Part shown: piece after piece, positions 1 to 32,000 of the stretch | How the letters are laid out: the number at the start of each line of letters is the position of its first letter | Position numbering within the stretch: position 1 is the first letter of the stretch | DNA from: Acaryochloris thomasi RCC1774 | GTDB taxonomy: Bacteria; Cyanobacteriota; Cyanobacteriia; Thermosynechococcales; Thermosynechococcaceae | NCBI RefSeq assembly: GCF_003231495.1 | Contig: NZ_PQWO01000009.1 | Location: 60,001 to 92,000 of the forward strand | DNA length: 32,000 nucleotides | Direction: 5' to 3' | Translations under genes and position numbers: made by a program | The notes under the pieces: generated by a model | The model's input: the letters and a program-made list of their open reading frames with translations, nothing else | Told to the model about the DNA's origin: nothing | Database searches by the model: none

Positions 1-236
1 TTGCCAAACATATTAGGCATGATCACGAACCAGTCCGTCGGGTCTAAAATACCCTCAGGTCGGACCAACCAATCTACATCTTTATGCTGCGCCCCATAGG
101 ATGTTGGATAAAGAATGGCGTTGGAGTGCTCTGCGTTCAGCTCTCCATAGGTTTGATAGACGAGCTGCGCTTCTGGTAGCACAGTCCCACACTGCAGCGA
201 AAAGTCTCTGATCGAAAAAAGCTTCGCGTCACCCAT
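1..236 (-). CDS. Partial CDS (N-terminal 78 codons, continues past the window start): MetX-like alpha/beta hydrolase, homoserine O-acetyltransferase family
   Basis: Not in the ORF track because it runs off the window. My translation from the ATG at 236-234 is MGDAKLFSIRDFSLQCGTVLPEAQLVYQTYGELNAEHSNAILYPTSYGAQHKDVDWLVRPEGILDPTDWFVIMPNMFG. An in-frame TAA lies three codons upstream. The Y.TYG.LN....NAIL pattern recalls the N-termini of MetX-type hydrolases. Confidence 0.5.
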   Translation of the reverse strand, partial: MGDAKLFSIRDFSLQCGTVLPEAQLVYQTYGELNAEHSNAILYPTSYGAQHKDVDWLVRPEGILDPTDWFVIMPNMFG

Positions 237-259
237 TACCCATTACCCATTCGTCAGCT

Positions 260-1216
260 TTACTTGAATGCTGCAACTATCTTTTGATTGACGTTCAAGT
301 AGCCTGGTTCAATATGGGCAAAGTGCGTTTTTAACTGCTGGTGTGCTTTCGGTAGCCTGTGAAAGGGAATGGAGGGGTACAGGTGGTGCTCTGTGTGATA
401 AGACATGTTCCACATTAGGAGCTGGAGCGGCGATAGGGTTAGGGTTGTGCGGGTGTTGGTGAGGGGATTGTCATCACTGCTGCAGCCTGTATGCTCGGCA
501 AGGAGAATGAAGCGGAGAAAGGGTTGGCCTACGGCTAATGGCAGAAGCCAGTATTTTGCTAGGAACCAAGGATGACCAAGGGTGGTTGAGATAAGTGCGA
601 TCGCAACCCCTATACCCAACTGTAGCCGAGTGGAGCGAATCACCTCTGCATGGGTTGCTTCAGGCAAAAAGTAACAATTATCCAGTTGCCCGAACGCTGT
701 TTTAAGATGACCGACAATCTTCCCTTGCCACCAAGGAATCCCACTGAGCTGCCATAGGTATTGCAATACATTTTCAGGTTCTAGATCACCCAACTCAGGA
801 TCTTTGCCTGCAATCCGGGTGTAGCGATGGTGCCACTTGTGATAGCGCCGATAGAAGGTGCTGTTGTAGAACGATAGCAGACCTGCAAACCAAGCCGCTC
901 CGTCATTGAGCTTAGCGTTGGCGAAAGCTGTCCGATGCGCACATTCGTGCATCGCGCAAAACATGAACGCTAGGCTGATGCCGTACAGGAAAAGAGACGG
1001 TAGGGCTAGCCAAGTAGAGCCAGTTCCCCACAGATAACCGCTAAGACCAATGATGGCTAAGTGGGCCGTTAGCCTCACGCTACCTTCGAGGTTAGAGCGC
1101 TCATTCAATGCCGCAAGGTCGCGGGTCGCTAAAATCTGACGGGGATTCGCAACAGGAACTGCCGCTGGGCTGGGGGGCTGGAAAACTTCAGAGACCATTG
1201 TTTTTGCAGTTTGCAT
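260..1216 (-). CDS. Membrane fatty-acid desaturase family protein (di-iron, three His boxes)
   Basis: 318-aa ORF with His boxes HECAH, HKWHH and HTEHH and hydrophobic segments between them. Substrate and regiospecificity cannot be called from sequence alone. Confidence 0.85.
   Translation of the reverse strand: MQTAKTMVSEVFQPPSPAAVPVANPRQILATRDLAALNERSNLEGSVRLTAHLAIIGLSGYLWGTGSTWLALPSLFLYGISLAFMFCAMHECAHRTAFANAKLNDGAAWFAGLLSFYNSTFYRRYHKWHHRYTRIAGKDPELGDLEPENVLQYLWQLSGIPWWQGKIVGHLKTAFGQLDNCYFLPEATHAEVIRSTRLQLGIGVAIALISTTLGHPWFLAKYWLLPLAVGQPFLRFILLAEHTGCSSDDNPLTNTRTTLTLSPLQLLMWNMSYHTEHHLYPSIPFHRLPKAHQQLKTHFAHIEPGYLNVNQKIVAAFK
597..604. repeat. HIP1 (highly iterated palindrome GCGATCGC); first of 19 copies in the window
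   Basis: Hand scan found exact GCGATCGC starting at 597, 1978, 5524, 8789, 10024, 10538, 15627, 16549, 17941, 19251, 19484, 22231, 23308, 23698, 24382, 24934, 25735, 28081 and 29614. About 0.5 copies would be expected by chance at around 50% GC. This over-representation is a known cyanobacterial genome signature. Confidence 0.9.
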
Positions 1217-1241
1217 AGAGGTGAACTGATGCTAGCAAAGA

Positions 1242-1256
1242 TGACCTAGTAGGTCA
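1242..1256. promoter_or_regulatory. Perfect 15-bp palindrome TGACCTA-G-TAGGTCA in the desaturase/GntR divergent promoter region; candidate GntR/HutC operator
   Basis: Read directly from the sequence: 7-bp perfect arms, 26 nt upstream of the desaturase start codon. A second inverted repeat GTATG-N4-CATAC lies at 1308-1321, 29 nt upstream of the GntR start. Both contain the GT...AC core typical of GntR-family operators. Confidence 0.35.
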
Positions 1257-1349
1257 CTTGTTATGACAAGTTGAATCTAGCATGCTCTTGCAATGTCTAG
1301 CAAGGTGGTATGCGACCATACAAGAGCTTGAGCGGTTCACCAAATTTCT

Positions 1350-2060
1350 ATGTCCATTCCCCTGCATATCGCGATCTCTGAAAAACTTCGTCACCAAATC
1401 GAGGCAGGTGACTATCTGCCTGGGGAGAAATTGCCCAGTGAGCATCAGTTGATGGAGACTTTTCACGTCAGCCGAATTACCGTTAGACAGGCTATTGCTA
1501 ACCTCGTCAATCAGGGATTGGTGAAGGCGCAGCGAGGCAAAGGCGTTTTTGTCACGCCTCAGCAGAAAGTGGCCTATTCACTGTCGAGTCCTCTGGTTTT
1601 TATGGAGCAGGATCTAGCAGATGATGGCATACAACTGACGTTCAAAAGTTTGACCTTCCGTAAGGTGCGTCCTTCTAATCAAGTCCGAGAAGTTTTACAG
1701 CTCAGTCCTCAGGCCAGTGTTTATCTGCAGAAAAAGTTGTTGCGAATGGATGGGGCTGTCGGGGCCATTGACGTCAGCTATATTCTGCCTGAGTTAGGCC
1801 AGAAATTGGCTCCTCAGCTAAAGAAGAAAATGACCTTTCCTACTTTAGAAGAGAACGGTATCTCCATTGAGCGTGTCGATGCTCTGATCGAATGCACCCA
1901 TGCTGATTACGAAATGAGCGAACACCTTGAGGTTCCCCTCGGACAGCCGCTGATTGTTTATCGATATACTGCTTGTTGCGATCGCAACAAGCCCATTCTG
2001 CACGGTGAAACCATCTCGCGGGCAGACCGTTTCTGCTATTCCCTTAGTACCAAACGGTAG
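1350..2060 (+). CDS. GntR-family transcriptional regulator, HutC subfamily (winged HTH plus UTRA-like effector domain)
   Basis: The N-terminus LPGEKLPSEHQLMETFHVSRITVRQAIANLVNQGLVKAQRGKGVFV is a classic GntR wHTH. The 236-aa length and C-terminal half fit the HutC/UTRA type. Divergent from the desaturase gene. Confidence 0.85.
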   Translation: MSIPLHIAISEKLRHQIEAGDYLPGEKLPSEHQLMETFHVSRITVRQAIANLVNQGLVKAQRGKGVFVTPQQKVAYSLSSPLVFMEQDLADDGIQLTFKSLTFRKVRPSNQVREVLQLSPQASVYLQKKLLRMDGAVGAIDVSYILPELGQKLAPQLKKKMTFPTLEENGISIERVDALIECTHADYEMSEHLEVPLGQPLIVYRYTACCDRNKPILHGETISRADRFCYSLSTKR

Positions 2061-2242
2061 CTGGCTCCAGTACTGACTCTAGTTCCCAGCGCAGCTCCCC
2101 TTGAGATAGTGGTATCTGGAGACCTGTTGCTGTCTAGTGTCTCTTGGCTCGGTGCAAGAGTACGTCGCAGGGAAGGGATGTACGCTCTCTCTGTCCTTCA
2201 ACTGCATGGGCGTGCCGCGATGTGAACGAAGAAGAGAAGTCC

Positions 2243-2674
2243 TTAGAATTTAGAAGATTTGGCCTTCTGATATCGTCTTTGCCGTCGCTTAGACCGTCTT
2301 CTCCAGAGTATTGGCAGCCCTAACCCCAACCCTCCTAAAAAGCCCAGCTGGGAAGGTGCCTTACGGAGAATTGTGGTTTGTTTCGTCTGAGCCGGTTGCC
2401 CAGGGCGAGATGGGGAACGGTAATCAGCAGAAACAAAGGACAGAAAACCGATAATGATAAATGAGCTTAGACGACTGAGTGATTTGTCTATGGGAGGTGT
2501 CCTGTGGTTGGTGGCATAGGTACTGACGATGAACCAAACAAACAACCCGACCGCAATCACTAAGCCAATGTTATTTAGGGTCGGATTTTGAGCAAAGGTA
2601 TAGATTGCCCCTTCAGTGGGACCGTCTGCAGCGCCTTTAAACTCTTCAATCGTGCTAAATGGACTAGTGGACAT
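2243..2674 (-). CDS. Small membrane protein of unknown function (about 3 hydrophobic segments, highly basic C-terminal tail), translationally coupled to amt
   Basis: 143-aa ORF. A strong SD AAGGAG lies 8 nt upstream of the ATG and immediately abuts the amt TAA stop (2687-2689). Hydrophobic segments are IGLVIAVGLFVWFIVSTYA, LSSFIIIGFLSFVSA and LGFLGGLGLGLPILW, followed by RRRSKRRQRRYQKAKSSKF. Confidence 0.6.
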   Translation of the reverse strand: MSTSPFSTIEEFKGAADGPTEGAIYTFAQNPTLNNIGLVIAVGLFVWFIVSTYATNHRTPPIDKSLSRLSSFIIIGFLSFVSADYRSPSRPGQPAQTKQTTILRKAPSQLGFLGGLGLGLPILWRRRSKRRQRRYQKAKSSKF

Positions 2675-2686
2675 GAGTCAATCTCC

Positions 2687-4090
2687 TTAACGTTGCGGAG
2701 TTCCTGAAGAGACAGGAGCCATGGGCGAGGAAACCCGACCGTTGTGTTCTTCTTGTTCAATGATTGAGTACTCGGGGTAGCCTCTCAAGCTGAAATCAGC
2801 TAGGTCTAAACCTGTAATTTCTTCCGCTTCAGGCACGCGCAGCATATTGAGTTTCTTGAGTACAAAGCTGACCCCATAGCCAGGAATGAAGCCCAGAAGG
2901 ATCGTACAGACTGCCGTCCCTATCAACTGTCCGACAAAGCCTGTCAGGGGAATGCCGTCGCCCTGAGGGTAGCCAGTCGCTATCACACCCACCGCCATCG
3001 CACCAAGCATGCCGCAGTAGCCGTGGACTGCAAAAGCACCTACGGCATCATCAATTCCAGCTTGCTCAATGGCTTTGCCTACAAAGGGCATGGTGTAGGC
3101 TCCGATGAAGGCAATGAGAATGACGAGCACGGGACTGTACAAGTCAAGACCCGCTCCCACCGAGATGATGCCAGCCAGCCCTCCTGAAATCGTAAAGAAC
3201 GGATCTGCTTTGGAGCTGATGTAGGCACCGACTATGCCAGAGGCGAGGGCAAGGGTCGTATTTACCCCAATGGAGGCCAGTGTCATCGGCGTATCGTAGA
3301 TGGTTGCTTCTACAGTCTGACCGGGTACAAAAATAACGCAGGCGGCCAAGAAGGCGTAGAAACCGACAAAAATCAGCATCAGACCCACCATCGTCAAGGG
3401 GAGATTGTGGGGCAGGATTGTTCTGGGTTTTCCCGTTGGGTCAAACTTACCAATCCGAGGACCAAGGTTGATTAATACTCCCAGTGCAAAAAAGCCAGAA
3501 ACCCCGTGAACAACGGCTGAACAGCCAAAGTCGTGATAGCCAAACTGGGTAAAAAACCAGCCGAAGGGACTCCAGCCCCAAGACGCAGCGACAACCCAGG
3601 TAAAGGAACCCAGCACAACGGCCAGGATCGCATAGGCTCCCACCTTTATTCTTTCGATGACTGCCCCGGACAGAATTGAGGCGGTGGTCATGGCAAAGAG
3701 GGCAAAAGCAAACCAGAAAACGCCGGTCAAATTATCGGAAACGTTCGGCCCTAAGGCCGGGGACCAAGGATAGGAGGCCTGAACCAGTGCCAGTACTTCG
3801 CCAACGGTGCCTTCCGCATTTGGATCCGTCCAGGGACCAACAATGCCGCCTGTCAGCGGGAAGAGGGGGAAGGCATTGTAGACCCACCAGCCAAAGAAGA
3901 AAAAGGTGAGGCCCACAATAGAAAGCGTCAGCAGATTTTTAGTCATCGTTGCCAGTACATTCTTAGCCCGAGAGGCTCCACCTTCGTAGGCTAGAAAGCC
4001 AACGTGAATGACTAGCATAAAGACGGATGCCCAATAGTAATAGGACTCCGAGACGAACGTTGCCAAAAACTCTTGCGATTCGGGGGTCAT
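2687..4090 (-). CDS. amt: Ammonium transporter (Amt/MEP family)
   Basis: 467 aa and multi-TM. Amt signatures are AVVHGVSGFFALGVLINLGPRIGKF and FAVHGYCGMLGAMAVG. SD AAGGAG lies 10 nt upstream of the ATG at 4090. Confidence 0.95.
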   Translation of the reverse strand: MTPESQEFLATFVSESYYYWASVFMLVIHVGFLAYEGGASRAKNVLATMTKNLLTLSIVGLTFFFFGWWVYNAFPLFPLTGGIVGPWTDPNAEGTVGEVLALVQASYPWSPALGPNVSDNLTGVFWFAFALFAMTTASILSGAVIERIKVGAYAILAVVLGSFTWVVAASWGWSPFGWFFTQFGYHDFGCSAVVHGVSGFFALGVLINLGPRIGKFDPTGKPRTILPHNLPLTMVGLMLIFVGFYAFLAACVIFVPGQTVEATIYDTPMTLASIGVNTTLALASGIVGAYISSKADPFFTISGGLAGIISVGAGLDLYSPVLVILIAFIGAYTMPFVGKAIEQAGIDDAVGAFAVHGYCGMLGAMAVGVIATGYPQGDGIPLTGFVGQLIGTAVCTILLGFIPGYGVSFVLKKLNMLRVPEAEEITGLDLADFSLRGYPEYSIIEQEEHNGRVSSPMAPVSSGTPQR

Positions 4091-4349
4091 AACTTAATCA
4101 CTCCTTGAGATTGCCAGGAATGAGGCAATGGCGAACCATTTGCCTGCCCAGTAAATGTGAAACTATGTGCAAATTGCGTCAGTACAAAAAGCTTCCAGGT
4201 GTACTTATACAACCGGCTCAAGTTCTATAAAATAGGCCCGCGTCATAGACTTTGGACGGTCGTCAAAATATTTTTCTTGGTTTTTATTCTGAGGTGATCT
4301 CAGCCAACTTGTTATGTCAAGAGTATGCAGCGATTGCCACAAACAGACT

Positions 4350-4363
4350 GTATTAAGCACTAC
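4350..4363 (-). promoter_or_regulatory. NtcA-type binding site GTA-N8-TAC (GTATTAAGCACTAC) with a -10-like hexamer 22 nt downstream on the minus strand; candidate amt promoter
   Basis: Exact GTAN8TAC read in the sequence. On the minus strand CATACT (4327-4322) follows after 22 nt, overlapping TACTCT (4325-4320). This matches the canonical NtcA-activated promoter layout GTAN8TAC-N22-TAN3T and would give a leader of about 220 nt. A chance match in about 600 bp is not negligible, roughly 0.15. Confidence 0.45.
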
Positions 4364-4720
4364 TTATAGCTGTACCCGGCTGAGTTGGGACAGCCTTTCT
4401 TTGATACAGATGGGTTTCAGCCATTTTTATGTCCTAATCAATACGTGTATTGCTATAAAACCTGATTTTGAATAGTGGAATTAGCGGCAGCAGAAATGAT
4501 ATTTAGGAGGGAAGGGCTGGTGCTAATCGATGTAACTCTTTCTTGAGCAATAGCCATCGGATGCTTCCCAAAATAACGGAGAAGTTAGATGAACGAGGCT
4601 GTATGTAGCGCGTTGTAATGGGTGGTAAATTCTGGAATCTTCCTAAGTCTCTCCTTCTAAGAGGCTAAGGAAGATTACGCAGCCAACCCTGTATAAAAGG
4701 GCTCTATGTATAAAAAGGAT

Positions 4721-4999
4721 CTATACAACGGAGATAGAAGCGTTGCTCAAAGAATCTGTACAGTAATCAGATAGATGAGGACTTCTACAACTATCTTTTT
4801 GCCAAAGCACCGGGCAAAAGCTTTCGTCCATCTCGATATTGCCGACCCGTTTGTAGCGACCATAGATGTATTCAGTAAAAAAATCGGGGGGTAGAAAATT
4901 TTCAAGAATCAGAAATCCATCGGCTTTAGGTTGCTCAATCTGAGTTGGAGAAAGACGGATAGGCTGATAGGTCATCACGGTATCCTCTGTCTTCAGCAA
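4721..4999 (-). pseudogene. Short ORF resembling only the N-terminus of a PhyH-type Fe(II)/2-oxoglutarate dioxygenase; probable gene remnant
   Basis: The segment LSPTQIEQPKADGFLILENFLPPDFF resembles the L(T/S)xEQ...F..DGFL(V/I)(L/I)ENFL N-terminal motif of phytanoyl-CoA dioxygenase-like proteins. Those are normally about 250-280 aa; this ORF has 92 codons and then loses similarity. Confidence 0.3.
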
Positions 5000-5091
5000 G
5001 AGAAAAATGTAGTTGATATATCAACGCCAACATTTTCTACTTGTCATAATAAGTTTTCTGCTTTAAAAATTAGTGTGCTTCGTTACCCTTT

Positions 5092-5835
5092 ATGCAATCT
5101 CAAACCTCACTGACGGTTCAGTCTGGTTATCTGAACATCGTGGCTAGCAACTTCGATGCCCGTCCCATGAGTTCGATGACGCCCGGAGGCCACCGCATTG
5201 GATATGAACCCAGCTTGGCCCACGCGGTCTGCAAGCATCTTGGTCTCACCCCCGTGTGGCACAATCTGCCGATGCAGGATTTCTATGCCTGTCTGCAGTT
5301 TACTAGCCCCAGAACCAGTCCCTATGATGTTGTGTGGTTCAATCAGGCGATCACACCTGAGCGACAGCAGTGGGTGACGTTCACCCAGCCCTACGGTTTA
5401 TTTGATGAGGCTGTGTTGGTGCGGCAGACTAATATTATCTCCTCGCCGGATGAGCTGAGGGGGCAGCGAGTTGGGGGCTTAGCAGACAGTACTAATATTG
5501 TCTTGGTTGGGGGTTTTGCGGATGCGATCGCAGTTCCCTACCCCGGCAGCGATAAGGTTCTGCCTGAGATGTTGGCAGCATTGAGGGCTGGGGAGATTGA
5601 TGCCCTCATTGATGATGAACTGGTGTTGATGGTCGCTGCAGAGTAAGATCCCAATCTTCGCCTGGCCTTTAGCTTGCCAACTCAGGCTCAGTTTGCGATC
5701 GGTGTTTCCAAAGATCGGCCTCTGTTAGTTGAAAAATTGGATGATGCACTTTCAGCCTTACAGGCTGATGGCACAATGGCGCAGCTCTGGGAGCAATGGA
5801 TTCCCTGGAAACCGTTTCCGTTCAATCTCCAATAG
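5092..5835 (+). pseudogene. Family-3 (amino-acid type) ABC solute-binding protein gene, disrupted by an in-frame TAA at 5644-5646 and lacking a signal peptide
   Basis: The ORF-track protein ends ...IDALIDDELVLMVAAE*. The same frame continues as DPNLRLAFSLPTQAQFAIGVSKDRPLLVEKLDDALSALQADGTMAQLWEQWIPWKPFPFNLQ to a TAG at 5833-5835, which is the expected C-terminal lobe. The frame opens only at 5074, just after a TAG at 5071-5073, so no leader peptide can be encoded. Confidence 0.7.
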
Positions 5836-6007
5836 GCAGATCAGAAGAATCGCAGGGACGCGGACTTCATAATTGCTTGGGCTGTGTCGTAAAAAGTTGG
5901 TGCGATCAGTCGTCGGTGTAATCCAGAAAATCTAATTGTCTTCCACACTTGACTGGCACTGCTCCTTTAAGGAGTGATTGCTAAGATGTTTTTGCAGTAT
6001 TAGTTTT

Positions 6008-6912
6008 AGAGGCTATTTATAAAGGAAAGCTGAAGTGAGGGTAGTTAGTTGTCTATTGATCATAGATTTCAAGTGTCGCGTTGTTTTGCACTCTATGTCT
6101 GATAAACCCTACGCCACTGACCTGACCGATGCAGAGTGGTCTATCTTGTCGCCTTTGATTCCTAAAGCTAAAACAGGCGGTCATCCCCGCACAGTAGATA
6201 TGCGCTCAGTTTGTAATGCGATCTACTACCAACTCAAAACAGGCTGTCAATGGCACCTACTTCCCCATGATTTTCCGCCCAGCTCAACAGTCTATTTCTA
6301 CCACCGCAGATGGCAGCGCCATGGCCACTGGGAACAGATGAACCATAGACTGCGTGAGCAACTACGCCAAAAGCTAGGCAGAGATGCCCATCCCAGCGCA
6401 CTTGCAACAGATAGTCAGTCGGTCAAAACGACTGAAAAAGGGAAGAGGTGTATGGCTTTGATGGCGGCAAGAAAGTCAAAGGCAGAAAGCGTCATGTCCT
6501 CGTCGATAGCTTAGATCTGCTGTTGAAGGTGGTGGTCACTGCGGCCAACACCAGTGAACGATTAGCTAGCGCCTATGCCCTGATGGAGTTATGGGATGAG
6601 TACCGAAAATGTCTCAATTACGTCAAGGTATTGTGGGTTGATGGCGGCTATAGCGGCGACAAGCTTGCATTGGCGGTATGGCTGATGATTCAAGCAAAGG
6701 TCGAAGTGATTCAACGCATGGGGCCAGAGTTTGAACTTTTACCTAAGCGGTGGGTCGTTGAACGCACCTTTGAGTGGCTCAACTGGTATCGGCGTTTGAG
6801 TAAGGATTACGAGCGCTTACCAGACATGAGTGAGGCGGCTATCTATGCGGTGATGACGAGAATCATGCTGAAACGATTAGCGGCCTAAAGATTCACTTTA
6901 TAAATGCCCTCT
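6008..6912 (+). mobile_element. IS5-family insertion sequence (IS427/IS1031-like size class, about 905 bp)
   Basis: Terminal inverted repeats are AGAGGCTATTTATAAAG (6008-6024) and CTTTATAAATGCCCTCT (6896-6912), matching at 15 of 17 positions. They enclose the two-frame transposase. If the IRs start at GAGG, the flanks are TTA and TGA. Both are TNA but they are not identical, so there is no clean target-site duplication. Confidence 0.85.
6095..6888 (+). CDS. IS5-family DDE transposase encoded in two overlapping frames joined by a -1 frameshift
   Basis: Frame A: MSDKPYATDLTDAEWSILSPLIP...SVKTTEK. Frame B opens after a TGA at 6433-6435 and reads ...REEVYGFDGGKKVKGRKRHVLVD...VDGGYSG...ERTFEWLNWYRRLSKDYE, giving the D, D and E/YREK-like motifs. 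The A-run slippery site gAAAAAg lies at 6434-6440. The likely start is the ATG at 6095 (MSDKPY) rather than 6035. Confidence 0.85.
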
Positions 6913-7047
6913 GAGCAAATGCAAAACTTGTTGATTGCTGAGCAAGTCATTCATCGGTTGTGTGGTCTCTTTTTAGGGATGACAAGGTAGCTATAGCTTA
7001 GTATTTGCGACACAGCCCAGATTCTGATCGTATCAGAACGGCTCCAC

Positions 7048-7893
7048 TTATTCAGGCTGGATACTCAGGGCTGACAGTTTCGGTTTTATTGCTCCTTTTC
7101 GTCCTATTGGGATGCATAAGGGAGTTCTAGAAACTGGATCGCTAATAATCTGGCTCTCTAAGCCGAATACTGCTCGCATCATTGCTTCAGTCATCACCTG
7201 TTTGGGATTGCCTTGGCTGCAAATTTTGCCTGCTTTTACCACCACTAGATGATCGGCATACCGGCACGCCTGATTCAGATCGTGCAGCACCATCAAAATC
7301 GTTCGGTTCTGCTGTTGGTTTAAGTCATAGAGCAAATCTAAAATCTCTATCTGGTGCGCAAGATCAAGATAGGTTGTGGGTTCATCTAATAGTAAAATTT
7401 CGGTATCCTGAGCTAAAGTCATAGCGATCCAGGCTCGCTGGCGTTGTCCACCAGATAGATTGTCCAGAGCACAGTGGGTAAATTCCTGCATTTGAGTAAT
7501 AGACAAAGCCCAATTCACCTTTTGCTCGTCTTCTTTAGACCATTGCTGCAACCAGCTTTGATGAGGGTAGCGACCCTGAGCGACCAGATCTTTCACTGTC
7601 AAACCCTCGGGTGCAGTGGGGCCTTGGGGCAGCAAGCCTAGGCGTTTTGCAATCTCTTTTGTTGAAAGTTTTGTGATCGCATCCTCGCCTAAGTACACCG
7701 TCCCTTGCCTAGGCTTCAATAAGCGTCCAAGTCCCTTCAGTAAGGTAGATTTGCCGCAGCCATTTGGCCCCACCAACATCGTAATCTTACCGGTTGGAAT
7801 CGCCAAATTAAGAGACTCAATAATGGTCTTACCTTCGTAAGCCAGTGTTAGATTACGAGTTGTCAAGGCTACTGAGGAAATAGAGTTAACCAT
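7048..7893 (-). CDS. Iron-siderophore/cobalamin-type ABC transporter ATP-binding protein (FecE/FhuC/FepC family)
   Basis: Walker [10 protein letters not shown], signature LSGGQRQR, Walker B ILLLDEPT and H-loop VLHD. Same strand as the FecCD permeases. Confidence 0.9.
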
Positions 7894-7942
7894 GAAGACT
7901 TGAAATATTTACGAGGAAACCATTGCCAGAGCGCGAAGAGGT

Positions 7943-8377
7943 TTAACTAAAATCACGGAGCATTTTCTTGATTTCGAGATTATGCATCTCCTCTTGGCCT
8001 ATTTTGGTGCGAACATATTCTTTCAGATAAATGCTAGCGTCCTCCACCACATCTAAGAGCTTCTTATACATCTCCAATGCAGTTTGTTCATGGTTGAGGC
8101 TTTCTTGCAAAAGATCTGTGACCGAATGTTGATGAGTTTCTTCAATGGTAGAGATGCGCTGGCTGGGATGCCCCTCTAAGCCGGTAATGATCTCCCCCGC
8201 TTCTTGAGCATGAAGCAATGACTCTTCAGCCTGCGCCTTGAAGAAGGCCACAATCGGGATGCGGTTTGGTCCAGTCACCATTAGAGAGTAGTGGGTGTAA
8301 CGAACTACGCCAGCTAGCTCAAATTCCATGATTTGATTGAGTAGCTCAGTGGTGCTCTTGATATCAAGATCTTTCAT
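7943..8377 (-). CDS. Ferritin-like superfamily protein, Dps-like (144 aa)
   Basis: Four-helix-bundle pattern. The core YTHYSLMVTGPNRIPIVAFFKAQAEESLLHAQEAGEIITGLEGHP aligns without gaps to [45 protein letters not shown] of the clear Dps at 21810-22337. EEMH is present in the last helix. Confidence 0.75.
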   Translation of the reverse strand: MKDLDIKSTTELLNQIMEFELAGVVRYTHYSLMVTGPNRIPIVAFFKAQAEESLLHAQEAGEIITGLEGHPSQRISTIEETHQHSVTDLLQESLNHEQTALEMYKKLLDVVEDASIYLKEYVRTKIGQEEMHNLEIKKMLRDFS

Positions 8378-8584
8378 TCAGGTGTAGAAGAATCCGCAAG
8401 TTTATCAGAAAATATGAGGCTTGTTTCTGGGTAAAGCTAGAACTAACGTGTGCTTTATCACTTTTATCGAGACTGTGCTGCTTGAGAGCAAACACGCCTC
8501 AGCGAAATACATCTTAACAAGAAATATTCTCGCTAATCATACGCTTGATGAGACCCGCAAATCAAGCAAGTTAACCACTCTAGG

Positions 8585-9193
8585 TCAGGAAGACCGCAGG
8601 GCCACAACTGCAAACAGTAAAAAGAGCCCACCCCCTGCCGCCGTAAGGGTCCGTTCTGAGATCCGTCCGCAGATGAATCGACCGCTGCTCACCGCAATTG
8701 CGGCACAGATTGCATGACCCAGTACGGCTCCTAATACAACCCCAATGGGGGGATTAGCTGCTGCGAGGGCTATGGTGGCAATTTGAGTGCGATCGCCCCA
8801 CTCGGCAATGAAGGTTAGCCCGAAGGTTTCCGCAATGACTGCAAAAGGCGTGCTGTTCCGTGTTTGTTCAGCTTTTTCCACGGCTGCCGCGGCTTCTTGT
8901 TCTTCAGAAGCACAGCCTGTTTTAGGCATTCTGCTGGCTTGGTAAAGCAGCTTCAGACCGAAGATGATAAATAAACTTATCTCGATCCATTTCAAGATGT
9001 GCTGAGGCATTAGGGTAGCAGCTTGCCCGACGAGTACTGATAGCGCTGTCATTAAGGCCAGAGCTGTGACGGCCCCAACAAAAACCCAGCGACGACGATG
9101 GCGCATTGCCAGAATCACGGAAATAAAGAAGGTTTTGTCGCCTAGCTCAGAAACGGTGATTAATACAAGGCTGGCTGTAAATGCGGTTAACAT
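8585..9193 (-). CDS. GDT1/TMEM165 (UPF0016) family cation transporter, same family as cyanobacterial Mnx/SynPAM71
   Basis: Two copies of the family signature E-x-G-D-(K/R)-(T/S), ELGDKTF and EWGDRTQ, each at the start of a 3-TM half. 202 aa. Confidence 0.85.
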   Translation of the reverse strand: MLTAFTASLVLITVSELGDKTFFISVILAMRHRRRWVFVGAVTALALMTALSVLVGQAATLMPQHILKWIEISLFIIFGLKLLYQASRMPKTGCASEEQEAAAAVEKAEQTRNSTPFAVIAETFGLTFIAEWGDRTQIATIALAAANPPIGVVLGAVLGHAICAAIAVSSGRFICGRISERTLTAAGGGLFLLFAVVALRSS

Positions 9194-9260
9194 CTTCTCA
9201 ATCCACTTCTCTTTGGTTAGGTCTTAGGGATTATGAGTTGCGATGGTCTCCGACCGGCCT

Positions 9261-10301
9261 TCAGCCATCGCGAATCAACAAATATAAAAAGTAAGGCGCA
9301 CCAATCACGGCAGTGATAATCCCACAGGGTAGTTCAATGGGGGCAAACAGTAAGCGTCCGCATAAATCAGCGACAACTACCACTAACCCACCCGTCAACG
9401 CCGCCACCGGCAACAGTCCTTCATGGGACGGTCCTACCATTTGCCGTCCAATATGAGGAGCCATCAAGCCCACAAAGCTAATACTGCCTGCCGTTGCCAC
9501 TGAAGATCCGGCCAGGGCCACGCTGCTTAGCAACAGTAACCCTCGCTGCACTTCTAGACGACTGCCCAAGCTTCGAGCAATATCGTCTCCAAGCTGCAGA
9601 GCATTGAGTTCTCGGCTCATGAGTAGGCTAAGGAACCCAAACACCAGTAGCCAGGGGGCAAACACCGTCAACTGCTCCCAACTGCGACCGTAGACGCTAC
9701 CGGCTAGCCACACCAATGCCTGACTCACGTTATAGATATTGCCAAAGGTAACCATCAAGTTAGTTAAGGCACCCGCAATCAAGCTGAAGCCAACGCCAAC
9801 CAGAACCAAACGCACGGGTGAGCTACCACCTTTCCAGGCCAGTAGATAAATGAGAATGGCGACGGTTAGTGCGCCACCGAAAGCCGCGAGGGGGATAAAA
9901 GCGATGGGCAATTCTGGGTAGAGCACAATTAGGGTGACGGCGGCTAGGGAGGCTCCAGCGTTAACGCCGATGATGCCGGGTGATGCGAGGGGATTTCGAG
10001 TAATTCCTTGGGTGATTGTGCCTGCGATCGCAAGTCCCATTCCTACACCCCAGGCAACTAAAGTTCTCGGTAGCCGCAGAGTCATCACAATAAAGGCATA
10101 GTCTGGATTATCTGTCTCAAGACCCAGCACCGTTTTAATCACATCCAGCGGCGGAACAAAATATTCACCTTGCCCCACGCTCAGAACCATTGCCGCCAAC
10201 GTAACTAAGACTAATCCCAATATGATCGCTGGAACTCGTCGATCTAAGTGCATCGAGATCGGCAAACTTGAGGGACGCAAAATGAGCCATTGCTGTTTCA
10301 T
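9261..10301 (-). CDS. FecCD-family ABC permease (iron-siderophore type)
   Basis: 346 aa and polytopic. Typical FecCD motifs RLPRTL, LTRNPLASPGIIGVNAGASL and GSISFVGLMAPHIGR. The start lies 1 nt after the stop of the upstream permease. Confidence 0.9.
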   Translation of the reverse strand: MKQQWLILRPSSLPISMHLDRRVPAIILGLVLVTLAAMVLSVGQGEYFVPPLDVIKTVLGLETDNPDYAFIVMTLRLPRTLVAWGVGMGLAIAGTITQGITRNPLASPGIIGVNAGASLAAVTLIVLYPELPIAFIPLAAFGGALTVAILIYLLAWKGGSSPVRLVLVGVGFSLIAGALTNLMVTFGNIYNVSQALVWLAGSVYGRSWEQLTVFAPWLLVFGFLSLLMSRELNALQLGDDIARSLGSRLEVQRGLLLLSSVALAGSSVATAGSISFVGLMAPHIGRQMVGPSHEGLLPVAALTGGLVVVVADLCGRLLFAPIELPCGIITAVIGAPYFLYLLIRDG

Positions 10302-10302
10302 A

Positions 10303-11328
10303 TCAACGCCTTACTTGCCAGCGAGTCAGATAGATGAAAAATGGTGCGCCCACCAGCGGCATTACCAGACCGACCGGTAGCTCTTGGGGCTGAATAATCA
10401 GCCTTGCCCCAATATCGGCAATCAGTAAAAGAATAGCTCCGGTAATTGCGGAGTAGGGCAAGATCCAGCGGTAATCAACGCCTACCCAAAATCGGACGAT
10501 GTGAGGAATGATCAGACCGACAAAACCAATTGGACCTGCGATCGCAACTGAGCCACCGGCCAACAATACAATACTCACTGCAGCAGCGACCTTAATCCAG
10601 AGTGTATTTTGGCCCAGCCCCTGAGCGATGTCCTCACCCAGGCTCAGGGTCGTGAGCTGTTTCCCCATTAACAAGGCAATAATCATACCAACGGCTAGAA
10701 AAGGTAGAACCTGCACCACCAAATCGAGGTCTCGACCCGCCACCGATCCAGCTAACCAAAAGCGGATTTCTTCTAGAGTGCGCTGGCTCAAAATTAAGAC
10801 GCCTGTCGTAATCGAGGAGACCAGCGCAGTGAAAGCGGCCCCCGCAATAGTGAGATTGAGCGGCGTCAATCCGCCGCGCCCCAATGAGCCCAGGAAGTAG
10901 ACGGTGACGGCTGCAATTCCTGCCCCTAGAAGAGCGAATCCGGCATAGATGCTCAGTGAGGTTGTGCCGAGCCAAAAGACCGACCCGACAACGGCGAGTG
11001 AAGCCCCAGCATTAATCCCCAAGATACCGGGATCTGCCAGAGGATTCCGGGTCAATCCCTGCATCATGGCTCCGGCGACGGCAACGGATCCCCCCACAAG
11101 CACAGCGGTGAAGGAGCGCGGTAGCCTAACGGTGCGGATAATAAGTTGTTCTGTCGAGCCATCAAATGCAGTTAGAGAATGGAAAACCGTCTGCAGGCTG
11201 ATATCCGCAACACCCAAAGCCACACTGGCCATAAAACAGATGCAAAGCAGCCCTAACCCCACAAGTATCCCCAAACCCATAGAAAGGGCAGGTCTAGAAG
11301 ATCGACTTTTAGGCGCAATAGTAGCCAC
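10303..11328 (-). CDS. FecCD-family ABC permease (iron-siderophore type)
   Basis: 341 aa. Motifs RLPRSF, LTRNPLADPGILGINAGASL and GPIGFVGLIIPHIVR. GTG start at 11328; an internal ATG start at M17 (11280) is also possible. Confidence 0.9.
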   Translation of the reverse strand: MATIAPKSRSSRPALSMGLGILVGLGLLCICFMASVALGVADISLQTVFHSLTAFDGSTEQLIIRTVRLPRSFTAVLVGGSVAVAGAMMQGLTRNPLADPGILGINAGASLAVVGSVFWLGTTSLSIYAGFALLGAGIAAVTVYFLGSLGRGGLTPLNLTIAGAAFTALVSSITTGVLILSQRTLEEIRFWLAGSVAGRDLDLVVQVLPFLAVGMIIALLMGKQLTTLSLGEDIAQGLGQNTLWIKVAAAVSIVLLAGGSVAIAGPIGFVGLIIPHIVRFWVGVDYRWILPYSAITGAILLLIADIGARLIIQPQELPVGLVMPLVGAPFFIYLTRWQVRR

Positions 11329-11554
11329 AGATAGAAAACTAATTAAAAATTGTTCCTAATTAAGGTTACATTCATTCGTTAAATATTCAGCGACAGATCC
11401 GCTGAGAGAATTTGAGCTACCAAAGTCTCCTCACCCTGAATAAACCTCTACCTGACCTTTCGCTCAACGGGGTAAAGGGCTATGCCTCTTGTCTTAATGA
11501 TACAATTTCCTGATAAGCTCTTTCCCTGCCGTAGGCAATAGATCTTTAGATTGC

Positions 11555-12562
11555 ATGACTCTGTTTCTCTCTATCCCTGAATATTTGAGCCAGTATCCTG
11601 ACGCAGCGGAATTGCAGCAAGCTATTCGGCAGCCGTGGAGTATTCCTCTCAACGATGCTACGGGACGTAGTTATGGCTACCGTCAGGATGTCAACCTGCG
11701 ACCAGGGTTATCCGTCTTAATTGATGACTATACGCTCCAGGACGATTTGATTGTCGAATTGAGCAGTAGTCAAGGTTATGAACCTGCTCGACTGGGATTA
11801 GAGATGAGCTTTCTCCTCTCGGGTCATAACCGAGCTGAAGGGGTTCAAGTCCACCATAATTTTCTCGATGTCAGTTGGGATAGTTCAGATGGTGGACAGT
11901 TTGACTGGCAAGCTGGAGAACGGATCTTGAAGCTTGATATTCATATCGAACCTTATCTATTCGAGACCCTTGTGGGTGAACAGCTTGAGGCGCTCCCCTG
12001 CACCTTCTGTGAGCTAATGCGAAATCCGCAGTTCAGTCATAAAAAATTCAGGCAGGTTGCTCCGACGACGGCCACCATGCAAACGGCTCTTCATCAAATT
12101 TTGCATTGTCCTTACCAAGGCTTAACCCGCTGGCTCTTTTGGGAAAGCAAAGTCTTAGAGCTGATCGCGTTACGGCTAGATCAGATGAGCCAATCAAGCG
12201 CTCCATTGATGACCCCCAATTGGTCTACAGACGATGTGGATCGTATCCATTACGCTAGCAGTATTTTACTTAAACACTTGGTTGATCCGCCTTCTCTTGA
12301 GCAACTAGCGCAGCTAGCAGGACTCAATGATCGCAAGCTCAAAGAAGGCTTTCGGCAGGTGTTCGGTACAACTGTTTTTGGCTACTTAACCCAGTATCGG
12401 ATGGAAAAAGCCTGCCAGCTTCTTAGGCAGCAACAATCAGTGGCGGCGGTCGCGATAGCCGTTGGCTATGCTAGCCCCACAGCCTTTAGTGGCACGTTCC
12501 GGCGACGGTTTGGGATGTCCCCCAAAGGGTACCAGGTGGCAAAACGTAGAAGATATTCGTAA
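11555..12562 (+). CDS. AraC/XylS-family transcriptional regulator, PchR-like by genomic context (module 1)
   Basis: C-terminal double HTH: PPSLEQLAQLAGLNDRKLKEGFRQVFGTTVFGYLTQYRMEKACQLL...VGYASPTAFSGTFRRRFGMSPKGY. Lies directly upstream of a TonB-dependent receptor gene. Confidence 0.9.
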   Translation: MTLFLSIPEYLSQYPDAAELQQAIRQPWSIPLNDATGRSYGYRQDVNLRPGLSVLIDDYTLQDDLIVELSSSQGYEPARLGLEMSFLLSGHNRAEGVQVHHNFLDVSWDSSDGGQFDWQAGERILKLDIHIEPYLFETLVGEQLEALPCTFCELMRNPQFSHKKFRQVAPTTATMQTALHQILHCPYQGLTRWLFWESKVLELIALRLDQMSQSSAPLMTPNWSTDDVDRIHYASSILLKHLVDPPSLEQLAQLAGLNDRKLKEGFRQVFGTTVFGYLTQYRMEKACQLLRQQQSVAAVAIAVGYASPTAFSGTFRRRFGMSPKGYQVAKRRRYS

Positions 12563-12605
12563 ATAGTCCGTTTTAAAGAGAAAAATAGTCCGCTTCAAAG
12601 AGAAA
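12562..12605 (+). promoter_or_regulatory. Tandem 22-bp direct repeat (AATAGTCCGTTTTAAAGAGAAA / AATAGTCCGCTTCAAAGAGAAA); candidate AraC operator of receptor gene 1
   Basis: Read directly: 20 of 22 positions are identical and the two copies are exactly adjacent. The repeat starts within the araC stop codon and lies 88-131 nt upstream of the receptor ATG. The core GTCCG(T/C)TT-N5-AGAAA recurs at 29344-29382. Confidence 0.5.
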
Positions 12606-12634
12606 CACACGCTCCACGCCCCATAGAATTTAAT

Positions 12635-12655
12635 TGCAAATAATTCTTGTTTGCA
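12635..12655. promoter_or_regulatory. AT-rich inverted repeat TGCAAA-N9-TTTGCA; weak Fur-box-like candidate proximal to receptor gene 1
   Basis: Sequence TGCAAATAATTCTTGTTTGCA followed by TATTATC, 38-58 nt upstream of the ATG at 12693. Similarity to the Fur consensus is only partial. Confidence 0.3.
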
Positions 12656-12692
12656 TATTATCGGTGGATCTGATGGTTGAGTGGTGTGGGAA

Positions 12693-15299
12693 ATGATGGT
12701 TACCAAAACGGTACGACTTGGGCTGTTAGCGATAGGTTGGCTAGGGATGACACCTGTGGCTTGGGCCGAGCAGTCTAATGCAGAAAATTTAGGAAAGACC
12801 AAGCATTTAGCTAATCAGCCTGTAGAAGGACTTGTTGCTGCAGATCAGACCATTAAGACGGGAAAAAGCCTTTCTCAGCAACCCCCAGCTTCTACAGTCA
12901 AAGATTGGATAGCTCAAATTAAAGCATCACAAGTGCAAATTATCAGCGTCAATCTAGAACAAACTGAAGCCGGTTTACAGATGACGCTGGATACAACTGA
13001 CGGGACTTTAGAAACTCCAGCAACAACGGTATCGGAGAACACTCTAGTTGCTGAAATTCCGAATGCAGTTTTATCACTGCCGGAGGAAGAGACGTTTGAG
13101 CAAGTTAACCCAGTGCTGGGGATTGCTCTAGTGAGCGTGACGAGTTTACCGAATGATCAGGTGCGGGTGGCGATTACGGGCACAGACGCTCCGCCTACGG
13201 CTGAAATTACAGCCTCTGCATCGGGTTTAGCCTTTGCCGTTTTGCCAGGAACCGTCAGTACTGAAGGCACTGAAGAAGAGGAGCTTGAGATTACCGTTAC
13301 GGCAGAGCAGAGCGGATCTGAATATTTTGTGCCTGAAGCAGGTGTCACCCGCACTGATACTCCTATTCTCGATACCCCTGCCAGTGTGTTTGTGGTTCCG
13401 CGTCAGGTGTTTGAAGACCAGGGAATCACCAAGTTTTCTGATGCACTGAGAACGACACCCGGTGTATCACAAACGTCAGCGCCTAACGCTAACTTTAACA
13501 ATGTGAATATTCGAGGCTTTGATGTCTCTTCTCCCAGTTTGAGAAATGGCGTCCCTGAAGCCTTTTCGTTCTCTCTGCCCAGAGACTTGAGTAATGTAGA
13601 GCGACTGGAAGTTCTCTCTGGCCCTGCATCTATTGTTGGTGGTCAAATTTCTCCCGGTGGCATCATCAATATCGTCACGAAACAGCCTCTTTCATCCCCT
13701 TTCTATGAGCTATCGGCCAGCTATGGCAGTTTCAATACCTTTGACGGAGGGGTAGATCTTTCCGGTCCTCTCAACAGCGATCAGACATTGAGCTACCGTT
13801 TCAATGCTTCGTACCTGCATTCAGATACACGTGTTGATGTAGATAATGTTGATGTTGATCGTATCTCAATCGCACCTGTACTGAGATGGGATATCAGCGA
13901 CCAAACAAAGCTAACCTTTGAAGGACTGTACCTCAACTCAAAAACTCCTCAGCGAACTGGGTTACCTGCTGTTGGTACTGTTTTAGATAACCCCAACGGC
14001 GAAGTCCCGAGAGATCAGTTTGTGGGAGAACCTGATTTTGACGGTAATGATCGACAAATTATTCAAGTTGGCTATAACTTAGAGCATCAATTGAGCGATA
14101 ACTGGAAGCTGCACCATACATTTCGCTACAATAATTTTCAAATTGAGCAAAGAGAAGCCTTTGCCGATGCGCTACAGGATGACTTGCGAACGTTAGAGCG
14201 ATCTGTATTTTTCGGTCAAGATAATTTTAATAATTTTCAAGCAACTGCCTATATAACAGGTCAGTTTGAGACAGGACCTTTTACCCACAAGCTATCAACG
14301 GGTATTGATTATAGCTTTGAAGAAGACTTTTTTAATTTTACCTTTGGCTCTGTTGATGCTGGAAACATTGACATTTTTGAGCCAGTATTTACCGGTATTG
14401 AGGGGCCGATTCCTGTTGCTGAAATTCAAGGTAGAGATACAAATAGAGGGATAGGACTTTATCTTCAAGATCAGCTAAGCTTATTGGATGATCGCCTCAT
14501 CTTTGTGCTAGGTGGGCGAATTGATTTTATACGTTCTTCCACTGAGAGTTTTAGTGACGGCACCCCGGAAGAATCTCAAAGTGATACAGCTTTTAGCCCC
14601 AGAGTCGGAATTCTTTTCAAGCCCATTGAAAATGTTTCTCTATACGGCAGCTTTAGCCGCTCCTTTCAACAAGTCACGGGCATTAGTGCGACTGGCGAAC
14701 TATTTTCACCCTCTCGCGGAACTCAATACGAAGTTGGTGTCAAAGCGGACTGGCTCGATAAAAGACTCTCGACCACACTTGCTTTTTTCGACATCACTCA
14801 ATCGAATGTTCTGACAACCGATCCTAATAATCCTGCCTTTGAAATTCAAACAGGAGAGCAGCACAGTCGTGGAGTTGAGCTATCGGCCCAGGGAGAAATT
14901 CTACCCAATTGGAACGTGATTGCGTCCTATGCCTACACAGATGCAAAAGTGACGGAAGACAATAATATTCCCGTGGGCAATCGCTTTGCAAATGTGCCGG
15001 AGCACTCTGCTAGCCTATGGACGACTTACACCATACCTAGCGGTAGCTTGGCAGGATTGGGTTTTGGTCTAGGGCTATTCTATGTCGGAGAGCGGCAGGG
15101 AGATTTAGAGAATTCTTTTCAAATACCGAGCTATTTCAGAACCGATGCAGCTATTTACTATAAACGCGATAGATTCAAAATTGGGTTGAATGTGAAAAAT
15201 CTGTTTGACATTGACTATATAGAATCTAGTGACGACATTCTCAGAGTTAACGTCGCTGACCCCCTTACTGTCCAATTGTCAGTTTCTTATGAGTTTTAG
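12693..15299 (+). CDS. TonB-dependent siderophore receptor with an N-terminal AMIN-like extension (module 1)
   Basis: Signal peptide MMVTKTVRLGLLAIGWLGMTPVAWA, so ATG 12693 is preferred over the track's GTG 12681. An extension of about 120 aa is followed by the TonB-box-like ELEITVTAE and plug motifs TDTPILDTPASVFVVPRQV and RGF. A long beta-barrel ends ...LSVSYEF with a terminal Phe. Confidence 0.9.
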   Translation: MMVTKTVRLGLLAIGWLGMTPVAWAEQSNAENLGKTKHLANQPVEGLVAADQTIKTGKSLSQQPPASTVKDWIAQIKASQVQIISVNLEQTEAGLQMTLDTTDGTLETPATTVSENTLVAEIPNAVLSLPEEETFEQVNPVLGIALVSVTSLPNDQVRVAITGTDAPPTAEITASASGLAFAVLPGTVSTEGTEEEELEITVTAEQSGSEYFVPEAGVTRTDTPILDTPASVFVVPRQVFEDQGITKFSDALRTTPGVSQTSAPNANFNNVNIRGFDVSSPSLRNGVPEAFSFSLPRDLSNVERLEVLSGPASIVGGQISPGGIINIVTKQPLSSPFYELSASYGSFNTFDGGVDLSGPLNSDQTLSYRFNASYLHSDTRVDVDNVDVDRISIAPVLRWDISDQTKLTFEGLYLNSKTPQRTGLPAVGTVLDNPNGEVPRDQFVGEPDFDGNDRQIIQVGYNLEHQLSDNWKLHHTFRYNNFQIEQREAFADALQDDLRTLERSVFFGQDNFNNFQATAYITGQFETGPFTHKLSTGIDYSFEEDFFNFTFGSVDAGNIDIFEPVFTGIEGPIPVAEIQGRDTNRGIGLYLQDQLSLLDDRLIFVLGGRIDFIRSSTESFSDGTPEESQSDTAFSPRVGILFKPIENVSLYGSFSRSFQQVTGISATGELFSPSRGTQYEVGVKADWLDKRLSTTLAFFDITQSNVLTTDPNNPAFEIQTGEQHSRGVELSAQGEILPNWNVIASYAYTDAKVTEDNNIPVGNRFANVPEHSASLWTTYTIPSGSLAGLGFGLGLFYVGERQGDLENSFQIPSYFRTDAAIYYKRDRFKIGLNVKNLFDIDYIESSDDILRVNVADPLTVQLSVSYEF

Positions 15300-15368
15300 G
15301 ATTGGGGCTGAGTTCTTAAACAATGACCTAGATCTTTTATATTTCAGTAGAATAAGTTCAGTCAAGTT

Positions 15369-16445
15369 GTGAAAAAAATACAGTTAAAGAAAACAGTACT
15401 CTATGGAAAATCTACGATTAATTGGATTTCAATCCATTGCAATCGCAGTTTCCGAATGTTTCTCTTATTCGCAATGACCGCCTTGATCATCGCTTGTAAT
15501 CACGCCTCAAATCCGGCTGTCACTTCCCCCACTGATTGTCGAACGATTCAACATGCAATGGGAGAAAGCTGTGTTCCTACTACCCCCCAGCGCTTAGTGG
15601 CCCTGAGTTCGCCCACAATGGCAGATGCGATCGCACTAGGCGTACGGCCGATTGGTACAGTTTTACAAGACTTTGATTTTCAAAAAGCTCCGCCCTATCT
15701 AGAAGGACGACTACAGGGCATTGAAATTGTAGGCAAAGAAGAGCAGCCTGACCTAGAAAAAATTCTATCGCTTAAACCCGATCTTATTATTGGCCTGCAA
15801 TATGACTCTGAGCCAGTCTATGACAAACTCTCACAAATTTCTCCAACCGTTTTAGATGATTGGAAGGGCTACCCTTCTTGGAAAGAACACTTTGATTTTG
15901 TGGCTCAAGCTTTAGGTAAAACCGAAGCAGCCCAACAAATATGGTCGCAGTACGATCAACGTATTCAAGAGTTGAGAACAGCCCTTGGTCCAGCTTACTC
16001 GGATCTTGAAATCTCATTTGTGAGGGTCTGCTGCGGCAATTGGGCCACGGATGTCAAAAACTCTTTTAGCGGCATGATTCTTGAAGATGTCGGCCTAAGT
16101 CGTCCCCCTGCTCAGGATATTGAAGTTGAAAATGGACTTGTTTTTCTCTCTGAAGAGGCCCTCACTCAGTTTGATGGCGACATTATTTTTCTGGTTGTCG
16201 ATGCAGATCAAGATTCTGCAGATGCCTTAGAGCAGCTTAAGCAGAAACCCCTTTGGCACAAACTGAAAGCTGTACAGCAAGGGAAAGTCTATCCCGTCAA
16301 TCTTGCAACATGGCGGGGCGGAAATCCCTTAGCTGCTGATGCCGTAATCGATGACCTTTTCAAATATTTGGTAAAAGTTCCAGATTCACAAGGCTCGAAG
16401 TCAGATCACAAAAATACGATGGCCGAGAATGCTCCTACTCGATAA
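15369..16445 (+). CDS. FhuD-like (type-2 periplasmic binding protein) iron-siderophore ABC substrate-binding lipoprotein (module 1)
   Basis: Hydrophobic leader with lipobox MFLLFAMTALIIAC. Family pattern RLVALS...LGV.PIG...KPDLIIG...LWHKLKAVQQGKVYPV. The start is uncertain: GTG 15369 or ATG 15456. Confidence 0.85.
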   Translation: MKKIQLKKTVLYGKSTINWISIHCNRSFRMFLLFAMTALIIACNHASNPAVTSPTDCRTIQHAMGESCVPTTPQRLVALSSPTMADAIALGVRPIGTVLQDFDFQKAPPYLEGRLQGIEIVGKEEQPDLEKILSLKPDLIIGLQYDSEPVYDKLSQISPTVLDDWKGYPSWKEHFDFVAQALGKTEAAQQIWSQYDQRIQELRTALGPAYSDLEISFVRVCCGNWATDVKNSFSGMILEDVGLSRPPAQDIEVENGLVFLSEEALTQFDGDIIFLVVDADQDSADALEQLKQKPLWHKLKAVQQGKVYPVNLATWRGGNPLAADAVIDDLFKYLVKVPDSQGSKSDHKNTMAENAPTR

Positions 16446-16447
16446 AT

Positions 16448-17293
16448 CTACCGCTCCTCCAGCCAGCTCTGTAAATCTGCCAAACTCGTGAAATCTAGCA
16501 GTGCCTCACTCAAATCTTCAAGTTCAGGCAAAGAAAGAGAGGCAAGGTGCGATCGCATTTCTTCCGGCAGCATTTGTCCTAGGCGATAAGTCAACTGGCG
16601 CATCACCACAGATAAAATCCCCTCCTCTTTTCCCTCTGCCTTGGCCTCTCGAATAGCACGAGGTTCCTCTGTTAAATCTAGACCTAACATTGCCTTGACC
16701 TCCGCTCGACTCGCGTTCTTTAGTTTGTACACCATAATTGAAGTCACTATGTCTATTATGTCTCGTCTTTTCTCCAAAGTGAATCCCGCCTGCTCAGTAC
16801 GTGCGATCAGATCCCTCGCAGCTTCAGGCGCTTCATTCTCTTTCACAATCGTCAACACCATTGCCCCTACAGCAATCGGAAGAGAGTCGATCTCTCCCGC
16901 CTCATTCAGATATACGCGATGAACCTGGTTGCCATTGAGCAGCGATCGATGGGGATGAAGCTTACTCTGTTCAGCCGCGCGAGAAGGATAAATGATCACC
17001 GCCTGCCAATCTGAAAAACGAGCGCTGTTGCGGTAAAAGTACAGCGCCGATTCACTAAACAATCGCTCGTAGAGTTCTTCATCCTTTTGCATCTGGACTT
17101 CGCAGAAGAAAACGACACCTGGTTCATCTCCCTCTGGCGGCAGGAACACCCCGTCAATTTCGAACTTGGGTTCCTTGACGGCAACTGAATCGAATCGATA
17201 GCCAGCCGCATTATTCGGTCTTTCCCCCAGCAGATCGAACAGCAGCTCGGGCGATTGCTGAAACAGCTTGTAGAACAGAGGGTCACGCCGCAT
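16448..17293 (-). CDS. Rpn-family recombination-promoting nuclease / putative transposase-like protein (DUF2887-type N-domain plus DUF4351-type C-domain)
   Basis: The N-terminus MRRDPLFYKLFQQSPELLFDLLGERPNNAAGYRFDSVAVKEPKFEIDGVFLPP...VVFFCEVQMQKD matches my memory of the cyanobacterial DUF2887/Rpn-like pattern, with a D...E.Q nuclease-like core. The C-terminal helical half is paralogous to 29512-29952. Its stop is only 2 nt from the convergent stop of the binding-protein gene. Confidence 0.75.
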   Translation of the reverse strand: MRRDPLFYKLFQQSPELLFDLLGERPNNAAGYRFDSVAVKEPKFEIDGVFLPPEGDEPGVVFFCEVQMQKDEELYERLFSESALYFYRNSARFSDWQAVIIYPSRAAEQSKLHPHRSLLNGNQVHRVYLNEAGEIDSLPIAVGAMVLTIVKENEAPEAARDLIARTEQAGFTLEKRRDIIDIVTSIMVYKLKNASRAEVKAMLGLDLTEEPRAIREAKAEGKEEGILSVVMRQLTYRLGQMLPEEMRSHLASLSLPELEDLSEALLDFTSLADLQSWLEER

Positions 17294-17421
17294 TGCACAT
17301 CCATCGAAAATAAGGCTCAGTTTACAGTCCCCGCCTCACGCATAGAAAAACACGACCGTATTTCATAACGTCTCAGAACATCACGGTCCCTAATGCATTC
17401 TCTAAGCGATAAACCACTACC

Positions 17422-18738
17422 GTGCATACCTTCACTCTAATTTGGCTGGGTCAACTGGTCTCTACCATTGGCAGCTATATGACCAGCTTTGCTCTAACGC
17501 TTTGGGCATGGCAGCTTACAGGCTCCGCAACGGCTCTGGCGCTAGTGGGATTCTTTTACGAGTTACCTCAGATTCCGGTTGCCCTCTTTGCGGGCATCAT
17601 TGTGGATCGCTTTAATCGCAAATATCTGATGATTTTGGGGGATGCAATTTCAGCCCTCTCTACCCTAATTCTGCTGCTGCTCCACTTAACCGGACAGCTC
17701 CACCTCTGGCATCTTTACCTGACTTCGGCTGCCATTGGCGGCTTCGGTCAAATTCAGCAGCTGGCCTATTCCACTTCCATAACGACACTGGTTCCGGTCC
17801 AGCACTATACCCGTGCCAACAGCATGAACTCTGTTGTGCATTATGGCTCTATTATTATTGCTCCGGCCGCAGCGGGCCTGCTCTACCCTGTCATTGGTTT
17901 AGCGGGGGTTTTGATGATTGATTTGGCGACCTTTGGCGTTGCGATCGCAACCCTGCTCCTCTCCCACATTCCTCAGCCCCCTCCAGAAAAAACAGGCTCT
18001 GCCAAGCAGACAGGAAAACTCTCTCGACTCTGGCAAGAAACCACATTTGGCATTCGTTATATCTGGCAGCATCCGCACCTACTGCGCTTGCTAATCATTA
18101 CAGCCTTGTTTTGGTTCTTCCATGATCTCGGCAGCGCCATTGATGACCCCATGATTCTTGCTCGTTCCGGCAGCAACGCTCAGGTTTTGGGTGCTATTGG
18201 AACGGCTGCAGGTATCGGGGGCGTCACAGGTGCGATCGTGTTGACTGCTTGGGGCGGCCCTAAACAGCGTATTCATGGACTACTCATTGGTTTTATGGGG
18301 GCAGGACTCGCCAAAACATTTTTTGGACTGGGCCAAAATCTCAAGGTCTGGGTGCCTGCTCAGTTTTTTTCATCCCTTAACTTTCCGCTGTTGGGTAGCT
18401 CAGAAACAGCAATCTGGATGGAGAGCACTACACCTGAGATTCAAGGTCGAGTGTTTGCCGCGAACTCACTGGTGTTGCAAGGAGTAAGCACAATCGCAAC
18501 CCTGATTGCCGGTCCTCTGGCTGAGCGTATTTTTGAACCTGCAGTGCATTCAAAAAAAGTGGCCTGGGTCGTTGAACCAATACTGGGAACTCAACTCGGT
18601 GCAGGCACTGCTCTACTTTATATCCTCACATCTTTGGCACTTGTGTTAGTTGGGGTGGGTGGATATTGCTTACCGCCTTTGTCTCAGGCAAACGATCCAG
18701 CACTGATTGACAGCCAGGAATCGCACGCAGATGAATAG
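17422..18738 (+). CDS. MFS transporter (EntS/MFS_3-like; possible siderophore exporter or importer) (module 1)
   Basis: 438 aa with about 12 TM segments. The N-terminus IWLGQLVSTIGSYMTSFALTLWAWQLTGSATALALVG...IVDRFNRKYLMILGD is paralogous to 24171-25454. GTG start. Confidence 0.85.
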   Translation: MHTFTLIWLGQLVSTIGSYMTSFALTLWAWQLTGSATALALVGFFYELPQIPVALFAGIIVDRFNRKYLMILGDAISALSTLILLLLHLTGQLHLWHLYLTSAAIGGFGQIQQLAYSTSITTLVPVQHYTRANSMNSVVHYGSIIIAPAAAGLLYPVIGLAGVLMIDLATFGVAIATLLLSHIPQPPPEKTGSAKQTGKLSRLWQETTFGIRYIWQHPHLLRLLIITALFWFFHDLGSAIDDPMILARSGSNAQVLGAIGTAAGIGGVTGAIVLTAWGGPKQRIHGLLIGFMGAGLAKTFFGLGQNLKVWVPAQFFSSLNFPLLGSSETAIWMESTTPEIQGRVFAANSLVLQGVSTIATLIAGPLAERIFEPAVHSKKVAWVVEPILGTQLGAGTALLYILTSLALVLVGVGGYCLPPLSQANDPALIDSQESHADE

Positions 18739-18769
18739 CGATCATTCATTTAAGAACGCAGAGTTCTCG

Positions 18770-19687
18770 CTATCTCACTCCCTGTACATTAGTCTCTGCA
18801 AAAGATTGAGGATAGATAAGGGGCAGAAGCCGCTCTAACATTAACCCGATCAAACGAGTGCCGTTGCCCCAGTGCCAAAATGGCTCAATTTCATAGACCT
18901 GTTGAGTCTGCACAGCCTTAAGCTGCCTCCAGGTCGGATGCTGATGAAGCTGCTCAGAGAGCGGTTTATTTTTAGGACTAAAAGATTGCACAAAAATAAT
19001 ATCAGGATCAACCGTCAAAATTCGCTGCAGCGAGAGGTAGATCAGTCCAACTTCTCTGCGCTCAGGCTTTGGCTTTGACCAAGGGAAATTTGTAAATTGC
19101 TGCAGAACACTACCGACCGTCCCCGTATCCGTTTCTACGGGATAGCAGTTCAACCTGCGATTGATGGTTGCACCGCCCATGACTATTACAGTCGGTTGAG
19201 ATTGGTGCTGTAGCAGCCGTTGCATATCTCGAATCTGTTGGGTGAGGGTTGCGATCGCATCCTTCCCCTGTCTCTCTCGCCCCGTCCAACGACCGACCCG
19301 CTGCAGTCTAGCGACAGCGGCATCATAACCCGCTCCTTCCACCAGCAAGAGCGGCGCAATACGGTTGAGTTGCTTATAAAAACGGTGGGGGAAATGCCAG
19401 CCTAAAATCAAATCGGGATGGCTTTGGCGAATAGCTTTCCAGTTTGGAAAAATCCACGATCCGGCGTTCATGAATGATCGAGCGCGATCGCCGTAAAACT
19501 CCGGTCGGTCAGCGACGCCCTGATTAAGATAGCCCACTGGCTCTAGCCCCAGTTCAACCAAGCAATCAAGCCCGGTTGCCGTCAGGCAAACAATCCGTTG
19601 AGCAGGCTGATCTAACCGAATTTCAGCACTAAGGTCATTACTTTCCTGAATTGGAGTCGCTTTAAACGCACTCTTTCCCTTTGTCAT
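18770..19687 (-). CDS. FhuD/BtuF-like type-2 binding-protein fold without any signal peptide (predicted cytoplasmic)
   Basis: Family pattern RIVCLTATGLDCLVELGLEPVGY...HPDLILGW...DPDIIFV...WRQLKAVQTQQVYEI. The preferred start is ATG 19687, which overlaps the stop of the upstream methyltransferase frame as ATGA. Neither this start nor the longer track ORF (to 19783) encodes a hydrophobic leader. Confidence 0.75.
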   Translation of the reverse strand: MTKGKSAFKATPIQESNDLSAEIRLDQPAQRIVCLTATGLDCLVELGLEPVGYLNQGVADRPEFYGDRARSFMNAGSWIFPNWKAIRQSHPDLILGWHFPHRFYKQLNRIAPLLLVEGAGYDAAVARLQRVGRWTGRERQGKDAIATLTQQIRDMQRLLQHQSQPTVIVMGGATINRRLNCYPVETDTGTVGSVLQQFTNFPWSKPKPERREVGLIYLSLQRILTVDPDIIFVQSFSPKNKPLSEQLHQHPTWRQLKAVQTQQVYEIEPFWHWGNGTRLIGLMLERLLPLIYPQSFAETNVQGVR

Positions 19688-20577
19688 ATCGGTTCTGGTC
19701 CCAGTTGCAATCGCACAATTCGGCCTGAGTTTTTGAAGAGCGCCATTGGGAGCGCTGGGAGTAGCTGACTGATTACCCGCCACGTCGTGGGTAAACGCTG
19801 GGGATAGTCGAGAAAATGCTGGAGATAAAATTGTTCTTCTTTCAGAACAAAATTAGGATTCCAGGTTTCCAGCTCGCGGGAGCGATCAATGCCCCATTGA
19901 AACTGAGCTGAGGTTTTAGAAACTGTGTCGTGGCGACGAGTACGATTGGCAACCTTGCGGTTGAGAACATCAAATACAACGTGGGCAAAGCCGAAACGAC
20001 GCTCAAGCTGTTCTAATAACGCTCGGTTGTCTGCTTCGCTGAGGTACATTGAAACCCCTTCATAGATAATCATCACGGGTTGGTTCGGCTGATGATCAAC
20101 TGCATCTATCCAGGCAAAGTCTAAGATAGAAGACGCGATCACAGTGTTGCGATCTCATCCCTCAAACAACTGCCGCCGTAGCTCAATCACCTCGGGAAAG
20201 TCGATATCGTACCAGCGGACTTGGGCTGTCTCTAGGCGCAAATAGCGCGTGCAAAGCCCTGCCCCCAAATTAACAATTATTGCTTCAGGGTGGGTGTCAA
20301 TGAAGGTTTGGACTAGCATATCGATGTGCCAAGCCCGAATCACACAGCCCAACTGAGATGACCATCCTGGCTCGAATTTCGCAAAGTCATAGTCGAGCCG
20401 CTGAGCGATTTCAATCGCCTTTTCATCCTGTAAAATGGCATCAGACTTTTGGCTTTCAGCCGCTCGTGCATAGAGTGTAATGAGTAGCGTTTCAGGTACA
20501 CCCGCAAGCTGCAATGAGATATCAGAAGTGGCTGACATAGGAGCGTCTAGGGATAGAGAACAGGGGGCTGTGATCAC
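19684..20577 (-). pseudogene. Class I SAM-dependent methyltransferase (TcmP / leucine carboxyl methyltransferase-like family) interrupted by a single in-frame TGA at 20155-20157
   Basis: Two track ORFs (20155-20577 and 19684-20142) are in the same frame. My reading across the junction is ...ELRRQLFEG-TGA-DRNTVIASSILDFAWIDAV.... The N-half has the SAM motif IVNLGAGLCTRYLRL and the C-half has IIYEGVSMYLSE. Together they give about 297 codons, the normal length for the family. Confidence 0.75.
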
Positions 20578-20611
20578 ATCAAGTCAAATTCAGGAACGAA
20601 ATTGATGCCAG

Positions 20612-21226
20612 CTATGCTGCAACCGGGGTCAGTGAAAAATATTGGTGATAGTCCCGCACTAGAGCGACCTTGCCATAACGCGGATCAATCTCAATTCCCT
20701 GAATCTCTAGGGAGCGACAGCTTGTGCTACTCGCGATCGGAATGCTGTAAAATTCTGTCTCTAGTGCTTTGAGTGGCAGGCATAACTTAAAGATAGTGGA
20801 CCTATAGGCCGCAGGGATAAACCCCTCACCCCCCATGTTTAAAGCGGGCTGATTATGAAAAGAGAGCTGTCCGGTATTGTTCAGAATTCCGGCAGGCGTC
20901 TCAAACTGCTCACACCAGCGCAGCGCTAGGAACCATTTTGCATCTGCTAGACGGTTAAAAACACGCTCCGATTGAGTTTGGGGTAAGACCTTATATCCTC
21001 CTTCCACGGCCATGATCGAGCCACCTAAAAATCCAAATAAAAGTCCAATCGAGTTACTCATGAAACGGCTATCCATACGCTGCAAAAGAAAACCCTGGAG
21101 AATATGCCTATCCCCCAGGTGAGTTTGACTGTGTTGAGAGGGAACGTCTAAAGTCAAAGAATCAATAGTTTTGTCGTAGGTTTCGTAATTTACCCCTTCG
21201 ACCGATAGGAGTAGAGCTGCCAGCAT
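20612..21226 (-). CDS. Hypothetical protein (no family recognised)
   Basis: 204-codon ORF in the same orientation as the flanking genes and tightly packed with them. The start is uncertain: ATG 21226 overlaps the upstream gene by 37 nt, and internal ATGs lie at 21076 and 21061. One hydrophobic stretch, SIGLLFGFLGGSIMAV. Confidence 0.45.
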   Translation of the reverse strand: MLAALLLSVEGVNYETYDKTIDSLTLDVPSQHSQTHLGDRHILQGFLLQRMDSRFMSNSIGLLFGFLGGSIMAVEGGYKVLPQTQSERVFNRLADAKWFLALRWCEQFETPAGILNNTGQLSFHNQPALNMGGEGFIPAAYRSTIFKLCLPLKALETEFYSIPIASSTSCRSLEIQGIEIDPRYGKVALVRDYHQYFSLTPVAA

Positions 21227-21471
21227 CTTTCAAGTGCCAGGATGAGCTGTAGACGAGGTTGCATTGCTCGTCTTGAAACGCTCCAGACTTGAATGGCAAT
21301 CTCAGGATTATCCACCTGAACCGTTAGCGGTTGATAGGCCCCGCAGTCACAGGGAATATCAAGTTCCTGGAGACGACGATAAATTGCCCATCGGTTTTGA
21401 CCGTTGATTTCAATCGCAGTGCCGATCTTCGAAGCCTGATTTTTAGAGTCCATTTTCTTCCTAATCTTCAT
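21190..21471 (-). CDS. Small Asr1405/Asl0597-family-like protein (cyanobacterial, unknown function)
   Basis: The core RWAIYRRLQELDIPCDCGAYQPLTVQVDNPEIAIQVWSVSRRAMQPRLQLILALERCW matches my memory of the family pattern W.VY.RLQEL.IPC.C...QPL.V......A.QLWSV. The likely start is ATG 21471 or 21453, not 21585. Confidence 0.6.
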   Translation of the reverse strand: MKIRKKMDSKNQASKIGTAIEINGQNRWAIYRRLQELDIPCDCGAYQPLTVQVDNPEIAIQVWSVSRRAMQPRLQLILALERCWQLYSYRSKG

Positions 21472-21641
21472 ACTGGAATGCAAAACACCGTGATTTCTAT
21501 AACCTCTACTTAGTAGGTCACTGATATTAAATACAAGATGAAATAAATTCTCAATAATTTTTGCCGACAAAAATATATTGCTCAAATCGCTTTGAAGACC
21601 TGGACTATGGACTTCTCATTGTTTGTTAGGGTGAAAACGTC

Positions 21642-21668
21642 TGACTGATTCAATTGATAATTCAGTCA
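21642..21668. promoter_or_regulatory. 27-bp palindrome TGACTGA-N13-TCAGTCA with a Fur/PerR-like core (ATTGATAATTCA); candidate operator upstream of dps
   Basis: Read directly: 7-bp perfect arms plus 2 further inner pairings. It lies 142-168 nt upstream of the dps ATG, in the divergent region shared with the Asr1405-like gene. Confidence 0.35.
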
Positions 21669-21809
21669 AAAGTAAGTCAACAGACAACCACTTAACTGAC
21701 AGGGACATAACGCTGCTTTTTGGGCCACTCACCCAATCGTCAGCTTCTCCGTTAGCTCTGGGCTTTTGCCCGATACATTCAATCATTTCGCTTTGGATAG
21801 GAGAACACC

Positions 21810-22337
21810 ATGCCAGAAGTTATTGCACAACCCTTTAGTCAAGTTACAGATAATGTCCTGCGGCTTGAATCATCAATCACCGAGCCAGTTTGCGAAGGAA
21901 TGAATGCCCTACTCGCTAGCTTTCAGGCTTTATATCTGCAGTATCAAAAGCATCACTTTGTGGTTGAGGGCGCTGAATTTTATAGTCTGCATGAGTTTTT
22001 TCATGAGAGTGCAGGTGAAGCCAAAGGCTATGTTCATGAACTCGGAGAGCGCCTCAATGGCCTGGGTGGCGTCCCGGCTGCGAGCTTCACGAAGCTCGCA
22101 GAGCTATGCTGCTTTACCCCAGAAGCCGATGACGCTTTTGACTGCCGCACTATGGTGGAACATGATCTAGCGGCTGAGCAGTCTGTAATTGATGTACTGC
22201 GCCGACAGGCATCTCAGGCAGAGAGCTTAGGCGATCGCGCCACTCGTTTTGTCTACGAGAAAATGTTAGTGGAGACAGAAGAGCGGGCCTATCACCTCGC
22301 TCACTTTTTAGCCCCAGATACTCTGGTACAGAAGTAG
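21810..22337 (+). CDS. dps: Dps family protein (DNA-binding ferritin-like, iron storage and oxidative-stress protection)
   Basis: 175 aa. Dps signature region [49 protein letters not shown] and ...[26 protein letters not shown]. Confidence 0.9.
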
Positions 22338-22450
22338 CTTGCTGGTGCGGTGCATTGATCAATATCGTCTGCATCATGCTGGCATCTTCGAAATGAGCTA
22401 CTGCGAGTAGGCCGGACACGCTTCTCTAGCGACTGAAGTTTTACTTATGA

Positions 22451-22486
22451 ATAGAGCCTTGACTGAGTTGAGGCTCTATTTTTGTT
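22451..22486 (+). terminator. Rho-independent terminator downstream of dps
   Basis: Perfect 9-bp stem ATAGAGCCT / AGGCTCTAT (10 bp with the flanking A-T pair), an 11-nt loop, then TTTTGTT. There is no T-run on the opposite strand, so it is unidirectional. Confidence 0.6.
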
Positions 22487-22956
22487 GGCTGATGTTGCTC
22501 ACGATTATAGCCTTATTGATATATACTTGCAATAGTGACAAGCTAAAGAAACTTAGGCTTCTGTTTTTCTTAGACGTCAAAGTCTTTATAGGTAAAGCTT
22601 TCGAGTCGTCTTAGTGATCATAATTTTGGTTTGATCATCATTGACCTGTGCAGATTATTGATATTTTAATTCAACAGATTTTTAATAAATCTATAACTAG
22701 AGCAGCAACAAGTATTTAGAGCCTTTGCCAGCAGAAGGTTTCGGGCACTAACATTGTCTCTTCCTTTTGCTTTATCAATTTCTATTGTTAGTAAGGTCTT
22801 GAGCTGCAGGTCAGTGACAGCGTCCTCAGAGTGCCTTTATCTCCGATGTGGATGCAATAGATATTGATGGTTTTGAGGAATATTTCGCCTTGACAGCATT
22901 CTAGATTGAGTTTTGACTTTTTTCCTTTGCTATTGCTCTCTCATTTGTAAGTATTT

Positions 22957-23787
22957 ATGGTTTTGGCTCTCGATTCCCCTGTCTCTACGCTATCGGTTGA
23001 AGCTAAGCCGAAGCCACAGTTTTGGTCTCGGCCTATTTTTGCACCCGAACAGGGAAGCATACTGGTGCTGGGCGGGGCAATTGTTTCCGGTGCTTCATTG
23101 GCCCAAGCCTGGACATCGGCAACAACGCTGGTTTGTCTCTGTACCTTTTTTGCCCTACAGGTCGAGCATCCGCTGGTGGTTTTGTTGAAGCTCAAGTGCT
23201 GGAAAACTCGATTTGTCTTGTGGGGCGGGCTGTACGGTTTGATTGCGCTTGCCGTTGCATTGTGGCTGTCTTGGTCAACACCAGAGCTGCTGTGGATCTT
23301 TGGGGTTGCGATCGCATCTCTCCTCATCGACCTTGTGGCCGTCACTCGCAAGCAACACAAATCGATTGCCAACGAGATCACAATGTTCGCAGCCATTTGC
23401 TTATCTACGCCCTTAGCCTACGGAGCGACAGTGGGAGCCATTACCCCTGAAGCTATTGGCCTCTGGATCTTGAACTCACTCTTTTTCGCCACTGCGGTGT
23501 TCACGATCAAGTTTCGTAAGGGCAAAGCCGATGTCTGGTCTGGGGTAACGTATCTGGCCGTGGCTGTCGTGATGATTGCTGGACTCTATTTCCTTGGCTG
23601 GTTGAAGATGCTGACCGCTCTCACCTTCGGTATCGCAATTTTGAAGTTTGGTGCGGTGGTCTGCTTCCAGGATTGGTATCGGACCTGTTGGTTTGGTGCG
23701 ATCGCAAGATTTGAGACCTACTTTGCCCTTTCTTACATTTGTCTTGTGGCGCTGACCCTCTTACCCCCACATTTGCCAACGAGTTAG
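22957..23787 (+). CDS. Polytopic membrane protein, YwiC-like family (unknown function)
   Basis: 276 aa with about 8 hydrophobic helices. PEQGSILVLGGAIVSGASLAQAW near the N-terminus and KSIANEITMFAAICLSTPLAYGA mid-protein resemble YwiC-like proteins as I recall them. It is the longest and most hydrophobic of several overlapping ORFs here. Confidence 0.65.
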   Translation: MVLALDSPVSTLSVEAKPKPQFWSRPIFAPEQGSILVLGGAIVSGASLAQAWTSATTLVCLCTFFALQVEHPLVVLLKLKCWKTRFVLWGGLYGLIALAVALWLSWSTPELLWIFGVAIASLLIDLVAVTRKQHKSIANEITMFAAICLSTPLAYGATVGAITPEAIGLWILNSLFFATAVFTIKFRKGKADVWSGVTYLAVAVVMIAGLYFLGWLKMLTALTFGIAILKFGAVVCFQDWYRTCWFGAIARFETYFALSYICLVALTLLPPHLPTS

Positions 23788-23838
23788 CCTCTAATCGCGC
23801 AGTCACTTGCCCGTCTCTTTGGAACCAAAGGAATCAAT

Positions 23839-24132
23839 ATGTATAAAGTTACCTTCATTAACGAAGAGCTAGATCTCAATCAAACCATTGAAGTTCCTGA
23901 TGATGAATACATTCTAGATGCAGCCGAAGATCAGGATATTGATCTGCCTTTCTCCTGTCGAGCCGGGGCTTGTTCAACCTGCGCTGGCAAAGTTCTATCG
24001 GGAGAGGTTGACCAAAAGGATCAATCTTTTCTTGATGATGGACAAACAGACGCAGGCTATGCGCTATTGTGTGTCGCCTATGCTCTTTCAGACTGCACTA
24101 TTGAAACCCACTCAGAAGAAGAACTTTTCTAG
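23839..24132 (+). CDS. Plant-type [2Fe-2S] ferredoxin
   Basis: 97 aa. Cluster motif [11 protein letters not shown]...LLC and the typical MYKVTFI...ETHSEEELF architecture. Confidence 0.95.
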
Positions 24133-24170
24133 ATGGGGCCCAAGATATGAGAATATCCCGTTAGGAAGAC

Positions 24171-25454
24171 TTAGCCATGGTCAGGCAAGGTTGTCTCTAC
24201 TGTTCTCAGCCGCCTCACACTGTACCCACCGATCGCAATCAACATTCCGCAGATGGCAAAGATCGAAATCTGTAGTGCCATACCTGCGCCTAATCCAGTG
24301 CCGAAGATTGGTCCAAAGAGTTGGGCTAACGGTCCTCCTGGCTGCATGGCGGGTTCAAAAAATTGGTCGGCGAGGGGACCTGCGATCGCAAACCCTACAG
24401 GACTACTCAACTGTGTCAGCAAAAATCGCGTGGCAAACACCCGTCCCTGCACCTCTGGCTCCACCTTAGACATCCAAATCGCTTGGTTGGCGCTTTCTGG
24501 GAACGGAGAACAGAAGCCTGAAAATAAAGCCGTACCAATCTTCGTTGCATTTCGCTGAGCCAAAGCCAGAATCACAATACCTAGTTTCCATAGGGCGCTA
24601 GCAATCAAGACACTATGAATCCGACGTTTGGCACCACCCCAGATACTCATGGTTACCCCGCCCAAGAGACCACCCATCCCAAAAAAAGCCAGCAGCGTTC
24701 CCCAAACGACAGGATTGTTGTCACTTCGAGCTAAAACCATCGCAGGCAGAATGGCAAAAGTAGCGCTATCAATAAAACTATTGAGGATCAAAAAGCTGAG
24801 AAGGGCCATCAGACTGGGCCGTCGCCAGAGATATTTCAGTCCAAAAGTCAGCGATGTTCTAAATGAGTTTTTTTCCTTTGCTAGGGGGATTGCTTGAGAC
24901 TGGGGAATGCTAACCAGTGCTAAGCTGCATATTGCGATCGCAAAGGTAGAAATATCAATGCAGAGAATACCCGTCAGACCTGTTGCTGCATAGATGGCTC
25001 CTGCCAAAGCTGGGGCCAAAATATAGGTGCCTGACATTTGAACAGAGCCGAGAGCTGTAGCGCGAGCGTAGTGCTGTTTAGGGACAATCAGCGTCAGAGA
25101 GGCAGCGTAAGCCAGTCCTTGGATATAGCCAAATAAGCCGTTAATCGCGCCGGTTATGTAGAGGTGCCACACCTGCAGATTCTGGGTTAAAAACAGGAGC
25201 AGTAGAGCGATCGTAGAGAGTCCGGCGATCAGGTCGCCCAGCAGCATTAGATACTTGCGCGGGTAGCGATCGACCCAGATGCCTGCAAAGGGTGAAACCA
25301 GCAGTCTGGGGACTTGGGTAAACACCAGAATTAGAGAGAGAGGCGTGGCTTGTCCAGTGATTTCCCAAGCCCAAAGCGTGATGGCAAAGTTGGTTAGCTC
25401 GGAGCCAAGTAGGGAGGCAAATTGACCGAGCCAGATAATTAGAAAAGTTCGCAA
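24171..25454 (-). CDS. MFS transporter (EntS/MFS_3-like), paralogue of 17422-18738 (module 2)
   Basis: 427 aa. IWLGQFASLLGSELTNFAITLWAWEITGQATPLSLI...WVDRYPRKYLMLLGD. TTG start at a position equivalent to the GTG start of the paralogue, and no in-frame ATG upstream before the stop. Confidence 0.85.
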   Translation of the reverse strand: MRTFLIIWLGQFASLLGSELTNFAITLWAWEITGQATPLSLILVFTQVPRLLVSPFAGIWVDRYPRKYLMLLGDLIAGLSTIALLLLFLTQNLQVWHLYITGAINGLFGYIQGLAYAASLTLIVPKQHYARATALGSVQMSGTYILAPALAGAIYAATGLTGILCIDISTFAIAICSLALVSIPQSQAIPLAKEKNSFRTSLTFGLKYLWRRPSLMALLSFLILNSFIDSATFAILPAMVLARSDNNPVVWGTLLAFFGMGGLLGGVTMSIWGGAKRRIHSVLIASALWKLGIVILALAQRNATKIGTALFSGFCSPFPESANQAIWMSKVEPEVQGRVFATRFLLTQLSSPVGFAIAGPLADQFFEPAMQPGGPLAQLFGPIFGTGLGAGMALQISIFAICGMLIAIGGYSVRRLRTVETTLPDHG

Positions 25455-25601
25455 TAGTTTGGCTCCTGATCCGATGCTTTTGCATGCACTTAAGACAAGA
25501 TGCTCAACTAGCTTAAATGCAGAGACGGGGGTTTCCTTAGAGATTTTGAATCTAAAACGTATTTTTTTGCGCCCGAAACGCAGTTTTTGGATATCCGTTC
25601 T

Positions 25602-26672
25602 CTACAGAGGGGATAGCATTTGTTGTTTCAGTTCTTCTAAATAAAGTTCGGTGCCGATGGGGCCGGGTAAGCCTAAACAAAGGTAAGCGGGGATGAAGTA
25701 GACGCGTCCGGTTTTGCTGGCTTTGAGAGATTGTGCGATCGCATTTTTCTGCCACATCTGCTTCAAATCTGTGATTTGGCTAGCTTCAAATTCTGTTGTA
25801 CTGCCGGTTGCTTTAGGCGGACTGAAGTTGCTGCCCAACAAAACCATAGAGTCAGCCTCATCCAACTGCGTCAACCCTTCCAGAGAGATCTGCACTCGTG
25901 CATCTTCTTTTTTGTTGTCAAATTCTGGTGGGGAGATTAATTGAAAGCCCAGCTTGCTAACTAGGGAACGACAAAGACCGTGACCAGAATTACCTAAATT
26001 TATTTCTCTAAGATCAGAGGAACTGAGCAAGAGCAGTTTAGGGTGGGTTGCCACTAAAGAGGCAAAACGCTCACGGGCTGTTGTCACACGCCGTTCTGTC
26101 TCCGTTAAAAGTTGTTCTGCTTGCTCAGAACGATCAACGGCTTCAGCAATGGTCTGCAAACTCTCTTCCGTCTCTGACCACTCGAGCAGCACCGTTGGGG
26201 CGACTTTCGATAAAGTCTCATACTGGTCAGTATTACCATCAACCGTGCCTAAAATAAGATCTGGCTTCGCTTTGAGCAAGGCTTCAATAGAGGGCGTGTA
26301 AGCCTGTCCCACATTCATGAGGGGCTGAGTAATGTAGCGTCCTAAGTAGGGAATTTGCTGCTCGGGATTGTCATAGGCTCCCTGATGCACCGTGATGTGG
26401 TCAGCGAAACCGATAGGCTGCACCTTGAGAGCTAATAGAGGTTCTAAGACATAGGGCCCCAGCACTACGATTCGTTGAGGCTGTCCGCATATTTTAGTTT
26501 CGCCTAATTCATGCTGGACGACACGGCAATCTGCAGATGATGCAGCATTGCGGGGGGTATCCTGCTCTGGGGTAGGTTGGCAGGCTGAGATTGAATGTCC
26601 CAGCAAAACCACAAAGATGAGCCATTTCGTTACTGCCAAAACTTTCACAGACCATTCCTTTCTGAGGGACAA
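25602..26672 (-). CDS. FhuD-like iron-siderophore ABC substrate-binding lipoprotein (module 2)
   Basis: Leader MSLRKEWSVKVLAVTKWLIFVVLLGHSISAC with a lipobox. Pattern RIVVLGPYVLEPLLALKVQPIGF...KPDLILG...TGRVYFIP. The start lies 6 nt after the receptor stop. Confidence 0.85.
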   Translation of the reverse strand: MSLRKEWSVKVLAVTKWLIFVVLLGHSISACQPTPEQDTPRNAASSADCRVVQHELGETKICGQPQRIVVLGPYVLEPLLALKVQPIGFADHITVHQGAYDNPEQQIPYLGRYITQPLMNVGQAYTPSIEALLKAKPDLILGTVDGNTDQYETLSKVAPTVLLEWSETEESLQTIAEAVDRSEQAEQLLTETERRVTTARERFASLVATHPKLLLLSSSDLREINLGNSGHGLCRSLVSKLGFQLISPPEFDNKKEDARVQISLEGLTQLDEADSMVLLGSNFSPPKATGSTTEFEASQITDLKQMWQKNAIAQSLKASKTGRVYFIPAYLCLGLPGPIGTELYLEELKQQMLSPL

Positions 26673-26678
26673 CTCACT

Positions 26679-29240
26679 TTAAAAATTGACTGTGACTGAA
26701 CCAATGACCGTAAACGGTTCACCGACTTCTGAACCAAATGTACGACTGTTGTTGCTGCCGACAATGTAATCAACGTCAAAAATGTTTTTAAAGTTGAGGG
26801 CCAGTCGCCAGTTATCACGGCGATAAAACATCGCTGCATTGGCTAGGAAGTAGCTGTCTAGCTCGAAACTATTGGCGAGGTCACCTTCTCGTTCTCCTAA
26901 AAAGTTGAATCCAAGCCCAAACCCTAAGCCCTGTAGATCGCCCGATTGAATCTCATAGGTGCTCCACACACTGCCGCTGTGCTCAGGGATATTGACGAGG
27001 CGATTGCCTTCAGGAATCGTATTATCTGCAGAGACTTCTGCGTCAGTGTAGGCGTAGGAGGCGATCACGTTCCAGCCCGGTAGAATCTCACCTGTAACAT
27101 CAAGCTCGACACCTCGACTGTTTTGGGCACCCGTGGCAACGGATGAAAAGGGATCGAGGGGATCGGGGGTCGCCACATTTCTGCGGCTGATGTCGAAATA
27201 ACTCAAGGTGGCAAAGAGCCGTTCATTCAAAAGAGCCGCCTTTACACCCACCTCAAACCCTTCGCCCCGCTCTGGAGGGAGTAGCTCACCGCTGCTGGTG
27301 GTCTCCGTGTTGGGCGTGAAGGACTGGGAATAGCTGGCAAATAAGGACAGAAATTCGAGGGGCTGGTAAACGATGCCAAAACGCGGGGTCACAGCATCAT
27401 CATTTTGGTCCGCTTCAGAGCCAACGGGATCAGAAGCAGTCGGCCCATTCGTGATGTTCTGATCGACGGTGTCATAACGAACACCAGCGACCAAGATTAG
27501 GTTGTCCAATACCTTGATTTGATCCTGGAGAAAAAGGCCTAAGCGATTGGTTTGTACCTTTTCATTGAAGGAAATCGGTAGGCTGCCACTATCAATCGGT
27601 GCGAGACCAAAGACCGGGTTGAAAATGTCTAAGAAAGAGGGTGAGGCGAAGTCAAAGCGAGAAAGATTTTGCTCATCGGTTCGATTCAAATCAACTCCCA
27701 CCAATAGCTTATGGTCAATGGGACCAGTGGCAAACGCTCCGACCACGCTGGTTTGGAGAGAAAAATTGGTTGCGTCGATGTCTGCGCTTCCAGGGAACCG
27801 CATGACGAGACCTGTGGCTTCATCGAACGCGAGAGGCAGCACGGCCGTATTCAATAGATCTCGTCTTGAATATTCAAAAGCATTCCGTATCTCCCACCGA
27901 TCGTTAAACTGATGCTCAAAACTATAGCCCACCCGAAACAGGGTGCTGTTTACGAAGTTTTCGGGTTCAACAATGATGCTGCTAAAGGGAACATCGGCTA
28001 CGCCATTGCCGATGGCCGGCAAGCCAATATCAAAGGGTTGTGAATCAGTCGCATACTCAGCTTTTAGGGTGAGATTGGTGCGATCGCTAATTCGCCAGGA
28101 TAAGACAGGGGCAACGAGGAAGCGTTCAATGTCTACATCAGAGTCTATGAAGTCACTGTCGCGAGAGTAAGACACGTTGAGCCGATACAGTAAATCTTTT
28201 TTTGGGGTCAAGGGGCCGGTTAGATCGATTTGAGGCTGCACGAAGCCTCGGTTGCCCAACTCCAGACCGATCTCATAGGCCGGTTGATCCAGCGGCTGCT
28301 CCGTGACGATATTGATGATGCCTCCTGGCTGTAGCTCTCCATACAAAATGGAGGCCGGTCCCTTAAGCACTTCAACTCGTTCTACATTCCCAAGGGCTGG
28401 GTTGGCCCCTGTGAAGCCGCCAAATTCTCTGAATCCATCTCGCAGAGTGGGAGCATCAAACCCCCGAACGTTGAAGTCTATGCTGACCCCGCCAAAGGTA
28501 TCCCCAAAAGTGACACCACTCACGTTCCTGAGCGCTTCATCAATACGGGTGACCTGCTGATCTTCTAAGACCTGCTTCGGCACGACTTGAATGGATGTCG
28601 GTGTATCCAAAATAGGCGTATCGGTGCGCGTTGTAGGACTTACCTCCGGGACCGCGTAGCCCTCTGGGCCTCTCTCTGCAGTCACCGTGAGTTCTAATTC
28701 TTCCTCTTCTGAAGCAACTGGTGAAACTGCATCCACCGCAAACACCAATCCCGATATTTCACTCTGAATCGTGACTGTTGGGGGGCCTTCTATCCCCACA
28801 ATCTCAACCTGTACCTGATCTCCTGACAGAGGTATGACGCTAACCTGAGAGATACCTTCGACGGGATTATCTTGCTGATATTCTGGACCGCCCGGCAAAG
28901 CCAGCACTGCGTTGGGAATAATGGCCGTAAGTCGGTTCCCCTCAGTTGTAGCGGCGGGAATCGCTAGGTCATCCGCTGTAGTTTCTAGAACAATTGAGAG
29001 CCCCTGCTCCGTCGGGTTAATCTGTATGCCCGTCACCTGAATTTGCGTTGCTTCGATCTGGGCCAGCCATTCAGTGACGCTAGCGGCGGGCTGACGGTCT
29101 TCCGGCTCCAAAATTTCTAAAAGTTCAGCCAATTCGTCAGTTGTCGCAGGCTTCTCGGTGGCCAAAACCGATTGGGTTGCTCCCAAACCTGCCAGCGCGA
29201 TTGCCCACAGCGGCAAAAACTTGCCAAACCTTTGTTTCAT
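26679..29240 (-). CDS. TonB-dependent siderophore receptor with an N-terminal AMIN-like extension (module 2)
   Basis: Signal peptide MKQRFGKFLPLWAIALAGLGATQSVLA, an extension of about 120 aa, the TonB-box-like ELELTVTAE, the plug motif TDTPILDTPTSIQVVPKQV, and a barrel ending ...GSVTVNF. Confidence 0.9.
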   Translation of the reverse strand: MKQRFGKFLPLWAIALAGLGATQSVLATEKPATTDELAELLEILEPEDRQPAASVTEWLAQIEATQIQVTGIQINPTEQGLSIVLETTADDLAIPAATTEGNRLTAIIPNAVLALPGGPEYQQDNPVEGISQVSVIPLSGDQVQVEIVGIEGPPTVTIQSEISGLVFAVDAVSPVASEEEELELTVTAERGPEGYAVPEVSPTTRTDTPILDTPTSIQVVPKQVLEDQQVTRIDEALRNVSGVTFGDTFGGVSIDFNVRGFDAPTLRDGFREFGGFTGANPALGNVERVEVLKGPASILYGELQPGGIINIVTEQPLDQPAYEIGLELGNRGFVQPQIDLTGPLTPKKDLLYRLNVSYSRDSDFIDSDVDIERFLVAPVLSWRISDRTNLTLKAEYATDSQPFDIGLPAIGNGVADVPFSSIIVEPENFVNSTLFRVGYSFEHQFNDRWEIRNAFEYSRRDLLNTAVLPLAFDEATGLVMRFPGSADIDATNFSLQTSVVGAFATGPIDHKLLVGVDLNRTDEQNLSRFDFASPSFLDIFNPVFGLAPIDSGSLPISFNEKVQTNRLGLFLQDQIKVLDNLILVAGVRYDTVDQNITNGPTASDPVGSEADQNDDAVTPRFGIVYQPLEFLSLFASYSQSFTPNTETTSSGELLPPERGEGFEVGVKAALLNERLFATLSYFDISRRNVATPDPLDPFSSVATGAQNSRGVELDVTGEILPGWNVIASYAYTDAEVSADNTIPEGNRLVNIPEHSGSVWSTYEIQSGDLQGLGFGLGFNFLGEREGDLANSFELDSYFLANAAMFYRRDNWRLALNFKNIFDVDYIVGSNNSRTFGSEVGEPFTVIGSVTVNF

Positions 29241-29284
29241 TGCGTCTCACCCACACCACTTACAGCAGCTAGATTAAAACCTAG

Positions 29285-29302
29285 CTAATGAAAATTATTC
29301 TT
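29285..29302. promoter_or_regulatory. Fur-box-like sequence CTAATGAAAATTATTCTT proximal to receptor gene 2
   Basis: 13 of 18 positions match positions 2-19 of the classical Fur consensus GATAATGATAATCATTATC (hand alignment). It lies 45-62 nt upstream of the ATG at 29240, between the tandem repeat and the start codon. Confidence 0.35.
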
Positions 29303-29343
29303 ACTTGGTCAGTGAGAGCATCGTAGCGGGTGGTTGAGAGCAA

Positions 29344-29382
29344 AATCTTTGCGAAACCGACTTTTTTCTTCGCGAAACGGAC
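29344..29382 (-). promoter_or_regulatory. Tandem direct repeat on the minus strand (GTCCGTTTCGCGAAGAAA and GTCGGTTTCGCAAAGATT, 21-bp period); candidate AraC operator of receptor gene 2
   Basis: The plus-strand copies TCTTTGCGAAACCGAC (29346-29361) and TCTTCGCGAAACGGAC (29367-29382) are 14 of 16 identical. The repeat shares the core GTCCGTTT-N5-AGAAA with 12562-12605. It lies 104-142 nt upstream of the receptor ATG. Confidence 0.5.
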
Positions 29383-29511
29383 AAAGCGTTGCGACAGTCG
29401 AAGACCGACCTATATCTTTCTGACAGGCTAAGTCCTTCGGACGATCTAAAGGTACGCCAACGGCCATCGCATCAGGTCATTGGGCAACCTTGTATAAAAC
29501 TTGTACCTGGT

Positions 29512-29952
29512 TCATTCCTGCGTTGCGAGCCAATTATGTATATCGTTCAAATGATTGAAATCTAACAGAGCTTCTCCTAATGCCGTCAGTTGTGCAGACG
29601 ATAAGGTGGAGATGCGATCGCACATTGATTCATCTAATGTGCCCATTTTTTTTGTAAGCAGGTGCAGGATCAGCGATCGTTCCCCCTCTTCCTTGGCTTC
29701 CTGAATAGCACGTGGCTCCTGCGTCAAGTCAAGTCCTAACATGGCTCTAATCTCCGACCGGCTTAAACTAGCAAACTTATATACCATTATAGAGGTCACG
29801 ATATCGATCAAGTTTGCGCGTTCTGTCGTTGTGAACGCCTCTTGCTCAGTGTGCTCTAGCAACCATCTCGCAGCGGCTGGCGCTTCATCTTTTTCAAGGA
29901 TCGTCAACACCGTAGCAGCAACAGGAAGAGGCAGCGATATTACATCACCCAA
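29512..29952 (-). pseudogene. N-terminally truncated Rpn-like paralogue retaining only the C-terminal (DUF4351-type) half; remnant or stand-alone small protein
   Basis: The product aligns to residues about 135-281 of 16448-17293, for example IDIVTSIMVYK, AMLGLDLT.EPRAI.EAK and EALLDF..L.D...WL. It has a TTG start and similarity fades within about 11 codons upstream, at a TGA at 29986-29988. Only 79 nt separate it from the araC stop, so the nuclease domain is absent. Confidence 0.55.
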
Positions 29953-30031
29953 TGGTAAAAAATTAGGTCGCGCCGCATCCAGTTTTCACGTCATAAACTG
30001 GAGCGAGTGTACTGCAAAATGACGCCTCTCC

Positions 30032-31045
30032 CTAGGCTCGCTGACCCAGTTGATATGCCTTTGGGCTAACCGCAAACTGTCGTCGGAAGGCAGTGCTAAA
30101 CGCTTCTGGGCTTCGATAGCCTACTGTGGCCGCAACCTTGGCAATAGTGAGTTCAGAGTTGTGCAGTAGTGATTGGGCCTGCTGCATTCGATGCTGTTGC
30201 AGATAGCCAAACACCGTGGTGCCAAACAGTTGCCGGAAACCCTGATTGAGCTTGCGATCGTTGAGACCCACCTGACGAGCCAGATCGATCAAAGTGGGGG
30301 GCTGTTTTGCTCGCTGGATCAAGATCTCCTTTGCCTGATGGAGCTGTTCAACATCCTGACTACACAAAAACATCGGAGTTGCATAAGGTTGTTCGTCTTG
30401 CCAGACGGAAAATTGGGTAGTGAGTAATTCCAACGCCTTACTTTCTAAGTAGAGCTGCTGCATTAACCCTGTATAGGGACAGTGTAGGATTTGCCGAATC
30501 TGTTGCTGTATAGATCGAGAGATTTGTCCCAGTGATTGATGAAATCGCTGAGTTCTGTCCCCCTCTAGTAGATGTTGTAAGGGTGCGGGCAGTCCTTTTA
30601 TTCCCAGGTTGAAGGTACCAAAGTAGCTTGGATCTACGACAATCATGAGCACATGGATGGACTGATCGGCGGGCCATTCTTCAATTTCTGTGTGGCTGGG
30701 GAGATGATAGAGGTAGTGGCAGTCCGAGACTTCCCGATAGTCACGACTGATATCTAGGGCATCCGGCGTTTGCACTCGAGATGTCCCTGACAAATAGAAC
30801 TTAGCGACCAACGGGAAATTAGATTCATGTTCGATAACGTGGCGAATCGTCTGCCTGAGTCTACCCTGACGGATATATATTTCAAGTCCCTGACGGAGCT
30901 GGAGGATGCGATCTCCGCCTTGCCCTAGCTGTTCCGGCAAATTGTGCTGAAAACCAGAATCTATGGGCTGATGAACTTGTTCACCCCGATGCTTGGCTTG
31001 TTCATACAAATCCTGAAAATCGGCATTGGTCAGCGTGATCGCCAT
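30032..31045 (-). CDS. AraC/XylS-family transcriptional regulator, PchR-like by context (module 2)
   Basis: C-terminal double HTH PPTLIDLARQVGLNDRKLNQGFRQLFGTTVFGYLQQHRMQQAQSLL...VGYRSPEAFSTAFRRQFAVSPKAY. Shares QILHCPY.GL and ESK.LEL with the module-1 regulator. Confidence 0.9.
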   Translation of the reverse strand: MAITLTNADFQDLYEQAKHRGEQVHQPIDSGFQHNLPEQLGQGGDRILQLRQGLEIYIRQGRLRQTIRHVIEHESNFPLVAKFYLSGTSRVQTPDALDISRDYREVSDCHYLYHLPSHTEIEEWPADQSIHVLMIVVDPSYFGTFNLGIKGLPAPLQHLLEGDRTQRFHQSLGQISRSIQQQIRQILHCPYTGLMQQLYLESKALELLTTQFSVWQDEQPYATPMFLCSQDVEQLHQAKEILIQRAKQPPTLIDLARQVGLNDRKLNQGFRQLFGTTVFGYLQQHRMQQAQSLLHNSELTIAKVAATVGYRSPEAFSTAFRRQFAVSPKAYQLGQRA

Positions 31046-31157
31046 ATGTGCTGAAGGTTCAATTGCGATAGGTGAGAGTATTTCTCATTAATGGCAGTTT
31101 AACAGAAGCCCCTAGCTTGGAGCGATAGAATAGAGGCAACATTGGGGACTCTCGATT

Positions 31158-31868
31158 ATGACACCCTTAACTCGGCAACAGACTCTGGGCGAACAAGCGC
31201 AGATTCTGCCGTTGGAGAACGGAGATCACCTAACGCGGCCAGAATTCGAGCGTCGCTACCATGCGATGCCTCACAAAAAAAAAGCCGAACTGATCGAAGG
31301 AGTTGTCTACTTGCCCTCACCGCTTAGATTTAAAGTCCATGCTAGACCTCACGGTCATTTAATGACGTGGCTGGGGGTTTACGAAGCATCGACACCTCAT
31401 GTAGAGGTGGGGGACAATGCCACCGTCCGCTTAGATCTAGACAACGAACCTCAACCCGATGCGGTCCTGCTTATCGATACACCCGCTGGGGGAAACTGCC
31501 AACTCAGTACAGATGGCTATTTAGAGGGCGCTCCAGAATTAGTCGCGGAAGTCGCGGCGAGTACTGCGGCCTATGATTCATATGATAAAAAAGCAGCCTA
31601 TCGACGCAATGGGGTGCAGGAATATATTGTCTGGCAGGTATTAGATCAGAAGCTAGATTGGTTTAGCCTGCAGAATGGGGAATACGTTCCTCTACTAGCT
31701 GATGAGAAGGGCGTGATTCGCTCTCAAGTGTTTTCAGGATTGTGGCTGGCAGTACCTGATTTGCTGGCAGGAGAAATGGCAAAGGTTTTGGTGGTCTTAC
31801 AGCAAGGATTAAATGATTCTGAACATGGAACGTTTGTTGATTCCCTGTCGGGATATATTCAGGACTAA
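31158..31868 (+). CDS. Uma2-family (DUF820) restriction-endonuclease-fold protein
   Basis: LENGDHLTRPEFERRYHAMP at the N-terminus, then PQPDAVLL, and APELVAEVAASTAAYDSYDKKAAYRRNGVQEYIVW. This is the typical Uma2 PD-(D/E)XK-like core. Confidence 0.85.
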   Translation: MTPLTRQQTLGEQAQILPLENGDHLTRPEFERRYHAMPHKKKAELIEGVVYLPSPLRFKVHARPHGHLMTWLGVYEASTPHVEVGDNATVRLDLDNEPQPDAVLLIDTPAGGNCQLSTDGYLEGAPELVAEVAASTAAYDSYDKKAAYRRNGVQEYIVWQVLDQKLDWFSLQNGEYVPLLADEKGVIRSQVFSGLWLAVPDLLAGEMAKVLVVLQQGLNDSEHGTFVDSLSGYIQD

Positions 31869-31896
31869 AAATGAGTTGAGCCATAGTTTTAAAAAC

Positions 31897-32000
31897 TCAG
31901 CGTGAAAGTTGTTGGCGTAGGTCACTCAGAAAAAGGTCAGTACCCAGCGGACCCAACAGAGCATGACAGAGATAGACGGTGGTGAAGTAGACTTTCCCTT
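31897..32000 (-). CDS. Possible 3' end of a minus-strand gene entering from beyond the window (34 codons, unidentified)
   Basis: My translation is GKVYFTTVYLCHALLGPLGTDLFLSDLRQQLSR followed by a TGA at 31899-31897. It is too short to assign or to be sure it is coding. Confidence 0.2.
   Translation of the reverse strand, partial: GKVYFTTVYLCHALLGPLGTDLFLSDLRQQLSR

Follow-up and report, generated by a model that had tools for sequence, protein, structure and literature searches.

Two anciently diverged siderophore-transport cassettes, each with its own predicted regulator-binding site, in an Acaryochloris thomasi RCC1774 iron island

The 32,000-nucleotide stretch of Acaryochloris thomasi RCC1774 DNA analysed here (the window) is a fairly ordinary iron island with two old, diverged cassettes for iron-chelator transport. 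Its fresh element is a predicted regulator-binding site, one specific to each cassette. Our reading of the whole, to which we assign a probability of about 0.6, is that of two independent, anciently diverged siderophore-transport cassettes, each under its own AraC/tandem-repeat control and with an outward-directed MFS protein, whose mirror-image placement around a core is accidental.

Each cassette (Table 1) comprises, in order, an IutR/PchR-type AraC regulator, an AMIN-domain TonB-dependent receptor (TBDT), a siderophore-binding lipoprotein (SBP) and a CctC-family MFS protein, with the Pfam domains expected for these gene families (HTH_18/HTH_AraC; AMIN, Plug and TonB barrel; Peripla_BP_2; MFS_1/MFS_3). 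An ORF check of the window confirmed the coordinates of all eight genes proposed in an earlier, sequence-only reading. The identical gene order described there holds for the four cassette genes, but not strictly, as DUF2887/DUF4351 ORFs interrupt the two modules at different places. The full-length ORF, which stands outside the transport function, separates MFS1 from SBP1 in antisense orientation, so cotranscription of these two genes is uncertain. The truncated copy in module 2 is 52% identical to it, and the slot between SBP and MFS is also filled in three related loci (L018, L029 and L055). Domain searches of the whole window found no NRPS/PKS, IucA/IucC, acylase or thioesterase genes and no ExbB/ExbD genes, bearing out the absence of NRPS/PKS, IucA/IucC and ExbBD genes reported earlier.

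Table 1. Features of the iron island, with positions counted from the first nucleotide of the window
Feature	Position	Strand	Context and evidence
ATPase	7048-7893	-	ABC operon
Shared ABC importer operon	7048..11328	-	FecCD 3.5e-94 and 4.5e-96, ABC_tran
Ferritin-like gene	7943-8377	-	embedded in ABC operon
GDT1 gene	8585-9193	-	embedded in ABC operon
FecD	9261-10301	-	ABC operon
FecC	10303-11328	-	ABC operon
AraC1	11555..12562	+	module 1; Pfam HTH_18 5e-23
Predicted operator, module 1	12563..12606	+	two tandem 22-bp units ATAGTCCGTTTTAAAGAGAAAA / ATAGTCCGCTTCAAAGAGAAAC
Promoter-like site TTGCAA-16-TATTAT	12634..12661	+	upstream of TBDT1; consensus match only, scan as a whole unenriched
TBDT1	12693..15299 (alternative start 12681)	+	module 1; Pfam AMIN, Plug, barrel
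SBP1	15369..16445	+	module 1; Peripla_BP_2 1.1e-20
DUF2887/DUF4351 ORF	16448..17293	-	antisense, between SBP1 and MFS1; Pfam DUF2887 6e-71 and DUF4351
MFS1	17422..18738	+	module 1; MFS_1/MFS_3
Signal-less SBP-fold protein	18770-19687 (or to 19783)	-	core
LCM-type methyltransferase	19684-20577	-	core; in-frame TGA
Two unknown ORFs	20612-21585	-	core
DpsA	21810-22337	+	core
YwiC-like membrane protein	22957-23787	+	core
Plant-type 2Fe-2S ferredoxin	23839-24132	+	core
MFS2	24171..25454	-	module 2; Pfam MFS
SBP2	25602..26672	-	module 2; Peripla_BP_2 9.8e-24
TBDT2	26679..29240	-	module 2; AMIN-plug-barrel
Fur-box-like AT-rich site, weak	29284..29302	-	between module 2 operator and TBDT2 start; 14/19 to E. 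coli Fur consensus
Predicted operator, module 2	29343..29384	-	two tandem 21-bp units TTGTCCGTTTCGCGAAGAAAA / AAGTCGGTTTCGCAAAGATTT
Truncated DUF2887/DUF4351 ORF	29512..29952	-	between AraC2 and TBDT2
AraC2	30032..31045	-	module 2; AraC/XylS family

AraC1 is an AraC/XylS-family protein with an N-terminal β-sandwich domain of effector type and a C-terminal double HTH, and the top full-length fold matches of its AF2 model (pLDDT 90.7) are ToxT, Rns and CsvR. The PchR likeness claimed for the regulator is already its public annotation: AraC1 matches P0142, 'Regulatory protein PchR [A. thomasi RCC1774]', at 100% identity, and is probably the counterpart of Synechocystis IutR/PchR. The tandem units upstream of TBDT1 match at 16 of 18 positions at a period of 22 (p = 0.005 against shuffles); this repeat is single in the window, where 0.08 matches are expected, and is kept in the orthologue L002. 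Those upstream of TBDT2 match at 14/18 positions at a period of 21 (p = 0.005), with no further copies in the window beyond the pair. Neither pattern was found at the other module's promoter within three mismatches.

A tandem repeat upstream of the receptor gene was significant in 16 of 25 cassettes. Across cassettes, the best correlate of repeat similarity was the AraC HTH domain (r = 0.64, Mantel p = 0.0005), against 0.34 for the AraC N-terminal domain, 0.32 for the TBDT, 0.25 for the MFS and 0.22 for the SBP. Because the repeat co-varies with the DNA-binding domain, it is probably the operator of its own module's AraC. The N-terminal domain co-varies only weakly with either the receptor or the SBP (r = 0.10-0.15), so a ligand common to sensor and transporter can only be conjectured. 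Each AraC would bind the direct repeat (21-22 bp period) before its receptor gene and activate the receptor-SBP(-MFS) genes, probably when iron is limiting, and a small effector held in its β-sandwich domain possibly modulates this. In Synechocystis, the genes for IutR1-3 (formerly PchR) precede TBDT genes, and the proteins bind the TBDT promoters and are required for low-iron induction; a point against the proposed mechanism is that they work at low iron without added siderophore. The proposal of two ligand-specific units draws support from the modules looking separately regulated, with one operator-like repeat each and a common FecCDE set.

An AT-rich palindrome, TGCAAA-N9-TTTGCA (12635-12655), overlaps the promoter-like site upstream of TBDT1. 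As a Fur box it is not significant against the E. coli consensus, and a role for Fur there is one that we infer. Scanning the window with the same consensus gave no overall enrichment; the sole intergenic site, upstream of TBDT2, reached p = 0.007 locally.

Both receptors are AMIN-plug-barrel TonB-dependent siderophore receptors, with the TonB boxes EEEELEITVTA in TBDT1 and EEEELELTVTA in TBDT2. TBDT1 is FhuA/FoxA-like, scores 433.7 bits against TIGR01783 (cutoff 223.5) and is 74% identical to its L003 orthologue; given a conserved GTGGYGTGGG block right before it, the ATG at 12693 chosen in the sequence-only reading is the likelier start. The two binding proteins are Peripla_BP_2 siderophore-binding lipoproteins with the lipoboxes LIIAC (SBP1, from the translation) and SISAC (SBP2), and SBP1 is 35% identical to CctB. 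Together, the receptor and lipoprotein of each module would set its specificity for a ferric siderophore, both receptors being FhuA/FoxA-like by family similarity, and both modules would pass their ligand to the single neighbouring FecCD-ATPase importer. The earlier claim that one ABC set serves three binding proteins stands in part: there is a single FecCD/FecCD/ATPase set, but in the third SBP-fold protein, located in the core, neither a signal peptide nor a lipobox was found, unlike SBP1, SBP2 and 74/80 related SBPs, and this protein possibly does not work with the ABC system in the periplasm.

MFS1 is a 12-TM protein of the CctC family (DHA3/EntS-like) with TIGR00900, Mef and EntS matches, and is 100% identical to C1752_03446. 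CctC is 45% identical to MFS1 and 53% identical to MFS2 (E 7e-153). The NCBIfam DHA3 matches, at 169 and 206 bits, lie below the curated cutoff of 319.6, and the MFS profile matches include no family of importer type. In the cyanochelin system, CctA and CctB suffice for specific uptake, FecCDE of the host being supplied in trans; CctC was left out of the import construct, and its role as an exporter is only proposed (bioRxiv 10.64898/2026.07.30.741596). The earlier analogy to the importer FptX therefore gives way to DHA3/Mef/EntS efflux models and homology to a protein outside the import construct. The MFS protein most likely pumps siderophore outward, and import is unlikely; it would secrete the cell's own product or eject deferrated siderophore for re-use.

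The complete AraC > AMIN-TBDT > lipoprotein SBP > MFS cassette occurs in 23 copies among 79 related loci, a comparison biased by the selection of loci through MFS similarity. The exact same-strand SBP<TBDT<AraC series lies upstream of 23 of the 51 related MFS genes for which the preceding sequence extends to 6.5 kb or more; an SBP gene is immediately upstream of the MFS gene in 51/66, and FecCD-ATPase genes frequently adjoin. The core (18770..24132) is iron-related cargo. Related islands do not support a conserved design in the mirror image around this core. In the closest relative, L001, genes like MFS1 (77%) and MFS2 (83%) converge directly, with stop codons 86 bp apart and no core, and other islands hold tandem, divergent or single cassettes; the head-to-head layout and the 5.4-kb core therefore look like incidental accidents of island assembly.

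Pairwise BLASTP places all four gene pairs far above chance, at 34% identity for the AraC proteins (E 2e-52), 45% for the receptors (E 0), 28% for the SBPs (E 2e-26) and 44% for the MFS proteins (E 7e-104), and every motif quoted earlier for the AraC, receptor and MFS pairs was found in the translations. The same gene order on opposite strands could suggest inverted duplication of one cassette in the A. thomasi lineage around a pre-existing core. This explanation is already contradicted, and we give it hardly any credence. In all four families each copy is nearer to relatives in other genomes (53-74% identity to L002/L003 for module 1, 45-53% to L055 for module 2) than to its partner, which ranks only 6th to 24th among its neighbours; the deep divergence proposed earlier is upheld. 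The DNA-level inverted repeat is limited to 45 nt with a 73% match within the MFS genes, L001 has both MFS types convergent without the core, and the operators are very different, as are the AraC N-terminal domains (24% identical, against 55% for the HTH). The sequence-only reading had tied its interpretation to the pairs being sister families; they are not, which refutes only duplication in place and leaves the functional reading untouched. By these comparisons the two modules are ancient paralogues.

Two functional alternatives concern the source of the ligand. The modules may be xenosiderophore-specific sense-and-import circuits resembling PchR/FptA/FptX, with the MFS protein as a single-subunit importer beside or instead of the ABC system. 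Biosynthesis genes are absent from the window, most cassettes of the large MFS1 tree clade likewise have none nearby, so that a dedicated exporter for a home-made product is not obviously needed, and the predicted tandem-repeat operator resembles PchR-box logic. In Nostocales, receptor>MFS pairs that lack an SBP have a separate ABC/HlyD exporter next to them, a layout that an importer would fit as well. We nevertheless consider this proposal improbable: the MFS profiles are of efflux type, Cct import proceeds without the MFS, an inner-membrane route is already given by SBP and FecCDE, and the MFS is missing from 16/57 scorable receptor>SBP units in related islands. Homologues of cupriachelin-like siderophore synthesis genes are moreover reported elsewhere in the strain (PMC8949462), a point that favours the other alternative, in which the two modules handle one or more siderophores that the cell makes itself, from a cluster elsewhere in the genome or just past the window, the MFS secreting the product, the receptor and SBP re-importing its iron complex and the AraC exerting PchR-like positive feedback that depends on the product. 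MFS2 is closest to CctC, which adjoins the cyanochelin cluster, most tree neighbours of MFS2 have FAAL/PKS-NRPS, thioesterase and PvdQ-like acylase genes next to them, and the window covers only about 1 kb past AraC2. This, too, we regard as rather unlikely, as no biosynthesis genes occur in the 11.5 kb left of module 1 or elsewhere in the window, the MFS1 clade is nearly always without them, a single product is unlikely for receptors 45% identical with different operators, and the FhuA/FoxA-like receptors are distant from CctA.

Independent cassettes with outward MFS transport, the reading we prefer, can be set against known systems. The closest is the cyanochelin B cassette cctA-cctB-cctC(-cctD-cctEF) on plasmid 2 of Leptolyngbya sp. 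NIES-3755, with the same series of AMIN-TBDT, Peripla_BP_2 SBP and 12-TM MFS; CctE/CctF are 61% identical to FecC/FecD, and the shared AMIN-plug-barrel architecture marks a cyanobacteria-only receptor class (bioRxiv 10.64898/2026.07.30.741596). The cct cassette lacks an AraC gene and adjoins its own biosynthetic cluster, whereas the window has no such cluster and neither a Suc_Fer-like CctD nor a DevBCA-like pump, with a plant-type ferredoxin nearby instead. The window receptors are only ~22-30% identical to CctA, and the ligand therefore differs. In gene layout, the modules resemble iutR/pchR-TBDT-fecB of Synechocystis sp. PCC 6803 (IutR1-3: Sll1205, Sll1408, Slr1489), where an AraC gene precedes the TBDT and a FecB-type protein follows. 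These regulator-TBDT-FecB modules were described previously; several paralogues share one FecCDE, differing siderophore specificities have already been proposed, and a methyltransferase (Sll1407) is present as in the window. IutR1 is described as a global regulator, whereas each predicted operator box here has a single occurrence in the window. The text of the IutR paper does not mention a tandem-repeat operator. For the Synechocystis modules, no MFS gene is described as a regular fourth member, though sll1204 may be one.

The pyochelin PchR/FptA/FptX system of Pseudomonas aeruginosa shares an AraC-type activator beside a receptor gene and an operator of direct repeats (predicted here), and AraC1 carries the name PchR. 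It differs in its FptX/RhtX-type transporter, where the window MFS is DHA3/EntS-like, and the window has an SBP-dependent ABC route, an AMIN-domain receptor and no biosynthesis genes. The iron island on plasmid pREB1 of Acaryochloris marina MBIC11017 (ExbBD-FecCDE-AraC-(Suc_Fer)-TBDT-SBP-MFS) has an MFS 66% identical to MFS1, a TBDT 50% identical to TBDT2 and a DpsA 89% identical to that of the window. Unlike those of the window, its cassettes are not convergent, and it has ExbBD, FetAB, FeoABC and a Suc_Fer-like gene, all absent here.

The TBDT-SBP-MFS core is thus that of the published CctA-CctB-CctC cassette and the regulator-before-receptor layout that of Synechocystis IutR/PchR, so the locus is of a known type. 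New in it is the module-specific tandem direct repeat, a predicted operator, upstream of each receptor gene.

The window carries two cassettes of the same composition, each running from an AraC-type regulator through a TonB-dependent receptor (TBDT) and a binding lipoprotein (SBP) to an MFS permease. In the ORF list and the translations, all eight genes fall at the coordinates given by the sequence-only reading, and BLASTP finds the four pairs homologous, at 34% identity for the regulators (2e-52), 45% for the receptors, 28% for the lipoproteins (2e-26) and 44% for the permeases (7e-104); the shared motifs quoted earlier all occur in the translations. Pfam assigns an AraC-type HTH to both regulators, AMIN (1.3e-8 and 2.3e-8), Plug and TonB-dependent barrel domains to both receptors, Peripla_BP_2 to SBP1 and SBP2 (lipoboxes LIIAC and SISAC, respectively) and MFS_1/MFS_3 to both permeases. 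In each module, araC lies directly upstream of the TBDT gene in the same orientation, and the SBP gene follows the receptor immediately, after 69 bp in module 1 and 6 bp in module 2. Gene order had been described as identical; this holds for the AraC, TBDT, SBP and MFS series, but the match is not perfect because DUF2887/DUF4351 ORFs sit at different places in the two modules. Antisense ORFs of this Rpn-like nuclease type occupy the interval between SBP and MFS in four separate cassettes, with about 34% mutual identity.

Features of the two modules, the ABC operon and the core, with related features at loci from other genomes carrying MFS relatives (L numbers; L084 is A. marina pREB1)
Feature	Position	Strand or location	Detail
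FecCD/FecCD/ATPase set	7048-11328		single set
Ferritin-like gene	7943-8377	-	ABC operon
GDT1-family cation transporter gene	8585-9193	-	ABC operon
IS4/IS5-family transposase	6035-6888	+	two overlapping ORFs (DUF4096, DDE)
AraC1	11555-12562	+	module 1
Predicted operator, module 1	12563-12606		ATAGTCCGTTTTAAAGAGAAAA / ATAGTCCGCTTCAAAGAGAAAC
Promoter-like site	12634-12661		overlapped by an AT-rich palindrome
TBDT1	12693-15299	+	module 1
SBP1	15369-16445	+	module 1
DUF2887/DUF4351 ORF	16448-17293	antisense, between SBP1 and MFS1	Pfam
MFS1	17422-18738	+	module 1
Signal-less SBP-fold protein (Peripla_BP_2)	18770-19687	-	no signal peptide or lipobox from either possible start
LCM-type O-methyltransferase	19684-20577	-	two same-frame ORFs, one in-frame TGA at 20155-20157 (…EG*DRNTV…)
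Two unknown ORFs		core	
Cyanobacterial DpsA		core	311 bits; 89% identical to A. marina pREB1 iron-island DpsA
YwiC-like membrane protein		core	
Plant-type 2Fe-2S ferredoxin	23839-24132	+	97 aa; Fer2 1.6e-23; converges on MFS2
MFS2	25454-24171	-	module 2
SBP2	26672-25602	-	module 2
TBDT2	29240-26679	-	module 2
Fur-like site	29284-29302	upstream of TBDT2	modest; E. coli consensus
Predicted operator, module 2	29384-29343		TTGTCCGTTTCGCGAAGAAAA / AAGTCGGTTTCGCAAAGATTT
Truncated DUF2887/DUF4351 copy	29512-29952	between AraC2 and TBDT2	52% identical to full copy
AraC2	31045-30032	-	module 2
G-rich block	12681-12692; 29259-29250		equivalents in L002, L003, L055 and others
DUF2887/DUF4351 ORF elsewhere	L018 9030-9899; L029 9093-9473; L055 9032-9904	antisense, SBP/MFS gap	
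DUF1636	L007, L010, L020, L031, L044, L072 (6 loci)	between SBP and MFS	always just upstream of MFS
Suc_Fer-like	L014, L029, L032, L035, L042, L047, L059, L067 (8 loci); A. marina pREB1 (L084 10103-11200)		
FetA/FetB-type genes	L043, L047, L048; pREB1 (L084 16721-18177)	directly downstream of MFS	UPF0014 + ATPase
Convergent MFS1-like and MFS2-like genes	L001 798-2850		2.9-kb MAG contig
TBDT then MFS	L080 (Nostoc AP018216.1) 1-15451		no SBP or AraC

The window contains one FecCD-type ABC set, as previously noted, which had been proposed to serve three binding proteins. The single set stands; the third protein, encoded in the core between the two MFS genes, lacks the signal peptide and lipobox that SBP1, SBP2 and 74 of the 80 related SBPs possess. 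The probable ATG of its gene falls across the stop of the methyltransferase gene (ATGA, 19684-19687), and none of the 79 related loci has an orthologue; it is possibly a cytoplasmic protein with an SBP fold rather than an ABC importer partner. The ferritin-like gene of the ABC operon recurs in the same operon position, at 85-87% identity, at L020 and L053. The two ORFs of the transposase just left of the operon reflect either programmed frameshifting of the usual kind or decay of the copy. NRPS/PKS, IucA/IucC and ExbB/ExbD genes are absent from the window, as had been stated, and no homologues of the acylase, thioesterase, Suc_Fer, DUF1636 or FetB proteins were found within it; scans of the window returned no Rfam families or tRNAs.

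The modules had been described as a mirror image around the core on which they converge. Related islands carry tandem, divergent or single cassettes, and the mirror image looks incidental. The closest relative found (L001) has convergent MFS1-like (77%) and MFS2-like (83%) genes with stops 86 bp apart; the 5.4-kb core is absent, and the 75-78% DNA identity ends at the gene ends. The pairing is therefore older than the core, or the core was lost in L001. No repeats flank the core as a mark of mobile insertion, beyond HIP1-like GCGATCGC motifs. The contents of the core are iron-related cargo, and a special significance of the mirror image or of the core is not supported. A nonsense mutation, read-through or an error in sequencing could account for the in-frame TGA of the methyltransferase gene in the core. 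The ferredoxin, missing from the sequence-only reading, could by analogy with the thioredoxin-like ferredoxins of other cassettes act as electron donor for ferric-siderophore reduction.

A one-genome-per-species scan with the MFS pair yielded 161 relatives, essentially all cyanobacterial by record titles; the few exceptions are bins from metagenomes whose label is just 'uncultured bacterium' or names another phylum. Window proteins were mapped onto 79 of these loci. An SBP gene lies directly upstream of the MFS gene in 51 of 66 cases, and the exact one-strand series of AraC, TBDT and SBP precedes 23 of the 51 MFS genes having at least 6.5 kb of upstream sequence; a FecCD-FecCD-ATPase set often adjoins. 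The comparison set comprised 23 complete extracted cassettes together with the window's two. Ranked by closeness, the partner copy comes only 6th to 24th among the neighbours in each protein family, which bears out the deep divergence claimed earlier and speaks against a recent duplication, but makes the pairs ancient non-sister paralogues rather than the sister families envisaged. Module 1 is orthologous to the cassettes of two Acaryochloris MAGs, L002 and L003 (AraC 65-66%, TBDT 53-74%, SBP 58-68%, MFS 65-68%), while the nearest cassette to module 2 is that of Egbenema, L055 (AraC 53%, TBDT 48%, SBP 50%, MFS 45%). The four protein families have distance matrices that are only weakly correlated (Mantel r 0.10-0.31), and the nearest neighbour agrees across genes in just 4-11 of 25 cases; the components have therefore been reshuffled or have evolved at very different rates.

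The region just past the araC stop contains a tandem direct repeat with a period of 21-22 bp, located 100-155 bp ahead of the receptor ORF; in 16 of 25 cassettes it scores as significant when compared with shuffled sequence (p<=0.01). A direct repeat spanning two helical turns is the usual geometry of AraC/XylS operators. Each module's box type is found nowhere else in the window and has no match in the other module's promoter. Across 17 cassettes, repeat similarity tracks the AraC HTH domain best (Spearman 0.64, Mantel p=0.0005), compared with 0.34 for the AraC N-terminal domain, 0.32 for TBDT, 0.25 for MFS and 0.22 for SBP. The repeat, new here, is accordingly presented as a cassette-specific operator predicted from sequence. 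AraC1 and AraC2 are 55% identical in their HTH domains and 24% identical in their N-terminal domains. Scored against the E. coli consensus, Fur boxes are not enriched upstream of receptors or in the window, where one modest site precedes TBDT2; counts in promoter and terminator scans do not differ from shuffled expectation. In about 15 of 25 cassettes the receptor start codon is preceded, at a distance of 5-20 nt, by a conserved G-rich block, GTGGYGTGGG (more broadly GGTGTGRG), perhaps an unusual site for ribosome binding or the target of a regulatory RNA.

The regulators can be compared with two known systems. The three Synechocystis 'PchR' proteins, now called IutR1-3, are encoded upstream of TBDT genes; they bind the promoters of such genes, and induction at low iron depends on them (Liu et al. 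2024). The window regulators share with them an AraC/XylS double-HTH C-terminus and a non-HTH N-terminal domain, and araC is upstream of and co-oriented with the TBDT gene in both modules and 23 other cassettes; the likeness is one of layout, domains and public name, AraC1 being 100% identical to an NCBI protein named 'Regulatory protein PchR'. Regulator-TBDT-FecB modules are also known from Synechocystis, where the iron island includes a methyltransferase, Sll1407 (Riediger et al. 2021); the core here has a methyltransferase as well. The IutRs act without added siderophore, unlike PchR, which is co-activated by siderophore. In this respect AraC1 has an effector-type N-terminal fold: its AF2 model (pLDDT 90.7) shows an N-terminal beta-sandwich and aligns best over its full length with the folds of ToxT, Rns and CsvR, all effector-binding AraC regulators; by sequence, the HTH domain alone matches solved structures. 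Used to probe ligand matching, the AraC N-terminal domain varies only weakly in step with the receptor or the SBP (r 0.10-0.15), with low power at these divergences; a ligand match is at most putative.

A close counterpart of the transport genes is the cyanochelin cassette of a Leptolyngbya sp. NIES-3755 plasmid, described in a July 2026 preprint as cctA (AMIN-TBDT)-cctB (SBP)-cctC (MFS)-cctD (Suc_Fer-like ferredoxin)-cctEF (FecCD), with AMIN-TBDTs confined to cyanobacteria (bioRxiv 10.64898/2026.07.30.741596). Both window modules likewise have an AMIN-plug-barrel receptor, then a Peripla_BP_2 SBP, then a CctC-family MFS. By BLASTP, MFS2 shares 53% identity with CctC (7e-153) and MFS1 45% (9e-108), CctE/F are 61% identical to the window FecC/FecD, and CctB is 35% identical to SBP1. 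However, CctA is just 22-30% (approximately) identical to the window receptors, which are FhuA/FoxA-like by NCBIfam, and the ligands therefore differ from that of Cct. Unlike Cct, the window holds no siderophore biosynthetic cluster, and CctD has no tblastn match there, with the plant-type Fer2 ferredoxin present instead. Two kinds of small Cys-rich thioredoxin-like protein, DUF1636 and Suc_Fer-like (CctD type), recur in related cassettes and are candidate ferric-siderophore reductase components. FetA/FetB-type iron-export ABC genes also occur directly downstream of the MFS gene at several loci, and near it at L038 and L059.

The circuit had been likened to PchR/FptA/FptX, with the MFS as single-subunit permease. 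Both MFS proteins match Pfam MFS_3 (59 and 72.5 bits, cutoff 27), and their nearest NCBIfam models are efflux types, namely DHA3 (TIGR00900; 169 and 206 bits against a cutoff of 319.6), Mef, EntS (56 and 83 bits against 324), TetV and Tap, all below curated cutoffs; these NCBIfam families set them apart from the FptX/RhtX type. JGI names relatives 'DHA3 family, macrolide efflux protein'. MFS1, identical (100%) to C1752_03446, has no relative among solved structures at E<=0.001 by sequence. In an NJ tree it falls in a large clade (57-77% identity) almost confined to AraC-TBDT-SBP-MFS cassettes without biosynthesis genes, whereas MFS2 belongs with deeper lineages, CctC-like and Nostocales genes among them, that often adjoin FAAL/PKS-NRPS, thioesterase and PvdQ-like acylase genes. 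Among the receptor-SBP units scored, 41 are followed by an MFS gene and 16 are not, and multi-unit islands usually carry the MFS on one unit only. In the cyanochelin system, CctA and CctB suffice for specific uptake when expressed in Synechocystis, the host's FecCDE contributing in trans, and CctC was treated as a putative exporter and omitted from the import construct (bioRxiv 10.64898/2026.07.30.741596). Together with the Cct result, the family matches, tree and unit counts weigh against an importer of the FptX type and make an outward pump with a fairly generic substrate range the likelier reading. A Nostocales receptor-MFS pair (L080), which has no SBP and stands beside a separate ABC/HlyD exporter, would fit import too; the MFS neighbours there are a FAAL/ACP gene, a cNMP-binding C39-peptidase ABC exporter and an HlyD-type protein. 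The PCC 7120 orthologue in this family is BAB74372.1, by gi-number arithmetic and BAB numbering probably All2673, adjoining the TBDT All2674, and not Anabaena SchE (All4025). No annotation of Synechocystis sll1204 as the same MFS type was found in the literature searched.

A. thomasi RCC1774 is reported to carry genes homologous, at 48-68% identity, to a cupriachelin-like siderophore synthesis cluster (PMC8949462). On the evidence of this window, the xenosiderophore role suggested in the sequence-only reading is no more than a possibility. Averaged over the cassettes, the MFS proteins are 60% identical and the other three proteins 34-38%, a contrast inflated by the choice of loci by MFS similarity. 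Retention of the MFS without biosynthesis genes and its higher conservation than receptor, SBP and regulator across the 79 loci suggest a generic function, siderophore recycling for example, on which earlier authors had only speculated. We tentatively propose, with a probability of about one in four, that where no biosynthesis genes lie nearby, as in most of the MFS1 clade, the CctC-family MFS ejects deferrated foreign siderophores, so that each AraC-controlled cassette would run an import-strip-eject cycle under a private operator instead of secreting a home-made siderophore.

The locus adds one more case to a type of system already known, the multi-cassette iron island described from Synechocystis and A. 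marina. It is reasonable to regard the modules as separately regulated, ligand-specific uptake units that share one ABC importer, which matches published proposals. The transport core has already been characterised in the cyanochelin system. What the locus offers is a clean case for comparison: its two neighbouring cassettes are old paralogues with clearly different operator repeats and very different regulator N-terminal domains, and can be used to test IutR/PchR paralogues as orthogonal ligand-specific switches. The analysis further contributes a predicted cassette-specific tandem-repeat operator and the finding that an exporter-type MFS persists, strongly conserved, in cassettes that have no biosynthesis genes in their vicinity. 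If the proposed cycle is correct, siderophore recycling would be a built-in and widespread part of cyanobacterial siderophore piracy, and the predicted 21-22 bp tandem repeats would be a code pairing IutR/PchR paralogues with their receptors.

Follow-up and report, generated by a model that had tools for sequence, protein, structure and literature searches.

What is the role of a 22-bp tandem repeat that begins inside the stop codon of a gene for an AraC-family regulator and precedes a gene for a TonB-dependent siderophore receptor? In the 32,000-nucleotide stretch of DNA that was analyzed as a whole (the window), direct reading gives two abutting 22-bp copies, AATAGTCCGTTTTAAAGAGAAA (12562-12583) and then AATAGTCCGCTTCAAAGAGAAA (12584-12605), which are identical at 20 of 22 positions; the two mismatches, at unit positions 10 and 13, are both T>C. 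Tandem Repeats Finder returned the same element (12561-12605, period 22, 2.0 copies, 91% matches, score 76). The TAA of the regulator open reading frame (11555-12562) occupies positions 12560-12562, and the exact adjacency, the degree of identity and the start within the stop codon, all part of the original prediction, are confirmed. The element ends 88 bp 5' of the receptor gene. A search with a degenerate 22-mer (up to 3 mismatches) found just the two repeat copies in the window, compared to a mean of 0.00 in 100 shuffles. Judged from sequence, the repeat is very probably an operator, on which a dimer of the adjacent PchR/IutR-like regulator would occupy two tandem half-sites and activate the receptor promoter, with Fur adding repression by iron. 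The original prediction also held that no annotated feature type explains such a structure; this was overstated, because the predicted element, a transcription factor operator, is such a type. The features on which our reading is built are listed in Table 1.

Table 1. Features of the two cassettes and of the candidate third operator in the 32-kb window
Feature	Position	Strand	Description
AraC-family regulator gene 1	11555..12562	+	cupin-like sensor domain (predicted), long helix, two HTH motifs
Distal half-site	12561..12582	+	A-tract (overlaps TAA stop 12560-12562), G at -1, TCCG 12567-12570, tail TTTTAAAGAGAA
Promoter-proximal half-site	12583..12604	+	A-tract, G at -1, TCCG 12589-12592, tail CTTCAAAGAGAA
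-10-like hexamer TAGAAT	12624..12629	+	35 bp from T of proximal core; assigned by consensus and position
Fur-box-like element TTGCAAATAATTCTTGTTTGCATATTAT	12634..12661	+	AT-rich, partly palindromic; just downstream of -10
Conserved GGTGTGGG motif	12683..12690	+	directly 5' of receptor 1 start codon
TonB-dependent siderophore receptor gene 1	12693..15299	+	AMIN, plug and barrel; TIGR01783
Periplasmic siderophore-binding protein gene 1	15369..16445	+	Peripla_BP_2, FecB-like; third gene of cassette 1
Candidate operator 3 (lower confidence)	25546..25589	-	21-bp direct repeat, A-tracts, variant cores CTGCG / ATACG
Periplasmic binding protein gene 2	25602..26672	-	
TonB-dependent receptor gene 2	26679..29240	-	
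-10-like hexamer TACGAT	29320..29325	-	35 bp from proximal core of operator 2
Operator 2	29346..29388	-	two direct half-sites, period 21, TTTGTCCGTTTCGCGAAGAAA / AAAAGTCGGTTTCGCAAAGAT, 5' of receptor 2
Paralogous AraC-family regulator gene 2	30032..31045	-	34% identity to regulator 1

The gene content of the window is that of an iron uptake island. Over its whole length it encodes two FecCD permeases, an ABC ATPase, ferritin-like proteins, three binding proteins, and two MFS transporters. Receptor 1 resembles FhuA and FoxA and matches TIGR01783 with 433 bits, above the cut-off for siderophore receptors, and its translation likely starts at the in-frame ATG at 12693 and not at the listed GTG at 12681. 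Regulator 1 is 100% identical to a protein of Acaryochloris thomasi RCC1774 named "Regulatory protein PchR," a name that comes from the source annotation. The protein has Pfam matches to HTH_18 and HTH_AraC, with recognition helices at approximately residues 259 to 270 and 308 to 319. The DNA-binding domain of the regulator has sequence matches in the PDB; the N-terminal sensor domain is without a sequence match in Pfam or the PDB, orthology to PchR is not established, and no family-level NCBIfam assignment was obtained for the regulators, the matches at the level of the DNA-binding domain all lying under the cut-offs. An AlphaFold model of the regulator (mean pLDDT of 88) gave further information on both parts. 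The fold of the N-terminal part matches ToxT, Rns, CsvR, and the dimerization domain of AraC, and the C-terminal part matches the DNA-binding domains of AraC, AdpA, and MarA with TM scores of 0.72 to 0.87 (0.84 to 0.87 against the AraC DNA-binding domain and the AdpA-DNA complex). The model thus suggests a cupin-like N-terminal domain, placed by fold comparison alone, followed by an AraC-type DNA-binding domain with two HTH motifs. The residues that are coupled to operator bases (see below) are found in this model at the starts of helices 259-270 and 308-319.

A position directly past a stop codon is the usual place of a terminator, and the repeat could be imagined to act at the level of RNA, either as a terminator or attenuator of the regulator transcript or as a structured 5' leader of the receptor mRNA. 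Such a role is hardly credible. No terminator-like site was detected between the regulator stop codon at 12562 and the receptor start at 12693, which agrees with the earlier claim that no terminator separates the regulator gene from the repeat; the predicted fold of the repeat region is less stable than that of shuffled sequence (MFE of -2.4 kcal/mol, z = +2.8), and the copies are direct and not inverted. Furthermore, at loci with inserted DNA the element goes with the receptor promoter and not with the 3' end of the regulator gene. An intrinsic terminator proper, that is, a GC-rich hairpin with a U-tract, was rejected as the identity of the repeat on two of these counts, the absence of a site within 12562-12693 and the z score. 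Transcription may continue from the regulator gene into the receptor gene, which would be compatible with both the absent terminator and the unstable RNA fold.

The operator reading is extended by the second cassette of the window. Upstream of receptor 2, GTCCGTTTCGCGAAGA is followed after 21 bp by GTCGGTTTCGCAAAGA, and the pattern GTCSGYTTY-N4-AGA has exactly four half-sites in the 32 kb, two in each cassette. Here, a DUF2887/DUF4351 gene fragment lies between regulator 2 and operator 2; it splits the regulator gene from the repeat, and therefore, the repeat belongs to the receptor promoter and not to the 3' end of the regulator gene. No pair of TCCG cores spaced by 21 or 22 bp was found in the window upstream of either regulator gene (upstream of 11555 or 31045). 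The candidate third operator has a TAAGCT at +46 (25515-25510) and is located 5' of a gene encoding an MFS transporter (25454..24171).

Is the repeat a mere accident? It has two copies only, its AT-rich sequence is rather low in complexity, and short two-copy repeats are frequently accidental; a chance or slippage duplication in the 3' untranslated region or intergenic spacer would be without function. The comparison across cyanobacteria makes this very improbable. Scanning with a regulator alignment and taking one genome per species, we assembled the best 80 cyanobacterial loci, whose regulators share 35 to 65% protein identity, a divergence that excludes recent copies of one element, and searched 360 bp around and past the regulator stop codon. 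Conservation in orthologous promoters, by which the original prediction could be judged, was indeed found: two TCCG cores at 21 or 22 bp occurred downstream of the regulator gene in 43 of 79 regions from these loci, compared to 0/77 regions upstream of the regulator gene, 0/79 inside it, 0/72 at 1.5 kb downstream, and 1/79 shuffles. The best 18-nucleotide direct repeat reached at least 14/18 matches in 44/79 regions, nearly always with a period of 21 or 22; among the controls it did so in 10/77 regions upstream of the gene, 2/79 inside it, 2/72 located 1.5 kb farther downstream, and 1/79 shuffles; the four period-21 repeats among the regions upstream of regulator genes were without TCCG pairs. 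Over 48 loci, the period was 22 in 31 cases, 21 in 15, and 23 and 20 in one case each. This restriction to 21 or 22 bp bears out the period of about two helical turns that had been proposed and, like the set distance to a -10 hexamer described below, speaks against chance. The same holds for the covariation of the repeat with the recognition helices of the regulator and for a footprint alignment of five loci from different genera, in which the invariant columns cluster in the half-sites, the TA of the -10 hexamer, and the AT-rich box.

The repeat reappeared at most of the loci that had been missed under the strict criteria if the search was stretched to the receptor gene or if one mismatch per core was allowed. 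A receptor homolog was present within 1.5 kb downstream of the regulator gene in 69 of the best 80 loci. Metagenome contigs were also searched by the DNA pattern alone. Of four unique hits, two were loci with regulator, repeat, receptor, and binding protein, one was a likely chance match in a coding sequence, and one was located at a contig end; the reverse search agrees with the operator reading in a sample of this small size.

The anatomy of the half-site was derived from 32 nonredundant loci, with positions counted from the T of TCCG. Positions -7 to -2 form an A-tract, positions 0 to +3 (TCCG) are essentially invariant, and position +6 is T in 89%. Position -1 carries 0.03 bit across loci, and yet both copies of each locus agree in 100% compared to 28% expected. 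Positions +9 to +13 behave in a similar manner, with almost no information across loci and an agreement within loci of 69 to 91% compared to approximately 30% expected. Variability across loci combined with agreement within a locus means that the half-site consists of a core common to the family and a part that is specific to the locus and equal in both copies. Duplication or gene conversion could account for part of the likeness between the two copies of a locus.

If the adjacent regulator reads the locus-specific part, its residues should change together with it. We calculated the mutual information for each pair of a column of the full-length regulator alignment (43 sequences, <85% identity) and a variable operator position. 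K261 and R260 ranked highest in the entire protein and were coupled to position -1; behind them came Y305, P308, T309, A310, and S312, which were coupled to positions +9 to +13, and the two recognition helices account for 13 of the 20 top columns. By this covariation, and not by structure, the half-site is bipartite, with the base coupled to HTH1 (-1) and those coupled to HTH2 (+9 to +13) about one turn apart. The pairing of residues and base at -1 was nearly strict: Arg-Lys occurred with G (14/14), x-Thr with T (16/16), and Tyr-Lys with A (10/10); regulators with Cys-Lys or His-Lys had A or C at this position. Across the regulator alignment, no other residue or column predicted base -1 with two errors or fewer. 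On a neighbor-joining tree from which the recognition helices had been left out, G/non-G and Arg/non-Arg changed six times each and T and Thr261 five times each, in both cases with 0 mismatching tips. A switch is seen even in the clade of regulator 1, where regulator 1 and the regulator of locus L006 have Arg and GTCCG and their relative at L001 has Tyr and ATCCG. Covariation statistics of this kind are inflated by shared ancestry; the number of co-switches and the specificity of the columns speak against ancestry as the full explanation. In an alignment to MarA, R260/K261 correspond to W42/H43 and P308/T309/S312 to Q91/Q92/T95, which we take to be base-contacting positions in the MarA-DNA structure 1BL0.

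It is somewhat favored by these data that the circuit uses a modular code, in which two neighboring residues that open recognition helix 1 determine the base 5' of TCCG and helix 2 determines the tail, so that many paralogous cassettes may coexist in a single genome with limited cross talk. According to the text of a study on Synechocystis sp. PCC 6803, IutR1 bound several promoters of TonB-dependent transporters (TBDTs), and specificity may therefore be looser than the covariation implies (PMC11221513).

How would such an operator act on the promoter? At 17 of 33 loci, a TANNNT hexamer is located at +35/36 from the proximal core, and at 17 of 33 it is located at +45 to +47, with a few loci belonging to both classes; the two classes are one helical turn apart, and the hexamer is nearly absent between them. 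No -35 hexamer above random level was found upstream of these -10 hexamers (best match, 2.67/6 compared to 2.45/6 random), as is typical of activator-dependent promoters, and at loci of the +35 class, a -35 element would coincide with the tail of the proximal half-site. The original prediction of a direct-repeat site for a dimeric AraC-family activator of the downstream receptor gene had gained support from the flanking genes, the conservation, and the period; the -10 phasing in the absence of a -35 hexamer, the recognition helix covariation, and the promoter binding that the text of the Synechocystis study describes for homologous IutR proteins (PMC11221513) argue for it as well. A consensus scan gave a different promoter at 12634-12661, a sigma-70-like TTGCAA-16-TATTAT, the sole such call in the region. 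If this were the real promoter, the repeat would be located farther upstream, in a class I-like geometry, and its nature would be unchanged.

The AT-rich element downstream of the -10 hexamer points to a second regulator. Matches of at least 10/14 to the Fur 7-1-7 consensus were found at 26/47 loci compared to 6/47 and 3/47 in controls, and hence the type of receptor targeted here, a TonB-dependent siderophore receptor with Fur-like boxes enriched nearby, is predicted to be under Fur control. The box of cassette 1 has 9/14 matches to the classical 7-1-7 consensus and is named Fur-like only because this fit is weak. A Fur box as the identity of the repeat itself (palindromic, AT-rich, about 19 to 23 bp) was ruled out, the repeat being direct and having a TCCG core.

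With Fur-like boxes nearby, and with iron uptake promoters usually answering to several regulators, it is conceivable that the repeat serves another factor (Fur, another iron regulator, or a nonadjacent AraC paralog) or that the adjacent regulator represses or roadblocks the promoter. Cross-binding of promoters by IutR paralogs, described in the text of the Synechocystis study (PMC11221513), and the altered geometry that the alternative promoter at 12634-12661 would bring are in line with such readings, and the Pseudomonas PchR is both activator and repressor, to go by the title of Heinrichs and Poole (1996). We consider this unlikely. Its direct orientation and GC-containing core set the repeat apart from Fur boxes, and the sole columns that predict the variable base are those of the recognition helix of the adjacent regulator. 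Activation rather than repression is favored by the missing -35 hexamer and by the failure of iutR mutants to induce TBDT genes, as reported in the text of that study (PMC11221513).

The operator reading places the repeat in a well-known kind of element, the AraC/XylS-type tandem operator within a siderophore circuit that combines Fur and an activator. In araI1-araI2 and in the XylS-dependent Pm promoter (TGCA-N6-GGNTA), bipartite half-sites of the same orientation are spaced by about 21 bp. Each half-site consists of two boxes about one turn apart, one for each HTH motif of a monomer, and the proximal half-site lies next to or reaches into the -35 region of an activator-dependent promoter. 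The cyanobacterial element has in common with these systems the direct, bipartite half-sites about two turns apart and a regulator with a cupin-like sensor or dimerization domain and a double HTH. It differs in its motif (A-tract, N, TCCG, N2, T, and a variable tail), in a period that is more often 22 than 21, in the conserved A-tract before each core, and in the effector, which is presumably a ferri-siderophore.

A one-component AraC-type regulator encoded beside a TonB-dependent receptor is also shared with the PchR, YbtA, AlcR, and RhrA type of system. In Pseudomonas aeruginosa, activation by PchR with the imported ferri-siderophore is combined with repression by Fur (PMC10281387), and the concept of a regulatory cascade has been described (PMC1698941). 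PchR, however, controls its own gene, whereas none of the 77 regions upstream of regulator genes had the TCCG repeat. Also close are the regulators IutR1 to IutR3 of Synechocystis sp. PCC 6803 (Sll1205, Sll1408, and Slr1489), which, as described in the text of that study, bind to TBDT promoters in electrophoretic mobility shift, yeast one-hybrid, and ChIP-seq experiments with whole promoter fragments; the induction of TBDT genes under low iron is lost in the iutR mutants (PMC11221513). There, IutR is presented as a global regulator, and three HOMER motifs are given in figure form (Fig. 5D of PMC11221513). The cassette of regulator, TBDT, and FecB-like binding protein is common to both organisms and has been described for Synechocystis together with its Fur boxes, the Fur motif being palindromic and AT-rich (PMC8634477). 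The text of the IutR paper makes no mention of a tandem 21/22-bp half-site architecture, a fixed -10 phasing, or a residue-to-base rule (PMC11221513). In the literature searched, we found no prior account of the cyanobacterial motif, the phasing, or the residue-to-base rule; the motifs in the IutR figure might overlap with ours.

Four observations made in silico underlie the following model, namely the repeat and its conservation, the phasing with the -10 hexamer, and the protein-DNA covariation; binding, activation over repression, the transcription start, and the effector are what we infer. A dimer of the regulator would place one DNA-binding domain on each 21- to 22-bp half-site. HTH1 would read the A-tract, the discriminating base, and TCCG, and HTH2, roughly one helical turn farther downstream, the locus-specific tail. 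The missing -35 element would then be replaced by the proximal half-site, and the bound regulator may recruit RNA polymerase in a class II-like activation. Fur would repress through the AT-rich Fur-like box just past the -10 hexamer, at the putative transcription start. By analogy with PchR, the cupin-like domain may bind the imported ferri-siderophore (PMC10281387), and the receptor would thus be induced only under low iron in the presence of its own siderophore. Basal expression of the receptor may come from transcripts that read through from the regulator gene.

Cyanobacteria have many cassettes of regulator, receptor, and binding protein with which they scavenge the siderophores of other organisms, and the specific switching of these receptors is poorly understood. 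Binding in the Synechocystis IutR study was to whole fragments, and the architecture of the sites is not defined in its text (PMC11221513). The operator model (A-tract, N, TCCG, and tail, present twice at 21 to 22 bp and phased with the -10 hexamer), together with the residue rule, allows regulons to be predicted in cyanobacterial genomes. It also allows paralogous regulators to be matched to their promoters and lends itself to swap experiments and to the design of siderophore-responsive reporters or biosensors. If the code is true, regulons and cognate pairs would be predictable from the sequence and specificity could be reengineered. The general view of AraC-family regulation is unchanged by this.

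The overlap of the repeat with the stop codon is a matter of compaction and not a requirement. It is dispensable, because the repeat of cassette 2 is located approximately 650 bp past its regulator gene and yet just 5' of the receptor gene. In compact cassettes, the operator often doubles as the last codons of the regulator (..K-N-S-x-stop).

The operator upstream of the TonB-dependent receptor genes (two tandem half-sites, each an A-tract followed by a TCCG core) extends into the regulator gene at many loci. Of 48 loci, 21 have the distal half-site within the last codons of the regulator gene (L007, L009-L013, L015, L016, L019, L021, L022, L029, L031, L040, L041, L048, L049, L056, L068, L070, and L072), and there AAA-AAT-TCC-GNN-TAG is both operator and C-terminal peptide, ..K-N-S-(A/V/G)-stop. 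In a further 12 of the 48, including operator 1 of the window, the A-tract begins with the regulator stop codon. As read from the sequence, operator DNA at the regulator 3' ends serves two uses, and the cassettes are extremely compact.

The receptor leaders carry a second element, a GGTGTG(R)G-like motif located 3 to 15 nt 5' of the receptor start codon. Among the cyanobacterial loci found through the regulator protein (L001-L080), it was present in 32/47 receptor leaders versus 2/46 and 0/47 control regions. The role of this putative element might be that of an extended ribosome-binding site; alternatively, post-transcriptional control might act on it. The listed start of the receptor 1 open reading frame (ORF) is GTG at 12681, and an in-frame ATG ATG at 12693-12698 is preceded by the conserved GGTGTGGG motif and is the start of a sequence resembling a signal peptide. 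Judged by sequence context, translation of receptor 1 more likely starts at this ATG than at the GTG.

Features of the window outside the two operators
Feature	Position	Strand	Remarks
GGTGTG(R)G-like motif, two copies	12683-12690; 29257..29250 (-)		receptor gene 5' leaders
Operator-like direct repeat, period 21 bp	25546-25589	-	A-tracts, variant cores AAAAACTGCGTTTCGGGCGCAA / AAAAAATACGTTTTAGATTCAA
IS4/IS5-type transposase, two overlapping ORFs	6035-6888	+	DUF4096, then DDE domain
Tandem repeat, 17-bp unit TGTATAAAAAGGATCTA	4690-4724		2.1 copies, 88% matches
DUF2887/DUF4351 gene	16448-17293	-	full-length
DUF2887/DUF4351, second copy	29512-29952	-	C-terminal fragment, inserted between regulator 2 and operator 2
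Uma2-family gene	31158-31868
Leucine carboxyl methyltransferase-like ORF	19684-20577	-	inside iron cluster

The operator-like direct repeat, the third such site in the window, has an MFS gene (25454..24171, minus strand) downstream, with TAAGCT at +46 (offset from the proximal core) and then an AT-rich box. This arrangement suggests that the MFS_3-type (EntS-like) transporter may share operator-type control from a putative site; our confidence in the repeat as an operator is lower because the relaxed operator scan gives 0.24 matches per shuffled window. Near-perfect 21-bp direct repeats were also seen upstream of receptor genes at two other loci, namely, AGCCAGTCTGGGGCAAAA twice at about +823 past the regulator stop in L032 and AGCAGATCAGGAGCGCCAACGA twice at about +724 in L037. 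Their cores differ from the TCCG core of the operator, and they may be operator variants with an altered core.

The transposase ORFs lie at the edge of the iron island; together they may represent an insertion sequence that is either frameshifted or subject to programmed frameshifting. The 17-bp tandem repeat, the second tandem repeat of the window, sits in the long spacer between two divergent genes, one for an ammonium transporter (4090..2687) and one for a solute-binding protein. The methyltransferase-like ORF is reminiscent of Sll1407, a methyltransferase noted in the ferric-uptake cluster of Synechocystis (PMC8634477).

Follow-up and report, generated by a model that had tools for sequence, protein, structure and literature searches.

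A leaderless siderophore-binding-protein homologue in a degenerate copy of a putative cyanobacterial iron-starvation module in Acaryochloris thomasi RCC1774

What does a siderophore-binding-protein homologue do when it has no signal peptide and its gene lies next to that of a methyltransferase? The question is raised by a minus-strand gene cluster of Acaryochloris thomasi RCC1774, which we analyzed within a 32,000-nucleotide stretch of contig NZ_PQWO01000009.1 (hereafter the window, whose numbering is used throughout). The binding-protein gene is placed between two AraC–TonB receptor–lipoprotein binding protein–MFS modules and a dpsA-ywiC pair. A first-pass annotation, made from the letters alone, described four minus-strand open reading frames at this site, joined them into a single operon, and suggested cytoplasmic capture and methyl-modification of an imported siderophore. 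All four frames are present at about the positions it gave them, and its remark that no pairing of such a methyltransferase with a leaderless binding protein had been described agrees with our literature search, which found no paper on one.

We begin with the binding protein.

18770..19687, minus strand: leaderless class III (FhuD/YfiY/HtsA/FecB-like) siderophore-binding-protein homologue, 305 aa (PF01497)

The protein matches Peripla_BP_2 (PF01497) with 67.9 bits against a cut-off of 27.5, and a profile search of the PDB returned HtsA as the best match (1e-21), followed by YfiY, YfmC, and FecB. A structure prediction, proposed in the first-pass annotation as a check, gave the class III two-lobe fold for the orthologue P0126 (pLDDT 89.9), with target-normalised TM scores of 0.8–0.87 to YfiY, HtsA, and FecB; the best fold matches of this model were the structures of YfiY bound to Fe-schizokinen (E 3e-20) and of FecB bound to ferric citrate (target-normalised TM 0.87). 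The protein thus shares with the class III (cluster A) ABC-importer receptors YfiY, HtsA, FecB, and YfmC both PF01497 membership and two lobes joined by a long helix, but it is only 15–24% identical to the solved proteins of this type. It also differs from them in that its clade has no signal peptide or lipobox and no adjoining permease/ATPase genes, and in that the genes of the clade are flanked by a methyltransferase or a 155-aa protein (p155), a small module, and a VTT protein, in iron-stress neighborhoods.

The absence of a leader, already reported from the window frame, is a conserved trait. The window protein has no hydrophobic leader, and hydrophilic residues fill the frame between its ATG and the first in-frame stop upstream. 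About 40 cyanobacterial orthologues (39–69% identical) also lack a signal peptide, as judged from N-terminal hydrophobicity and upstream coding room: their N-termini are short and hydrophilic, and there is no coding room upstream. In the wider family, 80 of 93 full-length representatives begin with 20 or more additional residues (median 39), and the two other Peripla_BP_2 genes of the window carry lipobox leaders. The nearest non-cyanobacterial relatives, from Paenibacillus, Dehalococcoidia, Acidimicrobiia, and Woeseiaceae, are lipoproteins, all with a hydrophobic leader ending in Cys (e.g., LLAAC-G), and sit directly upstream of FecCD-FecCD-ATPase genes, whereas the window gene and most of its cyanobacterial orthologues are not next to FecCD/ATPase genes. 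These comparisons indicate that the lipoprotein signal peptide and the ancestral permease/ATPase neighbors have both disappeared from the cyanobacterial clade, and in view of this loss the binding protein probably works inside the cell, in the cytoplasm.

Which of the upstream genes belong with it? The two outermost ones are separated by a feature that the four-gene reading had missed.

21190..21453, minus strand: Asr1405/Asl0597-family small-protein gene, 87 aa (GenBank C1752_03451)
21084..21119, minus strand: terminator-like hairpin (stem-loop 21119-21094) and T-rich run, between the Asr1405 stop and the p149 start
20612..21061, minus strand: p149, a conserved cyanobacterial 149-aa protein (homologue starts, AlphaFold2/Foldseek)

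The family assignment of the Asr1405/Asl0597 protein was borne out by the NF045598 profile (95.6 bits against a cut-off of 35, E 1.4e-27), and PF28237 is recorded for its orthologue in L092, a close relative. Read from the ATG at 21453 it has 87 aa, the length annotated in GenBank; read from the ATG at 21471 of the first-pass annotation it would have 93. The gene had been said to overlap a 204-codon frame by 37 nt. We rejected the 204-codon reading on two grounds. The 195 homologues of its product (128–163 aa among the 120 listed) have N-termini that all align at M56, the ATG at 21061, those listed covering just the C-terminal 61–73% of the frame; and in L092 the supposed N-terminal extension is broken by a 46-nt insertion. 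Because the frame had been over-extended, the overlap is in fact a 128-nt gap, and this gap holds the hairpin. Its 11-pair stem was found as a scan match and is also present in the RNA fold. L092 keeps the hairpin almost base for base, with a single stem change that improves pairing, while the intergenic DNA flanking it diverges there and carries the insertion. We conclude that the Asr1405 gene is a stand-alone unit with its own terminator-like hairpin and lies outside the module.

The neighborhoods of relatives tell against a four-gene operon as well. Within 6 kb of the binding-protein gene in 42 cyanobacterial loci, an Asr1405 gene occurs only in the window (the nearest copy in L039 is ~6 kb upstream), p149 occurs in 4, and the methyltransferase in 10; among the relatives, the Asr1405 gene adjoins p149 and the methyltransferase only in the near-identical L092. 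The four genes are therefore not co-conserved. We regard p149, the methyltransferase, and the binding protein as one probable unit.

The corrected 149-aa protein has no sequence match in Pfam, NCBIfam, or the PDB, so that the earlier statement that it belongs to no recognized family stands for a shorter protein than the one described. It has two invariant cysteines. The structure check proposed for the longer frame yielded, for p149, an AlphaFold2 model (pLDDT 85) that Foldseek matches to PAS, LOV, TraJ, and VqmA domains with a probability of ~1 (E 3e-3 to 3e-2); the target-normalised TM of this predicted model to the TraJ PAS domain is 0.6–0.65, and no Pfam PAS model matches the sequence. Its predicted fold is thus PAS-like. 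p149 is found in unrelated contexts in most cyanobacteria, and the window copy departs from the family at 1 of 44 near-invariant positions.

The methyltransferase is in a different state.

20155..20538, minus strand: LCM-family SAM methyltransferase, N-terminal part, 127 codons (PF04072; GenBank CDS C1752_03449)
19684..20154, minus strand: C-terminal part of the methyltransferase, same frame (GenBank CDS C1752_03448)

It had been read as one 298-codon frame lying 34 nt from its upstream neighbor. Its start is the ATG at 20538, 73 nt from p149, and translation shows that the frame is interrupted by an in-frame TGA at 20155-20157, with GenBank annotating the halves as two CDS. Serine stands at the position of the TGA in 7 of 9 intact orthologues. 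PF04072 matches the N-terminal fragment with 43.3 bits against a cut-off of 22.3, and the C-terminal fragment with 17.6 bits, under the threshold by itself. The proposed TcmP/LCMT-type identity therefore holds at the level of the LCM family, whereas the TIGR00027 cut-off of 93.55 bits is missed by both fragments (33.8 and 25.7 bits). The LCM family (PF04072: LCMT1, TcmP, and TIGR00027-type putative O-methyltransferases) has the class I SAM-methyltransferase fold, and the window enzyme retains a GAGLCTR glycine-rich motif and an acidic D-x-D-F-P motif conserved with intact orthologues. It departs from the family in its TGA interruption and its score under the TIGR00027 cut-off, and it has no sequence match in the PDB. 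The characterized members LCMT1 and TcmP make carboxyl methyl esters.

Taken across both halves, the frame is 64–65% identical to the intact orthologues of A. marina and L008 (290 and 281 aa) and 59–62% identical to the proteins of four Leptolyngbya-type loci, and it contains no frameshift; the orthologues compared are called at 270–305 aa, uninterrupted. Since the halves share one frame and are this similar to intact proteins, any inactivation would be recent. The TGA could be an assembly error (the genome is an Illumina draft at 20x) or could be read through; the L092 contig ends 5 codons before the corresponding position and so provides no cross-check of the stop. The stop of the methyltransferase overlaps the start of the binding-protein gene as ATGA (19684-19687), just as first described, but the interruption upstream breaks the translational coupling that had been deduced from this overlap.

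The binding-protein gene has been altered at its other end.

18746..18769, minus strand: relic of the small module Cext, RELCVLK-stop directly after the TAG (DNA and protein alignment)

In relatives, a small module of ~50 aa, which we call Cext, can follow the binding domain. The TAG stop of the window gene aligns to CAG (Gln) in relatives, which read GL(R/Q)QRELC... at this point, and CGAGAACTCTGCG of the window, after the TAG, aligns to CGAGAGCTGTGCG of L008. Thirteen bases past the TAG align to the C-terminal extension of the relatives; homology then ends, and is lost at the 3′ end of a convergent MFS gene (18738). The alignments indicate that the ~50-aa C-terminal module of the window protein has been deleted. 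The window contains no match to VTT, p155, flavodoxin, or the small module, and no aldolase match. Only p149 and the binding protein have intact reading frames. To judge from its sequence, the module is degenerate in A. thomasi RCC1774 and partly pseudogenized. The binding protein itself departs from its family at 7 of 82 near-invariant positions, the second highest count of 29 sequences, but its frame is full length and all invariant residues are kept. It may be fully functional alone, because the small module is naturally missing from many orthologues and some have no neighboring VTT gene.

To what kind of module, then, does the window copy correspond? In the 42 loci, the binding-protein gene is accompanied within 6 kb by a class I aldolase (18 loci), a TonB-dependent receptor (13), flavodoxin (isiB; 11), an isiC-like hydrolase (10), AraC (8), and IsiA (4). 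Thermostichus L048 has the order IsiA, Fld, methyltransferase, IsiA, binding protein, hydrolase, with gaps of 9–89 nt. The binding-protein genes of relatives thus lie beside or inside clusters with IsiA/CP43-like protein, flavodoxin, and an alpha/beta-hydrolase that resemble isiA-isiB-(isiC) clusters, although the window has neither isiA nor isiB. An association of flavodoxin with the hydrolase has been noted (PMC3610870). A scan for Fur boxes of the E. coli type gave no match in the vicinity of the cassette, and no binding-protein orthologue turned up in model strains with iron transcriptomes.

The first-pass annotation had proposed examining how widely the methyltransferase and the binding protein are paired, and the answer is mixed. 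The methyltransferase gene is directly upstream of the binding-protein gene, on the same strand, in six loci (the window, L014, L015, L016, L017, and L019), and this arrangement occurs in several lineages: Leptolyngbya JSC-1, Egbenema, Nodularia, a Leptolyngbyaceae MAG, and MAG L015. It lies within 6 kb in four more (L008, L035, L048, and L051), but ~32 of the 42 loci have no methyltransferase within this distance. The commoner gene directly upstream is p155, in ~18 loci. From the methyltransferase side, such a binding protein adjoins none of the best 80 relatives in metagenome contigs.

Downstream, a gene for a VTT/DedA-type membrane protein follows the binding-protein gene in 11 loci. Cext occurs in three settings: as an extension of the binding protein (11 loci), as an ORF of its own with 57 codons (L016), and at the head of the VTT protein (L023 and L026), fused to an N-terminus that is positively charged and presumably cytoplasmic. 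Its predicted structure (pLDDT 85–92) has three helices and a beta-hairpin in a winged-helix-like topology; it gives weak matches to Sigma70_r4_2 and NikA, but searches of Pfam and the PDB linked it significantly to no DNA-binding family.

We consider it somewhat better than even (probability roughly 0.55) that the cluster is a partly broken copy of an uncharacterized cyanobacterial iron-starvation module, in which the leaderless binding protein handles a citrate-type siderophore in the cytoplasm. When iron is scarce, it would bind the siderophore there, either as the imported ferric complex or free of iron. To judge from the best matches, HtsA (staphyloferrin A), YfiY (Fe-schizokinen), and FecB (ferric citrate), the ligand would be a citrate- or alpha-hydroxycarboxylate-type compound, such as schizokinen or one like ferric citrate. 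The binding protein would then pass the ligand to the VTT membrane protein via the small module, to a modifying enzyme such as the methyltransferase, or to both. We infer the ligand, the partners, and the direction of this hand-over from these resemblances and neighborhoods.

The damage to the A. thomasi copy admits another reading, that the methyltransferase/binding-protein unit is dead, non-functional rearrangement debris beside MFS and Rpn/DUF2887 transposase-like genes. The nonsense codon in the methyltransferase, the deleted small module, the missing VTT gene, and the raised number of departures in the binding protein would all fit, as would the presence of a DUF2887/Rpn-family gene at 16448-17293 and of a second fragment near 29527-29949. 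We think this unlikely, though it deserves serious consideration, as the binding-protein frame retains every invariant residue, the small module is naturally absent from many orthologues, the two halves of the methyltransferase remain in frame and 59–65% identical to intact orthologues, and p149 is fully conserved.

Use of a binding-protein fold in the cytoplasm for siderophore recognition is already known from Btr/YbbB of Bacillus subtilis, an AraC regulator fused to a FeuA-like siderophore-binding domain that serves as a cytoplasmic sensor (PMC3333878). By analogy, the binding protein could sense a siderophore and control the adjacent AraC/TonB-receptor clusters, in relatives either via the C-terminal module acting as a winged helix or via the neighboring AraC regulator. 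The predicted helices and hairpin of the module, its weak Sigma70_r4_2 and NikA matches, and a weak match of the binding protein to the NCBIfam model of Btr (16.8 bits against a cut-off of 900) are in keeping with this, and in type B loci an AraC gene is oriented divergently from the pair. However, no AraC or other recognized DNA-binding domain is fused to the binding protein. The small module of the relatives is unclassified, sits on a membrane protein in L023 and L026, and is missing from the window protein as from many orthologues. A sensor role therefore seems doubtful.

A bolder extension of the iron-starvation module builds on the VTT protein. The leaderless binding protein, the ~50-aa module, and the VTT/DedA protein might form a new binding-protein-assisted membrane system at the cytoplasmic face, which under iron starvation would export iron-free siderophore or recycle it, or would carry an iron chelate through the thylakoid or the plasma membrane, with the methyltransferase or p155 as an accessory ligand-processing factor. 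Genetic coupling of a binding-protein homologue to a non-ABC membrane protein recalls TRAP/TTT transporters and DedA/VTT proteins, and a small module fused to either partner is a feature of the cyanobacterial binding-protein/VTT system. The TRAP/TTT binding protein, however, is extracytoplasmic, whereas ours is leaderless and the shared module is attached to the VTT protein at its N-terminus, which presumably faces the cytoplasm. Our literature search found no description of a leaderless binding protein coupled to a VTT-type membrane protein, and we offer this extension as speculation with a small chance of being right.

Under the original proposal, the genes would be co-transcribed as a functional cassette: the binding protein would trap an imported siderophore in the cytoplasm, and the methyltransferase would add a methyl group to it so that it could be released, recycled, or detoxified. 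This proposal keeps its leaderless protein and a recurring gene pair, but has become improbable. The ATGA overlap, the adjacency of the pair in six loci, the presence of both genes inside the Thermostichus isiA-isiB operon, and the inferred link between a carboxyl-methylating family and the resemblance to carboxylate-siderophore receptors speak for it; against it are the in-frame stop, the Asr1405 gene set apart by its conserved hairpin, the many loci in which p155 takes the upstream place or no methyltransferase is near, and the lack of any such neighbor among the 80 methyltransferase relatives.

Export of the binding protein, through a mis-called start, a non-classical route, or hitch-hiking, to serve the importer at 7048-11328 (FecCD x2 and an ABC ATPase) would suit its PF01497 membership, and some moderately hydrophobic in-frame stretches upstream in L013 and L020 make a rare exported isoform conceivable, but the hydrophilic, stop-closed sequence upstream of the window gene, the agreement of ~40 orthologues on the missing leader, the two lipobox binding proteins that the window already has beside its TonB-dependent receptors, and the occurrence of the small module of relatives on presumably cytoplasmic VTT N-termini make such a role very improbable.

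Because the A. thomasi cassette is partly pseudogenized, it is a poor experimental system; intact versions of the module are found in Leptolyngbya JSC-1, Egbenema, and Thermostichus. To our knowledge, the handling of siderophores after uptake in cyanobacteria, that is, iron release, recycling, and routing to the iron-hungry photosynthetic apparatus, is largely unknown. The clade described here is a concrete and testable candidate for the missing intracellular step: its members are conserved, linked to iron stress, and devoid of a signal peptide, they are homologous to receptors for schizokinen, staphyloferrin, and ferric citrate, and they are tied genetically to a VTT/DedA protein and to either a carboxyl-type methyltransferase or a 155-aa protein. 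The clade would add another example of a fold of periplasmic binding proteins that has been put to use within the cell, in this case without a fused regulator.

The cassette lies within an iron-acquisition island, and its gene anatomy differs from that given in the first-pass annotation.

7048-11328, minus strand: ABC ATPase, ferritin-like protein, GDT1 and two FecCD permeases
11555-18738: AraC, TonB-dependent receptor with AMIN domain, lipoprotein binding protein, DUF2887/Rpn-like gene and EntS-like MFS
18770-21471: cassette region
20612-21061, minus strand: p149, a conserved 149-aa cyanobacterial protein
21810-23787: dpsA and ywiC
24171-31045: second, mirrored set of MFS, lipoprotein binding protein, receptor and AraC

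All four minus-strand ORFs that had been proposed are present, but three details were wrong: the extent of a 204-codon ORF, the methyltransferase and the end of the binding protein. The 204-codon ORF (20612-21226) is over-extended. None of its 195 homologues (the 120 listed are 128-163 aa long) reaches beyond its last 61-73%, Met56 is where their N-termini fall in the alignment, and in the close relative L092 the DNA 5' of the corresponding ATG has diverged and carries a 46-nt insertion, whereas the coding part shows third-position change. These observations place the p149 gene at 20612-21061, and the GenBank call is likewise 149 aa. The supposed overlap with the Asr1405-family gene therefore disappears, and 128 nt separate the p149 start from the Asr1405 stop (21190). 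This gap holds a terminator-like hairpin with a T-run (21119-21084) that is nearly perfectly kept in L092 amid an otherwise diverged spacer; folding of the full 128 nt was no better than that of shuffles (z = -0.75), and so the local hairpin alone is notable. The Asr1405 gene showed no association with the module in relatives' loci, except in the near-identical L092, and we no longer count it as a cassette member; the literature describes it merely as a hypothetical protein tied to nif regions.

The cassette carries two lesions. The methyltransferase begins at a conserved ATG at 20538 (the GTG region upstream is not conserved) and is interrupted by an in-frame TGA at 20155-20157, which lies inside a variable loop at a position occupied by Ser in seven of nine intact orthologues. 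Across both halves the frame contains no frameshift and shares 59-65% identity with six intact orthologues, which indicates one of three things: a nonsense mutation of recent date (TCA to TGA is plausible), an error in the sequence, or read-through of the stop. The halves are annotated in GenBank as two CDS (C1752_03449 and C1752_03448), and the contig of L092, the closest relative, stops at codon 123, just short of the TGA position. The assembly is a draft made from Illumina reads at 20x (PMC6002478). The second lesion ends the binding protein (18770-19687): its TAG stop aligns to CAG (Gln) in relatives, the 13 nt past the stop still match the beginning of their C-terminal extension (RELC), and similarity is lost on reaching the convergent MFS gene at its 3' end. 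What A. thomasi carries is a degenerate, partly pseudogenised version, of which no more than p149 and the binding protein without its extension may still be functional.

The overlap (ATGA) of the methyltransferase stop and the binding-protein start is real, and the claim that the binding protein is leaderless held, because neither the ORF nor the in-frame sequence upstream contains a hydrophobic segment. The other two Peripla_BP_2 genes of the window carry lipobox leaders. The missing export signal extends through the clade: cyanobacterial orthologues (39-69% identical; about 90 database clusters, about 40 genome loci) start 10-30 residues before the first beta-strand. Upstream of these starts there is no coding room; a start-codon artefact was rejected. 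The next-nearest relatives (28-35% identical), from Paenibacillus, Dehalococcoidia, Acidimicrobiia and Woeseiaceae, all have lipoprotein-type leaders, and their genes directly precede FecCD-FecCD-ATPase genes. An exhaustive search gave 93 full-length representatives, of which 80 had at least 20 extra N-terminal residues (median 39). Just three further non-cyanobacterial representatives look leaderless (P0247, P0253 and P0343; 29-35% identical), which suggests that export may have been lost more than once. Comparisons of sequence profile and of predicted fold with solved structures rank HtsA (staphyloferrin A), YfiY (with Fe-schizokinen), YfmC and FecB (with ferric citrate) as nearest, all of them receptors for citrate or alpha-hydroxycarboxylate siderophores. 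This chemistry is typical of the cyanobacterial siderophores schizokinen and synechobactins.

Among the exported relatives, those in Acidimicrobiia and other MAGs (L071-L079, L084, L086) have long His/Asp/Glu-rich repeats, upstream of position 10001, between the lipoprotein signal and the binding domain (e.g., HEDEDDDDHADHDHEDE...), which may serve as tethers that scavenge metal. In Dehalococcoidia there are tandem duplications of the binding protein, 600-700 aa long.

Every ORF lying up to 6 kb from the orthologue was clustered across 42 cyanobacterial loci. The orthologues sit in iron-stress neighbourhoods with two alternative upstream partners, the methyltransferase and p155, an unannotated family of about 155 aa (> and < mark gene direction; VTT, VTT/DedA-type membrane protein; Cext, the C-terminal module of the binding protein).

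Type A, about 20 loci: isiC-like hydrolase < flavodoxin isiB < (IsiA) < class I aldolase <, divergent p155 > binding protein (with or without Cext) > VTT-domain protein
Type B, L014-L017, L019 and L051: lipoprotein binding protein < TonB receptor < AraC <, divergent methyltransferase > binding protein > (Cext) > (VTT)
Thermostichus, L048: IsiA > flavodoxin > methyltransferase > IsiA > binding protein > hydrolase, with spacers of 9-89 nt
Acaryochloris-like, L008: p155 < aldolase > p149 > methyltransferase > ... binding protein with Cext
Acaryochloris-like, L009: as L008, without the methyltransferase
Acaryochloris-like, L035: p149 < methyltransferase < aldolase < p155 > binding protein
A. marina: aldolase > p149 > methyltransferase only

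In about 18 loci p155 directly precedes the gene for the leaderless binding protein, in the same orientation, and is divergent from the class I aldolase gene; the family (L087:5027-5494, L012:1738-2214 and about 18 other loci) has conserved Cys residues (e.g., GLACNC) and nothing significant in Pfam. An insensitive, word-based search for an A. thomasi p155 gene gave five matches, none from Acaryochloris genomes, and no VTT, p155, flavodoxin or aldolase gene was found in the window. A Cys-rich protein of about 100 aa (...CGHCAYYTGC...C..C...C) occurs repeatedly beside the isiC-like hydrolase and flavodoxin genes, in about nine loci including L030, L034, L038, L041, L042 and L087; its single Pfam match, to DUF2701, is weak.

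Cext provides a genetic link between the binding protein and the VTT protein. This module of about 50 aa (consensus GLRQRELC...GLSTHAY.QQ.TGW.L..E.YYPP) is conserved in eleven binding-protein orthologues and is lost from the window. It occurs in three positions:

C-terminus of the binding protein: e.g., orthologues P0122, P0125, P0126, P0128, P0130 and P0131
Free 57-codon ORF between the binding-protein and VTT genes: L016:10857-11003 (Leptolyngbya JSC-1)
N-terminus of the VTT protein: L023:7450-8301 and L026:8136-8996

Such a distribution of fusions is an argument for joint action of the binding and VTT proteins on the cytoplasmic side. In the two VTT fusions a basic cluster lies between Cext and the first membrane helix, which suggests that Cext is on the cytoplasmic face. 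AlphaFold2 predicts three short helices and a beta-hairpin (pLDDT 85-92); Cext had no significant Pfam or PDB sequence match and belongs to no known family.

The association of p149 with the module is confined to the Acaryochloris group, and elsewhere the protein occurs in unrelated contexts. It has two invariant cysteines and no significant Pfam or NCBIfam match, and a PDB sequence search gave nothing usable. Its model is a confident PAS-like alpha/beta domain (pLDDT 85), and Foldseek matched it, at modest E-values, solely to PAS, LOV, TraJ and VqmA-type ligand-binding domains.

Within the island, 11555-18738 and 24171-31045 are paralogous modules, mirror images around the central dpsA/ywiC/cassette region, each consisting of AraC, a TonB-dependent receptor with an N-terminal AMIN domain, a lipoprotein Peripla_BP_2 and an EntS-like MFS. 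The DUF2887/Rpn-family gene (recombination-promoting nuclease/putative transposase; 16448-17293) and a shorter homologous ORF (29512-29952) flank the iron-uptake modules and may mark the rearrangement that removed Cext and the VTT gene downstream of the binding protein. At the island edge, overlapping ORFs (6035-6514 and 6448-6888, the first with a DUF4096 IS4/IS5 transposase N-terminal domain) look like a frameshifted or programmed-frameshift IS element spanning 6035-6888. The pair of dpsA (cyanobacterial DpsA equivalog) and the ywiC-like membrane protein gene is also present in L092, and in L013, L030 and L087 a YwiC-like gene is found close to the gene of the leaderless binding protein, so YwiC may share that iron-stress neighbourhood. 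Rfam models had no match anywhere in the window, sigma-70 promoter sites were not above chance in number, and an E. coli-type Fur-box scan gave six positions with at least 13/19 matches versus 5.5 in shuffles, none near the cassette.

Read from gene context, the mechanism would be that, under iron limitation, the binding protein binds a citrate-type siderophore (ferric or iron-free) or ferric citrate inside the cytoplasm and then delivers it to a partner in the membrane, to a modifying enzyme, or to both. Two of the alternatives are the most serious. The binding protein may be a sensor like Btr, a precedent in which cytoplasmic re-use of the binding-protein fold is already known (PMC3333878); the Cext fusions speak for a membrane partner. 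The A. thomasi copy may also be a fully dead relic, as its lesions could suggest; the methyltransferase frame is otherwise intact. The operon of the first-pass annotation, in which an imported siderophore would be captured and methylated, fares less well. The pairing of methyltransferase and binding protein does recur (adjacent in 6 loci, within 6 kb in 10), but it is a minority arrangement among the 42. The enzyme is an LCM-family (PF04072) class I protein that scores below the TIGR00027 cut-off, has no close relative with a solved structure (a PDB sequence search gave no usable match) and belongs to a family that is broad at large. The characterised members LCMT1 and TcmP form carboxyl methyl esters. 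None of the best 80 metagenome methyltransferase loci had a leaderless binding protein alongside, a reciprocal test of low power for cyanobacterial orthologues, as these loci are mostly distant (33-52% identical). Cryptic export of the binding protein sits poorly with orthologues that lack a leader across the clade.

Every domain family in the module is already known. The literature searched contained no account of a siderophore-binding protein that stands alone, lacks a leader and is tied to isiAB/aldolase neighbourhoods, to a VTT/DedA protein and to either a methyltransferase or p155, and work on Asr1405, on DedA and siderophores, and on the JSC-1 iron transcriptome yielded nothing describing the module. 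The module bears on the intracellular fate of siderophores in cyanobacteria.

Follow-up and report, generated by a model that had tools for sequence, protein, structure and literature searches.

The locus examined here raises the question of how paralogous IutR/PchR-like regulators of the AraC family choose among siderophore receptor promoters. Regulators of this kind were recently shown to be essential to the low-iron response of Synechocystis, and their recognition sequence has so far been defined solely by ChIP-seq motif enrichment. The window, a 32-kb stretch of cyanobacterial DNA (Acaryochloris thomasi RCC1774), is an iron-uptake island with two paralogous modules, each with a tandem repeat in front of its receptor gene. 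We consider it likely that these repeats, at 29344–29382 and 12566–12605, are the operators of a PchR/IutR-type activator of the AraC/XylS family encoded just upstream.

Two modules and their tandem repeats

In both modules an araC gene (pchR/iutR-like) is followed by genes for a TonB-dependent siderophore receptor, a FecB-like binding protein and an MFS protein; the island additionally carries a fecCD/ATPase operon and ferritin-like genes. The genes needed for the analysis are as follows.

11555–12562, + strand: araC1, 100% identical to 'Regulatory protein PchR' of Acaryochloris thomasi RCC1774; helix 1 LNDRKLK, helix 2 ASPTAFSGTFRR
12693–15299, + strand: TBDT1, TonB-dependent siderophore receptor (AMIN, Plug and barrel), above the TIGR01783 cutoff
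15369–16445, + strand: FecB-like binding protein of module 1
30032–31045, − strand: araC2, PchR/IutR-like AraC-family regulator; helix 1 LNDRKLN, helix 2 RSPEAFSTAFRR
29512–29952, − strand: shortened DUF2887/DUF4351 open reading frame between araC2 and the repeats, covering positions 134–200 of the 200-position DUF2887 model
26679–29240, − strand: TBDT2, TonB-dependent siderophore receptor (AMIN, Plug and barrel), 409 bits against a TIGR01783 cutoff of 223.5
26672–25602, − strand: binding protein of module 2
25454–24171, − strand: MFS gene of module 2

TBDT1 probably starts at the ATG at 12693, which shares its frame with the GTG listed at 12681. The MFS gene of module 1 lies further downstream of its binding-protein gene. 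The pairing of a regulator gene with an adjoining TonB-dependent receptor gene, whose product exceeds the TIGR01783 cutoff in both cases, is that of the PchR/IutR type. HTH_18 and HTH_AraC match the C-terminus of both AraC open reading frames, and the DNA-binding domain aligns with MarA across both helix-turn-helix motifs; the N-terminal ~240 residues matched no Pfam or NCBIfam family. Homologues carry JGI names describing pyochelin-receptor activators, the PchR naming being by homology only. The models that the receptors resemble most are those of the hydroxamate receptors FhuA and FoxA, and no siderophore biosynthesis genes are found among the open reading frames annotated in the window. Identity between the modules is 34% for the AraC proteins and 45% for the receptors, which makes them old paralogues.

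The repeats consist of two units in each receptor promoter.

29382–29365, − strand: distal unit of the TBDT2 promoter, GTCCGTTTCGCGAAGAAA, with the upstream A-tract absent
29361–29344, − strand: proximal unit of the TBDT2 promoter, GTCGGTTTCGCAAAGATT, with AAAAAA directly before it and G at core position +1
12566–12583, + strand: distal unit of the TBDT1 promoter, GTCCGTTTTAAAGAGAAA, beginning 4 nt past the araC1 stop codon
12588–12605, + strand: proximal unit of the TBDT1 promoter, GTCCGCTTCAAAGAGAAA

These four 18-mers had been reported in a first-pass annotation of the window and all are present at exactly these positions, with a period of 21 bp in the TBDT2 promoter (pair 2) and 22 bp in the TBDT1 promoter (pair 1) and with no internal repeat of 10–11 bp in the units of either pair. 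The spacing claimed between the repeats and the receptor start codons also holds, at 88–127 nt (ATG 12693) and 104–142 nt (ATG 29240), and TBDT2 is presumed to be the gene regulated from the repeats at 29344–29382. Each pair was further said to lie downstream of a co-oriented AraC gene; this is true of both, with the qualification that the araC2 stop codon is ~650 bp away and that the shortened DUF2887/DUF4351 reading frame lies between. A full-length DUF2887/DUF4351 copy is found at 16448–17293 (−), between the binding-protein and MFS genes of module 1.

The pattern GTCSGYTT-N5-AGAWW, in which the similarity had been summarised, has four matches in the window, all at these sites, against an expectation of 0.01; the test is circular because the pattern was derived from the same four sites. 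The GTCCGYTT core occurs four times where we estimate that ~2 would be expected. A Hamming search with the 18-mers of pair 1 did not single out pair 2 (sum of 24, counted by hand, with shuffles giving a mean of 22.6 and a maximum of 26), and within-window similarity was therefore dropped as the main argument. The best other match in that search, a tandem at 16160/16137 (−) with GGCCTCTTCAGAGAGAAA and GTCCATTTTCAACTTCAA 23 nt apart, lies antisense in the binding-protein gene of module 1 and is probably due to chance, since both of its units are without the CCG core.

The pairs are the top two among all 18-nt tandem direct repeats of period 19–24 in the whole window, with 16/18 and 14/18 identities. 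A family weight matrix built solely from other genomes places pair 1 first in the window (31.6 bits) and pair 2 fourth (16.6 bits), within the extreme tail of block shuffles whose mean is 8.8 (sd 3.3) and maximum 20.1. The low score of pair 2 arises because its distal unit is without the A-tract and its proximal unit has G for C: core position +1 is C in 115 of 118 family units and G in the unit at 29344–29361. Once circularity is removed the within-window statistics are weak, and the case that the repeats are more than chance rests mainly on their geometry and on comparative data.

Promoter geometry and conservation

Downstream of the repeats both receptor promoters carry a −10-like hexamer and an AT-rich element resembling a Fur box.

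12624–12629, + strand: −10-like hexamer TAGAAT of the TBDT1 promoter, 18 nt past the proximal unit
12634–12662, + strand: putative Fur-box-like element of the TBDT1 promoter, AATAATTCTTGTTTGCATATTAT, in which the AT-rich box reads AATAATTCTTGTTTGC
29325–29320, − strand: −10-like hexamer TACGAT of the TBDT2 promoter, 18 nt past the proximal unit
29282–29304, − strand: putative Fur-box-like AT-rich element of the TBDT2 promoter, downstream of the −10, AATAATTTTCATTAGC

The gap from the end of the proximal unit to the TAnnAT hexamer is exactly 18 nt in both promoters, and neither has a −35 hexamer. If the hexamers are −10 elements, an assignment made by position only, the proximal unit would span about −48 to −31 and the distal unit about −70 to −53, the proximal unit overlapping the −35 position because it ends 18 nt before the hexamer. 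A scan for consensus promoters found nothing in the TBDT2 promoter and, in the TBDT1 promoter, an alternative sigma-70-like promoter (TTGCAA-16-TATTAT, 12634–12661, +) inside the Fur-like region, which would shift the repeats to about −63 to −102. The comparative phasing described below favours TAGAAT as the −10 of this promoter.

Relatives were collected by scanning one genome per species, which gave 80 cyanobacterial loci with an araC relative, of which 78 could be scored; a co-oriented receptor homologue lies downstream in most of the 80. Taking a conserved tandem to be one of at least 14/18 identity and period 19–24 at the araC stop codon, we find such a repeat at or after the stop in 48 of the 78 loci; among 1646 control windows taken from these loci the proportion is 4.2%. 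Periods of 21–22 predominate in the related promoters (n = 59). Aligned on the core, the family unit reads A (−7 to −3), n, T, C, C, G, k, y, T and then a variable box. An A-tract, nTCCGnnT and a box B describe the recognition unit better than the core followed by AGAAA that had been put forward earlier.

A motif-first scan of 642 kb of these loci gave 64 TCCG tandem pairs where shuffles give ~0.45. Forty-five of them lie directly after an araC stop, and most of the others count such a site again from the opposite strand, the core TCCGGA being palindromic. Several of the remainder are just upstream of a receptor gene that is parted from araC by an inserted gene, as in module 2; in related loci with such an insertion the repeats remain beside the receptor. 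The distance to the −10-like sequence is likewise conserved. Among 59 aligned promoters, 31 have a TAnnnT that begins 20 ± 1 nt after the proximal unit and 24 have one that begins at 31 nt, so that the positional enrichment accounts for 55 of the 59 in two phases 11 nt, or one helical turn, apart. Both window promoters fall in the 20-nt phase. In the 31-nt class (mostly Nostocales) the loci inspected by eye show a conserved TTCA[GC]T, a −35-like element, 17 nt before the −10.

These data bear on two alternative explanations of the repeats. Similarity left over, without function, from the duplication of the araC–receptor module would agree with the clear paralogy of the modules and with a plain comparison of the pair 1 and pair 2 18-mers that does not rise above shuffles. 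At 34–45% protein identity, however, neutral non-coding DNA should have been randomised, and the surrounding promoter sequence of the two modules indeed does not align. Despite this divergence both promoters keep the repeats, the 18-nt gap to TAnnAT, the Fur-like box and a 5′-UTR element (see below). The same type of repeat is found across many genera in the 48 loci, keeps its distance from the −10-like hexamer and covaries with the regulator, and we regard a mere remnant as extremely unlikely.

The position between two co-oriented genes would equally suit an element acting in RNA, as the araC 3′-UTR, a terminator or a structure in the receptor 5′-leader. The units, however, are direct and not inverted repeats, with a −10-like hexamer at a fixed distance and with covariation that follows DNA-recognition helices. 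Scans of the receptor promoters revealed no terminator-like hairpin, and the window has no Rfam match. We attach next to no probability to this explanation and take the repeats to be DNA sites that are probably operators.

Covariation between regulator and proposed operator

If the repeats are recognised by the neighbouring regulators, the bases of the unit would be expected to change with the residues of the recognition helices. The relevant residues can be placed by alignment with MarA, a protein in which W42/H43 (helix 3) and S90–T93 (helix 6) are said to have been described by Rhee et al. in 1998 as the base-contacting ends of the recognition helices. In the MarA/SoxS/Rob marbox system (structure 1bl0) MarA binds a single asymmetric site as a monomer, whereas the window sites consist of two tandem units; the covarying residues found here nonetheless align with the same W42/H43 and S90–T93 positions. 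A mutual information analysis over all protein and DNA columns was abandoned, with hypervariable protein columns at the top of its list and a permutation maximum near the observed values, and was replaced by contingency tables for the positions in the recognition helices.

In these tables the base two positions before CCG follows the pair of AraC residues that align with MarA W42/H43. Arg-Lys goes with G in 25 of 34 cases, the exceptions being mostly GTCCCG variants by our reading of the aligned units; Cys-Thr goes with T in 38 of 38; and Tyr, Cys, His or Phe followed by Lys goes with A or C before TCCG. As related sequences are not independent, these counts overstate the number of independent events. 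The helix-1 states nevertheless change at least 16–19 times on a tree built from the part of the protein that does not bind DNA, so the association is not a single inherited event.

The residues aligned with MarA S90–T93, at the start of the second recognition helix, track box B (+6 to +13) in the same way. SPT[AS]F is found with AAGAGA, [SN]PEAF with C[AG]AAGA, HLSHF with ATGGATA and DRSYF with AGCCACCA. Hybrids occur, such as the locus L001, which combines Tyr and ATCCG with SPTAF and AAAGAGA, and these indicate that the two halves of the unit vary independently. By this comparison each unit contains two sub-boxes, each following one recognition helix.

In the window both AraC1 and AraC2 are of the Arg type in helix 1, which matches GTCCG, whereas helix 2 is SPTAF in AraC1 and SPEAF in AraC2. 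The operators differ correspondingly at +8 (A for AraC1, C for AraC2) and at +10 (G and A, respectively), so that each promoter appears to carry the site cognate to the regulator of its own module. These observations fit the earlier suggestion that the two paralogues might be told apart by the variable N5, as +8 and +10 both lie within N5 and would be read by helices of different type. The common 5′ box would, by analogy with related regulators, allow some cross-binding between AraC1 and AraC2. Conservation, the fixed distance to the −10-like hexamer and covariation with two helices together support the proposal that the repeats are putative operators of the adjacent AraC paralogues.

The same results bear on whether the units are instead bound by a regulator that is not encoded next to them, such as Fur, a response regulator of the OmpR/PhoB type or a global iron regulator. 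The setting, an iron-uptake island with Fur-like boxes close by, would suit such a factor, and binding by AraC is here a prediction from sequence. The units are, however, direct repeats with a G+C-containing GTCCG core and a period of 21–22 bp, and resemble neither the AT-rich palindrome of ~19–23 bp of a Fur box nor the 10–11 bp repeats of OmpR/PhoB sites. The Fur-like sequences are separate elements 30–60 nt downstream of the units, and similar TTGAnAAnnATTCTTAAT elements occur at the corresponding place downstream of the −10 in related loci. That the base before TCCG and box B change repeatedly across the tree with the helices of the adjacent AraC protein is a pattern that a global factor would not give, and we judge binding by a non-neighbouring regulator very unlikely.

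The correspondences may form a modular, readable code, an idea to which we give about even credence. The base before TCCG would, in such a code, be dictated by the residue aligned with W42 (G by Arg, T by Cys-Thr, A or C by Tyr or Cys), and box B by the first turn of helix 2. A single genome could then accommodate many mutually insulated regulator–operator pairs, each linked to a different xenosiderophore receptor, and in the window AraC1 and AraC2 would be separated only by helix 2 and by +8/+10. If this is correct, regulons could be predicted and orthogonal promoters designed from sequence alone.

Proposed control of the receptor promoters, and neighbouring elements

In AraC (araI1–araI2), RhaS and XylS, two direct-repeat half-sites of ~17 bp lie ~21 bp apart with the proximal one overlapping the −35, and each half-site of an AraC/XylS dimer is read by both helix-turn-helix motifs of one monomer. 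Each receptor promoter of the window has two direct-repeat units of ~17–18 bp with a period of ~21 bp and a gene for an AraC-family protein with two such motifs nearby, and the placement of the proximal (−48 to −31) and distal (−70 to −53) units presumably matches that of araI1–I2. The N-terminal domain of the window proteins differs from that of AraC in having no detectable similarity to the sugar-binding domain, and evidence of a distal looping site was not seen in the window. A class II AraC-type activator site is the best-supported reading of the repeats, in which binding, the effector and the direction of control are suggested by analogy with Synechocystis IutR1–3, Salmonella FoxR and the AraC family in general.

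According to this model one regulator monomer would occupy each unit of ~18 bp, placing its first helix-turn-helix on the 5′ box, (G)TCCG, and its second on the 3′ box about one helical turn away, and a dimer would be formed by two monomers on the tandem units 21–22 bp apart. The bound regulator would recruit RNA polymerase in the class II manner, since the proximal unit would cover the −35 position of a promoter having only a −10-like hexamer, and the receptor, the FecB-like binding protein and possibly the MFS gene would then be transcribed. Fur-like boxes downstream of the −10 and before the araC genes would add repression when iron is plentiful; when it is scarce, Fur would free both araC and the receptor promoter. 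The likely co-inducer would be the cognate ferric (xeno)siderophore, acting on the N-terminal domain.

Were the AraC proteins mainly repressors or roadblocks, they would block read-through from araC or occlude the −35 until released by ligand. The first unit overlaps or abuts the araC stop codon in many loci, AraC itself both represses and activates, and pchR is found within Fur-regulated operons together with receptor genes (Riediger et al., PMC8634477), all of which such a role would accommodate. Synechocystis without its three IutR genes, however, loses the induction of receptor genes, which indicates activation (PMC11221513). The promoters here have no −35 hexamer at the proximal unit, as in activator-dependent promoters, and module 2 keeps its operator beside the receptor gene, away from the 3′ end of araC. 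Repression as the main role is therefore unlikely, and activation remains the preferred reading.

The closest cyanobacterial counterparts are IutR1–3 (Sll1205, Sll1408 and Slr1489) of Synechocystis sp. PCC 6803, PchR-like AraC regulators (Liu et al. 2024, PMC11221513). As in the window, their genes lie directly upstream of TonB-dependent receptor genes, in pchR–fhuA–fecB modules on which Fur control is superimposed (PMC8634477), and cross-binding among the paralogues was observed by EMSA (PMC11221513). IutR has been called a global regulator (PMC11221513), whereas the footprint described here is local to receptor promoters. Liu et al. give three HOMER motifs from ChIP-seq in a figure, and in their text we found no description of a tandem direct-repeat operator; the supplement holds no motif sequences in text form. 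In a protein search with a Hydrococcus homologue no Synechocystis protein was among the best 120 hits.

A closely similar arrangement is known from another phylum. In Salmonella enterica the AraC-like gene foxR lies upstream of, and co-oriented with, the hydroxamate siderophore receptor gene foxA, and the FoxR operator consists of the direct repeats CGCATAG-N14-CGCATAG, with a 21-bp period, at −62/−56 and −41/−35 of foxA; Fur represses both foxR and foxA, and the siderophore acts via FoxR (PMC9804782). The repeat sequence is different, and FoxR binding and the effect of repeat mutations were established by experiment, whereas the window operators are predicted from sequence. PchR of P. aeruginosa, whose name AraC1 bears in its public annotation by homology only, is described as a siderophore-dependent AraC-type activator of a siderophore receptor gene under Fur control (Michel et al. 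2005, as cited in PMC8634477).

The switch proposed here is of an ordinary bacterial kind and reveals no new kind of regulation, and its regulator family has already been characterised in a single cyanobacterium. In the literature searched we found no description of the tandem operator or of the residue–base correspondence, and the family-wide footprint is a useful but incremental addition. The tandem of A-tract, nTCCGnnT and box B at a fixed distance from the −10 gives a concrete and testable operator model, which allows regulons to be predicted in any cyanobacterial genome and would explain both window sites as cognate operators of two paralogous regulators.

In the first-pass annotation the motif had not been found upstream of the araC genes, the fec operon or the MFS genes. 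This stands for both araC genes, whose upstream regions have no TCCG tandem, and for the MFS gene of module 1, upstream of which nothing comparable was found, but not for the MFS gene of module 2. The elements concerned are the following.

25547–25589, − strand: candidate degenerate tandem, with units of the operator type, upstream of the module 2 MFS gene, AAAAACTGCGTTTCGGGCGCA and AAAAAAATACGTTTTAGATTCA, period 21
25515–25510, − strand: −10-like TAAGCT after this tandem, followed by the Fur-like TTGAGCATCTTGTCTTAAG
11494–11517, + strand: AT-rich Fur-box-like TTAATGATACAATTTCCTGATAAG upstream of araC1
31091–31073, − strand: AT-rich Fur-box-like TTAATGAGAAATACTCTCA upstream of araC2

The tandem at 25547–25589 sits between the binding-protein and MFS genes and scores 21.7 bits with the family matrix, above all 200 shuffles, with cores that deviate from TCCG; it may be a weaker AraC2 site that drives the MFS gene. 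Upstream of the araC genes, the presence of a Fur-like box and the absence of the TCCG tandem suggest that these genes are under Fur control without autoregulation through an operator of the receptor type.

Both receptor leaders also contain a conserved element in the 5′-UTR.

12680–12690, + strand, and 29260–29250, − strand: conserved 5′-UTR element AGTGGTGTGGG, just before the receptor start codons

The family form of the element is GGTGTGAGG, located 2–15 nt ahead of receptor start codons. Of 51 loci, 37 have GTGTG[AG] by the receptor start, where the background frequency is 0.26 per kb, and the fuller form (G)GTGTG[AG]G(G) is present in both window promoters. The element complements CUCCUCACAC, an invariant motif of the cyanobacterial sRNA Yfr1 (PMC2190773). 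Predicted Yfr1 targets in Nostoc include TonB-dependent transporters (PMC6974561), and the element probably serves as a site for Yfr1 pairing that overlaps the ribosome-binding site.

Two further regions of the window may be mentioned. An IS4/IS5-type transposase at 6035–6888 (+) is present as two overlapping reading frames, DUF4096 (6035–6514) and a DDE domain (6448–6888), which could mean that an insertion sequence at the island edge is frameshifted or uses programmed frameshifting. The region 18770–21226 (−) holds a third FecB-like binding-protein gene, with a 14/18 tandem at 19789 just upstream of its start that is unlike the operator, together with unannotated reading frames and an LCM-type methyltransferase gene (20155–20577); the iron-uptake cluster of Synechocystis contains a methyltransferase, Sll1407 (Riediger et al., PMC8634477).
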